Origin: Thermoanaerobaculia bacterium
GTDB taxonomy: Bacteria; Acidobacteriota; Thermoanaerobaculia; Multivoradales; Multivoraceae
Assembly: GCA_963664405.1 (NCBI GenBank)
Contig: OY761158.1
Span: 5,344,001 to 5,408,000 of the forward strand
Length of the DNA stretch: 64,000 nucleotides
Direction: 5' to 3'
Below the pieces are notes generated by a model, which was not told where the DNA came from, did no database searches, and worked only from the letters and a program-made list of their open reading frames with translations. Shown here one piece after another: positions 1 to 64,000 of this stretch. Every line of letters starts with the position of its first letter. Position 1 is the stretch's first letter. The position numbers and the translations under genes are program-made.

Positions 1-802
1 CCAAACAGTCTTCAGGACCGAGGTCGCCGCCCAGCTCGATGACCTCGAGGTCCATCCCCCGCAGCCGCAGCCCCTTGTCTTTGTTCTTGCCGAACAGCAG
101 GGGCTTACCGTGCTCGAGGTAAACCGCGTTCTCGTGGCGGCCCTCCTTGGAGCTGACCGAGGCGAAGGCGTTGTCGTTGAAGATGTTGCAGTTCTGGAGA
201 ATCTCGACGAACGCCGTCCCCTCGTGACTAGCGGCTTGGCGCAGGATCTCTTTGAGGTGGGCCTGAAAAATGTCGACGCTCCGGGCGACGAAGGTGGCGC
301 CGGCGCCGAGAACCAGCCCGAGTGGGTTGAAGGGGTAGTCGACACTGCCCATCGGCGATGAGCTGGTGCGCTTGCCGGTCTCGCTGGTGGGAGAGTACTG
401 CCCCTTGGTGAGACCGTAGATGCGGTTGTTGAACATGAGCACCTTGACTCCGACGTTGCGACGAACCAGATGAATGAGGTGGTTACCGCCGATCGACATC
501 GAGTCGCCGTCGCCGGTTACCACCCAGACCTGGAGGTCCGGACGGGTCATCTTGAGACCGGTCGCGAAGCCCGGCGCCCGCCCGTGAATGGTGTGGAAGC
601 CGTAGGTATTCATGTAATAGGGGAAACGGCTCGAGCAGCCGATACCCGAGATGATGACGAACTTCTCCTTCGGAATGCCCAGCTCAGGGAGCACCGTCTG
701 GACGGCGGAGAGAATTGCGTAGTCTCCACAGCCGGGGCACCATCTGACTTCCTGGTCCGATTGGAAGTCCTTCTTAGTGAGCACAGGGGCTTCAGTTGGC
801 AT
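1..802 (-). CDS. korB: 2-oxoacid:ferredoxin oxidoreductase beta subunit (3' end outside window)
   Basis: Manual translation from ATG at 802: [31 protein letters not shown]...[25 protein letters not shown]...[12 protein letters not shown] (ThDP-binding motif). Overlaps the alpha subunit stop. Substrate specificity not determinable. Confidence 0.9.
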
Positions 803-2678
803 TCGTTGTCGACTCCATGATGTCGTTGATCCGCTTGAGAATCTCGTGGCGGAAGAAGGGTTTACCTTGGATCTTGTTCAAGGCGATCGCATCCTTGAGA
901 TAGGCGGCTCGGATGAGCATGGCGAGCTGTCCCAGATTCATCTCGGGTATCAATACCCTCTCGAAACGATCGAGGACGTCGCCGAGATTCTTGGGGAAGG
1001 GGTTGAGGTGACGGAGGTGGGCGCGACTGACGGAGAGGCCCGCCTTACGGGCTTCGTTGACGGCGCCTGTTATCGCGCCGAGAGTACTGCCCCAACCGAG
1101 GACGAGAAGGTCGCCGCCTTCTTCGTCACCGAAGACTTCGAGGTCAGGGATGTCGTTGGCTACCCGAGCCACTTTGTCTGCCCGCAGCCTGACCATGTGC
1201 TCGTGATTGGTCGGATCGTAGGAGACGACGCCGCTGATGTCTTCTTTCTCGAGACCGCCGATGCGATGTTCGAGCCCGGGTGTGCCAGGAATCGCCCACG
1301 GCCGCGCCAGCGTTTCGCTGTCGCGGGCATAGGGAGTGAAGCCCTCGGGATCGGTGCGGAAGTCGACGCGTAGATCAGGAAGGTCTTCGACTCGCGGAAG
1401 TCGCCAAGGCTCAGAACCGCTAGCAATGTAGCCGTCCGACAGAAGCATCACCGGCACCATGTACTTGAGTGAGATGCGCGCCGCTTCGAGGGCGGTATGG
1501 AAACAGTCGGCCGGTGACGAGGCCGCGACGACCGGCAGCGGTGACTCGCCGTTGCGGCCGAAGAGCGCCTGTAGGAGGTCCGCCTGTTCTGTCTTGGTGG
1601 GCAGGCCGGTCGAAGGCCCGCCGCGCTGAATGCTGCAGATGATCAACGGTAGCTCGACCGAGATGGCCAGTCCGATTGCCTCTGCCTTGAGAGCGATCCC
1701 CGGTCCGCTCGAGGCGGTTACGCCCAGCGCTCCGCCGAAGGAGGCTCCGATCGCAGCGCATACCGCAGCGATCTCGTCTTCGGCTTGAAGGGCCGTGACT
1801 CCGAACTGTTTGTAAGTCGCGAGCTCGTGGAGGACGTCGCTGGCCGGAGTGATCGGGTAGGCGCCGATAAAGAGTGGCAGACCGCTTCGCCGGCTCGCCG
1901 CCACCAGCCCCAGCGAGAGTGCCGAGTTGCCGTGGATGTTGCGGTAGATCCCGGCCTCGAGCGCCGCCGGAAGAACTTCGTAGCGTTCCTGGAAGATCTG
2001 AGTGATATCGCAGAAATTCCAGCCTGCCTTGAGCGCCTTCTTGTTCGCTTCGGCGATCTCGGGGCGTTTTGCGAATTTCTCTTCGAGCCACTTGACAGTG
2101 GCTTCCATCGGGCGGCTATAGAGCCAATAGACCATGCCTAGCGCGAACAGATTTTTTGAGCGATCCTGGGTCTTCTTGTCTAGACCCATACCGTCGAGAG
2201 CGCGACGAGTCATCGTCGTGATCGCGGCCTCGTAGACTCGGTAGCCGTCAAGACTCTTGTTCTCGAGCGGGTTTTCGGTGTAGCTCGCCTTCTTGAAGTT
2301 GCGCTCGTTGAACTCATCGGTGTTGACGATGACAATCCCGTGACTCTTGAGGTCACCGAGGTTTGTCTTCAACGCCGCGGGATTCATGGCGATCAGCGCA
2401 TCCGGGGCATCGCCGGGGGTGTGGATCTCGTGGTCGGCGATTCTCACCTGGAAGGCAGACACCCCTGGGAGGGTACCGGCCGGAGCACGAATCTCGGCCG
2501 GGAAGTCCGGGAGTGTGGAGAGGTCGTTCCCCAACAGGGCCGATGTGTTGGTGAACTGCGTGCCAGTAAGCTGCATTCCGTCGCCGGAGTCGCCGGCAAA
2601 ACGGATAACGACCTCTGACAGGGTCTGCTCTTCCGGCTGACGCTTGGTTTTCTCTTCACTAGTGGCTGGCGCAGTCAT
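792..2678 (-). CDS. korA: 2-oxoacid:acceptor oxidoreductase alpha subunit (gamma-alpha fusion type)
   Basis: [43 protein letters not shown] motifs; ATG at 2678 preceded by AAAGGA. Confidence 0.9.
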
Positions 2679-2955
2679 ATCCTTTGTCTCTACATGAAAA
2701 AACCTAGCTGAGTAGCTAGGTTCCGCTGGGTGCATCTTAGATCGGTTGGTCGGAGCTACTTGGACTCCATGGCCGGGAAGTGCCCTTCCTCAACGCGGAG
2801 CGAAGTTTAGCAGTTTCGTTTGGGCGACGCTACGAAAGCTAGATGAAAAGAGGATTGCTACACTGGCTCCCTCCGCTGGGAGCCTGCGCGAGAGGGTCAT
2901 GTCGAACGAAAGGACTCAACCGCCTGTACGCTTCTTCGTACTTGTTTAGGGAGAA

Positions 2956-4986
2956 GTGATGATCGACCGCTTAAGCTCGACTGCGGCCTCTGCCGCTGGC
3001 CGCCCGCCTGAGCCCCCACCCGGAGGCCCACGTGGCAGTCGACGATGGGTGAAGGTCCTCCCCTTTCTGGCGGTTGCGGCTGTTGTGGTCGGCGTCGGCT
3101 GCTTGGCCCTGGCGGCCGGGCTCGGTTTGGATGGCACCTTGGTGCTTTCGGCGTTGTTCGCCCTCGGCTCTTTGGCGCTCTGGGGGAGCTACCGCCTGCT
3201 CCGTGTCGTGCTCTGGAGCGTCGGCCGCAGACTCGCTTTCACCTATCTCCTCATTGGCGTCTTGCCGATTCCGATGGCAGTAGTTCTCGTAGGGGTGGGG
3301 CTCTATTTGTCGGGAGGATTCTTCTTGGGCCATCTCTTTCGCGATGCCAATGCGGTGGTCTATGAGCAAGTTCGAACTGCCGCGGAGACCCGGCTCGAGC
3401 AGCCGCGCTCGGTCTCGATGGCTCCTTCTGCCGGACTGGAGGTCGCCGTTGCGTATTACCTGGAGGGTCGCCGAGTGGGGGGAGATGCGAGGGCGCCTAT
3501 TCAGTGGCCGAGCTGGCTGGAGAGAGAGGTGCTGCAGAGTGAGGAGGGCATCGATCGGAGGGACCGGACACCGCCCCTTGTCGCGCTGCCCGACGGCGAT
3601 CTGACAGTGGCGACCGCGAAGTCAAGAGGATCTGTCGGGGTCGTCGCCTTCTTCGACGGTCATCTGGAGACTCGCCTGCGGGAGCTGAGCCAGGTGTGGA
3701 TCGACTTCGGTGCCGAGCAGGAGGAGCAGGCGAAAAACAGCATGGATGTCAACATTCTGGGCGAGCGCTTCGTTCTTCAGCCGCTCTCGCGCCAGCGCGC
3801 CGAGGACGATCGCCGCCAGTTCCTCAGCCGCGGTGGCGCCGAGCCGGCGTTCTGGGTTTACGGTTTCGATGTCGCGGGAGAGAGCCTCTCCCTGGCGACC
3901 GGAGAGCTCGAGAGCGCGAACCTCCCGGTCTCACTGGTAGGCACACCCCGTCTTGTTCTCGGCCAACTTTTCTCGAGCTCGAGGGAGGTCGACACTCTCG
4001 CGTGGGTCACTTTCGTCATCCCGGCCTTCTTGCTCTTTGACATCTTCGTCGTGGCCTGGGTGATGGCCGTTTTCATGGTCTTTGGGCTCAGCCGTGCGGT
4101 CAACCGTCTGAGCGCCGCCACCAACGCGCTGCAGCTCGGAGATTTCAGCGTGCGGATTCCAGTGCGCCGGCGTGATCAGATCGGTTCGCTTCACGCCTCC
4201 TTCAATGAGATGGCGGCCAGCCTGGAAGATCTGATTGCCACCAAGACTCAGAAGGAGTCGCTGGAAAAAGAGCTCGAGATCGCTCGTGAGCTTCAAGAGA
4301 GCCTGATGCCGAACGAGATCGTTCAGGGAAAAGACGTGGAGTTCGCCACCCATTTCGAGCCGAGTGCTGCGATCGGCGGTGACTACTTCGACATCTTGCG
4401 CCTCGACCAGCGGCGGATGGCCGTGGTCATTGCCGATGTGTCGGGACATGGTCTTTCGGCCGGATTGCGCATGGCAATGGTCAAGGCAGCTCTGGGTATC
4501 CTGGTGGAAGAAGAGCGGGAGCCACAGATCATTCTCGAGAGACTGGACCGAGTCGTGCGCTCGAGCAAGAAAGGCCCAAGCTTCGTGACCGCGACCTTAG
4601 CGTTGCTTGATCTGGTGGATGGCCGGATCGAGTTGGTCAACGCCGGCCACCCTCCCACCTACATCCTTCGCGACGGTGAGGTGAATGAAGTGATGCTTCC
4701 CGGGGCGCCCCTCGGGGCGTTGGGTGACGACTACGGCCGGGCCACGATTGAGCTTCAGCCGGGCGATTCAGTCGTATGGCTCTCCGACGGCTTCATCGAA
4801 GCGGCGAATCCAAGCGGCGAGCTCTTCGGCTACGAGCGCACAGTCGAGTGCCTGAGAGGAAACGGCCGCAACGCTACGATGGTCCGCGACCGTCTCCTAG
4901 ATGAGGTATCTCTCTACACCGAAGGCTGCCCTCCCGAGGACGACCGAACCCTGGTGGTCATGAGCTTCCGACCAAGAGAGCCGTAG
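2956..4986 (+). CDS. Membrane HAMP + PP2C/SpoIIE (RsbU-like) serine phosphatase
   Basis: N-terminal TM helices, HAMP (RRDQIGSLHASFNEMA), ELEIARELQESL, GGDYFD, IADVSGHG, NAGHPP, SDGFIEA, DDRT. Confidence 0.88.
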   Translation: MMIDRLSSTAASAAGRPPEPPPGGPRGSRRWVKVLPFLAVAAVVVGVGCLALAAGLGLDGTLVLSALFALGSLALWGSYRLLRVVLWSVGRRLAFTYLLIGVLPIPMAVVLVGVGLYLSGGFFLGHLFRDANAVVYEQVRTAAETRLEQPRSVSMAPSAGLEVAVAYYLEGRRVGGDARAPIQWPSWLEREVLQSEEGIDRRDRTPPLVALPDGDLTVATAKSRGSVGVVAFFDGHLETRLRELSQVWIDFGAEQEEQAKNSMDVNILGERFVLQPLSRQRAEDDRRQFLSRGGAEPAFWVYGFDVAGESLSLATGELESANLPVSLVGTPRLVLGQLFSSSREVDTLAWVTFVIPAFLLFDIFVVAWVMAVFMVFGLSRAVNRLSAATNALQLGDFSVRIPVRRRDQIGSLHASFNEMAASLEDLIATKTQKESLEKELEIARELQESLMPNEIVQGKDVEFATHFEPSAAIGGDYFDILRLDQRRMAVVIADVSGHGLSAGLRMAMVKAALGILVEEEREPQIILERLDRVVRSSKKGPSFVTATLALLDLVDGRIELVNAGHPPTYILRDGEVNEVMLPGAPLGALGDDYGRATIELQPGDSVVWLSDGFIEAANPSGELFGYERTVECLRGNGRNATMVRDRLLDEVSLYTEGCPPEDDRTLVVMSFRPREP

Positions 4987-5000
4987 CGAGTGAGACTGAC

Positions 5001-5699
5001 TCAGACGTCGCCTTCTATGCCCAGCTCGCCATAGATGCGGCGGAGGTACTCACGAGTCTCTCGGTACGGCGGAACCCCCTGGTAGCGTTGCACCGTTCCT
5101 TCTCCGCTGTTGTAGGCCGCAAGCACGCTCGGCAGATCGTTGTCGAAGTGATCCGCCAGCCAGCGAATGTAGCGTGCGCCGGCTTCTAGATTGTGGCTGG
5201 GATCGGAGATCTGCAACGGGTCCAGGCCAAAACGCTCGGCAGTCGCAGGCATCAACTGCAGCAGCCCTCGAGCCCCCCTCGGTGAGACGGCTTCAGGATC
5301 GAACCCCGATTCCCATCGCACCATCGCGGTCACCAGCCTGGGGTTCAGATTCTGGCTGCGCGCGACGTTATGGATCAGGTTGCCGAAGGGGGCTTGCGGA
5401 ATCGGATGAATTTCGTCGAAGCCGATCTCGAACCCCCTGTGCTCCGGCAAGGCTTCCGACTCCGGCACGATCTCGTCGTCGAGGATACGCTCCACTCGCG
5501 AGAGTGGGAGACTGATTCGGCCGCCTGAATCCAGCTCCAGGTGAATCGTCCGTTCCCCTAGAAGGTAGCTCTGAACCTTCATCACGTCTCCTCCGCCCAG
5601 GATCACCAGCTCCGCATGGAGGGCGAGAGTGCAGAAGGCGCAGGCCCACAGGGCCAGGGAGAAGAAGGCTTTCATTAGAACAGAGGGTCTTGGTTGCAC
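5001..5699 (-). CDS. Lytic transglycosylase (SLT domain) with signal peptide
   Basis: WESGFDPEAVSPRGARGLLQLMPATA, AAYNSGEG, PPYRETREY; start may be ATG 5675. Confidence 0.9.
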   Translation of the reverse strand: MQPRPSVLMKAFFSLALWACAFCTLALHAELVILGGGDVMKVQSYLLGERTIHLELDSGGRISLPLSRVERILDDEIVPESEALPEHRGFEIGFDEIHPIPQAPFGNLIHNVARSQNLNPRLVTAMVRWESGFDPEAVSPRGARGLLQLMPATAERFGLDPLQISDPSHNLEAGARYIRWLADHFDNDLPSVLAAYNSGEGTVQRYQGVPPYRETREYLRRIYGELGIEGDV

Positions 5700-5886
5700 G
5701 GTGTCTCGGAGTTTCTTGTCTACGAGTAGACTCAGATCCTACCGGATGGCTCGAGAAAGTAGATTGGAAAGGGGGAGAGGGCGACAAGGGCTCGCAGCGC
5801 CTTCGCTCTGCGGGGACATAAGCAAGGGCGGTGCCTGGCGCCGTTTTCCGCCTGTTCCGGGTCTCAGCCCGCTGTCTAACAGACTG

Positions 5887-5915
5887 ATTATAGAACATTT
5901 AGGGTACAGGAGGAA
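5887..5915 (-). promoter_or_regulatory. Putative sigma70 promoter for the SLT gene
   Basis: Minus strand TTCCTC-N17-TATAAT; perfect -10 in a locally AT-rich patch, weak -35. Confidence 0.4.
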
Positions 5916-6019
5916 TTTGAGCGAGTTTTCCGTGAGTCTCGCGAGGCGGCCGAAGAAGGGGGCTGGTCTCGTCGGCCGCGCCGATTGGACGCGTTCACCG
6001 GTGCCGGATTGGCGCTTTT

Positions 6020-6940
6020 TCAGGAGCGCGGGTGGTATTGGTCGTAGAGGCTCTTGAGGCGTTCTTCGTGGATATGGGTGTAGATCTGGGTCGTCGAGAT
6101 GTCGGCGTGGCCCAGCATCGCTTGGACACTGCGAAGGTCGGCGCCGTGAGCAAGGAGGTGGGTCGCGAAACTGTGTCGTAGGACGTGGGGGGAGACCTCG
6201 TCGAGGCCCGCGCTCTTCGCCTGCGCTTTCAGGATCTTCCAGAAGCCCTGGCGGGTGAGGCCGCTGCCCCTTGCGTTGACGAATACGAAGTCGTGCCGGG
6301 TGTGAACCAAGGTGGGCCGTGCCTCGGCCAGATAGAGCAGGGTCCATCGCTCAGCTTCTTCGCCAACCGGCACCACGCGCTCGCGACTACCCTTGCCGAA
6401 AGCGACCAGGAAGCCGTCGTCGAGGCGAAGCTGAGGGATGGTGAGGCCAACCAGCTCCGCGACTCGCAGGCCGGTTGCGTACATCAGCTCGATCATGCTC
6501 TTGTCGCGAAGGCCGAGAGCCTTGGACAGATCGGGGCTCGCCAGTAGTCGCTGTACTTCTTCCTCGCTGAGCACACGAGGAAGTCGGTGGGTCTTACGCG
6601 GGAAGAGAATGTTGAGGGTCGGGTCATCGGTTCGCTCGCCGTCGGAGATGAGGTATTGGTAGAAACGGCGAATCGACGAGAGTGCGCGGCCGATGCTCCG
6701 CGCTGCGAGACCGCTACGTCGAAGGCTCTGGAGATGGGCGCTAAGGGCCTTGGCATCGGCCGTGAGTGGGTCGCCTTTCTTCGTCTCCTCGAGAAAAGCT
6801 CCGAAACGCCCGAGGTCACGCCGGTAGGCAGCGACTGTATGCGGCGATAGGCCTCTCTCGATCGCGAGAGACTCGAGGTAGCGGTCGAGAGCTCGGCGCC
6901 AGGCGGCGTGCCTGGAAACAGGGGGAGGGTCTTTGGTCAT
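6020..6940 (-). CDS. xerD: Site-specific tyrosine recombinase XerD
   Basis: LMYATGLRVAEL, GKGSRERVVP, SPHVLRHSFATHLL, LGHADISTTQIYTH, YDQYHPRS. Confidence 0.9.
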   Translation of the reverse strand: MTKDPPPVSRHAAWRRALDRYLESLAIERGLSPHTVAAYRRDLGRFGAFLEETKKGDPLTADAKALSAHLQSLRRSGLAARSIGRALSSIRRFYQYLISDGERTDDPTLNILFPRKTHRLPRVLSEEEVQRLLASPDLSKALGLRDKSMIELMYATGLRVAELVGLTIPQLRLDDGFLVAFGKGSRERVVPVGEEAERWTLLYLAEARPTLVHTRHDFVFVNARGSGLTRQGFWKILKAQAKSAGLDEVSPHVLRHSFATHLLAHGADLRSVQAMLGHADISTTQIYTHIHEERLKSLYDQYHPRS

Positions 6941-7665
6941 CCGGGGACCGGGGCTCCCTGGCCGATCGCCAAGCCCTTGGTTGGCGCAAGATCGAAGACC
7001 ATCGGCATTTCAGGGCAGACCCAGGCGGAGTGTAGCTGCGGCCAGCTGTCGAGCCCGAGCTGCTTTTCGAGGAGCAGGGTAGTCCTTACTGTGGCCTGAA
7101 CCGGGCAGATCTCGGCCCTGGGCTGCTCTGTTTCGATACGTTTGAGCTTGCCGCCTTTGAGGATATAGCCCCGGTTGCGAAGACGAATGTATTCGACAGT
7201 TCTCGCCCAGGATGCGAAGTGCGGCCCAGGGCCGGCCGCCTGAGCTCCGGCGGTTGCGGTCACTCTCAGCTCGGAACCGGCTCTTACCGACCACCGCCAC
7301 CACGGCACTTCCTGTGCGGCCGAGTCGAAACGAAAGCGCGCTGCTCGCACCGGCTGCCCCAACAGGCGCGCCCCGAACGCCACCCAGGCGGGCGCCAGCA
7401 TGCTGAGAAATAGAACCGAAGGCTCGTTGTCCTGATCGAGAACGTAGACCCGCAGATTGAGCTGCGGAAAGCTCGCTCGGAGCCGCGGAAAGGACGGGGA
7501 GTGGACTGCCTGATGATTGAAGAGGAGGGCGGATACGAAGACATAGTCTTCGTGCTCATCGGTATGAGTCTGGTAGCGAAGTGTTTGGGGGGCCGGGGAG
7601 AGGCATTGGACCGGAAGGGCCCAGTTGAGGTAGAGGCACTCCCGAAGCCGAGACCGGAGCTTCAT
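6937..7665 (-). CDS. DUF2071/YqjF-like protein
   Basis: CLYLNWALP...FPQLNLRVYV...PSVLFLS resembles DUF2071; ATGA-coupled to xerD. Confidence 0.55.
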   Translation of the reverse strand: MKLRSRLRECLYLNWALPVQCLSPAPQTLRYQTHTDEHEDYVFVSALLFNHQAVHSPSFPRLRASFPQLNLRVYVLDQDNEPSVLFLSMLAPAWVAFGARLLGQPVRAARFRFDSAAQEVPWWRWSVRAGSELRVTATAGAQAAGPGPHFASWARTVEYIRLRNRGYILKGGKLKRIETEQPRAEICPVQATVRTTLLLEKQLGLDSWPQLHSAWVCPEMPMVFDLAPTKGLAIGQGAPVPG

Positions 7666-7689
7666 CGGAGGCTGAGCGCGGCGGCGGGA

Positions 7690-8190
7690 TCACTCATCGG
7701 AGCTCCGGGTATCGAGGCGGGCTTGCAGCTTTTTCCAGATGATGTCCGGTAGTAAGGAGGAAAGATCGCCACCCAGGCCGCAGACCTCTTTGATCAACCG
7801 ACTGGAGACATAGGTGAGGTCAGCCTTCGGCATCATGAAAACGGTCTCGACTTTGGGGTTGAGCTTGCGGTTCATGAGCGCCATCTGAAACTCGACCTCG
7901 AAGTCGCTGACAGCGCGAAGGCCTCGGACGACGGCTTTGGCGCCTACCTCGTCCATGAAGTCGACCAGCAGCCCAGAGAAGCTGTCTACTTGGCAATCCT
8001 CGTGCTCACAAAGTAGCTCCCGGATCATCTCGACTCGCTCGGCGACGGTGAACAGAGACTTTTTCCCCTCGTTCTCCAGGACAGCTACGTGTAGCTCGTC
8101 GAAGAGAGGCCGTGACCTCTGGATGAGATCCAGGTGTCCGTGGTGGATCGGGTCGAACGACCCTGGGTAGACAGCGATTCTCTTTTTCAT
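7690..8190 (-). CDS. coaD: Pantetheine-phosphate adenylyltransferase
   Basis: YPGSFDPIHHGHLDL, RGLRAVSDFE, YVSSRLIKEV. Confidence 0.95.
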   Translation of the reverse strand: MKKRIAVYPGSFDPIHHGHLDLIQRSRPLFDELHVAVLENEGKKSLFTVAERVEMIRELLCEHEDCQVDSFSGLLVDFMDEVGAKAVVRGLRAVSDFEVEFQMALMNRKLNPKVETVFMMPKADLTYVSSRLIKEVCGLGGDLSSLLPDIIWKKLQARLDTRSSDE

Positions 8191-10370
8191 GGCAGATGCT
8201 CACTGAGATCGTAGGTGACAATGTTGAAGGAGGAGTCAGTCAGTCGCACCAGCAAAAGGCTCGTGTCTTGGTCGACATCGATCAGCAGGGCTTCGTTGTG
8301 GGCGTCGAGTAGATCGTCTGCGACCGTGGCCTCTTCCCAGGGACCCGCATTGACGCTCACCACGGTCTCGCGCAGGATGCTGTGGACGTCTTCAACCGCG
8401 ACCCGGAGCCGCCCGGGTCCGGCGGCGCCGACCGAGCCGAGAGCAGGAGGGCTGTGATCGATGATCACCAATTCGCTCACTTTCGATGTATCCAGCTGAT
8501 TGCGCTCGAGATTACTGGGTGCGTCGCTAGCCGTGATCCGAAAGCGATACTCACCATCCGGAAGAACCGTGGAATCGAAGCTGTAGTGGTCCTCTTCGAG
8601 ATCGTCAGCCATGGTCAACCAACCGTCGGCATCGTCTTCGCGCCGAAACGAGAGCGCATAGGTGAGCTGGTCTTTGTTGGGGTCTGAGGCTTTCCAGCGC
8701 AGGGTTCGGTAACCGCGCTTCCACAGCGCCTTGAGGCTTCGCCCTTCTCGCGCCGGTCCGGCTCCAAGGGCGCTGAAGATGCCGTCTCGGTTGGGGTGGG
8801 CGGGCTCGAAGATCTGGCTGCTCGGATTGAAGTTGTTCGGGACCAGGATCTGGCCCGGGCCCAGCGTCTCGAGTTGCTCGATTCGTGGCTTTTGGTTTGA
8901 TTGCAGGTAAGAGATCTCTACACCGTGTATCTCGGGTGTTCGATCCTCGCTGCCGAGGAGCTCGACGCGCCACTGCAAGTATCGGCTCGGCTCGAGGTCG
9001 CGGAGCGAGATCTCTTTGCCTTCAGTGGGGTCGGTCCAGTCTGTCCATGTGTTGTCGGGAGTCGCGCTCAGGCCGCCACGAAAAGAGAATCGTGCCCGGG
9101 TGCCGTCAGGTGTCTTACCGCGCCAGCGGAGTGTGCCGAACGTCGAAGTCTGGAGGGCGTCCGCCACCGCGCTGGTCAGAGCTCCTTTGGTTTCCGTCCC
9201 GCTCTCGAAACGATAGAGCGCGGCGGCATTGGTGGTGGCGAACGCGGGTCCCGCCGACCCGGGCACAAGGTCGATGATCTGGCTCTCGTCGAGATCCTTC
9301 TCCAGCACCATCAGCTCGTTTTGGTAACTGTAGAGCTTGCCGTCGAGGCCGGTACCGACCCAGAGCCGCTCGTCTTCCCACAGGAGTCCGAATATTGTCT
9401 CCTCCTTGAACTTCCACACCGACACTACTCCGGTGTCAGGGCTCCAGTGAAAGAGCTCGCTGCGAGCGCCGCTGAAGCTTGGAGGGCGGCTTCCCACCGC
9501 GGGAGCCTTGGACGACGCCTCGACCTCGACTTCGCTTCCGTTCTTGTCGCTCTCTTCCTTGTCTTCTCCTCCGTTCCCGCTCTTCTGCTGAGCCTTGCCG
9601 CTGGGGTTGAGGTCGACGAAGCTGGCTTCCGACGCCAACGCCGCAAACCATGCTCCGCCCTTGGGGTCGCTCGCGAATGCGACGATCTCGGGAGCCGCGG
9701 CATCGTAGAGGGTTCGGGCCCTCCCGTCTTCAGCGATGTGTAGGACCAGGCCCTCGCCGGCGGTACCCACCAAGGCGCCACCCTCCTCGAGCCTTGTCAT
9801 CGATCGCAGATGGATGTCATTACTGTCGTAGAGGAGCTCGCCGGTACCGTCGGGGCTCACTCGAAAGAGCTTGCCTTCGGTGCCGGTGGCCACCAGCAGG
9901 CCGTCGTTGCCATCGCCTACGAGATCCCATATGTAAGTCTGCTCCGGGCTGAAGATTTTCTCCGTTTCTCCACCAGAATGTCGATAGACGCTGCCCTGAG
10001 GAGAGCTGCCGGCGTAGATTGTGCCCTCGGAGTCGGCCCAGATGGCGAAGATCTCGGGCTCATCCGCTTCGAAGAGTAGCTCGACCTCGCCGTCACGGTG
10101 GATCTTGAGCACTTTGCCCGCGTTCCCTGTGCCGACCACCCAGCCGTCAGGGAGCTCGCTCGCGGCCAGCAGGAAGGGCTCCTCGATGGTTGCCACTCGT
10201 GCGGTCCGGTCGGCCAGTCGAAGCACCCCGAGCGGGTCCACCGAGAGCGATTCGAGCTCACCTTCGAGAAATGCAGATTGGCTCTGGGTCAGGAAGATCT
10301 TCACCTCCGTGGCTCGTAGCCCAGGGGCCAGAGAGAGAGCGGCAACGATGAGACAACCCACTGATTTCAT
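8187..10370 (-). CDS. Secreted beta-propeller protein with C-terminal FN3-like beta-sandwich domains
   Basis: Signal peptide; repeated (V/A)GTGxxGKL(F/Y) blades; C-terminal LPDGEYRFRITASD...IIDHSPP. Confidence 0.7.
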   Translation of the reverse strand: MKSVGCLIVAALSLAPGLRATEVKIFLTQSQSAFLEGELESLSVDPLGVLRLADRTARVATIEEPFLLAASELPDGWVVGTGNAGKVLKIHRDGEVELLFEADEPEIFAIWADSEGTIYAGSSPQGSVYRHSGGETEKIFSPEQTYIWDLVGDGNDGLLVATGTEGKLFRVSPDGTGELLYDSNDIHLRSMTRLEEGGALVGTAGEGLVLHIAEDGRARTLYDAAAPEIVAFASDPKGGAWFAALASEASFVDLNPSGKAQQKSGNGGEDKEESDKNGSEVEVEASSKAPAVGSRPPSFSGARSELFHWSPDTGVVSVWKFKEETIFGLLWEDERLWVGTGLDGKLYSYQNELMVLEKDLDESQIIDLVPGSAGPAFATTNAAALYRFESGTETKGALTSAVADALQTSTFGTLRWRGKTPDGTRARFSFRGGLSATPDNTWTDWTDPTEGKEISLRDLEPSRYLQWRVELLGSEDRTPEIHGVEISYLQSNQKPRIEQLETLGPGQILVPNNFNPSSQIFEPAHPNRDGIFSALGAGPAREGRSLKALWKRGYRTLRWKASDPNKDQLTYALSFRREDDADGWLTMADDLEEDHYSFDSTVLPDGEYRFRITASDAPSNLERNQLDTSKVSELVIIDHSPPALGSVGAAGPGRLRVAVEDVHSILRETVVSVNAGPWEEATVADDLLDAHNEALLIDVDQDTSLLLVRLTDSSFNIVTYDLSEHLP

Positions 10371-10380
10371 GGCTTGGCTC

Positions 10381-12177
10381 TCAGCTGCGAGGCGGGAGGA
10401 TCTTCAGATCGATCCTCACTGCCCCTTCGAGGGGATCGTCGAGCACTTCTACGGTCTCGTTTCGAACCGCCAGGTTGACCCCTTTCGCCACGAGCGGACC
10501 CGAGGCTGCCCACATCGATCGGATCGAAGCCGGTAGCTGCGGAAGCGTCCGTCCATTGACAACCAGACCCTTGCCGCGGACGACTCCCAGGACGACGAGA
10601 TCCCTAGGCCCATGTTGACTTTGAAGAACGTCGAAGGACTCGGAGAAATCGCGGGGGACGGTTGGCTCCATGCGGAGTCGAGCGGCATCGATAGAGGCGC
10701 CGTCGCCGACAAATAGGTAGTAGGGGCCCTTTGCTAGGTCCCCCGGGACGGTGACCTCGAGATCCTTGCGGAAAGTCTCGCCTCGGAAGCGCCGTAGGTC
10801 GAGGTGTACGGTGAGAGACTCGCCCGGATGGACCTCGCTCCTCGACGCGTGGGCGCCGACGAGGGTGACGGTTTGCGGCTCGGGGGATTGCGTCAGCTCG
10901 ATGTCGAGGCCCTCGACTGTCACCGACTCGGTATTGTTGTTCATGACGAAAGACATCAATGAAAGCACGTAGATTGCCGAGTTGAGAGGGGCGTTGTTGC
11001 CCGTGAAATGCTGCTCGACATCCAGCTCTTCGTAGCCGGCCAGCTTGAGTCGTGCGCGTAGTAGCAGGTCCTGGTTCCCTGCCTGATGGCGGGCGACATC
11101 CATCGCCTCCAGTACAGAGACGGCACTCAGGGTCGGCGTGTTTATCGGAATGTCAGCTACTTCGACCTCATAACTACGCTCGGGTGTCCCGAGCACTCGA
11201 ATACTCAGCGGAATCGTGTGCGCTCGGCTGCCCATCCTTCCGAGCATTCCCACCAGTCGGTCTTCCTCGAATGCCCCAACCACCGGCCCCACATTGGCGA
11301 GCTTGAAGGAGGAGGATCGGCTGGAAATCACGCTAACGACCTCGGCTGTAGCCATCGGTACTCGGATCGGTCCAAGTCCCATATAAGAGTGGCCGAAGGC
11401 GAGAATCTCGTCTCCGCGTCGTTCGGTGACCGTACCGGTGAAGGTCATCTGGAGATCGCCGCCGACGAGAAGCCCTGCCACAGCGCTGCCGGCGGCGAGC
11501 TCGGTGTCGAGATCGGGGCTCGATCCCGCTGGAGCGACAGGGCCGAGTGCCTTCTCCAGCAGGCTCCTGGTGGATTCGCCGAATCCCACCGTGCCCCATT
11601 GAAGGGAGGAGTTAGCTCCGTTGACGAGGCGAGGCGCCAGCTGAGCGATTCTCTCTTGGAGTACCAGGGTGGAGAACTCGCCGCTCATCAGTTGCTCTAG
11701 CTCGACCGAGCTTGGAGGGGGTATCGCCGGGACTCGCGGCAGAGAGCCCATTTCGCGCATTGCCCCGATCGGCGTGATGCCCGCGATGGCCTCCTTGCTG
11801 AAGGTCCACGAGAAGGCGACGGCTCCGGCGAGCTGATCGCCCAGGTAGATCGGACTGCCACTCATTCCAGCGATGACGCCACTATCTTCGAGGCCCTTGC
11901 CGTGAAGGCGGGCGAGAATGAAACTGGTCCCCGGGTGGAGGTTTCGCATCAGACCGAGAACTTCGACATCGAAGCGCTCGGGAGCGGTCCCGGAGAAGAC
12001 CGACAAGCCATAGCCCTTGTCCCCTCGCTGGACGTCGTCGACTGCGATCGTGTCGATCGTGGTCTGGCCTGGTGCCATGTTTGCCGCGCCCAGGCTGATG
12101 GCCAGCAGAAGCGGCAGCAACGAAGATCGTCTCATTACTTGCGGGCAGCTCTTGGAGGTGGAATAGGTGGGTTTCAC
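10381..12177 (-). CDS. SpoIVB peptidase S55 domain-containing secreted protein
   Basis: GVIAGMSGSPIY, GITPI, GTVT...ILAFGHS; start GTG 12177 (overlaps tsaC stop) or ATG 12135. Confidence 0.8.
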   Translation of the reverse strand: MKPTYSTSKSCPQVMRRSSLLPLLLAISLGAANMAPGQTTIDTIAVDDVQRGDKGYGLSVFSGTAPERFDVEVLGLMRNLHPGTSFILARLHGKGLEDSGVIAGMSGSPIYLGDQLAGAVAFSWTFSKEAIAGITPIGAMREMGSLPRVPAIPPPSSVELEQLMSGEFSTLVLQERIAQLAPRLVNGANSSLQWGTVGFGESTRSLLEKALGPVAPAGSSPDLDTELAAGSAVAGLLVGGDLQMTFTGTVTERRGDEILAFGHSYMGLGPIRVPMATAEVVSVISSRSSSFKLANVGPVVGAFEEDRLVGMLGRMGSRAHTIPLSIRVLGTPERSYEVEVADIPINTPTLSAVSVLEAMDVARHQAGNQDLLLRARLKLAGYEELDVEQHFTGNNAPLNSAIYVLSLMSFVMNNNTESVTVEGLDIELTQSPEPQTVTLVGAHASRSEVHPGESLTVHLDLRRFRGETFRKDLEVTVPGDLAKGPYYLFVGDGASIDAARLRMEPTVPRDFSESFDVLQSQHGPRDLVVLGVVRGKGLVVNGRTLPQLPASIRSMWAASGPLVAKGVNLAVRNETVEVLDDPLEGAVRIDLKILPPRS

Positions 12178-12806
12178 GAGTCGGATCCTGTGTTTTGCTC
12201 CAGGAGCTCGCGAGAATATCGGCCCGGGCGCAGGATCGAAAACCCCGCTCCGGACCATCGTACCAGGGTCGATGGCGGCCCTCCCGGCGTTACGCCGTCG
12301 TCGATGAGCCAGGCGTCGCTGCCGGCAATGAGCGCGGCGGCTTGTTCCGGGGTTGTGATCGCCGGCTCTCCGCTCTCATTGGCGCTGGTTGCGGTGAGCG
12401 CAGTCCCCAGCTCCGAGAGTAGCTCGCGCAGCCCTCGATGAGCGGGGATTCTCAGGGCCAGGGTTGAGCTTCCGGCACTAGCTGGAATGGGAGCGTCGAT
12501 CGAGACCACCAGTGATAGTGCCGCCGGCCAGCGCTCTGCCACCGCCTCCAAACCCGGTGAATCGAGCTGAACGCCAAGGGCCTGGGCCTGCTGGAGATCC
12601 GCGACCACCACCGGGAGAGGCTTGTCGGCCGGCCGCCCCTTGACTCGAAAGATCGCCTCGACGCCGCGCAAGCTCAGAGGGTCGGCCGCCAGGCCGTAGC
12701 TCGACTCGGTTGGAATGGCCAATAGACCGCCGCGTTTCAGAGTCTCGCGCAGGACGCTCGAGTCCTGTCCCCATGTCCAGATGCGGGCTTGGTGGCTGGC
12801 TGCCAT
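12174..12806 (-). CDS. tsaC: L-threonylcarbamoyladenylate synthase (YrdC/Sua5 family, short form)
   Basis: IPTESSYGLAAD, KGRPADKPL, LRIP, TATSANESG, PST. Confidence 0.9.
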   Translation of the reverse strand: MAASHQARIWTWGQDSSVLRETLKRGGLLAIPTESSYGLAADPLSLRGVEAIFRVKGRPADKPLPVVVADLQQAQALGVQLDSPGLEAVAERWPAALSLVVSIDAPIPASAGSSTLALRIPAHRGLRELLSELGTALTATSANESGEPAITTPEQAAALIAGSDAWLIDDGVTPGGPPSTLVRWSGAGFSILRPGRYSRELLEQNTGSDS

Positions 12807-12824
12807 AGGCGCAGGAGATCGGGT

Positions 12825-14540
12825 TCAGCCCGCCGCTGCCTCGGCGAGCATTTCCTGAGCGTGCGACAGTGAAGCCACCCCAGCTTCCTCACCGCCAAGC
12901 ATTCGCGCGATCTCTTCGACCCGTGCCTCAGCTTGGAGAGGCTCGACGCGGACGAAGGTGCGCCCCTGGCTCACTTCCTTTTCGACCCGGAAGTGGTGTT
13001 CTCCCTGACTTGCCACTTGAGGCAGGTGGGTGACACTGAGCACCTGCGCCGCTTCGCCGAGCTTTCTTAGTTTGCGACCGAGGATCACAGCTTCTACGCC
13101 GCCCACCCCCGCGTCGACTTCGTCGAAGACCAGGGTCGGCTGACCCTCCGCCGCGGAGTGTCCGAGCAGTTGCAGCGCCAGGTAGACCCGAGAGAGCTCG
13201 CCTCCCGAGGCGACTCGCGAAAGCGGTCGAAGGTCTTCGCCTGGATTGGGAGAGAAGAGGTAGCTCACTTCGTCGACACCGTAGCTCCAAAAGTCGACGG
13301 CCTGACCGCCGACGATGAGAAGACTGTCCTCGCGCGAGCGACGCTCGATCGCCACTTCGAGGCGGGCGTCGGGGAGTGCGAGTTGAACGAGCTCGTCCTG
13401 TACTTGCGCAACCAGATCCGACGCCCACAATTGGCGCATTGCGGACAGCTCGCAGGCCGCCTGTCGGTAGCTCTCCAGAGCCGCTTCGACTCGCTCGCGG
13501 AGCTCTTCCTCGTTCTCCGATCCGCGATTCAGCTGTTCCAGCTCTTCTCGCATCCGGGCTGCCTTGGCGATGACCTCGGCGCTGTTGGCGCCGTACTTTC
13601 GGAGCAGGCGCTCGATCGAGGCCAGCCGGTCTTCGATGCCGGCAAGTCGAGTCGGATCCGCCTCGACGCGGTCCATGCGTGCTCTGCCGCTGCGAGCTAC
13701 TTCTTCGGCGCGAATGCGAAGCTCCTCGATCTCGGCTCGCCAACCCTTGCTCTCGGGCTCCCATTCGACGATCTCGGCGAGTGACGGCTCGAGTGCCGCG
13801 AGATGCTCCGTTACCGAGCCCTCGGCGTCGACCAGCCGGGAGACGAGCTGAGCGAGTGCGGCTGAGATCTGCTCGCTGTTGCGCAGGACATCGCGTTCCT
13901 GCCGCAGCCTCACCTCTTCACCCGCTTCGAGGTTTGCGGTCTCGATCTCACCGAGCTGGTAGGTGAGGAGGTCGACCCGCTCATGGCGGAGTCGCTCGTC
14001 GCCGCTCGAGTGCTCGAGCCTCTCGGTGGCGATGCGCACCTCCTCGAAGAGCTCGGCGACACTCGCCAGCAGCTGTGCCCCTTCCTCGCCACCCTGGCGG
14101 TCGAGCCATGAGCGTTGGAGTGCGGTTTGGAATAGACCGATCTCGTCTCGCTGGCCGTGGATCCGAAGGAGGTGGGGGGCGATGACCTTGAGGAGTCGCA
14201 GAGTGATCGGATGGTCGTTTACAAAGACCCGATTGCGCCCGCCGCGGCTGACCTCTCGACGAATGACCAGCTCGTCGGCATCGGACGCGACAGCGGCCTC
14301 TTCGATCACGGTGATGCACTCGGGAGGGACATGCTCGAATGTGCCGGTGACCGTGAGGACGTCGGCGCCGGTGCGGATGAGATCCGGCTTGGCCCTGTCG
14401 CCGGCGAGGAGAGAAAGAGAGTCGACCACGATCGACTTGCCGGCGCCGGTCTCGCCGGTGAGGACGTTGAGCCCTTCCTCGAGCTCGACCGTGGCTTCCG
14501 CGAAAACCGCCAAGTTACGGATGAAGAGATGAGAGAGCAT
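12825..14540 (-). CDS. recN: DNA repair protein RecN
   Basis: ATG 14540 MLSHLFIRNL; LTGETGAGKS Walker A, ASGGELSR signature, VFDEVDAG Walker B, THLPQVAS. Confidence 0.95.
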   Translation of the reverse strand: MLSHLFIRNLAVFAEATVELEEGLNVLTGETGAGKSIVVDSLSLLAGDRAKPDLIRTGADVLTVTGTFEHVPPECITVIEEAAVASDADELVIRREVSRGGRNRVFVNDHPITLRLLKVIAPHLLRIHGQRDEIGLFQTALQRSWLDRQGGEEGAQLLASVAELFEEVRIATERLEHSSGDERLRHERVDLLTYQLGEIETANLEAGEEVRLRQERDVLRNSEQISAALAQLVSRLVDAEGSVTEHLAALEPSLAEIVEWEPESKGWRAEIEELRIRAEEVARSGRARMDRVEADPTRLAGIEDRLASIERLLRKYGANSAEVIAKAARMREELEQLNRGSENEEELRERVEAALESYRQAACELSAMRQLWASDLVAQVQDELVQLALPDARLEVAIERRSREDSLLIVGGQAVDFWSYGVDEVSYLFSPNPGEDLRPLSRVASGGELSRVYLALQLLGHSAAEGQPTLVFDEVDAGVGGVEAVILGRKLRKLGEAAQVLSVTHLPQVASQGEHHFRVEKEVSQGRTFVRVEPLQAEARVEEIARMLGGEEAGVASLSHAQEMLAEAAAG

Positions 14541-14569
14541 GGTCGGCGGCCGGCCTTTATGCGGAGACC

Positions 14570-14956
14570 CTACGAATGGTTCCAGGTAGTGGAGACGTAA
14601 TCTTCGTCTTCGAGCGCGCGGCGCTCGGAGCTGAGGAAGTCGTAGTAGCCACAGCGTACCGTGCCTGGGAACTCGCGGCAGATCTTGGGACGAGCGTGGT
14701 AAATCGTGCATTGGCGAGTCTCGCCATCGAGAAATTGGCAGGCTGTTCCGAAGTGCTCGTCCGGCTTATGCTTGAGCACCCGCTCGCCCTTCTCTTCGCC
14801 TTTCTTGGTGAAGCGCTTGCGGGCGGTCTCTTCATCGACGCCGAAATGTGCTGCGAGTCGACGCACGTCCTTCTTCTTGACTTCGATTCTGGCGTAGGTG
14901 CAGCAATACGCCGGGCAGCGGTCGCAGTTGTAGAAGGTGGGTAGCTGTTGGCTCAC
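14570..14956 (-). CDS. YkgJ-family cysteine cluster protein (CxxCxxCC)
   Basis: CDRCPAYCC...CQFLD...CTIYHARPKICREFP. Confidence 0.85.
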   Translation of the reverse strand: MSQQLPTFYNCDRCPAYCCTYARIEVKKKDVRRLAAHFGVDEETARKRFTKKGEEKGERVLKHKPDEHFGTACQFLDGETRQCTIYHARPKICREFPGTVRCGYYDFLSSERRALEDEDYVSTTWNHS

Positions 14957-15035
14957 GATCTCGATCTCCCTCAGGACTGAGGATACGCCTTCACGACTGA
15001 GGGTACGCCATACAGAACCTCTATTGGAAGCCCGC

Positions 15036-15926
15036 TCAGCCTCGACCGAAGAGAGCGCGCGCTACATGCATGGCGATGCGGGGGTTTTCGCGGAGCCGCC
15101 GCAGCGAGTAGTTGTACCAATCGGGACCGTAAGGGACATAGACACGGAGTCGGTTGCCCTCCGCTACCAGGTCGCTGCGCAACCTCGGGGTCACTCCGAG
15201 CAACATCTGAAGCTCGTAGTCATCCACTTCGAGGCCCTGCTGTCTTACTCGGTCGAGCGATCGCCGGACCAAAGGTTCGTCGTGGGTGGCGATACCCACG
15301 TAGGCTCCCGCTTTCAAGAGCTTGTCGAGAGTAAGAAGGAAACCGGTGCGGATGTCTTCGAGGCCGACGAAGGAGATCTCCGGCGGCTCGACATAAATGC
15401 CTTTGCAGAGGCGTACGTTCGCCTTGTCCGGAAGCTTGGCAACATCGTCAGGTGTGCGGCGAAGGTAGGCCTGAAGCACGACTCCGACATTTTCGTAGTC
15501 GCGGCGGAGATCGCGATAGAGCTCGAGAGTGGCGTCGGTTGAGGCGTGGTCTTCCATGTCGATACGGACGAAACCGCCGACGTCGTGCGCCGCTCGCACC
15601 AGCGTCGCTAGATTCTCGCGGCAGACCGCCGGATCGAAAAGGAGCCCGAGATGGGTCGGTTTTACCGAAATAGAGGGCTCGATACCGTGATCGGCGAGAG
15701 TGTGCTGCAGCGCCTTATATTCGTCGACCGCGGCGCTCGCTTCCTCGACATTTGCGACGTGCTCCCCGAGAAGAGCGACGGTCGCAGAGCAGCTCGCCGC
15801 CCTCAGCGCTTCGACCGTCAGCAGCGCCTCGTCCCGAGTGACTCCCGCGACGTAGCGCTTTGCCACGCGGTGAACGATAGGTCTGGGGACGAGCGGCAGG
15901 CTAGAGGCAAGGAGCCGGCTGAACAC
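15036..15926 (-). CDS. Monofunctional proline dehydrogenase
   Basis: SVKPTHLG, VRIDMED, VVLQAYLRRT, VRLCKGIY, IATHD, QMLLGV, RVYVPYG...RRLRENP. Confidence 0.92.
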   Translation of the reverse strand: MFSRLLASSLPLVPRPIVHRVAKRYVAGVTRDEALLTVEALRAASCSATVALLGEHVANVEEASAAVDEYKALQHTLADHGIEPSISVKPTHLGLLFDPAVCRENLATLVRAAHDVGGFVRIDMEDHASTDATLELYRDLRRDYENVGVVLQAYLRRTPDDVAKLPDKANVRLCKGIYVEPPEISFVGLEDIRTGFLLTLDKLLKAGAYVGIATHDEPLVRRSLDRVRQQGLEVDDYELQMLLGVTPRLRSDLVAEGNRLRVYVPYGPDWYNYSLRRLRENPRIAMHVARALFGRG

Positions 15927-15932
15927 GAGAGC

Positions 15933-16844
15933 TCACCCCGCAGGCGCGAGATTCGCGACGTGTTCGTGGGCGTGATAGCTCGAGCGCACCAGAGGCCCCG
16001 ATTCGCAGTGTGCGAAGCCGAGGTCGAGTGCCATCTCGCGCAGTTCGGAAAATTCGTCGGGGTGGACCCAACGGTGAACTGGGAGGTGCTTGCGAGTGGG
16101 CCGGAGGTACTGACCGAGGGTTAGAATTTGAGCCCCGGCGTCGGCGATATCCTTGATCGTCTGGTCGAGCTCGACGCGCTCCTCTCCAATGCCGAGCATG
16201 AGCCCGGTCTTCACGCGCCCCTCGTACTCGACTCTCCGCTGCCGTGCTGATGCCTCGCGGAGAAGGCCGAGGCTTTGTGCGTAGTCGCTCCCTGGACGGG
16301 CTGCTCGATAGAGGCTCGGAACAGTCTCCATGTTGTGGGAGAAGACTTCGGGAGAAGCTTCGAGAACGGTATCGAGGGAGCTCGCGCTGCCTCGGAAGTC
16401 GGGGGTAAGCACTTCGACCGCGGTCTTGGGATTGAGCTTGCGGATGGCCCGGATGACGTCGGCGAAGTGGCCGGCGCCGCCGTCGTCGAGGTCGTCACGA
16501 TCGACGGAAGTGATGACTACGTGCTGGAGGTCCATGGCAAGAACGGCCGCGGCGACATGCGCGGGCTCACTGGCGTCGACTCCGGGTGCCGGCTTTCCTG
16601 TATGGACGGCGCAGAAGCCGCAGTTACGGGTGCAGGTGTCGCCGAGGATCATGAAAGTGGCGGTGCCATGCTGCCCCCAACACTCATAGATATTGGGGCA
16701 GCGCGCCTCTTCGCAGACCGTGTTGAGGTTTAGGTCCGCGACCAGCCGACGAACCTCTTGGAACCGCGGTGGTGTAGTGAGGCGGACGCGGAGCCAGCTC
16801 GGCTTGCGCTCCGTAGTGGAGCTCAGTTGGACCAGGGACACCAC
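15933..16844 (-). CDS. lipA: Lipoyl synthase
   Basis: CEEARCPNIYEC and CTRNCGFC cysteine motifs; GPLVRSSYHA. Confidence 0.96.
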   Translation of the reverse strand: MVSLVQLSSTTERKPSWLRVRLTTPPRFQEVRRLVADLNLNTVCEEARCPNIYECWGQHGTATFMILGDTCTRNCGFCAVHTGKPAPGVDASEPAHVAAAVLAMDLQHVVITSVDRDDLDDGGAGHFADVIRAIRKLNPKTAVEVLTPDFRGSASSLDTVLEASPEVFSHNMETVPSLYRAARPGSDYAQSLGLLREASARQRRVEYEGRVKTGLMLGIGEERVELDQTIKDIADAGAQILTLGQYLRPTRKHLPVHRWVHPDEFSELREMALDLGFAHCESGPLVRSSYHAHEHVANLAPAG

Positions 16845-16917
16845 GCCTTCATCTTATATCCCCCATCTGAATGGCCGCCGCAAACGTCGTCCAGGGCGGA
16901 GACTCGCTTCCCCTATC

Positions 16918-17185
16918 AGCAATAGGAAGCAACGCCCAAGTGCGCCGTCCTCGGCGCCAAAAGGCAACGAGCCATAGGAAGTGATAGCAATCACTTCCGA
17001 AGGCGAGCGCGGTGACGCGGCCCGAAGCGAATAGGAAGCAAGGCCAGAGTGCGGCGCCCTCGTCTGAGTCTTCGTTCTGAGCCGTTTTCCGGAGCGAGTA
17101 GGAAGCGAGGCCCAAGTGCGCCGTCCTCGGCGCCAGACAGCAACCTAGCCGCAGGAAATGATAGCGATCATTTCCGTAGGCTAGG
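16918..17185. repeat. Intergenic imperfect direct repeats carrying a covarying hairpin (family A)
   Basis: TAGGAAGC.A.GCC..AGTGCG at ~16923, ~17032, ~17099; hairpin GGAAGTGAT-AGCA-ATCACTTCC in copy 1 and GGAAATGAT-AGCG-ATCATTTCC in copy 3. Confidence 0.8.
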
Positions 17186-19055
17186 GTGTGTACCAGATGG
17201 GTGAGGACCAGGCGCGATCCTGAATCGTCGAATGCATGTCAGGTCGCGGCTCGACCCCTGCGCGGATCGCGTCCCAGGTCGACCAACGGCAGATCGGATT
17301 CTCCAGCACGCGGGTGTAGTAGAAGGCATGCTGGTCGGGCTCGAAGTCGGGATCGCTCCACACGGTCGCAAGCTCGCTCGCGCCCTTTCCGGGCGTCGGC
17401 GCGCAGGTCGCAAGGTCGACGCGCGCGCCATTGTCCGGGCAGCGATGGGTGCTTGGATCGACAGTACCGCCGTCCGAGCAGGCGATGTCGTACACCTGCT
17501 CGGAGGTCTCGCCGTCGTCGACCCAGCCTTTGATGATCTGCAGACGCTGCAGAGATCCACTATCTGGGTCGCGCATCGCCCAGACGAAGAAGCTCGGCGC
17601 GCTGTCGCCATTCGGAGCTAGGTCTGAGCCCATCGGCACGCCGGTGGCGTAGGCCCTCTCGATGTTGTCGGGAGCGGTCACCAAAGACTCGTCGAGGCCG
17701 TAGCCTCCGAAAAAGCGCACTTTGATGTGCGGGCCGCTGGTGCTGAAGGTCTCCTTGCGGCGGAAGGCGTCGAAGATCGATTCACGTGTATTCGATTCCG
17801 CCCAGACGCCGGCGAGGCCTGAGGCACCCCAGTACTTCGATGAGCCGTTGGCGTAGGGCTCACCGTCTGGCCCCGGCTCGTCTAATGGCACCGAGCCGCG
17901 CTGTTGGGGCTGGATGTCGTTGACTCCGGTCTTGCTCCAGTAGTTGTCCTCCTCGAAGGAGCCGGCGGCATTGTGAGTGTCGGAAGAGCCGATGACGCCG
18001 AAGCGGTAGGGATTGAAGCCGCCGGCTTCCTCCATCACCAGACCGCGGAGATAGGCGTCGCGCACATAGCTCCCTGGCGGCTCGCTCAAGAGAGTGCTCG
18101 CAATCCGTAGCGGCATGATCTCGAAGTCGGCCCATTCGTCGTTGGGGGAGAGCATCGGGTGGGTGTCGGAGGTGCCCTTGACCTGGGTGTTCTCGACCAC
18201 CGGCTCGTTGCGCATACGAAGATCGGCGTACTCCGCGTCGATCGCTTCGCCCGCCTGATTCGTCTTCTCGAACATCCAGCCCCCCGAGCCGTTCATGTTG
18301 TGGGGTATCGCGATCGCGTCCATACCGTTGGCTCGATTTCCGTCCATCCAAGCCCACAGGTCTTCCGGGTTGAGGGAATCGAGGCGGCTGAAGGGCAGGT
18401 CCGGGTGCTCGCTACCGCGGAAGATCACGTTGCGGTGCAGGTTCTGCGATTCCGGCCCCGAGCTCGTGTACTCGTAGCCGATGAAGGTGGTGAATGTTCC
18501 TGGGTCGTTGTGGCGCTCCGCGGCGGCGATGATCTCTTCCCACGCATCGCGCCTCACCTCCAGGTCGTTGAGGTCGTCGTCTACCTCCTCGCCACGTGCG
18601 TGCTTGCGCACATTCACCAGGACGTCGGTAAACGCCGTCGAGCCTGGAACGCCCGAGCCTCGCACCGTCTCGGCCAAGCGATGGTTGCCGTACTTCGATG
18701 TTTCGTCCCAGAGCTCGCGCATCATGCCGAGGTAAAAGGCGTGATCGGCGACGGCCTGGAAGTCGAGCGGTTTCTTCATCTGCATCATGAAGCCGGAGGC
18801 ATGCTCGATGGCGCCGCCCTTGGCGAAGACGTAGGCTTCGTCAGGCGTGCGGCGAGTGCCGAAGAGGAAGGCGTCGAAGGAGAGATTGGTATGGACGTGG
18901 AAGTCGCCGAAATAGGCGTTCTTGTTCGGATTGGATTCGATCGCCGAGCTCGGCGGCGAGGCTTGGGCCTCTTCGGCCGGCGTATCGGTTCCGCCTCCTC
19001 CGCAGGCGATCAGAGTCCCGACACCGAGCACCGCCAGTACACGTAAGTAGCCCAT
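17181..19055 (-). CDS. DUF3604 domain lipoprotein (PHP-like metal-binding fold)
   Basis: Lipobox LIAC; YFGDFHVHTNLSFDA, GYEYTS, NLHRNVIF, IPHNMNGS, GSSDTH, RAWSSPIWY. Confidence 0.88.
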   Translation of the reverse strand: MGYLRVLAVLGVGTLIACGGGGTDTPAEEAQASPPSSAIESNPNKNAYFGDFHVHTNLSFDAFLFGTRRTPDEAYVFAKGGAIEHASGFMMQMKKPLDFQAVADHAFYLGMMRELWDETSKYGNHRLAETVRGSGVPGSTAFTDVLVNVRKHARGEEVDDDLNDLEVRRDAWEEIIAAAERHNDPGTFTTFIGYEYTSSGPESQNLHRNVIFRGSEHPDLPFSRLDSLNPEDLWAWMDGNRANGMDAIAIPHNMNGSGGWMFEKTNQAGEAIDAEYADLRMRNEPVVENTQVKGTSDTHPMLSPNDEWADFEIMPLRIASTLLSEPPGSYVRDAYLRGLVMEEAGGFNPYRFGVIGSSDTHNAAGSFEEDNYWSKTGVNDIQPQQRGSVPLDEPGPDGEPYANGSSKYWGASGLAGVWAESNTRESIFDAFRRKETFSTSGPHIKVRFFGGYGLDESLVTAPDNIERAYATGVPMGSDLAPNGDSAPSFFVWAMRDPDSGSLQRLQIIKGWVDDGETSEQVYDIACSDGGTVDPSTHRCPDNGARVDLATCAPTPGKGASELATVWSDPDFEPDQHAFYYTRVLENPICRWSTWDAIRAGVEPRPDMHSTIQDRAWSSPIWYTP

Positions 19056-19301
19056 TCAACTTCCCCTTTGCTGTGACTTGGTTGGAGCGCGATCTTATAC
19101 GGTTCGCTCTCCGCCGGTGCTAGGCAGCGGGTTCGACGGCTTCCGCGACGAATTTCGCCAGGATTGACGACAACGATTCGCAGAAAGTTCTCTTCTCGGT
19201 CAATACACGCGGCCGTCGCGACAGCTTTCTGTTGCACCTCGAAGGAGCGGATGCAGGCACCAGCGACGGGAACGCGTCGCCGGGCGACGGCTGCTAGCCC
19301 T

Positions 19302-21563
19302 TCAGCCTCGACTGCGAGCGAGCAGCAGCAGCGACCCGCCCGCGAGAAGAGCGACTAGGAACAGAAGGCCGAGGCGTGAGAGTGCTGGAATCTCCGGCAC
19401 ACCCCCGCCAGCCGGACCGGTGATCGCGATCTCGCTGAAGGAATCGAGCATCAACATCCAGTTGTTGGCCGCAGGGTCGCAACAGTAGGTGGTGCAGGTG
19501 GGCGTCTGGAACGCCGGATTACCACATGCACCCGCGATCTGCACACCGTCCTTCCAGACGTAGAGATCGGCCTCCGCCAGCGGCGGGCCGATACCGTCGA
19601 CGAAGCCGTCGTTCGGGCTGGAGTCGGGCCAGGTCATTGTCACTTTCACCGGAGAATTCGTACCCGGCGGTCCCAGTGTGGTCTCGGTCACGACAGTGCT
19701 TCCACCCAGACCGAAGCTGCCACCACCCTCGGTGATCGAAATGCTCGTGTCGCTTGGCACTGCGCCGGCGGGCACATCGATCGTCACCGAGCCGTCGTTG
19801 GTCGTCACGGTACCGCCGCTCGGCGGGATGTTGCTCGACGCGGAAGCGTTGGGGTCGCAAGTATCGGTGGCGTCGCTGGGACAGATGTCGCAGACGTCGC
19901 CGCCGTTCTGACTGTCGGAATTGGCCTGGTCCGGATTCTTGTCTGCCGGGCAGTTATCGGTGCCGTCGGGGACACCGTCACTGTCGCCGTCGGGCGCAGT
20001 GGTGGCGGTCGGTGTCGGCGAGGGAGTCGCGGTGTTGGTCGGGGTGCTGGTCGACGTCGGTGTCTCGGTGGCTGTGGGAGTGTTTGTCGGCGTGTTCGTG
20101 ATGGTCGGTGTTGGAGTCGTAGTCGGGGTGCGGGTCGACGTCGGCGTCTCGGTGGCGGTGGGAGTGTTTGTCGGCGTGTTTGTGATGGTCGGTGTTGGAG
20201 TCGTAGTCGGAGTGTTTGTCGACGTCGGTGTCGCGGTGGCGGTGGGAGGCGTGGCGGTCGGGCCGCCAGCGGCGACGACGGTGGCCAGATAGATGCCCTG
20301 GGAGTCGTCGGTGAATACGAGATGTATCGCTACTTTGTCGCCGCTCATGGAGCCGGACCCCTTGATCAAAGCATTGCGGACGGTCTTGCTATCCACCGTG
20401 TCGTCGGGACCCACCAGCTTGACCAGTTGGTCGGTGGTCGTATCGAAGTAGTACACGGTCCGCCCGAAACCCGAATCCAAGGCGTCGAAGACGCCCTTGC
20501 TTTGACTGATGGCTGCAGCCTGGAATGGGCTGGTGCTGAAAACCGCGACGAATTTGCCTGCGGTTCCTGGAATGGTGGTGTTCAGATCGGCGATCACCTC
20601 CAGCGCCCCGGCGGTGCCAGTGTCGGCGATGACACCGGCGTCGAGGACTGTCGAAACCGGCTTGTGCTGGTGCAGGACCACGAAGTTGGCCCCGTCGTAG
20701 TCGAGGTTCTGGAAGTTGGAGAACTTGTTGGCACTGCCTGGAATTGTCGTCAGCGTACCGACCAGGGCGCTCAGGGTGCCGCCCCCGCCTGGGTACTTGT
20801 AGACGCCTTCCTGCGAGGGCCCTTTGCCGAGGAAGACCGCGGTTCCGTCGCTGGCCAGGCGGTATGCACCGAAGTTTTGACCGCCAGTAGCTTCGTGGTT
20901 GAACGCCCCTGAGCCACCGAGGCCGACAGGCACTGTGGTCGTCTTGTCGGCGACGCGGTGCAGGCCGCCGATGGTCGAATAGAGACCCTCCTGGATCTGG
21001 GCCGGTGTGGTCATAGCCGGCGTATTGCCACCGCGGAAGAAAACGTCGCCGCCGCTGAGCGAACCTGCAATAAAATTGTTGAAGAAGCCCGAGCCGTTGG
21101 GGATGGCGGTGGTGGGGCCCACCACCGGGTTTAGGGTCGCTGTCTGGAGGACGATCCAGTCGCGCCCGCCGGTCCCAACGAGGTCTATCACTTCTAGGGC
21201 GACCGCGGCACCGCTGATCTCAGGGAACTGTGCGACGAAAATGGTCCCCACACCGGTTAGCACGTCGCCATTCTTGGCAATCGTCGTGAGGGTGCCGCCG
21301 ATTCTCGCGAAGACGCCGAAGTCGGAGCCGTTATTACCCATGAACGTCACGTTCGTTCCGCTGACGGACGCGAAGCTAAGACCGCTGAAGGCGGTCGCGG
21401 TACCAGGAAGGATCGTGGAGAAGTCGACTACTTTCTCGAAAGTGAAGGTCTGAGCGCCGGCGAGCGTGGCGGTTACGAAAAGGGCCAATGCCGTCGCGAC
21501 GGCTCCCCTCTGCCCCGGTCGGCGCACCAAGCGCGGTGGCCCCCCGTCCTTGTACTTCGTCAT
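19302..21563 (-). CDS. Surface protein: beta-rich repeat region, Thr/Pro linker, thrombospondin type-3 repeat, ZU5-like domain, IPTL-CTERM anchor
   Basis: Signal peptide; [15 protein letters not shown]...GDVCD; IPPSGGTV...VPAGAV; C-terminal [30 protein letters not shown]. Confidence 0.8.
20000..20265 (-). repeat. 84-bp coding tandem repeat (Thr/Pro linker)
   Basis: GACGTCGGYGTC recurs at 20053, 20137, 20221; 28-aa unit [28 protein letters not shown]. Confidence 0.85.
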
Positions 21564-21766
21564 GAACCGACAACCTCCTAGTGGGTCATTCCGCGCGGTC
21601 TATAGAACTCCTCATCTATTCGGACGACAAAGGCCGGCGGTAGGGATCACGAAAACGACAGATCAATCCCCTTCCATTCGGAAGCACTGCTAGACTCGGA
21701 CACGCAAGTTCTGGATGTCTTCGAGTCCATTCGGACTCCGAGAAGTGAAGGGGAGGGTTCGCTCCA

Positions 21767-22345
21767 CTGTCGAGCGGGGACATTACCGCCATCCTGATCG
21801 AGCTCGGGCGCGACGAGAAGGCGGTCGATCGCCTGCTCCCCTTGGTGTACGACGAGCTTCAGGCTGTGGCGCGGCACCAGCGTTTCCGCTGGAATGACCC
21901 GCGGTCGCCGGGCACGTCGAGCTTGGTTCACGAGGCCTACCTCAAGCTGGTCGACCAGACCCGCGTCGACTGGCAGAACCGCGCGCAATTCTTTTACCTC
22001 GCATCCCGCGCGATGCGCAGCGTGCTCGTAGACAACGCGCGCTGGCACTCTCGGGAAAAGCGAGGTGGTGGCGCGCAGCCAATCTCGACAGAAGATGTGA
22101 ACATCGTCTCAGAGGCGCGGTCGGAAGAGCTCCTTGCTCTCGACGAAGCCCTCTCGGCGCTGAAAGGCGAGGACGACCGTCTCTCCCGCATCGTCGAATG
22201 TCGGGTCTTCGGCGGTCTGACGGTTGACGAGACTGCGGAGGCGCTTCAGGTGTCGACCGCGACGATCAAGCGCGGCTGGAAGTTGGCTCGTGCCTGGCTC
22301 TACCGACGACTCAGCGACACCAGCGCTCTCGGCGCGGGGAGCTGA
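21767..22345 (+). CDS. ECF-type RNA polymerase sigma factor (TIGR02999-like, kinase-associated)
   Basis: GDITAILIEL...DRLLPLVYDELQAVA...TSSLVHEAYLKL...WQNRAQFF...AMRSVLVDNAR...KRGG...ARAWL; probable CTG start at 21767 after GGAGG. Confidence 0.9.
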   Translation: MSSGDITAILIELGRDEKAVDRLLPLVYDELQAVARHQRFRWNDPRSPGTSSLVHEAYLKLVDQTRVDWQNRAQFFYLASRAMRSVLVDNARWHSREKRGGGAQPISTEDVNIVSEARSEELLALDEALSALKGEDDRLSRIVECRVFGGLTVDETAEALQVSTATIKRGWKLARAWLYRRLSDTSALGAGS

Positions 22346-22347
22346 GT

Positions 22348-25094
22348 TTGCTCGAAGGAGGACTGGCCGACGTAGAGCGGCTCTACGACGTCGCAACCAA
22401 AGCCCCGCTGGAGGATCGAGCTGCAGTGATCGAGGCGTCTTCCTACGATCCGGCGGTGAAGGAGGAGGTGTTGGGGCTGCTCGCCGCCCAAGAGCTGGCA
22501 GAGTCGTATTTTGACGGTCTGGTCGAAGAAGTCGCCGAAGGCGCACGCCAGGAGCTTCAGACCGCCTCGCGAGAGCAGCGCCGCATTGGCCCGTATCGGA
22601 CCTTGCGCATTCTTGGCCGGGGCGGAATGGGTGTCGTACTACTGGCCGAGCGCGACGACGGTCACTTCGAGCAGCAGGTCGCTCTCAAGCTCGTCCGTAG
22701 CGGGATGGCCGACGATGCGGCGATCCGCCGCTTTCTCGCCGAGCGGCAGATCCTCGCCCGTCTGCAACACCCCGGAATCGCCAGGCTCCTAGACGGTGGA
22801 ATCTCGGACGATGGGCTTCCCTACTTCGTTATGGAGTACGTCGAGGGTACGCCGATTCACGAGTATTGCGACGACCGAAGACTGCCCATCGAGGAGCGCC
22901 TCCGACTTCTGTGCTCGGTCGGCGAAGCCGTTCAATTCGCCCACCGCAACCTGGTCGTTCATCGCGACCTCAAGCCCGGCAACATCCTCGTGACCCAGGA
23001 CGGGGAGTGCAGATTGCTCGACTTCGGAATCGCCAAGCTGCTCGATCACGAGGGCGACGGCACGAGTACGATGACCACGAGTCGAGCCTTGACGCCCCTT
23101 TACGCTGCGCCGGAGCAGATACGGGCCGAAGCCGCCACGACGGCGACCGACATCTACAGTCTCGGTGTCGTTCTCTACGAGCTCATAACCGGCGTTCGAC
23201 CATGGGAGGCAGAGGGTCGATCCTCGGCTGAGCTCGAGAACGAGATATTGACCAGAGAACCGGCGAGCCTGAGATCCCGGGTGGGGCCGGAAGCGGCTGA
23301 GCGCCGCTCTTCCAGTCTCCGGCGTCTGCGCAGACGCCTGGGGGGTGATCTCGAGACGATCTGCAGGAAGGCCATTCACAAGGAGCCCGAACGGCGCTAC
23401 AAGTCGATGGAGCAGTTCGTCGCTGACATCGATCGGCTGCTTCGCGGTCGGCCGGTCGTTGCCAGGCGCGACACGGTTGGCTATCGCAGCCTGAGCTTTG
23501 TTCGCAGACACCCGATCTCAGTAGCGGCAGGTGTGGGTGTTCTCGCACTGAGCCTGGCTTTCAGCGCCGTGATGACCCTCCAATCCGCGCGCCTCGCGAG
23601 GGAGCGTGACAAGGCTCAGCAGGTTTCCGACCTGATGGTCGATCTCTTTCAAGTCTCCGATCCTGCGAACTCGAGAGGAGAGAGCCTCAGTGCTCGGGAG
23701 GTGCTCGAGCGAGGTGTCGAGCAGCTCGAGGGCCGGCTCGAGAGTCAACCGGAGGTCAGAGCTTCGCTCCTCGACGTAACCGGCCGCGTCTACCAGGCAC
23801 TTGGGCTCTACGAAGACGCGGCTCCGCTGCTCGAAGAGTCTCTCGCGCTAAGGGAATCGGGGGCCGGCAGCCCGTTTGAGATCGCTGAGAGTCTGTCCCA
23901 TCGTGGCGAGCTACTGCGCTTGCAGGGCGCGCTCGATGAGGCGGAAGAGATGCTGCACAGGTCTCTAGAAAGCTACAGCGCACTAGGCGAGGAGGGGACC
24001 CCCAGCTATACCCGTGTGCTCGATCGGCTCGGCGTGACGCTGCTTGCGCAGGGCAAGCTCGATGAGGCCGAGCCTTACTTTCGTGAGGCCTTGGCGTCCA
24101 ATCTAGAAGTGTACGGACCCGAGAGCGTCGAGGGTGCGGAGAACTTGCAGAACCTTGGCGCGCTCAGCTACAGCCGCGGCGACTTCGCGCTGGCCGAGGA
24201 GCACTTCAGTGACGCTCTTCTGATGCGCCGAAGTCTCCTCGGAGAGGACCATCCCCAGGTGGCCGCGACCCGCAACAACCTCGGCGCTGCGTTGGCCGGC
24301 GCCGGTAATCTCGCCGCTGCCGAGGAGACCTACAGAGAAGCCCTGTCGCTGCAGAGGCGTCTTTTGGGCAACGAGCATCCGCGCGTGCTTCAGAGCCTCA
24401 ACAATCTGGCGATGATCCTCTTCAGCTCGGGTCGCCCCGCCGCCGCCGAGCCGCTCCACCGAGAGGCGTTGGCGATCCGGCGCAGGATTCTCGAGCCGAG
24501 CCATCCCGAGTTGGCCCAGAGTCTCAGCAATCTCGGGCTCGTCCTCCAGTCTCTAGGCGAGCTGGAGGAGTCCGAGCAGCTACTCAGAGAATCGCTGGAG
24601 GTCCGTCGCGTTGCTCTGGGGTCCTCGCATCCGTTGATCGCGCACAGTCTCAACAATCTCGGGCTCTTGCTACTGGCCAAGGGCCGTTCCGAAGAGTCCG
24701 AGGGGCTGTTTCGGAGGGCTCTCGCGATCGTAGAGCCCGCCCTGGGGAAGCATCTCGATGTTGCCATTTCGCTCAACAACCTGGGTACGAGCCTCGAACA
24801 GCTAGGCCGTGATGACGAGGCCGAAGCGAGCTACCGGCGTGCGCTTGATATCCGGCGTGAGGTCTTGCCGCCCAACCACCCTCTCTCGCCTTCAACCTGC
24901 TCAGTCTCGGGCGGCTCTTGTCAGCCAGGGGTCGCGCGGAGGAGGCAGAGCCCTTGTTACGGGAGGCGCTCACGATCCGGCAGGAGAGAGGGGGCGCGGC
25001 GACCGGCGCCATCGCCGAAGCTCGCGTGGAGCTCGCTGCCTGCCTGGCTGCTCTGGGCAGGCACGACGAAGCTAGGGCTCTTTCTGCCGAGTAA
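22348..25094 (+). CDS. Ser/Thr protein kinase with TM helix and C-terminal TPR repeats; frameshift near 24885
   Basis: GRGGMGVV, VALK, VHRDLKPGN, LLDFGIAK, YAAPEQ; SLNNLG TPR repeats; TPR pattern continues in another frame to TAA at 25094 (uncorrected ORF ends 25149). Confidence 0.88.
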
Positions 25095-25106
25095 GGGAAC
25101 GTCCCC

Positions 25107-26651
25107 TTACAGCTCCGGCGGCGGGAAGGAGCGCATCGGACCGCTGTAACGCTCGTAGCTTTCCCAAATCTCAGCTCCGCCGGTCATTCGCGGATCTCCG
25201 GTCGACCGTAGAGTCTCATTCAGCTCTTTCGCAAGGCGTTCCTTGATATCCGTGAAGGCCGGGTCGTCGACCAGGTTCACGAGATTCCCCGGATCGCGGC
25301 GTACGTCGAACAATTCTTCTTCGGGGCGAAGGTCGACCGCAAGATGAAAGAACTCTGCTACCGCCGGATCGCCCGGTCCTTCGATGAGCACACTCTTGCT
25401 TGGCGCGGCGTCGATATCGTAGTAGCCGAACTCGTCTCCCTCGAAGCCGGTGGGGTGTCCGGCCGGCCAGCGATCGGGCTCGAAGTTGCGGATGTAGAGG
25501 AAGTCGCGGGTTCTCATCGCCCGAATCGGATAGGTCCAATTGTCATAGCGCGCGGACGAGTGGCGCTCACGCGCGGCGAAGACTCTGTCGCGGGTGGCAT
25601 CGACCAGCCCGTCCGCCGAGCTGAGTAGGATATCGAGGAGGCTTCGGCCGACCATTGCTGTTGGCGTTTCGATCCCAGCCACTTCGAGCAGAGTGGGAGC
25701 CAGGTCGACAAAGCCGACCAGGTCGTCGACGACGCGATCGCCTGGGACCCGTGCAGGCCATGCCACGGCCAGCGGGACATGAATTCCGTACTCGTAGCCG
25801 TTGGCCTTGGCGCGAGGAAAGGGCATGCCGTTGTCCGAGGTCACCAGCACTAGGGTGTTGTGGAGGAGGTCTCGCTCGCCGAGTAGGTCGAGCATGCGCT
25901 TCAGTTGAGTGTCGAACCACTCGATCTCGACGTAGTAGTCGAGGATGTCGCTCCTGATCTGGTCGTTGTCGGGTAGGAAAGGCGGCACCTGGGCGTCTGA
26001 GAGCTCCTTGCCCACTTTCAGACCCACTCCGTTCTCATAGATGCGGTGAGGTTCATGCCCTCCATACCAGAAGGCGAAGGGACCACTCTCCGGCACCGAG
26101 TCGAGGAAATCCTCGAAGTTGGCGGCGTAGTCCTGTAGGCCGATGCTGTCGTGGGGCGTTTCGAGCTCTCGCTCGTTGAATTCCGGGCCGGCGGGGTTGC
26201 GAGCTCGCCCGCTGATCTCCCAGTTGCCCGGGCCCCAGCCCTTGCCGGTGAAGCCGACTGCGTAGCCGGCCTGCTCGAGCAGGTCGGGGTAGGTGAGTAG
26301 CTGTTTGGGGAACGAGCTGGCGTGGGTTCCGGCCTCTTCGTTCTGCCAGGGGTGTCGCCCAGTCAGCAACGCCGCGCGAGAGGGACTGCAACCCGGCGAC
26401 GCGGCGAATGCGTTGTTGAAGAGAACGCCCTGGCGAGCGATGCGGTCGAACGTCGGAGTGTCTACGCCTCGGTCACCATAGGCTCCGGCGTGAATCCAGG
26501 ACTGGTCATCGGAGATCGCCAGGAGAATGTTCGGCCGCGAGGCTCGAGCGGGAGGCCCCGGCTCTGGATTGGGACCCGGCGTGCAGCCCATCACTTGGAG
26601 CAGTAGCAGGGCGAGACAACCGCACTTCGCCGCACAAATGTCCCGTGGCAC
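25107..26651 (-). CDS. Sulfatase (S1, Cys-type formylglycine), probable lipoprotein
   Basis: RPNILLAISDD, CSPSRAALLTG, GKGW, HEPH, TSDNG; start uncertain (GTG 26651 used). Confidence 0.9.
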   Translation of the reverse strand: MPRDICAAKCGCLALLLLQVMGCTPGPNPEPGPPARASRPNILLAISDDQSWIHAGAYGDRGVDTPTFDRIARQGVLFNNAFAASPGCSPSRAALLTGRHPWQNEEAGTHASSFPKQLLTYPDLLEQAGYAVGFTGKGWGPGNWEISGRARNPAGPEFNERELETPHDSIGLQDYAANFEDFLDSVPESGPFAFWYGGHEPHRIYENGVGLKVGKELSDAQVPPFLPDNDQIRSDILDYYVEIEWFDTQLKRMLDLLGERDLLHNTLVLVTSDNGMPFPRAKANGYEYGIHVPLAVAWPARVPGDRVVDDLVGFVDLAPTLLEVAGIETPTAMVGRSLLDILLSSADGLVDATRDRVFAARERHSSARYDNWTYPIRAMRTRDFLYIRNFEPDRWPAGHPTGFEGDEFGYYDIDAAPSKSVLIEGPGDPAVAEFFHLAVDLRPEEELFDVRRDPGNLVNLVDDPAFTDIKERLAKELNETLRSTGDPRMTGGAEIWESYERYSGPMRSFPPPEL

Positions 26652-26767
26652 GGATCTCTTTCCGATAGTCTCCGCTCTCAATTCCCCACCCTGCGGTATG
26701 GTGCCACACTCGTTGAGAGGTGGCAGCATCGTTTCTAGGGCTCGGCGCGGAACAAGGAGAGGCATTC

Positions 26768-28195
26768 ATGGCTCGAAAGAGAGAAGCGTTTGATCGAGCT
26801 CTGGGACGTCGATGCTTGGGTGGTCTGCTGCTGGCGTTGGTTGTGGCGGCTTCACCGGGTTTTGCTCAGCCGGAAGCCGAGGCTGGAGTGACCCTTGGAG
26901 CGGCGATCACAACCGCTCTCGAGGTCTTCTCCGAGGTCGAGGCTTCGCGCGCGGATGTCTCGGCTGCCGAAGAGGAAGTGGGAGTCGCCAAGAAGGCTTA
27001 CCTACCGAGTGGCGAGATCTACGCTCAGTGGAATCGAGCGAGCCGCAACAATGTGTACGGGCTCTTACTTCCTGGTGGAATGCACCCTTCGATCTCCGGC
27101 CCGGTGATCGAGGAGACTACGTCCAGGAGTGCCTGGGGCAGTCTGGCCTCTGTAGTACTGCGCTGGGATGTCTACGATTTCGGCGCCAGAGCAGCTGATG
27201 TCGATGAGGCCGAGGCCCTCCATGGGCGCGCAGAAGCAGGACTACGCGCTACCGAGCTCGACGTCGCTCTCGGTGTAGTCGACGACTTCGTCGCTGTTGT
27301 TGGCGCGGAGTCGGCGTTCGCCGCGGCCGCCGCGACGCTCGAGAGAATGAAGGTCTTCGAGACCGGCATCTCGGTGTTGGTTGAAAACGAGTTGCGAGCG
27401 GGCGCCGATCTCTCTTTCGCCCGCGCGGAGCTGGCTCGAGCCCGCATCGAGACGATTCGGGCCGAACAGGTTAGGGACGAGGCTCGGATGAGCCTCAGCG
27501 AGTGGCTGGGTCGCGCCGGTGATCGAGTTGAGATCGACGCCAGCCACCTGATGGACACGGCTCCCGAGAGCCCGCGCTCGACGACCCTCGGCGAAGAGCC
27601 CGGCGAGCACCCGCTGCTTCTTTTCCGGGAGGCTGATGTCGAGGCTGCGAAGGCGCGGCGAGAGTCTGCCAGTCGCCAGTATCGCCCAAGTCTCGAGCTG
27701 CTGGCCGCCTTCTACAGCCGCGGCACCAGCGCGATGCTCGACGGCGGCTTCGAGGGCGGCTCTGCCGGGCTGTGGCCCGACACCTCGAACTGGGCGGCCG
27801 GCCTGGCGATCAGCTTCCCGGTCTTCGATTTCGCCGAGACGAAGCAGCAGACCCGCGTCGAGGAGCATCGAGAGCGAGCGGCGCTTGCCCGCTACCAGAC
27901 GGTGTCAGATCATCTGAAAGCTGAGCAGGCGCGGGCGCGGATCCGACTCGAGAGCGCGCGCAAGATCGCCGAGAACGTCCCGGCCGAGCTCGCCGCCGCG
28001 CGGTCGCTACAGACTCAGTCGCGCGCCCGTTACGACGCCGGGCTCGCCGATGTGATCGTGGTGGTCGAGGCCGAACGACAGCTACGGCGGGCAGAGACCA
28101 GTAACGCCCTCGCTCACCTCGAAGTCTGGCGGGCGGCCTTCGCTCTCGCCGCTACTCAGGGCGATCTCGCCCCGCTGCTTGCGCAGCTCCGCTAG
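26768..28195 (+). CDS. TolC-family outer membrane efflux protein
   Basis: Signal peptide; YLPS, WDVYDFG, ISFPVFD, RYDAGL OEP motifs; SD AGGAG. Confidence 0.85.
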   Translation: MARKREAFDRALGRRCLGGLLLALVVAASPGFAQPEAEAGVTLGAAITTALEVFSEVEASRADVSAAEEEVGVAKKAYLPSGEIYAQWNRASRNNVYGLLLPGGMHPSISGPVIEETTSRSAWGSLASVVLRWDVYDFGARAADVDEAEALHGRAEAGLRATELDVALGVVDDFVAVVGAESAFAAAAATLERMKVFETGISVLVENELRAGADLSFARAELARARIETIRAEQVRDEARMSLSEWLGRAGDRVEIDASHLMDTAPESPRSTTLGEEPGEHPLLLFREADVEAAKARRESASRQYRPSLELLAAFYSRGTSAMLDGGFEGGSAGLWPDTSNWAAGLAISFPVFDFAETKQQTRVEEHRERAALARYQTVSDHLKAEQARARIRLESARKIAENVPAELAAARSLQTQSRARYDAGLADVIVVVEAERQLRRAETSNALAHLEVWRAAFALAATQGDLAPLLAQLR

Positions 28196-28223
28196 TGCCT
28201 TATCGCCAAAAAGGAAGCTGACC

Positions 28224-31200
28224 ATGTGGTTGATCCATATCGCGATGAGGCGACCGATCTCGGTGCTGATGATCATCGTCGGAGTGGCCCTCACGTCCAT
28301 CTTGGCGCTGCAGCGAATGCGCGCCGACATCTTCCCGGCGCTGGGAACGCCGGTCATCTATGTCGCTCAGCCCTACGGCGGTATGGATCCGGCGCAGATG
28401 GAGGGCTACCTGGTCAATTATTACGAGTACCACTTTCTCTACGTGCGCGGGATCGACTACGTGGAGTCGCGTTCGATTCAGGGCGCGGCGCTGATGCAGC
28501 TCCACTTCCACGAGGGCACCGACATGGCCCAAGCGATGGCGGAGACGGTGGCGCAGGTGAACCGCTCGCGATCGTTCATGCCTCCCGGCACGGTTCCGCC
28601 TTTTGTCATGCGTTTCGACGCGGGCAGTGTCCCAGTCGGATATCTGGTCTTCAGCAGTGAGACCCGAGGCGTCGACGAGATCTCCGATCTGGCTCTCTTC
28701 CGAGTGCGCCCGATGTTCGCCGCCGTACCTGGTGTCTCCGCGCCGCCCCCTTTTGGTGGAACGGCGAGAAGCCTGGTCGTACACGTTGACCCCGATCGGC
28801 TGCGCGCCTATGGGATGTCGCCCGATGAGGTCGTCGAGGCCATTTCGCGCTCCAACACCATCCTTCCCTCGGGCAGCGTGCGCATCGGCGACGTCAACTA
28901 CATGACCCCGGTCAATTCCACGGTAGAACAGGCCGAGGATCTCAATGATGTGCCGATCCGCTCGGGAGCCGGCGCTACCGTCTATCTTCGCGATGTTGGC
29001 TATGCCGAGGACGCGGCCGATATTCTGACCAGCTACGCCCTGGTCAACGGGCGTCGCGCGGTCTACATCGCCGTGACCAAGCGAGCCGATGCTTCGACGC
29101 TCGAGGTCGTACGCCGAGTGCGAGAGGCCCTACCCTCCTTTCGTGCCCAGATTCCCGAAGACATCGATGTTGCCTTCGAGTTCGATCAATCTTTCTACGT
29201 CTCCGACGCCCTGGCTTCACTGCGTTTCGAAGGGGCTCTCGGTGCTTTGCTCACGGGCGGCATGATCCTGCTGATTCTCGGCAGCCTGCGCAGCGCTTTC
29301 GTCATCGTGACAACCATCCCACTCGCGCTACTCTCGGCGATCGTTGCGCTGTGGGCTTCGGGTCAGACGATCAATCTGATGACGCTAGGCGGCCTCACCC
29401 TCGCCATCGGCATCTTGGTGGACGAGTCGGTGATTGCCATCGAGAACATTCACCGACACCTCGCCGAGGGCAAGAGGGGGGCACGTGCCGTTATCGAGGC
29501 GAGCCGAGAGGTGATGGTGCCGCGGCTCTTGATCATGCTGGCGATCCTCGCGGTCCTCGCTCCTTCCTTCTTCATGGAAGGCGTGGCTCGCGCCATGTTC
29601 GTACCGCTGGCGCTCTCAGTTGGTTTCGCCATGATCTCGTCCTTCTTTCTCGCCAGCACCTACGTCCCGATCATGGAGGCATGGCTGCAGCGGAAGGGCT
29701 CTAGCCCCGAGACCGGCGCCAGAGACCGATTCACCGAGCGGATGCGGGAGCGCTATTCAGGCTGGTCCAAGCGTGCCCTGTCGCGGAGACGATCGGTCGT
29801 CTTCGGCTACCTTGCCGTGTGCGCGCTCGCCCTCGTCGCCCTGGCATCGACGTTGGGAAGCGACATCTTTCCGACTGTCGATACCGGCCTGCTGCAGATG
29901 CGATTGCGGGCGCCCGCCGGCACCCGCGTGGAGCGCACCGAGCTCCTGGTCCGCAACGTGCTCGGCGTTATCGAAGAAGAGGTCGGTGCCGAGAACCTCA
30001 CGACATCGCTGGCCTTTGTCGGCGTCCAACCCTCATCCTACCCGGTGAATCTCATCTTTCTCTGGACCGGCGGTCCGCACGAGGCCGTCCTCCTGGTGCG
30101 GGTGGACGAGGACAGCGCGGTGTCCACCGGCGAGCTTCAAGAACGACTTCGGGAGCGCCTGCCCCAGGTGATGCCCGGCGCCAGCGTGACTTTCGAAGCT
30201 GCCGACCTGGTGAGTCAGGTGATGAGCTTCGGCTCTCCGACCCCGATCGAGATCGCGGTGACCGGGGCTTCGCTCGACGCCAACCGCGAGTACGCCGAAA
30301 CGATCCAAAAGACGCTCGCAAACGAAGGGGAGCTGAGGGACGTGCAGCTCGGAGAGCTGCTCGAGTATCCGACTCTGAATATCACCATCGATCGCGACCG
30401 AGCCGCGCAGCTCGATGTCAGCGTCGCGGACGTCGGCCGGGCTCTCGCCCCTGTTACCTGGTCGAGCCGTTTCACGACTCCGATCTACTGGGCCGATCCG
30501 CGCAGCGGGATCTCGTATCAGGTTCAGGTCGAGGTGCCCCAGGCACAGATCGACTCGGTCGACGACGTCGCATCGATACCGGTGCAGCATGGGGGGAGGG
30601 CTGTGCCGACGCTGTTGAGGGATGTGGCCGATCTCAGTATCGGCGAGTCGTTCGGCGAGTATCACCGCCGCAACATGCAGCGCATGATCACGGTCACGGC
30701 GAACATTCACGACACCGACCTGGGAAGCGCGCGCGCCACGGTGGAGAAGGCGCTGGCTGGCCTTCCCGAACCGCCGCGGGGGGTCAGCGTCGGCATCCGC
30801 GGTCAGCTCACCCCATTGGCCCAGATGATCTCGAATCTGCAGCTCGGCGTAGTTCTGTCGATCGTTGCCGTCTTCCTTCTGCTCGTCGCCTATTTTCAAT
30901 CGGGTAGGGTTGCTCTTTCTGTGATCATGGCACTCCCCGCCGTCCTGGTGGGCGTCGGTGTGGCGCTGCTCCTGACGGTCTCGACTCTCAACATCCAATC
31001 GTTCATGGGTGCGATGATGGCGGTCGGAATCTCGGTCGCCAACGCGATCTTGCTCTGCACCTTTGCCGCGCGCTCTCGCGAAGAAGGCATGGAGGCAGAG
31101 GCTGCAGCACTGGCGGGGGCAGGGTCGCGACTGCGCCCCATCGTGATGACCACATTGGTGATGGTCAGTGGCATGGTGCCGATGGCTCTCGGTGCGCCTC

Positions 31201-31379
31201 AGACGGCTCCCCTGGCCATTGCTGTCATCGGTGGGCTGCTCGCTTCACTCCCCAGCACTCTCTTCGTTGTGCCGTCGGCCTTCGCTCTCTTTACCAAGGG
31301 TGGGAGTGCGACATCGTCTTCGATCGATCCTGATGACCCGCGAAGCCCTTATTTTGATGCCGCCACTTCTCGAGGATGA
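28224..31379 (+). CDS. RND efflux transporter permease
   Basis: ~1050 aa; DIFP, INLMTLGGLTLAIGILVDE, MFVPLAL, GISVANAIL, RLRPIVMT. Confidence 0.93.
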   Translation: MWLIHIAMRRPISVLMIIVGVALTSILALQRMRADIFPALGTPVIYVAQPYGGMDPAQMEGYLVNYYEYHFLYVRGIDYVESRSIQGAALMQLHFHEGTDMAQAMAETVAQVNRSRSFMPPGTVPPFVMRFDAGSVPVGYLVFSSETRGVDEISDLALFRVRPMFAAVPGVSAPPPFGGTARSLVVHVDPDRLRAYGMSPDEVVEAISRSNTILPSGSVRIGDVNYMTPVNSTVEQAEDLNDVPIRSGAGATVYLRDVGYAEDAADILTSYALVNGRRAVYIAVTKRADASTLEVVRRVREALPSFRAQIPEDIDVAFEFDQSFYVSDALASLRFEGALGALLTGGMILLILGSLRSAFVIVTTIPLALLSAIVALWASGQTINLMTLGGLTLAIGILVDESVIAIENIHRHLAEGKRGARAVIEASREVMVPRLLIMLAILAVLAPSFFMEGVARAMFVPLALSVGFAMISSFFLASTYVPIMEAWLQRKGSSPETGARDRFTERMRERYSGWSKRALSRRRSVVFGYLAVCALALVALASTLGSDIFPTVDTGLLQMRLRAPAGTRVERTELLVRNVLGVIEEEVGAENLTTSLAFVGVQPSSYPVNLIFLWTGGPHEAVLLVRVDEDSAVSTGELQERLRERLPQVMPGASVTFEAADLVSQVMSFGSPTPIEIAVTGASLDANREYAETIQKTLANEGELRDVQLGELLEYPTLNITIDRDRAAQLDVSVADVGRALAPVTWSSRFTTPIYWADPRSGISYQVQVEVPQAQIDSVDDVASIPVQHGGRAVPTLLRDVADLSIGESFGEYHRRNMQRMITVTANIHDTDLGSARATVEKALAGLPEPPRGVSVGIRGQLTPLAQMISNLQLGVVLSIVAVFLLLVAYFQSGRVALSVIMALPAVLVGVGVALLLTVSTLNIQSFMGAMMAVGISVANAILLCTFAARSREEGMEAEAAALAGAGSRLRPIVMTTLVMVSGMVPMALGAPQTAPLAIAVIGGLLASLPSTLFVVPSAFALFTKGGSATSSSIDPDDPRSPYFDAATSRG

Positions 31380-32494
31380 GCTCCATGATGAAACGAAACC
31401 GCGCTAGCGCAGCCATCTTTCTTGTCTCGATGATCCCGCCTGTGGCGACGATCCCGCTGAGGGCTCAGCAGAGTGTGGGCGTCGACTTCGCCGAGGTCAC
31501 TCGGGCGGCGGTCGAGCAGACCGTCGTCTTACCGGGTGAGCTTCGCGCGCTCCAAGAGGTCGAGCTCCGCGCCAAGGTGGAGGGCTTCGTCGAGAGAATC
31601 CCGGTGGACCGCGGCACAAGGGTGGCGCGGGGAGAGACGATCGCGCGAATCCGCGCCCCTGAGTTGGACGCTCAGAAGGCGCAGGCGCAGGCTCAACTGG
31701 CGACGTCGGAGGCCGAGCTGGCAGAGGCCGAGGCGCGTCTGGCCGCGTCTCTGAGTAACTACGAGCGTCTCTCCAAGGCAGCTGAGACCCCGGACGTCGT
31801 CGCCGGGAACGACCTGATTCGGGCTGAGAACGCCGCCGCCGGCGACCGAGCCCATGTCAACGCACTGACCCAGAGCGTGGCGGCGGCGCAGTCCGCACTC
31901 GACGCGGTCCGAGAGATGACTTCGTATTTGATTGTCGGCGCGCCTTTCGAAGGCATCGTCACGGAGCGCTACGTGCACGTCGGCGCGCTGGTCGGACCCA
32001 CCGCCGGCCCGCTGGTTCGACTCGAACAGGTGAGCCGGCTCCGGCTGGTGACCCATGTCTCGGAGACCTACACGGGCGGTGACCTCGTGGGTGCCAAGGT
32101 GAGTTTTTCCGTCTCCGCCCATCCCGCGGTGACATTCGAGGCCGAGGTGTCGCGCCCGGCTCTATCGATCGACCGGGCGACCCGAACCATGGCGGTGGAA
32201 GCCGATGTCGATAACGCCGACGGCCGTCTTGCTCCCGGGATGTACGCCCAGGTCTCCTGGCCGCTGCGACGAGCTCAGAAGAGCCTCTTTGTGCCACGCT
32301 CGGCGGTCGTGGAAAATACAGAGAGGGTCTTCGTCATCCGGGCGGCGACCGGCGGGGCGGAATGGGTGGATGTCCGGCGCGGCGTCTTCCAAGAGGATCG
32401 AGTGGAGGTCTTCGGCGAGCTGGCGGCGGGTGACCGCATCGTCGCCCACGGAACCGACGAGATCCGCCCCGGGGCGCAGCTCACCTCGCGCTGA
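31376..32494 (+). CDS. RND periplasmic adaptor (MFP)
   Basis: AKVEGFVERIPVDRG, APFEGIVTER, TRTM, LAPGMYA; ATGA-coupled to permease. Confidence 0.92.
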   Translation: MSSMMKRNRASAAIFLVSMIPPVATIPLRAQQSVGVDFAEVTRAAVEQTVVLPGELRALQEVELRAKVEGFVERIPVDRGTRVARGETIARIRAPELDAQKAQAQAQLATSEAELAEAEARLAASLSNYERLSKAAETPDVVAGNDLIRAENAAAGDRAHVNALTQSVAAAQSALDAVREMTSYLIVGAPFEGIVTERYVHVGALVGPTAGPLVRLEQVSRLRLVTHVSETYTGGDLVGAKVSFSVSAHPAVTFEAEVSRPALSIDRATRTMAVEADVDNADGRLAPGMYAQVSWPLRRAQKSLFVPRSAVVENTERVFVIRAATGGAEWVDVRRGVFQEDRVEVFGELAAGDRIVAHGTDEIRPGAQLTSR

Positions 32495-32596
32495 GGTACG
32501 CGGGTCTCGAGCCCCGCAAGGCGCGGGCGTCGCTCTTCCAATCCCTCGGAGCCGATGCTCCACCATCCGCCAAACCCCAGTAGCTCCACTTGGCTC

Positions 32597-32659
32597 TACT
32601 GAATACTGAATACTGACTTACTTCTTCCTTCTTCCTTCTTACTTCTTACTTCTTACTCT
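32597..32659. repeat. Heptamer tandem repeat array
   Basis: TACTGAA x2, TACTGAC, TTACTTC, TTCCTTC x2, TTACTTC x2, TTACTCT (9 units in register). Confidence 0.85.
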
Positions 32660-33506
32660 CTCCCGGAAAATCCAGCGCCACATCCAACGCCGTCACACTG
32701 TGAGTCAGACCCCCGATGGAAAGCACGTTCACTCCGGTGGCGGCAATTTCGGCGATGTTGGCGAGAGCGATACCCCCCGACGCCTCCAGCGTCGCCCTGC
32801 CGTCGTTGATACGAACGGCCTGGCGTAGCTCGTCGAGGGACATGTTGTCGAGGAGGACTAAGTCCACACCGAGCTCGAGGGCTTCTTCGAGCTGAGCGAG
32901 CGAGTCGACCTCGGCTTCGATCTTGACCATATGGCCGACCCCGGCTTGCGCTCGCTCGATCGCTTGGCGCAGGCCGCCGGCGAAAGCGACGTGGTTGTCT
33001 TTGATCAGCACCGCGTCGTCGAGGCCGAAGCGGTGGTCTGTGGCACCCCCGACGCGGAGGGCGTATCGCTCCAGCAGACGCAGACCTGGAGTGGTCTTGC
33101 GTGTGCCGGCGATGACGGCGCCGTGTTTGGCAGCCTCAGCCGCCGCGTCTCTTGCCGCCGTAGCGATGCCGCTGAGACGACCGAGAAGGTTGAGCGCGAC
33201 CCGCTCGCCGCTGAGAATGGCGCGCGCCTGACCGCTGAGGCGCGCCACGGTCGTACCCGACTCGACGTCGCTGCCATCGTCGACGCGGGCTTCGGTGTCG
33301 AGTTGGGGGTCGAGCAGGCGAAGGGTGTCGAGCGCGATGCGGATACCCGCGATGCGACCGCTGCCGCGACTCACCAGCTCGGCGGTGGCCTCCTCTCCCT
33401 CGGGCACGATGGCGTCGGTGGTCAGGTCTCCCGACCCGCCGAGATCTTCTCGGAGGGCGGAGCGGAGGAGGTCGAGGTAGAGCAGCGGATGAGGGTGACG
33501 AGTCAT
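32646..33506 (-). CDS. nadC: Nicotinate-nucleotide pyrophosphorylase (QPRTase)
   Basis: EDLG.GDLTT, ERVALN, TRKTTPGLR, HRFGLDDAVLIKDNH, LLDNM, EASGG. Confidence 0.96.
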   Translation of the reverse strand: MTRHPHPLLYLDLLRSALREDLGGSGDLTTDAIVPEGEEATAELVSRGSGRIAGIRIALDTLRLLDPQLDTEARVDDGSDVESGTTVARLSGQARAILSGERVALNLLGRLSGIATAARDAAAEAAKHGAVIAGTRKTTPGLRLLERYALRVGGATDHRFGLDDAVLIKDNHVAFAGGLRQAIERAQAGVGHMVKIEAEVDSLAQLEEALELGVDLVLLDNMSLDELRQAVRINDGRATLEASGGIALANIAEIAATGVNVLSIGGLTHSVTALDVALDFPGESKK

Positions 33507-35113
33507 CCGCGACTCGCTACCGCGCTCACTTCGAGCCTTTCGCTCTCTACTTTGTCGTGAAGAGGGATGTAGCGCGGGCTAGAGCCGTCAACATCAGTTC
33601 CGATCGAGTCCGATCGGACGTGGCTGCCGCAGGTCTCGCGGCGCGCAGCGGCGGCGACGAGGAGGTGTCGGGCGACCGTCGTCAGGTTGCCGAGCGTGCC
33701 GTTCGAGCTGCCGTACTCCGCCTCGATCTCCTCGATTGCGGCCAAGGCTTCAGCGAGCCCCTCGGCGTTGCGCACCAATCCCGCGTGTGCCCACATCAGC
33801 CGTCGCAGACGTCGTCTCGCTGCCTCCGGGGAGGTGTCGACCCATTTGCCGACGATACGGGTCGGTTGGATCTCGGAGCCCTCGCCGTTGAGCCCCCATC
33901 CGCTGCTGGGAGTGACCAAGCACGCCTTGATGTCCTTCGCCGTCTGCGAGCCGAAGACAATGGCCTCGAGCAGAGAGTTGCTCGCCAGGCGGTTGGCTCC
34001 GTGAGCTCCGGTAGCGGAGACTTCGCCGCAAGCCCAAAGCCCGGGCAGGGTGCTTCGCCCCCGGGGGTCGACGGCGATGCCACCCATCAGGTAGTGGGCT
34101 GCCGGGGTGATGGGAATGAGCTCTCTGGCGGGGTCGATGCCGGCGGCGATGCAGTTCTCGTAGACGGTGGGGAAGCGCTCGGCGATGCTCTCTCCGAGGC
34201 ACTCTCTGACATCGAGGAAAACCCGGTGCCCCTCCTGCTGATGAGCGAAGAGGGCGCGCGCGACGAAGTCACGCGGTGCGAGCTCGGCGTCGGGATGGAG
34301 GGCGGCGAGAAAGCGCTGGCCGGACTCGTCGACAATGGATGCGCCCTCGCCACGAAGGGCCTCGGTCAGGAGCGGAAGCGGGTCGGCCTCGGTGGCCAGC
34401 GCGGTGGGATGAAACTGGACGAATTCGAGGTCGACCAAGTCGGCGCCGGCGCGAGCCGCCATCGCGATGCCGTCGCCGGTGAGCTCTTCCGGGTTGGTGG
34501 TGTGCAAGAAAAGCTGCCCAGCCCCTCCGGTGGCGAGTACGACCGCCTGGGCCCGGATCCGGAGCGGCGGTTGGCCGTCGCCGAGATCGACGACGACGCC
34601 GACTACGCGACCCTCTTCCACGATCAGCTCGGTGGCGAAGGCCTGCTCGACGATCTGCACTCCGTGCTGAGCGAGTACTGCCTCACTCAGGGACCGAACC
34701 ATTTCCAGACCGGTTGCGTCGCCACCTGCGTGAACAATTCGCCGTCGATGGTGCCCGCCTTCCATGCCGAGTGCGAGCCTGCCCGTGGGCGTGCGATCGA
34801 AGCGGGTTCCCATGGCTTCGAGCTGCCGGATCGCGGCGGGCGCCCTGCGGGTCATCAGCCGCACGATGTCCGGGTTGTTGAGGCCTCCACCGGCCGCGAT
34901 GGTGTCCTCGGCGTGGAGCTCCGGGCTATCTTCTCGGTCGACCGCGGCGGCAATACCGCCTTGCGCGAAGGGGCTGGAGCCGCCGACGCCGAAGGGTGTC
35001 TTGGTGACCAGGGTGACCCGCAGCGGCGCGAGCTCGAGTGTGGTTCTCAGCCCGCCGACCCCGGCACCGACAACGACGACGTCAGTGTGCTGTGTGTTCT
35101 CTTCAGCTCTCAT
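33503..35113 (-). CDS. nadB: L-aspartate oxidase
   Basis: [50 protein letters not shown]; ATG 35113 overlaps nadA stop. Confidence 0.95.
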
Positions 35114-36153
35114 GACACGGTCTTCTCTGAGGGTCCCTTCGGTGCCCGAAAGTCCATCATTCGCTCGACCGCTCGCCGGGCGCGCCGGGCGATATCCTCG
35201 TCGATCTCGATAGCGTGGGTCATCGTGCGCAGCGAATGGAGGATTTTCGGCAGCGTGATCCGCTTCATGTGGGGGCAGAGGTTGCAGGGCCGCACGAAGT
35301 CGACCTCGGGGTAGGCGACGGCGACGTTGTCGCTCATCGAGCACTCGGTGACCATGACCACCCGCTTGGGCCGCCGGTCTCCCACGTAGGAGATCATCTT
35401 CGAGGTCGAGCCCACAAAATCAGCCTCCGCCAGCACATCGGGAGGGCACTCCGGATGGGCGAGGACGATGATGCCCGGGTCGTGTTCACGGTAGCCGCGA
35501 ATTTCCTCAGCCGTGAAGCGCTCGTGAACCTCACAGTGGCCTTGCCAAAGAATGATCTCCTTCTCGGTCTGGCCGGCGACCCAGCGGCCCAGGTACTCAT
35601 CGGGGAGAAAGATGACTCGATCCTCCGAGAGGGACTCGACGATCTCGACCGCGTTTGCCGACGTGCAGCAGATGTCGCTCTCAGCCTTGACGTCGGCGGA
35701 GGTGTTCACATAGGTGACGACCGGCGCTCCCGGATAGCGCTGGCGTAGAAGCCTGACGTCTTCGCCGGTAATGGCCTCTGCCAGCGAACAGCCTGCGTCG
35801 AGGTCGGGGATGAGGACGGTCTTGGTGGGGCTCAAGAGCTTCGCGGTCTCGGCCATGAAGTGCACCCCGCAGAGCACGATCACGTCGGCGTCGGCGTCGG
35901 CCGCCAGGCGGGCAAGTGCCAGCGAGTCTCCACAGAGGTCGGCTACGCCGTTGAAGATCTCAGGGGTCTGATAGTTGTGGGCGAGGATGATGGCGTTGCG
36001 CTCCTCTTTGAGCTCGTTGATGGCGGCAATGAGGGGTGCGTGAACCGGCCATTCGATCTCCGGAATGACATGGCGAACTCGCTCGTAGATGGCCTGGGTC
36101 GCGTGCTGGACGGCCGGGGTGAACTCGAGTGTCGGCGTGACTTCGGTGGTCAT
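35110..36153 (-). CDS. nadA: Quinolinate synthase
   Basis: [41 protein letters not shown]. Confidence 0.96.
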
Positions 36154-36164
36154 AGGCACCCTTC

Positions 36165-36185
36165 TTATGCTCAATACGAGAATAA
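36165..36185. promoter_or_regulatory. NadQ-type operator, proximal
   Basis: TTATGCTCAATACGAGAATAA, close to the recalled NadQ palindrome ttATRCTCannnTGAGYATaa; 12 bp upstream of the nadA ATG. Confidence 0.7.
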
Positions 36186-36225
36186 ATAGGCGTAAGAAAA
36201 AAGAGGAGCGCTCTCCTCGCTACAG

Positions 36226-36246
36226 TTATGCTACATGTGAGTATAT
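36226..36246. promoter_or_regulatory. NadQ-type operator, distal
   Basis: TTATGCTACATGTGAGTATAT; overlaps the -10 and spacer of the nadA promoter. Confidence 0.7.
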
Positions 36247-36257
36247 TCACTTGTCAA
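36228..36257 (-). promoter_or_regulatory. sigma70 promoter of nadABC
   Basis: Minus strand TTGACA(36257-36252)-N18-TAGCAT(36233-36228). Confidence 0.6.
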
Positions 36258-37195
36258 GAGCGAGGCGGGAGTCCCGGAAGACCCACTCCCGGGGTCGGCC
36301 GCTCGTGGAGAACTTCGCGGCGGAAGGCGAAAAGCTCCGCGGGTCGTCCGCCGGTTTGCATCTCGAGCTTTCCGGTGCCTTCCACCAGGCCCCCATTTTC
36401 TACCAAGCGCCGAAAGTTTTGCTTGTGGAGAGGGATCCCGGCCAACGCCTCGACCACCCTCTGCAGCTGAAGCAGAGTGAAGGAGGGCGGGACTAGCTCG
36501 AAGACGAGCGGCCGGTACTTCAGTTTTCCGCGCAGTCGACCCAGAGCGGTAGCCAGGATCCGGCGGTGGTCCAAGGCCATCGGCAGGCCCGGTTGGGTGC
36601 GGCCGGAGCGGCTCGCTTTTTTCACCCGCTCAGTTCTCGCTTCGGCGATCAGGCCGCCTTCGTAGAGGAGCTCGTAACGATCGAGAACCCGTTCCTCATC
36701 CCACTTTGCGCCGCCGCTGCCGAAGGCGATCTCGACTCTTTCGGTGCGAAGGCCCGAGGGGCCTTCTTCTTCGCGTGCCCAGGACGCCAGGCGAGGAATC
36801 AGAACGCGATCGATCAGGCCCGGCCGGCCGCTGCGCCAGTCCTCCCAAGGCAAGAACGAGTACGCGTCACGCCATTCAGCGCCCCTGGCCGGACTCTTGT
36901 CTTCCCGTAGTAGGGCGAGGTAGGCAACGGACAGAGCTCTTCCGCCGCCGTCGGTGTCGGCCTGACGGTCGCGATCGCCGAAGGTGTAGAGCTGTTCCAC
37001 ATACCCCAACTCGAGCTCTGCCTGCTCTCGCACCCATCCACGGAGGCCGAGCTCCAGAGTGTGATCGCCACGCGGGTCCAGCGGGCCAAAAGGGAGAGCA
37101 GGCCGTCCCCCTTCTTCGAGGGTGAGGATTCTCGGCTCTTCGCCGGTGACGGCGAAGATAGCGGCGTTGAGGCCGATCGTGATCTCTGCACTCAT
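36254..37195 (-). CDS. nadQ: NAD biosynthesis regulator NadQ (COG4111; Nudix-like + wHTH, NrtR-related)
   Basis: LPFGP...TLELGLRGWVREQ...LGYVEQLYTFGDRDR, LPWEDWR, RYELLYE, DHRRILATALGRLRGKLKYRP, LHKQNFRRLV, GGRPAELF; directly upstream of nadA. Confidence 0.85.
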   Translation of the reverse strand: MSAEITIGLNAAIFAVTGEEPRILTLEEGGRPALPFGPLDPRGDHTLELGLRGWVREQAELELGYVEQLYTFGDRDRQADTDGGGRALSVAYLALLREDKSPARGAEWRDAYSFLPWEDWRSGRPGLIDRVLIPRLASWAREEEGPSGLRTERVEIAFGSGGAKWDEERVLDRYELLYEGGLIAEARTERVKKASRSGRTQPGLPMALDHRRILATALGRLRGKLKYRPLVFELVPPSFTLLQLQRVVEALAGIPLHKQNFRRLVENGGLVEGTGKLEMQTGGRPAELFAFRREVLHERPTPGVGLPGLPPRS

Positions 37196-37950
37196 GCGAA
37201 GGGGCTGATTGAACGGGTGTTTGATGCCGCTGAAGCTCTCTCGGCGAGGTCCCCCTCGAGAGCAAGGGGGAGCGGCGTCCGTCCGAACACTGTACAGAAG
37301 TGATGGATGAGGGGGGTGGAGAGATCTGCGAGGCTCAGCGAGCTGCGGCAGCTCGGCGCTGCTCGAGACCGAGACCGCTCGGCGACTGAGGAAACAAGTG
37401 TCCCCGGCATGCCGCAGGCGACGATACTTTTGAAGTAGTCGAGATCAGTCGAGACATTGAGTGCGAAGCCATGAGTGGTCACCCAGCGTCGAATGTGAAC
37501 GCCTATCGAAGCGATCTTCTCTCCCTCGACCCAGACTCCGACCGGTGCTCCGTCGAGCCCCGGGTCGGCGTCGATGCCGAGATCCGCGAGGGTACGAATA
37601 AGAACTTCCTGCAGGTCACGGATGTATCGACGCACGTCCCTCCGATCAGGCTTGAGGTCGAGGATCGGGTAGCCCACGAGCTGGCCGGGGCCGTGATAGG
37701 TCACTTGCCCACCGCGGTCGGCGTCGCGGACCAGAACTCCCTGCTCTTCCAACCACTTCCTGTCTGCTAGGACGTCATCGGCAGCGGCGTTGCGCCCGAG
37801 AGTGACGACGTGAGGATGTTCGAGAAGAAGGAGATGCTCCTCGCTACGACCTTCGAGCACGTCGTCTCGGATCTTGTGCTGCAGGTTGGTGGCGATGTCG
37901 TAGTCGACAGTGCCGAGAAAGCCTGCTCGGAGCGGTGGCACATGGCTCAC
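37192..37950 (-). CDS. lipB: Octanoyltransferase
   Basis: LLEHPHVVTLGR, DRGGQVTYHGPGQLVGYPI, KIASIG, HGFALNV, IVACG; start approximate. Confidence 0.93.
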   Translation of the reverse strand: MSHVPPLRAGFLGTVDYDIATNLQHKIRDDVLEGRSEEHLLLLEHPHVVTLGRNAAADDVLADRKWLEEQGVLVRDADRGGQVTYHGPGQLVGYPILDLKPDRRDVRRYIRDLQEVLIRTLADLGIDADPGLDGAPVGVWVEGEKIASIGVHIRRWVTTHGFALNVSTDLDYFKSIVACGMPGTLVSSVAERSRSRAAPSCRSSLSLADLSTPLIHHFCTVFGRTPLPLALEGDLAERASAASNTRSISPFA

Positions 37951-38011
37951 TATGGAGGAGATTCTAGCTTGGAGCCGTCGGCTCGTTCTCGCTCCGGTAG
38001 GATCCCCACCC

Positions 38012-39163
38012 GTGACTGACGACGTTGGCACTCCGTCCCGACCCCTCGCTCTGCTTCTGACCGGCGGCGGCGCCAGAGCGGCCTACCAGGTGGGAGTGCT
38101 GCGCTATCTCGCGAAGCTCGACCCCCAGCTCCAGATCCCGATCGTGACTGGAGTCTCCGCCGGCGGCATCAACGCCGCATGCTTGGCTGCCAGTGTCGAT
38201 CGTTTCGACGAGTGTGTCGAGAACCTCTGCGACCTGTGGCTGAGCCTGGATCCCGGTAGCGTCTTCCGAGTCGATTCGTTGAGCCTCGGGCGCGGCGTCT
38301 TGAGTTGGCTACTGCGCCTCTCCTCCGGCGGATCGGAGCTCGCGCCCCAAACTCGAGGCTTGGTGGACACGTCGCCTCTTCGAGACTTCCTTGAAAAGGC
38401 GCTCAACAGCGAACAGGGGGTTCTTGGCGGCATTTCCCGCAACCTGGAGTCGGGGAGACTGAAGGCGGTAGGCCTCACTACGGTCGAGTATGCGACCGGC
38501 CGCACGGTGCTATGGACCCAGGGTGCCGAGGTCCAGGGCTGGCAGAGGCCACAGCGGAGGAGTGTCGAGACCCGCTTCACCGTGGACCACGTGATGGCTT
38601 CAGCCGCTCTGCCGCTCCTCTTCCCGGCGATACGGCTGGAGCACTGCTGGCACGGCGACGGGGGAGTGCGACTTACCAGTCCGCTGTCGCCGGCCATCCA
38701 CATGGGGGCGCGACGCATCCTGGCGATCTCGACCCGCTATAGGCGCACCGCTGAGGAGGCCGCCGATCCTGCCTTGGAGGGATACCCCCCACCGGCGCAG
38801 ATCGCGGGCGTGCTGATGAACGCAATCTTCCTGGATCTGCTCGACCAGGACGCAGTCCATCTCGAGCGAACCAACAGACTGCTCCGCCACGCCAACGACG
38901 CCGGGCGGGAGGATCTCGCGCATGTCGATCTGCTGGTTCTGCGTCCGTCGGTCGATCTCGGCAGGCTGGCCAGCGACTTCGAGGCCCGACTTCCACGCGG
39001 ATTCAGGTTCCTGACCCGAGGCCTCGGCACTCGGGAGACCAAAAGCTCCGACCTCTTGAGCATGCTCATGTTTCAGAGGGACTACGTCGAACGCCTGATC
39101 GAGATCGGCGAGGCCGATGCCGAGGCGCAGCGCGAGGAGATCTCTAGTCTGCTCGCCGTCTAG
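38012..39163 (+). CDS. Patatin-like phospholipase
   Basis: LTGGGARAAYQVG, GVSAG nucleophile elbow, ASAALPLLFP, DGG. Confidence 0.9.
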   Translation: MTDDVGTPSRPLALLLTGGGARAAYQVGVLRYLAKLDPQLQIPIVTGVSAGGINAACLAASVDRFDECVENLCDLWLSLDPGSVFRVDSLSLGRGVLSWLLRLSSGGSELAPQTRGLVDTSPLRDFLEKALNSEQGVLGGISRNLESGRLKAVGLTTVEYATGRTVLWTQGAEVQGWQRPQRRSVETRFTVDHVMASAALPLLFPAIRLEHCWHGDGGVRLTSPLSPAIHMGARRILAISTRYRRTAEEAADPALEGYPPPAQIAGVLMNAIFLDLLDQDAVHLERTNRLLRHANDAGREDLAHVDLLVLRPSVDLGRLASDFEARLPRGFRFLTRGLGTRETKSSDLLSMLMFQRDYVERLIEIGEADAEAQREEISSLLAV

Positions 39164-39325
39164 ACCAGCGTTTCCAGAGTTCGTGCTGCATAGCTCGAGG
39201 TCATTCTGTTCGCTGGCTAGGCGCGCTGACGCAGGCATATTGGGCAATATGTCGAGGAGGCGAAACGACGCCAGCGGGCAGAAGGGCCCGAGATATGTGC
39301 ACGAACTTTGGAAACGCTGGTCTAG
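39160..39325 (+). mobile_element. 166-bp CTAG-bounded palindromic element, family B copy 1
   Basis: Arms CTAGACCAGCGTTTCCAGAGTTCGTGC / GCACGAACTTTGGAAACGCTGGTCTAG; central CATATT-GGGC-AATATG; mobility inferred from dispersal. Confidence 0.8.
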
Positions 39326-39341
39326 GAACCGAGAGGAGGGC

Positions 39342-40391
39342 TCAGGAGGTGGGCTGCGGGCTCCCTTCAGCTTCCAGCTCGCTCGTGTAGGTACCATAGC
39401 GAGCAGCTCCGTTGACCCGTGCGCGGTGGTAGAAGGCTCGCTGTGCGGCCTCGACTTTCTGGTCCGCGCCGCCCCAAGCCTGGAGCGCCGACGCCTGCAA
39501 GGCCCTGCCGTAGGAGAAGCTGAGCTCCCAGGGCGCGCCACCGATCTTGTTCATGGCATCGAGGTGCTGGGTGGCCTCGATCTCGCTCTGCCCTCCTGAG
39601 AGGAACACGATCCCCGGAAGATCGGCTGGAACAGTGCGGAGAAAGCAGTCGATCGTTGCTTGCGCTACTTGTTCGACGCTCGCTTGTTGCTGGCAATCTT
39701 TGCCGGCGATCACCATATTCGGCTTCAGCAAGATGCTACGCAGAGGCACCCGCTGGGCGTAGAGCTCGGCGAAGGTTCGCTGCAGAGTGCGCTCGGTCGC
39801 CCTGAAGCAGTCTTCGAGGCTGTGGGCGCCGTCCATGAGTACTTCTGGCTCGACGATCGGCACCAAGCCCTGCTCGACGCAGATCGCGGCGTAGCGGGCC
39901 AGGGCATGGGCGTTGGCGTCCAGGCAGTAGTCGCTCGGTAGCCCCTCGGTCTGGTCGATAGCGATCACGGCGCGCCACTTGGCGAAACGAGCGCCGAGCT
40001 CCCGATACTCCGCGGCTCGCTCGCGGAGACCGTCGAGGCCTTCCGTCACTTTCTCGCCGGGAGCGCCCGCCAGTGGCTTTGCTCCTTGGTCGACCTTGAT
40101 ACCGGGGTGAATGCCTCTAGATTGCAGAAGCTGCGCGAACGGCGTCCCATTCGAGTCCCGCTGACGTAGAGTCTCGTCGAAGAGGATGACGCCGCTGACC
40201 AGCTCGTCGATGCCGGCGGTGGTGAATAGAAGATCCCGGTAGGCGCGACGCTTCTCTTCGGTGGACTCGACCCGGATCGAGTCGAATCGCTTCTTGATCG
40301 TCGGAGTGCTTTCGTCCGCCGCCAGAATCCCCTTTCCCGGTGCAACCAGGTCCCGAGCGACGGCTTCGAGGTTCGAACTACTTGTGCTCAC
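39342..40391 (-). CDS. Class I fructose-bisphosphate aldolase (animal/plant type)
   Basis: GKGILAADES, GIKVD, FAKWRAV, VPIVEPEV, LLKPNMV, FLSGGQSE, FSYGRALQ. Confidence 0.95.
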   Translation of the reverse strand: MSTSSSNLEAVARDLVAPGKGILAADESTPTIKKRFDSIRVESTEEKRRAYRDLLFTTAGIDELVSGVILFDETLRQRDSNGTPFAQLLQSRGIHPGIKVDQGAKPLAGAPGEKVTEGLDGLRERAAEYRELGARFAKWRAVIAIDQTEGLPSDYCLDANAHALARYAAICVEQGLVPIVEPEVLMDGAHSLEDCFRATERTLQRTFAELYAQRVPLRSILLKPNMVIAGKDCQQQASVEQVAQATIDCFLRTVPADLPGIVFLSGGQSEIEATQHLDAMNKIGGAPWELSFSYGRALQASALQAWGGADQKVEAAQRAFYHRARVNGAARYGTYTSELEAEGSPQPTS

Positions 40392-40448
40392 GGGTGCGTC
40401 CTCTCTGTCGGTCCGGGTTCATGATACTCGACCTCGAGGGGACTCTCC

Positions 40449-40997
40449 TCAGCCTTGAAAGAGGCGGTCGAGGAGGTCTTCGACGATGTCGACTTCGGGT
40501 CCGGCCAGCTTCGCGGGGCCGACGTGGGCGATGCGAAACCAGGCCTCGTGATCTCCAACGGCCACCTGGCGCTCCTCGATGAGCTGGGGTGACCGTGCCG
40601 CAACTACGGGGAGACGAACGAGGTCGGCGGTGGCTGGCGAGTCCGTCGCCGGGGCCGGAACCGCCCCTACGCAGGGCGTCAGAATCTCCCCTTGGATCGT
40701 CTCGACATCATCCAGCTGACCGAGTTTCAACACCGTGGATGTGTCCGTGCCGACCTCGGCTGCCGCCTCTTCCGCGCTCTGCCAGGGATCGTCTCCGGTG
40801 AGCGGAGCCTGGGCAAAGACGGCTCCGCCGCGCGCGGCTTCGTTCAGGCTCGATCGCTGCAACAATATCCACAACTGGCCGTTCTCGACGAAGAGAGGCA
40901 CCAGCGCGGCATGGCGCTCCCCCTCTGTCGCTATCGGGCGGATCGGGATCTCGGCGAGGAGTTTTCGAACCTCCAGAATCCAGCTTTCGGTCACCAT
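40449..40997 (-). CDS. Degenerate Nudix/CoA pyrophosphatase-like protein
   Basis: RHAALVPLFVENGQLWILLQR and LGQLDD...ILTPCVG resemble NudL/CoAse; no intact Nudix box. Confidence 0.5.
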   Translation of the reverse strand: MVTESWILEVRKLLAEIPIRPIATEGERHAALVPLFVENGQLWILLQRSSLNEAARGGAVFAQAPLTGDDPWQSAEEAAAEVGTDTSTVLKLGQLDDVETIQGEILTPCVGAVPAPATDSPATADLVRLPVVAARSPQLIEERQVAVGDHEAWFRIAHVGPAKLAGPEVDIVEDLLDRLFQG

Positions 40998-41016
40998 GGT
41001 TGACGGACAATACCTT

Positions 41017-41182
41017 CGAGTGTTGTGTCTCCGAGATGGCTTGCCAAGAGCTCGAGGTCATTTTGTTCGCTGTCAAGGAGCGACGAGGCAGGCATATTGG
41101 GAATATGTCGACGAGTCGCGACGACGGCAGCGGGCAAAAGGGGCCGAGATATTGGTAAGCCATGTCGGAGACACGGCACTAG
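41017..41182 (+). mobile_element. 166-bp palindromic element, family B copy 2 (different arms)
   Basis: Arms CGAGTGTTGTGTCTCCGAGATGGCTTGCCAA / TTGGTAAGCCATGTCGGAGACACGGCACTAG; shared core GGTCATTTTGTTCGCTG...GCAGGCATATTGGGAATATGTCG. Confidence 0.78.
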
Positions 41183-42777
41183 ATATCTCGCTCGAGAACC
41201 GGACCGCCGAGGGTCGAGAAGCCAGCCACACCGAGGACGTGAGGCTCTATTCGCAGCCGGCTCGGTCCGAGCGGCCGCCGTATCTTGAGCGAGAGTGTTG
41301 CCTCTCCGCCCGGCTCCAGGTCCCTCGGCAGTGGCGGCCACTCCGCCTCGGCGAGCCAGTCTCTTCCTTGGTTGGTGAGCCGAACTTCAAAAGCGATTCC
41401 GCCGTCACCGCGCCGGCCGGCCAGCCATCGCGCGGCGCCGGTATTACGCACGTGAAGATCGAGCACTCGCACAGAGCTCTCTTCCCAAGGGGGGTCGAGT
41501 CCTTCGATCTCGAGGCTCCCTTCGAGGCGGCCCCAGCTCAAGCTCGTGGGCGGTGGCGGCTGAGGCTCGGTTGCCACCCCCGGCGGGAGGGCGGCGAGCT
41601 CTCGGCATGCTTCCGCGACTCGGTCTGCAACTCTGTCGGGGTCGTGCTCGCGGCGCACCCGCTCACGCGCTCGCTCGCCCATGGCCCGAAGCTCCTCGGG
41701 ACGATCGAGGAGATCGCGAATCCTCGCCACAAGGCTGTCGAGCTCCTCCTCGCCTAGCGGAATTCTGGTGATCTCCTCGCCTAGCTCGGCGAACTGAGCG
41801 TAGTCCGAGACCAGAGTCGGCCGGCCCATTGCGAGGAGGCGAAGGTACGACGCTGAAGTCTCGCCGGCGGTGGGGTAGCGCAGGTTGACGCAGAGATCGG
41901 CAGTAGCCATGGCTACGCGGAGTCGATCACGGTCGAGAAAACCGCACAGGTGGACACGCTCGAGGACGCCGGCCTCTCGGGCCTTCGCAGCGAGATCGAA
42001 CTCCGGCGCGACCTCGCCTACGATCAGGAGATGCACTTCGGCGAGCTCCTCTTTGGCCAGGGCTTCGATGACGACGTCGGTCCTCTTGATCGGCGTTTGG
42101 AAGCCGAAGGACCCCACCACCGGCGCTTTCCGAGGTATGCCCAGAGACTCTCGCAGAGCTAGGGTCGACGCCGGTGAAGCCATGGGCTCGAGTGGCATCG
42201 GCATCGGGATCACTCGCACGGTCACATCCTCGACGCCCTCTTGCAGTCGTTCCGCTGCCCAGGAGCTGTGGACGAGGACTCCGCGTTGGGTCTGGACCAG
42301 GGTGCGATGGCAGGGCAGAGCGAAAAGAGGTGCGGTGGGATAGGCGCCCCAGCGCGGCGCCCGGCCGATGGTCGCTCCTACCCAGCCGTGCTCCTCCTGG
42401 AGGCGTTGGCGGTAGAGCGGGAGCTCGACTCGAGCGAGGGTCTGCTCGACGAGGAGATGGTGAAGGAAGAGATCGTGCAGGGTGAGAATGCCGGGATGAG
42501 ATCGGGCGAGATCGAGCACCTTCTGGTGATGGAGATTGTTTCCCATCTGATAGAAGGGGACTCGTCCGTCTTCCCCCAGATGAGTGGTGTCCACTGGCTG
42601 CCAGCGGCCCTCGATCTCGGGCGACACCTCTTCTTCGAGTCGGACTACTCTGAGGTCACAGCGCTCGGCGAGGGCCGGGAGCAGGTCCGCGCTGTAGTCG
42701 GCGATGCCGGAGCGGGTGGGGGGAAGAGGGGAGACGAAATCCAGCCGCAGCCGCGAGCCGGCTTCTCCAGCACTCAT
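41179..42777 (-). CDS. GT4-family glycosyltransferase with C-terminal Ig-like domain
   Basis: SPLPPTRSGIADYS, YQMGNN, LHD, FGFQTPIKR, NLRYPTAGETSAS; ATGA-coupled to prfB. Confidence 0.85.
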   Translation of the reverse strand: MSAGEAGSRLRLDFVSPLPPTRSGIADYSADLLPALAERCDLRVVRLEEEVSPEIEGRWQPVDTTHLGEDGRVPFYQMGNNLHHQKVLDLARSHPGILTLHDLFLHHLLVEQTLARVELPLYRQRLQEEHGWVGATIGRAPRWGAYPTAPLFALPCHRTLVQTQRGVLVHSSWAAERLQEGVEDVTVRVIPMPMPLEPMASPASTLALRESLGIPRKAPVVGSFGFQTPIKRTDVVIEALAKEELAEVHLLIVGEVAPEFDLAAKAREAGVLERVHLCGFLDRDRLRVAMATADLCVNLRYPTAGETSASYLRLLAMGRPTLVSDYAQFAELGEEITRIPLGEEELDSLVARIRDLLDRPEELRAMGERARERVRREHDPDRVADRVAEACRELAALPPGVATEPQPPPPTSLSWGRLEGSLEIEGLDPPWEESSVRVLDLHVRNTGAARWLAGRRGDGGIAFEVRLTNQGRDWLAEAEWPPLPRDLEPGGEATLSLKIRRPLGPSRLRIEPHVLGVAGFSTLGGPVLERDI

Positions 42778-43866
42778 TTAGAGCCCATCTGCGACTTCAG
42801 CCAGGCTTCTATGAAGGGGTCGAGGTCACCGTCGAGCACTCGGTCCGCGTCTCCCATCTCGGCGCTCGTGCGATGGTCTTTTACCATCCGATAGGGATGA
42901 AGCACATAACTGCGGATCTGGCTGCCCCAGGCGATGTCCTGTTTTTCGCCCTCTCGCTCCGCTTGCTCCTCCTTACGTTTCTTCATCTCGGCGTCGTAGA
43001 GGCGGGCACGCAGTATCTTCATCGCCGTGGCCCGGTTCTTGATCTGGCTGCGCTCGTTCTGGCAGGTGGCGACGATATTGGTCGGGAGATGGGTGATTCG
43101 CACCGCCGAGTCGGTGACGTTGACGTGCTGGCCGCCGGCGCCGGACGAACGGTAGGTATCGATGCGCAGGTCTTTGTCGAGGATCTCGATATCGACGTCG
43201 TCGTCGACCTCCGGGTAAACGTAGACCGAGGCGAAGGAGGTATGGCGTCGGCTGGCGGCGTCGAAGGGGCTGATGCGCACCAGGCGATGGACCCCGTTCT
43301 CGCCTTGGAGATAGCCGTAGGCATTGGGCCCACGGATTGCCAGAGTCACGCTCTTGATGCCCGCTTCTTCGCCGTCGAGGCGATCCAAGAGAGCGGCTTC
43401 GAAGTGGTGGCGCTCCGCCCAGCGTAGGTACATGCGGAGCAACATCTCCGCCCAGTCTTGGGATTCGGTGCCGCCCGCCCCTGGGTGCAGTGCCATGAGG
43501 GCGTTGCGCTCATCGTCCGGCCCCGACATCTTGAGCCGGAGATCGAGCTCCGTGAGCTCCTTTGTGAGGCGCTCGAGAAAGGTCTCTGCGTCTGCGTCTG
43601 CCGCACTCGGGTCCTCGGCAATGAGCTCGCGCCAGGTGGCAAGCTCATCGCTGTCCTCCCGCATCTGCAGGAGCAACTTCACTTTCTTTTCGGTGGCGGC
43701 CCGCTTGCGGAGGATGGATTTGTTCTCGTCGGGCCGGTCCCAGAAGCTGGGATCCTCCATCACCCGGTCGAGATCGGCGAGCTCCTTCTCTACCTGGGAT
43801 TCCTCAAAGGAACCCCCTTAGATCGTCGAGGCGCTTGGCGAGGCGGTCGAATTCCTGTGTCTCCAT
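42774..43866 (-). CDS. prfB: Peptide chain release factor 2 (programmed +1 frameshift after codon 20)
   Basis: ATG 43866 METQEFDRLAKRLDDLRGFL, then AGGGGG-TTC-CTT-TGA-G; downstream frame has GAGGTES, SPF, GGQ, WGSQIRSY. Confidence 0.96.
43803..43818 (-). other. RF2 autoregulatory frameshift cassette
   Basis: Internal SD AGGGGG, 3-nt spacer, CTT TGA. Confidence 0.92.
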
Positions 43867-43879
43867 GATGTGGGGTCGC

Positions 43880-45397
43880 TCAGCGCCCTCGGCGGGACGA
43901 CAATATAGCAAAGGACGCGACGGCCAGACAGAGGATTGGCGCGAGCCATGGCAGGCGGGTGTAGGGGCTCAGATCCGCCCCGCCGCGAACGCTCGCCCGC
44001 ACGACTCCCTCTTCGTCGACACCGATCATCTCCACCGCCTGGCCGTTGGCTTCGATCAGGGCCGAGACACCGGTGAGGGCGGCTCGCAGAACCGGTCTGC
44101 GATTCTCGGCGGCGCGGAAGCGGGCGGCGCGTAGGTGCTGCCAAGGCGCCCAGCTATCGCCGTACCAGGCGTCGTTGGTGAGAGTCGTGATCAGGGTCGC
44201 TCCGCTCGCCACCAACTCTGCGACTTCGTGCGGGAAGGTGATCTCGAAGCAGATCGCCACCCCGATCTGCTCTTCCCGCCAGGTCAGAAGGGTCACGCTG
44301 TCGCTGGCCGAGAAGTTACCGGCATTGCGCGCCAGCTTGTCGACGAAGGGAAGGAGCTCGGCAAGAGGAACGTATTCGCCGAAGGGAACGAGGTGGCGCT
44401 TGTCGTAGGCCTGGAGCTGTTGACCCGGCTGGGCCAGGAAGGCGGTGTTGAAGACCTCCTCACCCTGCCATCGAGGCGAGTTGAAAAGGATGGAACAGCC
44501 TTTGTCGACGAGGCGGAGAACGTCTTCTCGCATTTGTCGGTCGCGGGAGAAGGCGTAAGGCCAGGCGGCGCTCTCGGGCCACAGAAGCAGTGCCGGCCGA
44601 TCACAGGCCTCTTCGCTCATTCGAAGTAGCTTTCGGTAGTGCCGCTGTTGCTGCTCGGTCTCGTCCAGCTTCAAGATCCCTAGATTCGGCTGGACGATTC
44701 GTACCTCTCGAGCTTCTCGCGTCGCCAGTTCCGGCTGTGCAAAACGCGATGCGAGAGAGAGCAGAAGGAGAGGCGTAAGGAAGCCGATCGCAATCGGCTC
44801 CCAGCGGCGCCGCGAGAGCCCTTGGGCCAGGCCGACGCTGGGGAGAAGAACCACGAACGACACCCCATAGGCTCCGATCCAGGAGCTGAGGAGGAGGGCT
44901 CCGGGCACCGCAATCCACGCATAGGAGGCGAGGTTCCACGGGAAGCCGCTCAGCAGGTACTGGCGCGAAACCTCGAAGACCGTCCACAGAGCCGGTAGGC
45001 CGAGCATGCCTGTGACCCAGGAGCGCGCCTTCCAGGGGCCGAGGGCGAGCCAGGCGAAGAGCGAGTGATGAAGGGCGAGGTAAGAGCAGAGCAAGACGAG
45101 CAAGAGGTTGCCCAGCCAGCCCGGAAGCTCGCCGAAAGTCGAGATCGTCGGTGCAATCCAGGGGATCGCGACCAGCCAGGTGGCGAGGCCGTGGAGGAAC
45201 CCCCACAACGGCGCTCGCCGCCGATCGAGGAGCAGCATCAAGGGGCAGAGAGCGACCCAGGGTAGAAACAGGAACCCGTTGCGGCCGAAGCAAGCCGCCC
45301 AGATCATGCCGCCTCCCACTGCCACGCCGGCGGCGACCCAGGGCGATTTGAGCCAGCCGACTGTGGAAGCGCCTATGTCTTCGGGCTCAGGGGGCAC
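43880..45397 (-). CDS. lnt: Apolipoprotein N-acyltransferase
   Basis: GFPWNL, VQPN, WPESA, YDKRHLVPFGEYVP, ICFEITF, TNDAWYG, RAAENRR; start uncertain (GTG 45397 used). Confidence 0.93.
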   Translation of the reverse strand: MPPEPEDIGASTVGWLKSPWVAAGVAVGGGMIWAACFGRNGFLFLPWVALCPLMLLLDRRRAPLWGFLHGLATWLVAIPWIAPTISTFGELPGWLGNLLLVLLCSYLALHHSLFAWLALGPWKARSWVTGMLGLPALWTVFEVSRQYLLSGFPWNLASYAWIAVPGALLLSSWIGAYGVSFVVLLPSVGLAQGLSRRRWEPIAIGFLTPLLLLSLASRFAQPELATREAREVRIVQPNLGILKLDETEQQQRHYRKLLRMSEEACDRPALLLWPESAAWPYAFSRDRQMREDVLRLVDKGCSILFNSPRWQGEEVFNTAFLAQPGQQLQAYDKRHLVPFGEYVPLAELLPFVDKLARNAGNFSASDSVTLLTWREEQIGVAICFEITFPHEVAELVASGATLITTLTNDAWYGDSWAPWQHLRAARFRAAENRRPVLRAALTGVSALIEANGQAVEMIGVDEEGVVRASVRGGADLSPYTRLPWLAPILCLAVASFAILSSRRGR

Positions 45398-46106
45398 CAG
45401 GAGGGATCCACGGGTCCAGCTCCCAGCGCCGCTGGATCTCGTCGGCGCGACGCTGGGCAAGCTCGCGGTCGCGGAAGGGGCCTACTCGCACGCGAAATAC
45501 CTCTCGATCTCCCTCCGAGACCGGAACGAGCTGGGCCTCGAAGTCCTGATCCAGCAGCCGGTCGACCCAGGTCTGAGCCTTGTCGCGGTCGGCGCTGGCG
45601 ATCACCTGCACAAAGAAGCCGTCTTCGGTGGGCGCTAGCGCCGCTGCTACTTCCGGCGCCTGCGGAGCTTCCTCCACGTCGGGGCGGCTGGCCGGCTCGA
45701 TTCGAGGCGCGGGGCGCTCCATTGGCTCCGGCGGCGGCATGCTGCGGGCCACCCGAGGTGACTTCTGCTTCGCCGCAATCGGGGATGGCGCGGCCACCGG
45801 GGTCGGCGCGGCTTTGCGCGCCGCTGCAGGCTTGTCCTCTATCTTCTTGGGTGCCGGCTCCATGGGTGGGGGAGCCATCCGCTGAGGCACATCGGTCTTG
45901 GTGAAGAAATCGAGCCGCTCGACCTCGCTCGCGGCGGCGACGGTCGCGAAGTCCGGGCTTACGGTCTCCTCGACGGAGGCTCTGCCGAGCCAGACCCCGG
46001 CAAAGAAAGCCACGAAGTAGCAGGCGAGGAGCGTGCCGAGAGCGGCGAGCACCTGTCGGTTGGTGAGGGCGATTTGGTAATGGGTGGCGTCACTCGGCTC
46101 GTTCAC
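45387..46106 (-). CDS. SPOR domain membrane protein (DedD/FtsN-like)
   Basis: N-terminal TM, Pro/Ala linker, FFVQVIAS...FRVRVGPF. Confidence 0.85.
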
Positions 46107-46891
46107 GAACTGTCGCCTCCGTCAGGAGTCTTGGATTTGAGTTTGTCTGCGAGCTCGAGAAAGGGCTTGACGATGTCCATGGGGAGGGGAAAGATAATCG
46201 TCGAGTTCCGCTCGGCGGCGATGTCGGTAAGGGTCTGGAGATAGCGTAGTTGGAGAGTGATCGAGTTGTTGCTCATCGTATCCGCCGCATTGGCAAGACT
46301 GACGGCGGCCTGGCGCTCACCCTCGGCATGGATGACCTTGGCCCGCTTCTCGCGCTCGGCCTCGGCTTGCCGGGCCATCGCTCTCTGCATTTCTTGGGGA
46401 AGGTCGACGTGTTTCACCTCCACCGCTGACACCTTGATACCCCAGGGGTCGGTTTGCAGGTCGATGATCGATTGGAGCTGCTCGTTGAGCTTGTCGCGCT
46501 CGGAGAGGAGGCTGTCGAGGTCGGCCTGACCGAGGATCGAGCGCAGGGTCGTCTGCGCTAATTGGCTGGTGGCGTAGTTGAAGTTTTCCACCTCTACGAC
46601 TGCCTTGTTGGGCTGGAGGACTCGGTAATAGACCACCGCGTTGACCTTCACCGACACGTTGTCTCGGGTGATGATGTCTTGCGGTGGCACGTCCAGAACC
46701 ACGGTACGCAGTGAGATGCGGACGATACGGTCGATCGGCCAGAGGATGAGCACGAGCCCCGGTCCCTTCGGCTCCGGCAGGATGCGGCCGAGGCGAAAGA
46801 CTACGGCTCGCTCGTACTCATTGAGAATGTTGATCCAGCGGAAGAAGAGGATGACTATGAGGATGACGAAGACTGCTAGGGCCTGGGGCAT
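46103..46891 (-). CDS. Slipin/stomatin (SPFH) protein
   Basis: [52 protein letters not shown]. Confidence 0.93.
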
Positions 46892-46920
46892 GAGGAGATT
46901 CTCCTTGGGGGCACGACCTA

Positions 46921-48291
46921 TTATTGGGAGGGTTGGACCTTGAGCGTCATTCCGTCGACGGCCACGATCTCGATCGCATCACCGGCGGCCACCGGAGCTT
47001 CCGCGACCGCATCCCAGATCTCGCCGTGTACCGCTACCTTCCCTCGAGGAGCGAGCTCGGTGCGGGCAATGCCGGTCTCGTGGATGAGTCCCTCGCGACC
47101 TGTAGAGACCTGACGCTTGTGGACCTTCACGACCAGCGTCATCAATAGGGCCGAGACCAGCCCCGCGGCTGCTGCCATGGCGGCAATGAGCGGAAAACTG
47201 ACTCGGATCGCGGGATCCGGACTGTCGAAAAGAAGCACCGACCCCAGGACCAGCGACAGAACCCCGCCCAGAGTGAGTAAACCGAAGCTCGGCGCTTTGA
47301 TCTCGAGCAGGAAGAAGAGGACGGCGAGGAGGAGAAGGGCGACTCCGGCGTAGTTCAACGGCAGTAGCGATAACGCGTAGAAGGCGAGTACCACGCAGAT
47401 CGCTCCAAGCACCCCCGGCAGGATCGAGCCCGGGTTCGAGAACTCGAAATAGAGTCCGAGGCCGCCGGCGCTGAGGAGGAGATAGGCGACGTTGGGGTGG
47501 GCGATGATTGCGCGCAACCGTTGGAAGAGGGCGATCTCTATGCGCTGGATTTGAGCGTCAGCGGTGCGGAGTGTGCGCTCTTCCCCGTTCTTCTCGAGCA
47601 CGCGTCCATCGATGGCCTCGAGAAGATCGTCGATGTCGTCGGCGATCAGGTCGATGAGCCCCTCGTCGAGGGCTTCTTTCGCGGTGAACGATCGGCTCTC
47701 GACAACCGCCTCCTGTGCGAGCTCCTGGTTACGGCCCTTCTGTTCCGCCAGGGAGCGGATGGTCGCCGCGGCGTCTTGCTCGACCTTCTCCGCCATCACG
47801 CCCTCGATATCCTCACCCTGTCCTCCGACCGGGTGCGCGGCGCCGGTATTGGTTCCAGGCGCCATGGCGGCGACGTCAGCGGCCATGAGCAGAAAGAACC
47901 CCGCCGAGGCAGCCTGAGATCCCTGAGGTGATACGTAGATGACCACCGGGGTCTTGGCCTCGAGCATGGCGCTGAACATCTCGCGAGTCGAAGTGAGAAG
48001 GCCACCGGGGGTGGCGAGCTCGACCACGAGCACTTCGGCGTGCTGACGATCCGCTTCAGCCAGAGCGTCGAGGAGGATCTCCGCGGCGACCGGATGAATG
48101 ATCGAATTCAGCTCCAGCTGAAGTACCGGGCCGGGATCGCCCGTGCTTCCGCTCAACTCGTCTGCCGCCATCGCATCCGCCACCGGCAACAGGAGTAAGG
48201 CAGTCACAACGGCCAACCGACGAATGGGCCGGGCGTAGGTTGTGGACCGAGTGGCGTACTCGGCTCCAGGAGATGCGCCTTTTTTTCGCAT
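46921..48291 (-). CDS. nfeD: NfeD long form (ClpP-like membrane-bound serine protease)
   Basis: [34 protein letters not shown]-terminal VHGEIW OB fold; upstream of stomatin. Confidence 0.9.
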
Positions 48292-48427
48292 CCGATCTCG
48301 CGGGGCTGGGCTCACTGGCCTGCTTGTGACCTCCAGATCCACCGAGGGAGAGCTCGCGGTGCGCGGGCTCGAGAACTGGGTGAAGTCTAGCACGGAGGTC
48401 GGTGTGGAAACGGGGCGCGAGGGGGAC

Positions 48428-48510
48428 GGAGTGAGGGAGTGGGGAAGAGAGTGAAGAAGTAAGGAGTGAAGAAGTGAAGAAGTGAAGAAGGAGCAAGTGG
48501 GGGGAAGTCA
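48428..48510. repeat. Purine-rich octamer tandem repeats
   Basis: AGTGAAGA at 48450, 48465, 48473, 48481 plus degenerate units. Confidence 0.75.
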
Positions 48511-48687
48511 TGAAGTTCGAGGGTGGGAAGGAGTCGCGGTGACTCGAATGGCTGGACAGTGTTTATGTAGTAAATGGATAATAAGTTACTATTATGCCGT
48601 GATCAGGAGTGGAAGGGTGCGTCTTCGCTTCTTTGGGGCGAAGGATATTTGGTGTGTAAAGATAATATATATATAATAAATGGATAT

Positions 48688-49671
48688 ATGAAAGAACCAT
48701 CTCCCTCTGGCGGTCTGTCTCCTATGCGGGTGGTGTGTCGGCGTACTGGACTCAGGCCGGAGCTGATCCGCTCGTGGGAACGTAACTACGAGGCCATAGC
48801 ACCGGTGCGCTCGGCTGGGGGGCATCGCCTCTACGCAGAGAAGGACATCGAGCGCTTGCAGCTGCTGCGCCATGCGACCGAGGCCGGTCACCCGATCGGG
48901 CGAATCGCCGGCGTCGACGATGACTCTTTGCGAAAGCTGATCGCGGCGGATGCCAGGGATCGACCGCTGCCGGCGAGTACGTTCGCCACGGGCGGAGACA
49001 TCCACGTCGCAGCGTGCCTCGAGGCGGCTAGCCAGCTCGATCGCTCAGGTCTCGAACAAGCCGTTGAGCGCGCGGAGCTCGAGCTCGGCCGGGTGGCGAT
49101 GGTCGAGGAGGTGCTCGCTCCCCTGGTCGAGGCCATGGGCGAGGCGACTCGGACTGGAGCCTTGCGACCGATGCACGAGCATCTGCTTTCTTCGGTACTC
49201 GTCGCTTCCTCGCAAGGCTTTCGAAGCGCCTTCGCTCAGGCTGGGTCGGCTCCGCGACTGATCGTGACGACACCGGCTCGTCAGCACCACGAGCTCGGAG
49301 CGATTCTCGCGGCCAACGTAGCCGCCGGCGAAGGTTGGCAAGTGACGTATCTCGGCGCCAACCTTCCGGCGGAAGAGATCGCCGCGGCGGTACTCCTGAA
49401 AAAGGCGGCCGCACTTGCGTTGAGCGTCGCCTATCCGCCGGACGATCCGCTGCTGGCGGGTGAGCTTCTTCGCCTTCGCCGACACCTCGGCCCGGCCATC
49501 GCGATCTTGGTTGGCGGGCGCGCTGCAGCCTCGTACCAGTCTGCCTTGAAAGAGACGAATTGCTTCCTCGCCTCAGACTTCAACGCCTTTCGTAGTCTTC
49601 TCGCCAAGCTTCGCTTCGAAGGGGCGGCTGCGACTACTCGGGCCGGGAAGGGTCCAGCAGCGGGCTTCTGA
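48688..49671 (+). CDS. MerR-family regulator with cobalamin-binding domain (CarH/LitR-like)
   Basis: MerR HTH (TGLRPELIRSWERNY...PVRSAGGHRLY), EH motif, QHHELG, YLGANLP, LSVA, VGG. Confidence 0.85.
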   Translation: MKEPSPSGGLSPMRVVCRRTGLRPELIRSWERNYEAIAPVRSAGGHRLYAEKDIERLQLLRHATEAGHPIGRIAGVDDDSLRKLIAADARDRPLPASTFATGGDIHVAACLEAASQLDRSGLEQAVERAELELGRVAMVEEVLAPLVEAMGEATRTGALRPMHEHLLSSVLVASSQGFRSAFAQAGSAPRLIVTTPARQHHELGAILAANVAAGEGWQVTYLGANLPAEEIAAAVLLKKAAALALSVAYPPDDPLLAGELLRLRRHLGPAIAILVGGRAAASYQSALKETNCFLASDFNAFRSLLAKLRFEGAAATTRAGKGPAAGF

Positions 49672-50171
49672 GCACGCGGACTCCGTTGAGCGAGCTGGCG
49701 AGAATGGCGGCCAGCAGCAAAGCCGCGCCGATTCGGATCAGGCTTGCTCTCTCCAGGGTCAGGGCGACAGCCAGAATGGGCACCCCTATGGACCAGGTTC
49801 CGAGCTCCACCGCCGCGATCGTCGCACTGGCGAGGCGATAGGGGGAGTGGGGAGGCGGTCCGCTTCGTGCCATGGCTTGCATCCACACCAGCACCCGGAA
49901 GAGGCGAGTCGCTGCGACGGATCCCAAGGCGGGTGCGTAGAGCCATCGGGGCAATCATGTAGAGCGCGCCGAGGATCGATGAGGTGATCCAGCCGAGAGT
50001 CACCAGGTGAACGACCGCGAGCATGCGCGGGTGGTAGAAGAAACCTGCGAAGCTCTGTGGCCAGGCAACCAGGATGCCGAGCGCACAAGCCAGGCAGAGA
50101 TGGGCAAGGGCGAAGTAGTAGACGGGTAAGCGGCTGGGCGGATCAGGACCGGTCATTTGGTTCGTCGCCAC
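49634..50171 (-). pseudogene. Probable internally deleted multi-TM membrane protein gene (two frames)
   Basis: Frame 1 (...FFYHPRMLAVVHLVTLGWITSSILGALYMIAPMAL...) loses protein-like character at ~49910; frame 2 continues RLFRVLVWMQ...WSIGVPILAVAL...IGAALLLAAIL to stop 49634. Confidence 0.65.
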
Positions 50172-50244
50172 TCCCGGAGTCTAGCCTCCTGGGCCTCCCG
50201 CTCCATCGGTTGACAGCCCACTTGCGCGTGCTAGCGTCCGGTCC

Positions 50245-51285
50245 ATGAACGAGGAGATGTGGTCGGGAGTTTGGGCGGGAGTCAAGAGCATGGAGCCGGC
50301 GAGGCGCCCTCTGGTTGCGCCCGGCCCAGGGGAGGCGCGGCTGCGCATCGAGGCCTGTGGCATCTGCGGCTCCGACCTCCACATCTACCGCGCCCCCGAC
50401 CTCGTCCCCGAGGGGACGACTCTGGGTCACGAGATGGTCGGCGTGGTGGAGAGTGTGGGGGATGAGGTCTCGGAATGGAGAGCCGGAGACCGGGTAACCG
50501 TCGAGCCGCTCATCTCGTGTGGTCGCTGTGAGATGTGCCTCCAGGGCTACGACAATCGCTGCCCGGAGTACGGCATCATCGGGATGCACCAGCCCGGGGG
50601 CTTCTCGGAGCAGATCATCGTTCCCGCTCGCCGTCTCTATAAGGTCTCGGAAGCCTTAGCCGCTCCGGTGGCGGCCCTCAGTGAGCCTGTCGCGGTCGTC
50701 GTCCACGGCCTTCAGCTTGGCGGCTTCACTCCCGGTCAGCAGGTCCTCGTGCTCGGCGGCGGCACGATCGGCCTCTTGACTGTTGCGGTAGCTCGACTCT
50801 GGGGCGCAGGAGACATCGTTCTCACCGCCCGGCATCCCCACCAGGTAGAGCTCGGGCGGAGGCTTGGCGCCAGTGAAGTCTTCGCGCCAGAGGAGGTGAG
50901 CCCGACCGAGCTGCCGCAATTGTTGGAGAGCAGACCCCCGGACCTCGTGGTGGAGACCGTCGGCGGCGAGGCCGACACCTTGGCCGCGGCCGGAGCTGCG
51001 GTCGCCCCCGGCGGCACGGTGGTGGTCCTCGGTGTCTTCACGGCTGAGATCCGGCTCGCCCCCATGCCGCTGCTCAAGAAGGAGGTGTGCTTGCGCTGGT
51101 CGCTCTGCTACACCCGCTCTGAAGCAGGCGCTGACTTCAGTGAGGCGATCGGACTCATCACGGCTCACCCCGAGCTATTCGGCTCCCTCCTCACTCACGA
51201 GCTGCCTCTGGCCGAGATCGGGCGCGGCTTCGCAATCGCCGACGACAAGAGCAGTGGTGCGATCAAGGTAACGGTGGTGCCCTGA
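50245..51285 (+). CDS. Zinc-dependent medium-chain alcohol dehydrogenase
   Basis: CGSDLH, GHEMVG, CGRCEMC-x7-C, EP, GGGTIG. Confidence 0.92.
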   Translation: MNEEMWSGVWAGVKSMEPARRPLVAPGPGEARLRIEACGICGSDLHIYRAPDLVPEGTTLGHEMVGVVESVGDEVSEWRAGDRVTVEPLISCGRCEMCLQGYDNRCPEYGIIGMHQPGGFSEQIIVPARRLYKVSEALAAPVAALSEPVAVVVHGLQLGGFTPGQQVLVLGGGTIGLLTVAVARLWGAGDIVLTARHPHQVELGRRLGASEVFAPEEVSPTELPQLLESRPPDLVVETVGGEADTLAAAGAAVAPGGTVVVLGVFTAEIRLAPMPLLKKEVCLRWSLCYTRSEAGADFSEAIGLITAHPELFGSLLTHELPLAEIGRGFAIADDKSSGAIKVTVVP

Positions 51286-52393
51286 GGTAGTCGACAGTGC
51301 ACACATCCCAGTAGCTCTCGAGGGCGCCGGCGTCGTAGAGCTCCAGGAATCTCGGGATGCTTTGAAGCAAGACTGTGCCTCGGTGGCCGCGTTGCCGCTC
51401 TGGGTGGGGGAGGCCATAGTGGAAATAGGATCGTATGAAGAGGCTGTTATCGCCCAGCGGAAGCGAGCGCAGGTTCTCGACGTAAGAGTCGAAGCGGCCT
51501 TCGCGCAGGAGATAGAACTCGACGTTGGAGGCGTAGAAGGTAGTGACGGTCTCCCCTCGCGACTTTGCCCATGCCCCCAGCTTTCGTAGAGCGTGGGGCC
51601 CGGCCAGGTCGCCCACGACCGGCACGAGTCGACCCGAGCCCGCGAGATTCTTGACGAAGGCGAAGTCTGAGTCTGAAGCGAGAAAGTGGCTTGCCTTCTC
51701 TGTCGGGGTTCTCGCCAAGAGTAGCGAGCGATAGCTCGGGTAGTGTCGCCCCCGCGGTCGGCCGTGGCTGCGGAAGCGGAGCTCCAATTGCTCTCTGAAG
51801 TAGGCCTCGTACATCGAACGAAGACGTCCTCGATCCTCGACGGAGAGGGTGAAGAGAAGCTGCGACTCGATGTGGGTGGTGAAGGCGGCGACATTCTGCT
51901 CGAAGACATCCTGGCTCGATGGCGACGCTTCGACCGCAGCGATGACACCGTTGATGTCGGTCGCTGCCGCCGCCAGAGCTTCCTCATTCGGTGATCTCGC
52001 GAATAGCCGGCACAGGTAGTGATAGGGCGTGGACGACTGGGCGAGGACGGCATTGAGGAGGAGATGGTGGAGCAAGTTGTCGCGGCGGATGTCGACGATG
52101 AAAGCCCAGCTGGGACGAGCTCGAGCGATGTAGTTGAAGTTCTGTTCCGGCCCGACACCGATGTAGACGCCGCCGACTGCATGCACTTGGTCGATGATCT
52201 GTGCGTAGGAGCCTTCGTTCGAGACCAGATTGTCGGTGTCGAAGTAGCCGGCCGGCTCGGAGAGGGCGGCGACGAGATCGACGAGGCGCGACGGTTCCGG
52301 TTCCCGGGCCCGGCTGCCGTGTGGTGGCGCGGCGGTGAGCAGAACGGCGGCCACGAGGCCGGCGCCGAACCTCGAGGCCCTCTTGCCGTGCAC
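51263..52393 (-). CDS. Conserved secreted hypothetical protein with SAM-MTase-like motifs
   Basis: Signal peptide; LSEPAGYFDTDNLVSNE, GGVYIGVGPEQNF, IVDIRR, FYASNVEFYL. Confidence 0.7.
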   Translation of the reverse strand: MHGKRASRFGAGLVAAVLLTAAPPHGSRAREPEPSRLVDLVAALSEPAGYFDTDNLVSNEGSYAQIIDQVHAVGGVYIGVGPEQNFNYIARARPSWAFIVDIRRDNLLHHLLLNAVLAQSSTPYHYLCRLFARSPNEEALAAAATDINGVIAAVEASPSSQDVFEQNVAAFTTHIESQLLFTLSVEDRGRLRSMYEAYFREQLELRFRSHGRPRGRHYPSYRSLLLARTPTEKASHFLASDSDFAFVKNLAGSGRLVPVVGDLAGPHALRKLGAWAKSRGETVTTFYASNVEFYLLREGRFDSYVENLRSLPLGDNSLFIRSYFHYGLPHPERQRGHRGTVLLQSIPRFLELYDAGALESYWDVCTVDYLRAPPLP

Positions 52394-52559
52394 TAGACCA
52401 GCGTTTCCAAAGTAGCGCTACATATCTCGGCCCGTTCTGCCCCGCTGGCGGCGTTGCGCCTCCTCGACATATTCCCCAATATGCCTGCGTCGGCGCGCCT
52501 TGCCAGCGAACAGAATGACCGCGAGCTATTGTAGCGCGACTTTGGAAACGCTGGTCTAG
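52393..52559 (-). mobile_element. 167-bp CTAG-bounded palindromic element, family B copy 3 (inverted; arms like copy 1)
   Basis: CTAGACCAGCGTTTCCAAAGT...ACTTTGGAAACGCTGGTCTAG; core is the reverse complement of the copy 1 core. Confidence 0.8.
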
Positions 52560-52579
52560 CCGTCTCCGGAGGCAACCGC

Positions 52580-53590
52580 TCAGGGGTGGCCCCCGCTACG
52601 GATCGAAGCGGAGCTTCCGGGTTGGCCAACGAAGTCGAGAATCTTTGCCGAGATGGCTTTGTCCGCACGACTCATGGCCAGGACCATGCGGCGATGGCTG
52701 TCGGTTGTAACAGCGAATAGCTCGCTGTCGGCCCCCTCTCGCGCCAAGGCCTGGTGGAGCAGGCGATTCTGGCGCGCCACAACAGGCCACTCTTTGGTGG
52801 TGTGAATGAGCAGAACGGGTGGAGCGTCGCCTTCTATCTTTGGGATCACGGATGCGAACTCACGCCAGTCGACGCCCGGAGTCTCGAGGTCAAAGCGCTT
52901 TGCCCACCAGCTTTGCGATCGGCCGCTGTCCCAACGCTCCTGATCGACGAGGTCGTAAGCGGAGCCGCTGATCAAGATAACGCCGGTGACCTCTTCGGGC
53001 TCGAGCCCGGCGCTGCGCATTTCGTCGCGATCCAGCGCCAGGCGAGCGGCCAGCCAGGCGCCGGCCGAGTGCCCGGACAGGAACACTCTTCCGTCGCCGC
53101 CGTACTCGTGCACGTGACGATGGGCCCAGCGCAGCGCAGCCGCGACGTCGTCGACCTGGTCGGGCCAACGCGCCTCCGGCTGGAGCCGATAGTTGACAAT
53201 CGCGACTCCGATGCCGCGAGCCGCATAGAAACGGCCGAGGTTGCCGTAAATGTTGTAGCCACCCACTCGCAGGTCTTTGTCGCCGTCGGTCAGAGAGCCA
53301 CCGTGAAGGAAGATGAGCAGTGGCCAACCGTCGGTGCCAGGGCGAAAGAGGTTGAGCCTGTGCTTCTCCTCGTCGGCCTCTTCGTCTGTACGGTAGGGGA
53401 GCCCGGCGACAACCTCGCCTCCGCCACTCAGCTCGGCGGGCTCGTAGAAGGGCTTGACGGCTACGCGCACTACGGCCGAGCAGCCCGAGAGAATCACCAG
53501 AGCCGCGAGCAGTTTCGCGGGCAGGAGGCTACGAGACAGCCGTCGCCTCCACCTCGACCATGGGCTCCGGAAATGCGAGCCTATTGACAC
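52580..53590 (-). CDS. Alpha/beta hydrolase (HSL/BD-FAE-like esterase)
   Basis: FLHGGS, VNYRL, DDVAAAL, GHSAG; start uncertain. Confidence 0.88.
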   Translation of the reverse strand: MSIGSHFRSPWSRWRRRLSRSLLPAKLLAALVILSGCSAVVRVAVKPFYEPAELSGGGEVVAGLPYRTDEEADEEKHRLNLFRPGTDGWPLLIFLHGGSLTDGDKDLRVGGYNIYGNLGRFYAARGIGVAIVNYRLQPEARWPDQVDDVAAALRWAHRHVHEYGGDGRVFLSGHSAGAWLAARLALDRDEMRSAGLEPEEVTGVILISGSAYDLVDQERWDSGRSQSWWAKRFDLETPGVDWREFASVIPKIEGDAPPVLLIHTTKEWPVVARQNRLLHQALAREGADSELFAVTTDSHRRMVLAMSRADKAISAKILDFVGQPGSSASIRSGGHP

Positions 53591-53706
53591 CGAGCAGAGT
53601 CTGGGGAGGATTCAAGGGTTCACCGGGGTGCGCTGCATAGGCTCTCTCCTCAGGTCAGGTGACGATCTTCTCGTTTTCCGACCAAGAAGTTTATCCCACT
53701 GAGGTT

Positions 53707-54633
53707 TCAGCTCTCGCTCGCTCCTCGCCGGTTTCGGCTTCTCCGGAGCGCGAGTATCGCGACGATCGCGGCCAGACAGACCAGGGTCGCTATCCGCGGT
53801 CGAATCTGCGCGACCTGCTCGGCGGGGCGGACGAGACCGAGGAGCTCCTGGGCTCTGCCGATCGCGAGACTGATGCGCCCCATGACAGTGTAGCCGAAGG
53901 ACGCTCCGAAGGAGAGCATGAGAATCAGAATCCCGAAGCGGCTCACCCACGGCTTATAGCGGGAAAAGGCAAGAAAGGGGGTGGCCGCCACCAGGCCGGC
54001 GCCGGCGGCTACAAAGGCAAGGGGCAGGCCGGGCAGGTCACCTGGGCGGACGAGGTAGACGGTAACGGTCGCGAGCACGAAGGCGGCGCCGGCGGCCTTG
54101 CTTCCGTGCGCGATTGCCGAAGGCGGCAGCTCGCTGAAGTAAAAGTGCGATAGGCAGGCAACGAGACCCGTGACCAGAAGCACGTCGGAGAAGAGGCCGG
54201 CGCCGTCGGCTTGCCACGACCAGAAACCATGGGTGGCGAAGCTGGTCGCCAGGTCGGGCATGCTCTGGGCGACCTGAGTCATTAGATTGGCGTTTGCCTC
54301 GCCGGTGAGCTTGACGCCAGCGTAGGCCGCGACCAGAAAAGCGATCGGCACTCGAGCGACCCAGGAACGTTTGCGACTGAGCTTGAAGAAGAGGAGAACC
54401 AGCAGAACCAGCGGAACGAAAGAGAGAAGGGTCCCTTGCGCCAGCTTGTCGATCAGATTCGGTTTGAAGACGCCGTAGTACTGCTCGACAATCCCCACCC
54501 CGACCGTGACCCCTAGGAAAGCGTGCTCCGCCAGTTTGTAGATGGGGTTGTCGTTATAGAGAAAGGAGAAGATCGCGAGGGTCAGAAAGATACTGAGCCA
54601 GGCGCCGAGGAGATCGAGAGTGGAGAGCTCCAC
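53707..54633 (-). CDS. Multi-pass membrane protein of GlmL-associated operon
   Basis: LTLAIFSFLYNDNPIYKLAEH...SFGASFGYTVMGRISL; many hydrophobic segments. Confidence 0.75.
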   Translation of the reverse strand: MELSTLDLLGAWLSIFLTLAIFSFLYNDNPIYKLAEHAFLGVTVGVGIVEQYYGVFKPNLIDKLAQGTLLSFVPLVLLVLLFFKLSRKRSWVARVPIAFLVAAYAGVKLTGEANANLMTQVAQSMPDLATSFATHGFWSWQADGAGLFSDVLLVTGLVACLSHFYFSELPPSAIAHGSKAAGAAFVLATVTVYLVRPGDLPGLPLAFVAAGAGLVAATPFLAFSRYKPWVSRFGILILMLSFGASFGYTVMGRISLAIGRAQELLGLVRPAEQVAQIRPRIATLVCLAAIVAILALRRSRNRRGASES

Positions 54634-54634
54634 T

Positions 54635-55486
54635 TCATGCCTCCTTGTGATGGCGGGTGAGAAAGTAGGCGACGTTGCCGACGATGAGAAGAACGATGAT
54701 GAAAACGTGGCCGAGATTGAGTACGTTCACTGCCAGCGTGGCGAGCTTGCGCACTCCCTCGGGTGCCTCCTCGGGCCACACCAGCTTCTCGTATTGGGCC
54801 GACCCAGGCATGCCGGCAGCCAGCCCCACCAGCTGGCCGGCCTTGTAGAAGGGAATGTAGTCCGGTCCCGATACTGCGGTCGTAGAGGAGACCATGCGCA
54901 GATCGTGCTGGCCCTGGATCTGGAGGACGTACTCGCGAGTGCCCGGCGAGCCCGCCGAGACCAGCACCAGAAGGTCGAAGTCGCGGGCCTGCTTGAGGCC
55001 CTGCATGATCGGCAGCTCGCTCAGCGGTGCTCCTCGATAGTCCGACGGAAAGGCCTTGGTTATGTTTTCGCCGATGGCTTTGATCGCTAGCTCCTGCCCG
55101 GGTTTGTAGCCGAGGAAGGCATAGTCGGTGCCGTACTCGTAGTCGTAGCTGGGACTGACTTCGTCGAGGTAGCTGACGACAAGCGGCGGAGCGAACTCCC
55201 ACAGGCACAGCACCACGATCTTGATGTCCTGTCGCATCAGATGATGAAGGTTGGCGCGAAAAAACGGACCGATCTCCGGCAGCCCCGCGGGATCGAAGTC
55301 GGCCGAGATCAGGACTCGCGAGCCTGGCTCCAACTCTTCTATTGCGTCGTAGACCGCCCTGACTCGCTCATCGACCCTGAACGGTAGGTCGACCGGATAG
55401 AGCATTGGAATCAGGATGGCGAAACCCATGCCGAGGAAGATCCACCGGCGGTCCATTTGCAAGAAACGGAGCAGCAGTCTTCGCAT
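54635..55486 (-). CDS. Membrane-anchored alpha/beta protein of GlmL-associated operon
   Basis: ATG 55486 (TGATG overlap): MDRRWIF...YEYGTDYAFLGYKPG...PFYKAGQLVGL...AQYE; N- and C-terminal TM. Confidence 0.75.
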   Translation of the reverse strand: MRRLLLRFLQMDRRWIFLGMGFAILIPMLYPVDLPFRVDERVRAVYDAIEELEPGSRVLISADFDPAGLPEIGPFFRANLHHLMRQDIKIVVLCLWEFAPPLVVSYLDEVSPSYDYEYGTDYAFLGYKPGQELAIKAIGENITKAFPSDYRGAPLSELPIMQGLKQARDFDLLVLVSAGSPGTREYVLQIQGQHDLRMVSSTTAVSGPDYIPFYKAGQLVGLAAGMPGSAQYEKLVWPEEAPEGVRKLATLAVNVLNLGHVFIIVLLIVGNVAYFLTRHHKEA

Positions 55487-56124
55487 CAGTCTGCTCCCAG
55501 GTGGCTGCGCTCGAGGCCGAGAATGATGCGCAACCCGGTGGCGACGGCACCTAGAGCGGCGCCGATGAAGATGGCTCGCCTTGCCGCAATGTTCGGCACG
55601 TCCATCATCCAGTTCATGAACTGCGGCAGGCGCTCTCCGATGAAGGGCAGGTCCTCGCCGATCGGAACGCGGGCGAGCATGACGACGCACGCAGCGACCA
55701 GCAGCACTGTAGCCTCGAGATTGCGCGCGCGGAAAGCCCGAAAAGCCGCGGTGGCAATGTAGAAGGCGAGTAGAGCGAACATGGTCGCGTTGAGCGGAGT
55801 GAGAACGAAGTCGAAGAACCAACGGTAAATCTGTCCCGGCTGGCTGCGATCGGTCCCGCCCGCGAAGCCGATGACCATGGTGGCGACCAGACATACCAGC
55901 ATGACGGTCTTGTAAGCCCAATCCTTCTCACGATGCACGATCTTGGGAAGGTTGACCTGAATCATGTTGATCAGTCCGAGAACAAAGGCTCCCGCGGCCA
56001 GAATCAGCCCCCACTCGAGGATGTCCTCGGTGACGAGGTGATAGCCGTAGTGGGGGATAAAGAACTCCCCGATCATGAAAATGCCGACGACGAAAGTGAC
56101 GACGAGGGGCAGAGTTGAGCGCAT
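55486..56124 (-). CDS. Membrane protein (about 5-6 TM) of GlmL-associated operon
   Basis: PLNATMFALLAFYIATAAFRAFRARN...PNIAARRAIFIGAALG...RIILGLER. Confidence 0.75.
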   Translation of the reverse strand: MRSTLPLVVTFVVGIFMIGEFFIPHYGYHLVTEDILEWGLILAAGAFVLGLINMIQVNLPKIVHREKDWAYKTVMLVCLVATMVIGFAGGTDRSQPGQIYRWFFDFVLTPLNATMFALLAFYIATAAFRAFRARNLEATVLLVAACVVMLARVPIGEDLPFIGERLPQFMNWMMDVPNIAARRAIFIGAALGAVATGLRIILGLERSHLGAD

Positions 56125-56129
56125 AGGGG

Positions 56130-56296
56130 CTAGTGTCCTGTATCAGTGGTTCGTTGCATAAATCGCGCAGTCATTTTGGGTGCTGCCAAGGCGCTACGAC
56201 GAAGGCATATTGGGCAATATTGCTAGGAGGAGCAACGACGGCGGCGCGCAAAAGGGCCAGCGAGTTGTGGGACGAACTACTGGTACAGGACACTAG
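56130..56296 (+). mobile_element. 167-bp CTAG-bounded palindromic element, family B copy 4 (third arm type)
   Basis: Arms CTAGTGTCCTGTATCAGTGGTTCGT / ACGAACTACTGGTACAGGACACTAG; core GTCATTTTG...AAGGCGC...AGGCATATTGGGCAATAT...GGAGGAGCAACGACGGC. Confidence 0.78.
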
Positions 56297-57546
56297 GTAC
56301 CGATGGTGAAAAGAGTTTGAAGGAAGGGGAAGCCGCAGGTGGTGAGAACCGTGCCCGCCGCGAGAGCCCAGAGGCAGATCACCTTGATCCAATCGGAGGC
56401 TTTGAGAGAGCTCACGAGACGGGGGTCGCGGCTGAGATAGGCTGAAACCGCGAACAACTCCTCACCGATGAGGGTGTAGTCACAGGCGGCGATGAAAAAG
56501 GGCAGCTGGGTGGGCTCGGCGGTTCCGGCGATCTGAATGGAGCCATTGAGAAAACCGGTCTCCGCGAGGATCAGAGATTCGGCGAAGAAGCGTCCCAGGT
56601 AGAGGTTGGTCGCGGGCTGTTCGCGAAGGATGATGCCGTTGGTCCCGGCGCAGAACGCGAACTGCTCTGAGCTGATGAAGCGGATGTCGCTACTCCTGAA
56701 GGCATCAGGATGTCCGGCCTGAAAGAAGCCGGCTCGCACCACTTCGTCGGCGACTTCGCGAACGATCGGGATCCGGCAGCAGACGATGATGTCGCTCTGA
56801 TACTCGGCGACGGTGCGGCTCACCTGGCCGAGGATGAGCATCGAGGCGATGGTTTGGATGTCTTGGAGCTCGTCGACTCCCGGCACATAGAGCACTGGTT
56901 TTCCCATTTCAGTCGCACGCCCGATGCCTTCTTCGATGGCGTCGATTCCCGGTATGCGCCGGATGCTGATCTCTCGGCCGCGGCGGGCTAGATCTGCGAA
57001 GCGTCGCATCAAGACTCCGGTCAGAAGAATCAGGCCAAGCAGCAGGAGGGAGCCTGGGCGGGTTCTGAGCCAGACGGCCCTGGGAGCCCCCGCCACAGCT
57101 GCCGAGGCGACACCTGCGGCCAGAATCTCCTGGACGCGATTGGCTCGATCCCGATCCTCGGCGGCTGTTAGATCTACATCGCTAGCACCTGCGGGAAGCT
57201 CAGTGACCACCGCCGATGGCAGGATGGAGGAGAGTGCTACGAGCCGATAAAAGTAGCTCTTCCGGGGTGGGTCGGAGCGCGGGTCTGTCGTCAGTCGGTC
57301 GGCCAGCTCGGTAGCACCTGCGGGTAGCGAATCCGTGACCACGTCCCAGGGCCCGGTCGCGCTGGGCGCGCGAAGAACCGCCCAAGCGGTCACGCCTTCT
57401 CTTGGTTGCCAGGAGAGCTCGAGCCCGAGGCCGTCAGAGTCGGCGGGCGTTCTGACCACCAGCTCGGGCGATGCTGGCTGTGACATCGCCGCCGGGGGGG
57501 CAGCCGCCGAGAGCAACAGAAGAAGGCTCCCCAGTCGTCGCCTCAT
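56293..57546 (-). CDS. DUF6754-type protein with N-terminal FN3-like extracellular domain
   Basis: Signal peptide; LSW...YFYRL FN3-like; TM; IRRIPGIDAIEEGIGRATEMGKPV, ESLILAETG, QLPFFIAACDYTLIGEELFA. Confidence 0.75.
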   Translation of the reverse strand: MRRRLGSLLLLLSAAAPPAAMSQPASPELVVRTPADSDGLGLELSWQPREGVTAWAVLRAPSATGPWDVVTDSLPAGATELADRLTTDPRSDPPRKSYFYRLVALSSILPSAVVTELPAGASDVDLTAAEDRDRANRVQEILAAGVASAAVAGAPRAVWLRTRPGSLLLLGLILLTGVLMRRFADLARRGREISIRRIPGIDAIEEGIGRATEMGKPVLYVPGVDELQDIQTIASMLILGQVSRTVAEYQSDIIVCCRIPIVREVADEVVRAGFFQAGHPDAFRSSDIRFISSEQFAFCAGTNGIILREQPATNLYLGRFFAESLILAETGFLNGSIQIAGTAEPTQLPFFIAACDYTLIGEELFAVSAYLSRDPRLVSSLKASDWIKVICLWALAAGTVLTTCGFPFLQTLFTIGT

Positions 57547-58670
57547 CCCTCGATGCTCTCCACATTGGTGCGGGGGATCATTGCGCTTTCACCGTTGGCG
57601 AAAGCGACTTCGAGAACCCTGGCCTTGGTCTCCGACCCCAGCTCCGCCAGCTCGACCGGTAGAGACTGGACGGTGCCGATGCGCCCGAACCAGGGAGCAC
57701 GAATGCCTCGCACGGTGTCGCCAATGGAGATCCCGACCGGCTCGGGCCGGACCACCTTGGTGTCGGGGACATCCTCTCGATCGTGAGTAATGACGATCTC
57801 GGGGCGGATCACGCCGGCTCGAATCTGAGTCGCTCCGTTGAGCGAGGCACGCCGACCGTCTTTGGCTGCGAGGAGTGCGAAGGTGGCCGGAGCCATGTCG
57901 ATGCGGCCGAAGCCTTCGGTGACCATCAAGGTGAGGCCGAGATCTTCGCCGCCGGTGACCGCTACCCCGACTTCGTAGCCCAGGATCTCCTTGATCTCGT
58001 CGTAGTCGAAACCCCCGACCACGAGGCCCGCGATGCCGAGCTCGCGGCCACGCTCGACCGCCTCCAGAGTTACGTAAGAGCCGCCTACGACGATCTTGCC
58101 GGCGTGCGCCGGGCTCAAGTGGTCGGGATCGAGAACCTCCTCCGGTCCGCTTACCGCGATGGCCAACTCCCCTTTGACTTCGCCGCCGAGCCCGAAGATC
58201 CCCTGGACCAGTGTTGCCGACGCCTGGACGACGCAACCCTCGCCGGGGATGACCTCCACCACCTTGCCGTTGATGTAGGCATCGATCTCGACCGGGACCG
58301 GGCGGGCTTGGAGGATCACGGTTCCGGTAACGGAAGAGATACTCTGGATGGTGCCGGTGACCACGGCTCTGCTCTCGGAGGAGAAGAAGCCGAAGAGGCC
58401 GGAGGTGCGGCCAAGAATCTCTCCCTGCTCGACGCTGTCGTCGACCCCCTTGAGCATGTAGCTCCGAAGGCGGGTGGCGTCGACTCCGAGCTCGTTGCCG
58501 ACGTTGACGGGGAAAATTTTTCCAGGCAGCTCGGTGCGAGCCACCAGCTCGTCGGCCGTGACTCTCTGACCGACCTCGACCAGAACTTCGCCCTCGAGGG
58601 GCAGGCGCCGGTCCCGCAGCACGATACCGTGCTCGCTGACCGTAAGCCCCGGAGTGAAGATGGTGCCCAT
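57543..58670 (-). CDS. Hypothetical protein with barrel-sandwich-hybrid-like N-terminal repeats and C-terminal KOW-like motif
   Basis: RRLPLEGEVLVEVGQRV, VEQGEILG...VTGTIQSI, VQGIFGLGGE, TEGFG, GATQIRAGVIRPE, GDTVRGIRAPWFGRIGTV. Confidence 0.75.
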   Translation of the reverse strand: MGTIFTPGLTVSEHGIVLRDRRLPLEGEVLVEVGQRVTADELVARTELPGKIFPVNVGNELGVDATRLRSYMLKGVDDSVEQGEILGRTSGLFGFFSSESRAVVTGTIQSISSVTGTVILQARPVPVEIDAYINGKVVEVIPGEGCVVQASATLVQGIFGLGGEVKGELAIAVSGPEEVLDPDHLSPAHAGKIVVGGSYVTLEAVERGRELGIAGLVVGGFDYDEIKEILGYEVGVAVTGGEDLGLTLMVTEGFGRIDMAPATFALLAAKDGRRASLNGATQIRAGVIRPEIVITHDREDVPDTKVVRPEPVGISIGDTVRGIRAPWFGRIGTVQSLPVELAELGSETKARVLEVAFANGESAMIPRTNVESIEG

Positions 58671-60502
58671 TAGGGGCTACTCCCGTTGTCTGGGTATTCG
58701 GCCATCTCTTTCGCCCAGCGAGCGAGAAGAGGAACCCGCTCGGCTTTCTCTGCCGCAAAGCGCAGGGGGCGCCCTCGAGTGTCGACAACGATTCCGACCA
58801 CGCCGCCGCGGAGCTCGCGGCTGAGCGCCTTCCCTGGACCCGCTCCCACATCCAGACCCCGTTGCAGTGGCGTCAGGGTGGCCTGGGATCTGGTGTCGGC
58901 GGCGGCCTCGAAGCGGCGCAGCTCACCGGCGCCGAGATCTTCCTGCACCCTCTCTCCGCCGGGGAGCACGAGCTCGACCCGAAGGACGGGCGAGCCCTGT
59001 CTCACTACCCCTGAAGGCGCAACGCAGGTCCCGAGATGGACCAGACAATCGCGCTCGAAGATCTCGGTGGCGGCAGCCTCGTCGACGGTGGAGAAGACGC
59101 CGAGGTGAGGGGTCATGAAGATCGAGTCGACCGCAAGCTCGGTTACACCCTCGGGCAGGAAGGCGTCCATCATCATCCGCATCGCCTGTGACCGGCGAGG
59201 CGCGTGCGAAAGCACGCCACCGCTGCCTACGATGAGATCGAGCTCACGCATCTTGATCAGCGACTCCCCCGACTCCGACTGACTGAAGGCATCGGCGATG
59301 GTGCGCTCTTGCTGGACCCCACGCAGCGAGACCGCGAACTCTTTGTGCTGGACGAAGGCGAGACGCAGGGCCTCACGGGCGATCGCCTGCTCGATCTTCA
59401 GCGCTTCGAGAGTCTCGGGGATGGTGGTGGGTCGGATCATTTTGTTGCCGATGCTGTTTCGCAGCTCTTTCTCGTCGATCGGAAAAGGGACCCAGCGAAG
59501 GATCTCCTCGAGACCGGCCTCGGCGAGCACGTTGGAGATCGAGTAGCTCATGCCGAGATTGGCGGAGACCGTGCGATTGAAGGCTCCGTCGAAGACCGAA
59601 AAGACATCGGTGGTGGCGCCGCCGATGTCGACGCCGGCAACGTTGATCTCGCGCCGTTGGGCGATGGTCTGGATGATCAGACCCACTGCGGCTGGGGTGG
59701 GCATGATGGCGACGTCGGTCCAGGACATGAGCCGCTCATAACCTGGGGCTTGAGCCATCACATGCTCGAGAAAGAGATCGTGGATCTTCTCGCGCGCCGG
59801 GCCGAGATTCTCGGTCTCGAGCACCGGTCGCACGTTCTCGGTCAGCTGGAGATCCGAGATCCCGGCCAACAGACGCCGGATGTCGTCGCTAACCGCCCGG
59901 TTGCCGGCAAAGATGATCGGCAGATCGAAGGACCCGCCGAGTCGGGTGCGCGGCCGCGCGGCCGCGATCATCTCGGCCAGTGCGACCACGTGCTTGCGTG
60001 TGCCTCCGTCGATGCCACCGGCGAGAAGAATCATGTCGGGTCGCAGTTGGCGGATGCGCTCGATCTGCTGGTGCGGCTTGCGGACGTCGTTGATAGCGAA
60101 GGCGTCCATGACGATGGCACCAGCTCCGAGAGCAGCCCGCATCGCCGACTCGGCAGTCATCGATCGGACCACGCCCGCGACCACCAGTTGCAGCCCGCCG
60201 CCGGCTGAGGAGGTGGAGATATAGAGATCGACGCCGTCTCCGCCGGTGCTGGACTTCAGGATCCCGTCCTCGCCCACCAGGGTGCGGCCGGAGAGCTCTT
60301 CCACTTCCATCGCGGCGTTGAGCACACCGCGCGTGACGTCTTCGAACGGAGCCTCGACCGTAGTCGGCGCTTCACCGCGGTGGGTCTGATGCCACTCGCC
60401 GTCGATCTTCTCGAACAGGATCGCCTTGGTGGTTGTGCTGCCGCAGTCGGTCGCGAGCACGGTTTCGAGCTTGGGCGAGGCCGCCGTGGGCGACGGGCTC
60501 AT
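58670..60502 (-). CDS. Glutamate mutase L (GlmL/MutL)-like ASKHA-fold ATPase
   Basis: TDCGSTTTKA (phosphate 1), STSSAGGGL, ALGAGA, LAGGIDGG, MPTP, VDIGGATTDVFS (phosphate 2), RTVSANLGM, GSGGVLSH; SD AGGAGG. Confidence 0.82.
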   Translation of the reverse strand: MSPSPTAASPKLETVLATDCGSTTTKAILFEKIDGEWHQTHRGEAPTTVEAPFEDVTRGVLNAAMEVEELSGRTLVGEDGILKSSTGGDGVDLYISTSSAGGGLQLVVAGVVRSMTAESAMRAALGAGAIVMDAFAINDVRKPHQQIERIRQLRPDMILLAGGIDGGTRKHVVALAEMIAAARPRTRLGGSFDLPIIFAGNRAVSDDIRRLLAGISDLQLTENVRPVLETENLGPAREKIHDLFLEHVMAQAPGYERLMSWTDVAIMPTPAAVGLIIQTIAQRREINVAGVDIGGATTDVFSVFDGAFNRTVSANLGMSYSISNVLAEAGLEEILRWVPFPIDEKELRNSIGNKMIRPTTIPETLEALKIEQAIAREALRLAFVQHKEFAVSLRGVQQERTIADAFSQSESGESLIKMRELDLIVGSGGVLSHAPRRSQAMRMMMDAFLPEGVTELAVDSIFMTPHLGVFSTVDEAAATEIFERDCLVHLGTCVAPSGVVRQGSPVLRVELVLPGGERVQEDLGAGELRRFEAAADTRSQATLTPLQRGLDVGAGPGKALSRELRGGVVGIVVDTRGRPLRFAAEKAERVPLLARWAKEMAEYPDNGSSP

Positions 60503-60801
60503 GCGGCCCTCCTGGCGCGATCCAGGCTCTCCAGGCGACCGAGGAAGTAGTCGAGCCCGCGTCGGTCCTCGAGCAGATGCGCGAGCTCTTCCCAATCCGA
60601 GACCGAGAGGAAGACCCCGATCGACGGTGTGAGCAGATGCATGAATTGGCTACCGACAAAAGACAGAGGGCGCAGGCCCTCGAGAGTGAGGATCGCGGGC
60701 ACGGTCAAACCGAAGCGCACCAAGAAACGAGCGACTTTGTCGACCGCCTCCGATTGAGCCCGGGTGACTTCGATCTCAGAAGGTGGCGAATCTGGTGGCA
60801 A
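60499..60801 (-). CDS. Small conserved hypothetical protein coupled to the GlmL-like gene
   Basis: VDKVARFLVRFGLTVPAILTLEGLRPLSFVGSQFMH...LLEDR; ATGA overlap. Confidence 0.7.
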   Translation of the reverse strand: MPPDSPPSEIEVTRAQSEAVDKVARFLVRFGLTVPAILTLEGLRPLSFVGSQFMHLLTPSIGVFLSVSDWEELAHLLEDRRGLDYFLGRLESLDRARRAA

Positions 60802-60812
60802 AAGGGCCTCGG

Positions 60813-62072
60813 TCAGGGGCTCGATACGAGCTCAGGGCTCGGAACGAGCGCGATCGGCGCGGCCATGATGTTCCAGGTGAAGCGTCCGAGACCGTCGGTG
60901 TGTTTCAGCAGCACCTGGCGCTGCCACCCGCTTTCGTGCCAAGTGTAGCTCCTGACCTCTCCCTGATCGTCGCTGGCGACATAGAGCTCGTCGCGCCCGT
61001 CGCCGTCGAGATCGAGAAGGATCGAAGCGTGCTCGAAGCTCGAAGAGTTGGCGTCGATGAGCTCGGTCGACCAGTGTTCATCCCCGGGCCGGAGCAGCCA
61101 CAGGCCTCTCTTATGGGTCGCTGCCACGATCTCTTTGACGCCGTCGCCGTCGACGTCCCCTGCGGTCAGAAAGCGGCACAGCTTGTCGTCGATCTCGGCA
61201 ACAATGTTGGCGGCTTCTGGGTCAGTGTCTGCGTCGTAGCGGCGGATCTCGACCCTTCCACCGGAAATCGCTTCGACCGCGACGTAGAGCTCGTCGCGAC
61301 CGTCGCCATCGACGTCCTCGACCAAGATCTCCTTGGCGTGGCGCGAGCCGAGATCGGCCACCACGGTGCGGCCTTCCCCCAGTGCCGGCACATAGCGAAC
61401 CACTTTGCCGGGCTGCGGGGTGCCGTCCACTTTGTTCGGCGCTGTTGGTGTCGCATAGATCTCGAGCACGCCGTCTCCGTCGAGGTCGCCGAGCTCGATC
61501 TCGTGGACTACGGTATTCGGCTCGCGGTCGAGCTCTTCTACCGAAAAGCCTGTGGCGGAATCAGGGCGCAACACTGCCACCACGCCCTGGTCGTGAGTAG
61601 CGACAGCGATGGTGGCGGAGCCGTCGCCATAGATATCCCCCACCTCCGCGTCACGCATGCGGCTGAAACGACCGCCAAAGTCTTCTTGCCAGAGTGTCGT
61701 TTGCTCGCCCCCGGGCTCCCAGAGCTTGACGGCGGCGGCCGTGCCACCCAGGGTGAGAACTCCTTTCGGCCCGGATCCGGATTCGTAAGCCAGCACCTTG
61801 TGAAAGACGTTGCTCTCGGTGTCTTCGAGGGTGCGGTAGCTCCACTCGCCACCCTCCCGATGGAGGATGCCCAGCCGGGCCGGAAGGGGTTTCGGCGAGC
61901 CGTCTTCGTTCTTTCCGAGCACGGCCATGGCCAGGAGAAGAGCCTGCTGGTGGGAGTCTCGAAGGCCTTGTTGTCGCGCCGGCGCGGGGTCCTTGGCAGT
62001 GTCGCCGCAAGCCCACGAGAGGACGAGGGCCGCGACCAGGATGAGGTCCTCGAGTCGTGGCGAAGATCTCAC
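60813..62072 (-). CDS. FG-GAP/VCBS repeat lipoprotein (beta-propeller)
   Basis: Lipobox-like SWAC; DIYGDG, DLDGDGVLE, DVDGDGRDE, DVDGDGVKE, DLDGDGRDE Ca-binding loops. Confidence 0.8.
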   Translation of the reverse strand: MRSSPRLEDLILVAALVLSWACGDTAKDPAPARQQGLRDSHQQALLLAMAVLGKNEDGSPKPLPARLGILHREGGEWSYRTLEDTESNVFHKVLAYESGSGPKGVLTLGGTAAAVKLWEPGGEQTTLWQEDFGGRFSRMRDAEVGDIYGDGSATIAVATHDQGVVAVLRPDSATGFSVEELDREPNTVVHEIELGDLDGDGVLEIYATPTAPNKVDGTPQPGKVVRYVPALGEGRTVVADLGSRHAKEILVEDVDGDGRDELYVAVEAISGGRVEIRRYDADTDPEAANIVAEIDDKLCRFLTAGDVDGDGVKEIVAATHKRGLWLLRPGDEHWSTELIDANSSSFEHASILLDLDGDGRDELYVASDDQGEVRSYTWHESGWQRQVLLKHTDGLGRFTWNIMAAPIALVPSPELVSSP

Positions 62073-62156
62073 GGAGTGAAGGGTACTACGACAGAGGTGC
62101 TGGGTGGGGTGGCCGGACGAGGGGGTGCTACGATCGAGAGCGAGGCGAGGCGCGGC

Positions 62157-63455
62157 TTGTTTGTCTGGAATAGCAAGACGATCTCTGGCGGTCTGCTCTG
62201 GATGGCTGTCGTCGCTGGCGCGCTGGTCGGCTGTGACCGCTCCGAGGAGATCAAGAAGGCACTGTGCTCCGACTTGGGAGGAGGTGCCCAGGACTGCCTC
62301 GCTGTGTCCCCGTCGTCGGCTGCGACCAGAGATCTCCAGCGGGCGTTACTCGAGGTCCCGAGTGGCGGAATCGTTGTCCTCGCTGAAGGGCTTTACGAAG
62401 TCTCGGAAACACTGAGCCTGGCGGTAGACGGTGTCACCGTTCGAGGCGCCGGGATCGGCAAAACGGTCCTCGACTTCAGCGGGCAAAAATCAGGCGGTGG
62501 AGGAGCCGGAGTGGTCGCAAAGGCAGTCCGCGGCTTCACTATGGAGGATGTGACGATCCTCAATACACTCGGTGATGGCGTGCGGGCTGAAAAGAGCTCG
62601 AACATCGTGTTGCGAAGGATCGAGGTCGATTGGCCGGGTGAGTTGAAGACCGACAATGGCCTCTATGGTGTGTATCCCATCGACTCCCAGCACATTCTGG
62701 TCGAGGAGTGCCGCCTGCGCGGCGCGACCGATGCGGGCGTCTACGTCGGCGAGTCCAATTTTGCCGTCATTCGTAACAACCACGTCTACCAGAACGTGGT
62801 CGGCATTCAGGTGGAGAACACCTACGACGCCGACGTCTACGGCAACAAGGTCGATCGGAATTCGTCTGGGATCGCCGTTTTCAACGTGCCGGGCAAGCTG
62901 AGGAACAAAGGCGGGACGCGAGTTCGCGTTTTCGATAATGAGATCTCCGACAACAACACCGAGAACTTCGGCGCGAACTACTATCCCGCCGGAGGCGGAA
63001 TCTGGATCATCGCGGCCCAGGACGTCGAGGTGTTCGACAACACGATCGAGGAGCATCGCACCCTCGACCTCGGCATCTTCAGCTACGACTCGCTGAACAT
63101 CCGACATGGCGACCCCGACTATCTTCCGCACAGCCTTTCGGTACACATCCACGGAAACCGCTTCAACCCTCCGAGTCCCGATCCTGATCTGACTCGAGTC
63201 CTCGGACGACTCCTGTTCTCCGAGTTTCGCAGCTCGATCCCCAACGTCGTCTTCGACGGAGTGGGCGAGCTCCCTGCCCCGGATGCGCCGACCCACAATC
63301 CGTACCGGATCTGTATCCAGGAGTCGGAGCAGACATCGATCGCAACCCTCTCCGACCCACCGGGGCTAGACGGCGAGCTTTCCTACGATTGTGAAGAGCC
63401 GAGGCTTCCTTCGGTCGAGCTCTCGCCTGAACTTTCCGCCCAGCTGTCGGGATGA
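62157..63455 (+). CDS. Parallel beta-helix lipoprotein (TIGR03805-like)
   Basis: TTG 62157 after GAGG; lipobox LVGC; TVLDFSGQ, GDGV, NGLYGVYP, GATDAGVYVGES, NVVGIQVENT. Confidence 0.82.
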   Translation: MFVWNSKTISGGLLWMAVVAGALVGCDRSEEIKKALCSDLGGGAQDCLAVSPSSAATRDLQRALLEVPSGGIVVLAEGLYEVSETLSLAVDGVTVRGAGIGKTVLDFSGQKSGGGGAGVVAKAVRGFTMEDVTILNTLGDGVRAEKSSNIVLRRIEVDWPGELKTDNGLYGVYPIDSQHILVEECRLRGATDAGVYVGESNFAVIRNNHVYQNVVGIQVENTYDADVYGNKVDRNSSGIAVFNVPGKLRNKGGTRVRVFDNEISDNNTENFGANYYPAGGGIWIIAAQDVEVFDNTIEEHRTLDLGIFSYDSLNIRHGDPDYLPHSLSVHIHGNRFNPPSPDPDLTRVLGRLLFSEFRSSIPNVVFDGVGELPAPDAPTHNPYRICIQESEQTSIATLSDPPGLDGELSYDCEEPRLPSVELSPELSAQLSG

Positions 63456-64000
63456 TGGCTGGCACGCTCTTCCCGCCCCTTCGTTGCGCGTCGGCACTCG
63501 TGTTGATCCTGAGCGTCGCTTGCACCGGGAGTGGTGATCCGGGCTGTCGAGGGCTGGTGCCGGGAACCTTTGTCGCGGCCGAGGGCGAAGCCTGCAAGAG
63601 CCTCAGTAGCTACGGCCTGTTCCAGGTCGCCGACGGTCGGATCGTGCCAAGCCCCGGGGTGGTGGAGTACCAAGTTCACAACGCCCTTTTCAGTGACTAC
63701 ACTGTCAAGAATCGGCTGATCGCTCTCCCCGAGGGGGGCCAGATCCGCTACGGCGAGGACGGTGTCTTCGAGTTTCCACCGAGCTCGGTGATCGCCAAGA
63801 CTTTCTCGATGCCGGCGAATTTGAAGTCGCCGAGTGCGGATCTGCACATGCTCGAAACTCGGCTGCTGATCCGCCGAGAGGAAGGCTGGGAGACCCAGTC
63901 TTACACCTGGAAAGCGGATCAGAGCGACGCGATCCACGAGCCCCTCGGTGGACGGAAGGATCTGGAATGGATTGACCTAGAAAACCGGACCCGGCGTACG
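63452..64000 (+). CDS. SO2930-family (TIGR03806-like) putative diheme cytochrome lipoprotein, 5' part only
   Basis: Manual translation: LSSYGLF...YQVHNALFSDYTVKNRLIALPEG...FEFP..SVIAKTF...LETRLLI; ATGA-coupled to the beta-helix gene; CxxCH not reached in window. Confidence 0.75.
   Translation, partial: MMAGTLFPPLRCASALVLILSVACTGSGDPGCRGLVPGTFVAAEGEACKSLSSYGLFQVADGRIVPSPGVVEYQVHNALFSDYTVKNRLIALPEGGQIRYGEDGVFEFPPSSVIAKTFSMPANLKSPSADLHMLETRLLIRREEGWETQSYTWKADQSDAIHEPLGGRKDLEWIDLENRTRRT

Follow-up and report, generated by a model that had tools for sequence, protein, structure and literature searches.

The four repeats found in the 64,000-nucleotide stretch of DNA analyzed here (the window) very probably belong to a highly abundant family of foldback MITEs of approximately 166 bp and of the IS630/Tc1-mariner kind, in which a conserved core folds on one strand. 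When re-examining the window, we found the four CTAG-bounded copies of 166–167 bp exactly as the initial annotation had described them, including the single end that reads CGAG. Their mean column identity was 82%. Scanning the window with the covariance model of the family returned precisely these four copies, together with low-scoring echoes on the reverse strand for three of the four. It had also been noted that no mobilizing enzyme is encoded nearby, and PF01797, PF13358, PF01609, and PF04986 all had zero matches inside the window.

Table. Positions of the four family members in the window, with the parts of copy 1.
Feature	Position	Strand	Description
Copy 1	39160..39325	+	Subfamily s0 (the commonest); core strand is +
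Copy 1, left arm	39160..39191	+	Terminal inverted repeat, CTAG plus ~28 nt; pairs with 39294-39325
Copy 1, conserved core	39212..39275	+	Closing helix GCTGGC/GCCAGC, AAGG..CGC, GACG, apical hairpin, GAGGAG, AAC bulge; delimited by (nearly) invariant columns and pairing
Copy 1, apical loop GGGC	39242..39245	+	Other copies of the genome have an IS91-like insertion near the equivalent point
Copy 1, right arm	39294..39325	+	Partner of the left arm
Copy 2	41017..41182	+	Subfamily s3; left end mutated to CGAG
Copy 3	52393..52559	- (core on minus strand)	Young sub-lineage of s0
Copy 4	56130..56296	+	Subfamily s1, arm CTAGTGTCCTGT...

The left CTAG of copy 1 provides the TAG stop of the ORF at 37910-39163, and the right CTAG of copies 2 and 4 provides the stop of a minus-strand ORF (41179-42777 and 56293-57546, respectively). 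Copy 3 lies approximately 20 nt downstream of the stop of the ORF at 52580-53590; counting itself, 12 copies in the genome share at least 98.8% identity with it. With crude gene calls, the core strand is sense to the adjoining minus-strand genes in copy 3 and antisense to the neighbors in copies 2 (both adjoining genes) and 4, as had been reported before.

The window derives from the 6.78-Mb genome of an uncultured member of Acidobacteriota (G000). A profile of the four copies matched 262 loci in this genome, of which 185 were full-length (164–180 bp) and 34 contained the core only, the latter being copies of a sixth arm type. The copy number is thus far above chance. Six subfamilies were distinguished (n=129, 22, 22, 16, 11, and 7). 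The initial annotation had recognized three arm sequences and considered them largely unrelated; the genome contains at least six arm types, and these have in common the CTAG, an invariant G at position 11, a T at position 12 and, mostly, a GTTCG-like block near position ~20. Both ends were CTAG in 145 of the 185 full-length copies. Variant ends were asymmetric (for example CTAG/CTAA in seven copies and TTAG/CTAG in four), the outer two bases varied more than the inner two, and none of the 185 copies had an identical non-CTAG variant at both ends. Ten 29-bp elements consisting of a single arm were also found, each CTAG-bounded and itself a small hairpin. The family accordingly has the features of a MITE: it is short, non-coding and dispersed in many copies, and its arms, which pair end to end, are terminal inverted repeats.

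To examine the fold, we used a structural alignment of 41 sequences from this and 33 other genomes, containing 59 base pairs. Compensatory changes were present in 55 of the 59 pairs. The proportion of paired cells was 90.3%, as compared with 35–44% when the partner strand was slid, and none of 500 shuffles reached the observed values. The wobbles were distributed unevenly between the strands (216 G.T versus 41 A.C in the alignment), and the same was seen in the folds of individual sequences (98 versus 10 in the arms and 147 versus 4 in the core) and in the subfamily consensuses (44 versus 0). In each of the 205 copies, the predicted fold was more stable on the core strand than on the complementary strand, the difference being 14–37 kcal/mol on subfamily means. 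The changes private to single copies were nearly even (55 G.T versus 42 A.C). The earlier suggestion that selection acts on a single-stranded structure is borne out by these results, and covariation, the lack of which would have spoken against it, is plainly present.

The core of approximately 60 nt consists of a closing helix, a junction formed by AAGG and the AAC bulge, a helix of 5 bp, a GACGA/GAGGA stretch capable of the pairings G.A, A.G, C-G, G.A, and A.G, and a variable apical hairpin. The core is conserved while the arms change, and the whole rod stays paired through compensatory changes and one-strand G.T wobbles.

The initial annotation regarded this pattern as the opposite of that of a MITE, a reading that our results do not support. 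Comparison with insertion sequences of the same bacterial order showed the arms to be terminal inverted repeats like those at the ends of IS630-family (DDE_3) elements. The IS630-like elements of related genomes are CTAG-bounded and have terminal repeats resembling the arms. The closest resemblance was within one relative (G090), where the left arm of the element matched the left repeat of an IS630-like element at 27 of 31 bases and the right arm matched at 25 of 31. The s2 arm matched an IS630-like element of G036 at 20–21 of 31 positions, with the first 15 bases identical, and the s5 arm matched one of G041 at 22–23 of 31. In the source genome itself, the IS630-like copy at 5164179-5165423 is likewise CTAG-bounded; the ends of the two IS630-like copies in this genome are, however, unlike the arms (19/31 to s5 and 14/31 to s0). 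An autonomous element with matching terminal repeats was found in G090 and not in the source genome, where arm searches outside the copies gave only relics and mini-elements. Of the 151 genomes of the order, 34 had IS630-like genes detected with one query and 83 had the element, a loose co-occurrence, and the same query gave no match in several high-copy genomes (G005, G043, G053, and G145). The core was absent from the 11 IS630-like loci examined.

Paralogous empty sites in the genome had a single CTAG or a close variant of it. Copy 1 was absent from contigs of related strains in four of four runs, with one CTAG remaining at the site. For copy 2, a contig of run X11 contained a clean empty site with a single CTAG, and run X6 had a 164-bp deletion between GACA repeats. 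The empty single-CTAG sites for which the initial annotation had advised looking thus exist, both at paralogous sites and among strains, and the presence or absence of copies in close strains indicates that the family moved recently. With CTAG at both ends of the element and one CTAG at empty sites, the duplication fits either 2 bp (TA) or 4 bp (CTAG).

The gene context was typical of a MITE: 69 copies were in convergent, 94 in tandem, and 24 in divergent contexts, whereas convergent and divergent arrangements were equally frequent in the genome background (919 each). Based on crude gene calls, 83 gene stops (44 + 39) coincided with a terminal CTAG; many copies reuse the TAG of a stop codon, and the stop is thereby retained. 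The orientation relative to genes was random, the core strand being sense in 44 and antisense in 50 tandem contexts, sense in 67 and antisense in 86 cases near gene 3' ends, and 43 versus 42 near 5' ends. Of 208 copies, 84 had the core strand as the leading-strand sequence, a weak replication bias of approximately 60:40.

Within the order, full-length matches were present in 83 of the 151 genomes and in 47 of 64 genera. The core pattern was found at no fewer than 121 loci in MAGs and isolates labeled with about ten phyla; the labels included Planctomycetota, Acidobacteriota, Pseudomonas, Janthinobacterium, Myxococcota, Binatia, Thermodesulfobacteriota, Nitrospirae, Omnitrophota, Clostridiales, and others. 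Among the matches listed, 103 loci had full flanks, and 92 of these fold to rods of 150–179 nt; the core strand folded better in 97 of the 103, with 437 G.T versus 49 A.C wobbles. Across these phyla, the G.A-rich core of approximately 60 nt is thus located in rods of approximately 165 nt. Rfam gave no match at the gathering score over the window and none at E values up to 10 over positions 39100-41300, and our literature search found no published description of such a family. A known MITE, REP, or Rfam family, which would have overturned the original interpretation, was therefore not encountered.

The results suggest the following course of events. An IS630-like transposase would bind the arms and move the element in trans by cut-and-paste, and the TA inside CTAG would be duplicated on insertion. 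IS630 is described as a cut-and-paste element with TA duplication. The arm subfamilies would correspond to different transposase lineages, and the element lineages that keep spreading would be those selected for the one-strand fold, either as RNA or as single-stranded DNA. Under such selection, the core would act in cis in the propagation of the element itself and would not be a signal for adjoining genes. DDE cut-and-paste is not known to have a strand-specific single-stranded step, and the mechanism thus leaves the wobble asymmetry unexplained.

The strand-specific fold and the ten single-arm hairpins could also be accounted for by a REPIN-like doublet moved as single-stranded DNA by a RAYT (HUH Y1) enzyme, with CTAG corresponding to the GTAG tag and the 29-bp arms to REP singlets. 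The genome contains 13 Y1 matches, and the six tested matched the RAYT model NF047646 at 40–59 bits, all of them under the curated cut-off of 80. The Y1 genes are themselves multi-copy mobile units of approximately 1–1.3 kb, and a copy of the element was within 300 bp of only 1 of the 13, which is about the level of chance. Moreover, the phyletic patterns are opposite: in genus g11, the element was present in 14 and Y1 in 0 of 19 genomes, whereas in family f9 the numbers were 2 and 21 of 21. As the RAYT-like genes neither adjoin the copies nor are co-distributed with them, as the arms match IS630-like terminal repeats, and as the replication-strand bias is weak, this reading, which the initial annotation had put forward, is largely refuted and highly improbable. 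Single-strand transposition of the IS200/IS605 type is accompanied by a strong orientation bias relative to replication, which the above distribution does not have. An integron attC site is not supported either: the copies occur one by one at the ends of genes, not in cassette arrays, and no RYYYAAC/GTTRRRY pair was visible by eye in the conserved columns. It is very unlikely that the family is instead a MITE of the IS5 family that truly duplicates the 4-bp CTAG and is mobilized by a DDE_Tnp_1 element of the genome. The CTAG at both ends, the single CTAG at empty sites, and 26 PF01609 matches in the genome are compatible with this, and PMC3189936 offers a precedent in MITEPsy1, a MITE related to IS5 whose CTAG target is duplicated. 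However, nowhere outside the copies do the arms adjoin a transposase gene, the matching IS630-like elements of relatives are themselves CTAG-bounded, and the end variants are one-sided, never shared by both ends of a copy.

Two units of 2.7 kb, in which the halves of a copy surround genes for a tyrosine recombinase and an IS91-type (Y2) transposase, were found at different places, with the homology starting and ending exactly at the CTAGs of the element. If these were the autonomous parent and the short elements rolling-circle deletion derivatives, strand specificity would follow from the rolling-circle mode. We consider this extremely improbable: the insert of 2.5 kb is bounded by IS91-type ends of its own, which resemble those of a second IS91 family whose five copies adjoin CTTG-type targets and are not located inside element copies; the two inserts differ by 2.7%, whereas the examined flanking halves are identical to each other; and no other subfamily has such a partner. 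In another copy, a third, decayed insert was found in the opposite orientation and at a slightly shifted position in the apex, which argues for repeated insertion into the hairpin tip. Somewhat unlikely, in our opinion, is that the selected unit is a structured non-coding RNA of approximately 165 nt on IS630-type ends, i.e., a mobile RNA gene with a core bound by a universal host factor. The G.U-type asymmetry, the tandem G.A motifs, the conserved AAC bulge, and the G-rich apical loop, all on one strand, are in line with an RNA, as are the maintenance of the core across phyla while the arms change and the rod length held at approximately 150–179 nt. Against it, there is no bias in gene orientation, no conserved promoter was seen by eye, and Rfam had no match even at the permissive E value; furthermore, the private mutations look neutral, indicating that single copies are not maintained. 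Of the original proposal, the preference for a DNA-level or independently mobile element over a cis-acting mRNA signal agrees with the random orientation, but not its specification as an HUH/RAYT substrate, an attC site, or solely a structured RNA.

Returning to the IS630-type MITE, we tentatively propose that its core may function as a single-stranded module, in the form of a structured RNA or of a DNA hairpin to which a universal host factor binds, carried on IS630-type ends through about ten phyla. It would then be a bacterial counterpart of CORE-SINEs or evidence of an undescribed strand-specific step in the multiplication of miniature elements of the Tc1/IS630 type. CORE-SINEs and similar eukaryotic SINE superfamilies have a conserved central domain, and their enzyme-recognized parts differ between families. 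The present family is likewise a non-autonomous superfamily with a conserved center and variable enzyme-recognized parts; however, CORE-SINEs are RNA-mediated eukaryotic retroposons and the present family is a bacterial DNA-transposon derivative.

Among bacterial repeats, RUP of Streptococcus pneumoniae has been linked to an IS630-type transposase. RUP is listed as a 107-bp MITE (PMC3184786), and MITEEc1 (ERIC) of ISfinder is listed as IS630-related (PMC11602168). Like these IS630-family MITEs, the elements described here are small, non-coding, hairpin-forming foldback units, mostly intergenic, with a TA-centered target and IS630-like terminal repeats; unlike them, their center is more conserved than the ends and common to several phyla, and their fold is strand-specific. 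No homology to the central region of ERIC was found: the core models R1 and R2 gave no matches in Escherichia coli K-12 at E values up to 1 and 10, and the best scores at ERIC positions were 8.8 and 6.7 bits (E 1.7 and 7), which are not significant. The likeness of the ERIC central hairpin by eye is only a loose AAGGCG...CAACGCA.

Correia/NEMIS of Neisseria and bcr1 of Bacillus are, in the portion of PMC3184786 that deals with them, abundant repeats of ~100–160 bp with long hairpins, and compensatory changes keeping an RNA-level structure are reported for bcr1. The present family shares the abundance and the long hairpin with both, and the compensatory changes with bcr1; those repeats are confined to one genus or group, whereas the core described here is found in about ten phyla, flanked by differing ends. 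With REPINs it shares the long imperfect hairpin of two inverted arms, the single-arm relics, the tetranucleotide end tag, and compensatory evolution, but it has no associated RAYT gene, its distribution is opposite to that of RAYT-like genes, and its ends are IS630-type terminal repeats. The MITE-like R6 repeat of Pseudomonas fluorescens Pf0-1, of which the pertinent passage of PMC2718517 gives 50 copies of 177 bp with 34-bp inverted repeats, fits the Pseudomonas members of the family in size, inverted repeats, and host genus, a comparison based on its description only. The MITE kind itself is thus already known; what is new is an unusually conserved variant, whose center is kept across phyla.

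The family accounts for many of the repeats beside TAG stops in these genomes and creates strain-level insertion polymorphisms, and its covariance model is ready for use in annotation. The interior of a MITE is usually treated as junk between two transposase-binding ends. In the present family, conservation is highest in the interior, which has a precise one-strand fold and is found in hosts as different as Pseudomonas, Planctomycetota, and Acidobacteriota. Should the core aid the spread of the element, Tc1/IS630-type transposition would have an unrecognized cis requirement or a partner in the host; should it be an RNA, it would represent an RNA family that is widespread and unannotated and reaches hundreds of copies per genome.

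The four copies, numbered 1 to 4 in their order along the window, read as the initial annotation had described them and gave an alignment of 168 columns with a mean identity of 82%. When the genome (6,780,313 bases, 62.6% G+C) was searched with a profile of these copies, 262 loci matched, of which 185 were full-length copies (164–180 bp; CTAG at both ends in 145), 34 had only the centre in common with the window copies and represent a further arm type, and the remainder were halves, relics or longer variants. Clustering at 90% identity yielded six subfamilies with distinct arms (types s0–s5), comprising 129, 22, 22, 16, 11, and 7 copies. Identity to copy 3 was 98.8% or higher in twelve copies, copy 3 counted in. 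Length variants were seen in the main subfamily: approximately 24 copies of 177–180 nt whose core has an insert in its 3' half, and about ten of 244–257 nt with a repeated inner segment. The genome also contained ten 29-bp mini-elements, each a small hairpin made of a single s3-type arm flanked by two CTAGs with an identical junction throughout; either they are mobile nano-elements or they arise regularly by deletion.

Folding with RNAalifold was performed on 13 and then on 41 sequences (7 from this genome and 34 from 33 other genomes, including an unpublished sequence of genome G157 on which no claim rests), and the consensus was a single long rod in both cases. The covariation that the initial annotation had proposed to look for was found, as 55 of the 59 pairs had changed on both sides in the 41 sequences; such compensatory counts are inflated by relatedness, whereas a control with the partner slid by 1–3 columns, which is free of that effect, lowered the proportion of paired cells from 90.3% to 35–44%. 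None of 500 shuffles equalled the real alignment on all five measures. The reported wobble bias on the core strand, i.e. the strand on which the core is read, was also borne out, with 216 G.T vs 41 A.C mismatches on the alignment and, in ViennaRNA folds of individual sequences, 98 vs 10 in the arms and 147 vs 4 in the core. Of 205 copies in the genome, all 205 folded better on the core strand than on the complementary one, the energy gap arising because the purine mismatches of the core become pyrimidine mismatches on the other strand. The six subfamily consensuses held 44 G.T and no A.C single mismatches, the others being mostly G.A or G.G, whereas changes confined to one or two copies were nearly balanced (55 G.T vs 42 A.C). 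We therefore read the bias as selection on lineages that keep spreading, and not on each resident copy or as a mutational bias.

In the core, a closing helix and then AAGG preceding GCGC form the outermost parts, followed inwards by a covarying 5-bp helix, often with tandem G.A. GACGA lies opposite GAGGA, the core hairpin has a covarying stem and a G-rich loop, and the 3' side carries an AAC bulge. The central pair is supported by its change from C-G to G-C (GACG/GAGGAG vs GAGG/GACGAG), seen in subfamilies s3 and s4. Readings of the core as a promoter, terminator, coding or dif-like sequence, considered by eye, were dropped, since the apical stem covaries instead of conserving its sequence.

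The family moves, and it moves into CTAG. Empty sites with a single CTAG, another check suggested at the outset, were found both in paralogues and in contigs of related strains. Three copies are nested in other repeats or in paralogous stretches, whose intact versions have one CTAG, or CTAA/CTGA. Copy 1 was missing from related-strain contigs in four of four public metagenome runs, and copy 2 was precisely missing from a contig of run X11, one CTAG remaining in each case; a contig of run X6 was short of 164 bp of copy 2 through a deletion between two GACA repeats. Element copies at 1958305 and 6225673 have as their target a second very abundant repeat of approximately 85–125 bp, which is partly tandem and contains a CTAG-bounded hairpin of the GAAAATGAT...ATCATTTT type.

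By crude gene calls (4,888 ORFs selected by codon-position G+C), the copies lay in 69 convergent, 94 tandem, and 24 divergent contexts, against a genome background of 919 convergent and 919 divergent, and 21 copies fell within gene calls. The TAG of a terminal CTAG served as the stop codon at 83 gene ends (44 + 39), including those at copies 1, 2, and 4. The core strand was sense in 44 and antisense in 50 tandem contexts, 67 and 86 near 3' ends, 43 and 42 near 5' ends, and 31 and 52 at stop overlaps (p = 0.03); thus, orientation relative to transcription follows no clear rule. By cumulative GC skew, replication starts near 2.75 Mb and ends near 6.77 Mb, which makes the two replication arms unequal (approximately 2.8 vs 4.0 Mb). 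Of 208 copies, 84 carried the core strand as leading-strand sequence (p = 0.007), a weak bias.

The initial annotation had compared the element with the substrates of RAYT-type enzymes. The genome has 13 PF01797 matches, which are HUH Y1 paralogues of approximately 300 aa. The RAYT model is the closest model for them, but the six genes tested scored 40–59 bits, none reaching the cut-off of 80. They are small multi-copy units, near-identical pairs of which delimit mobile units of approximately 1.0–1.3 kb, and only 1 of the 13 has an element copy within 300 bp. The Y1 family occurs in 107 of the 151 genomes of the order, with a distribution opposite to that of the element: in one genus (g11) 14 of 19 genomes have the element and none of the 19 a Y1 gene, whereas in one family (f9) the element is in 2 and the Y1 gene in all of 21 genomes. 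Because of the low scores, the lack of adjacency and the opposite distribution, RAYT-like Y1 proteins were rejected as movers, and the proposal of a RAYT substrate is not supported.

PF13358 gave two matches in the genome, and PF13359 (Harbinger-like) none. The complete IS630-like copy is bounded by CTAG, as are the IS630-like elements of relatives (approximately 1.11–1.16 kb). Its ends have only some positions in common with the arms (19/31 with s5). Among the relatives, the IS630-like element of G041 agreed with s5 at 22–23/31 positions, the first 15 bases of that of G036 were identical to arm type s2, and in G090 the arms of the element and the IS630-like terminal repeats agreed at 27/31 and 25/31 bases. 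The core was absent from the inside of IS630-like elements at 11 of 11 loci examined, the single core match near such loci (locus L071 of G090, 2251–2335) being a separate copy to the right of the cognate IS630-like element, approximately 40 bp past its end. No insertion sequence of the genome under study was found to carry the arms, and IS630-like genes were found with one query in 34 of the 151 genomes of the order. Within these limits, the terminal-repeat matches in relatives point to mobilization in trans by IS630-type transposases as the best-supported inference. A likeness of the core halves to the codons at the start and end of IS630-like genes was too short to count.

Features of the genome (chromosomal coordinates, except for copies 1–4, which are in window coordinates)
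Feature	Position	Remark
Copy 1	39160–39325	+ strand
Copy 2	41017–41182	+ strand
Copy 3	52393–52559	− strand
Copy 4	56130–56296	+ strand
Length variants, main subfamily	e.g. 135396–135574, 481085–481341	
29-bp mini-elements	e.g. 515322, 970858, 1386504, 2162938, 4678297, 5442159, 6310368	
Second abundant repeat	e.g. 1964971–1965439, 4271418–4271981	
HUH Y1 paralogues	e.g. 2074073–2075008, 5855887–5856822	13 places
Complete IS630-like copy	5164179–5165423	
2.5-kb element	6272417–6275122, 6758844–6761549	loci L001 and L003
Decayed insert, remnant	2170967–2171086	
Second IS91-family element	36294, 41948, 598351, 616615, 888670	
IS21-family element	6281697–6285335	locus L002

At two loci, a 2.5-kb element encoding a tyrosine recombinase (PF00589) and an IS91-type transposase (PF04986 + PF14319) sits in the hairpin tip of copy-3-type elements whose flanks differ, and a third, decayed insert lies near the tip of another copy in the opposite orientation. 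The 2.5-kb element seems to target the hairpin apex of the copies; the alternative of an IS91-plus-integrase composite as the parent was dismissed, repeated insertions at the tip being the preferred reading. A second IS91-family element of approximately 2.6 kb, present in five copies, has CTTG or TTTG abutting one end, and IS91 targets are of this type. An IS21-family element with IstA/IstB-like ORFs in a copy-1-type element was set aside as a plain insertion.

Rfam gave no match at the gathering score or at E values up to 10. The family is not described in the available portions of MITE surveys and reviews (PMC11602168, PMC3189936, PMC3184786, PMC10969869, PMC2718517), although the supplements of PMC11602168 may list members. 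ISfinder files ERIC under IS630 (PMC11602168); models gave no significant match indicating homology to ERIC. MITEPsy1/2 and Chunjie have ends and duplications unlike those of the window element and were rejected as its identity. The P. fluorescens Pf0-1 repeat R6 may be a family member (PMC2718517). The element is a MITE of the IS630 type, an ordinary kind, and the main inference of the initial annotation, which set it against classical MITEs, therefore fails.

With a full-length model (up to 18 matches scored per genome), matches of 164–168 nt were found in 83 of the 151 genomes and 47 of the 64 genera of the order. A degenerate core pattern detected at least 121 loci with one genome per species. 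Among the matches listed (80 titles; labels are the depositors', and MAG binning errors are possible) were Planctomycetota, Acidobacteriota (Thermoanaerobaculia, Terriglobia), Myxococcota, Binatia, Pseudomonas, Janthinobacterium, Tahibacter, Woeseia, Aquisalimonas, Thermodesulfobacteriota, Desulfuromonadales, Bdellovibrionaceae, Nitrospirae, Omnitrophota, Longimicrobiales, and Clostridiales/Oscillospiraceae MAGs. Cultured carriers among the matches include Janthinobacterium psychrotolerans S3-2, Tahibacter soli, and Pseudomonas isolates. A plasmid collection contained no match to a window copy or to a Pseudomonas copy. The 103 fully flanked loci among those detected with the core pattern included 92 rods of 150–179 nt; 97 of the 103 folded better on the core strand, with 437 G.T vs 49 A.C. 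Of the 102 core-pattern loci with wide enough flanks, 38 had a CTAG at each end and the others had related ends. Four pattern-fixed blocks are invariant by construction, whereas the covarying helices and further conserved columns are independent of the pattern. The element is an unusual MITE, in that the interior is its conserved part, a strand-specific fold is kept, and it is common to several phyla.
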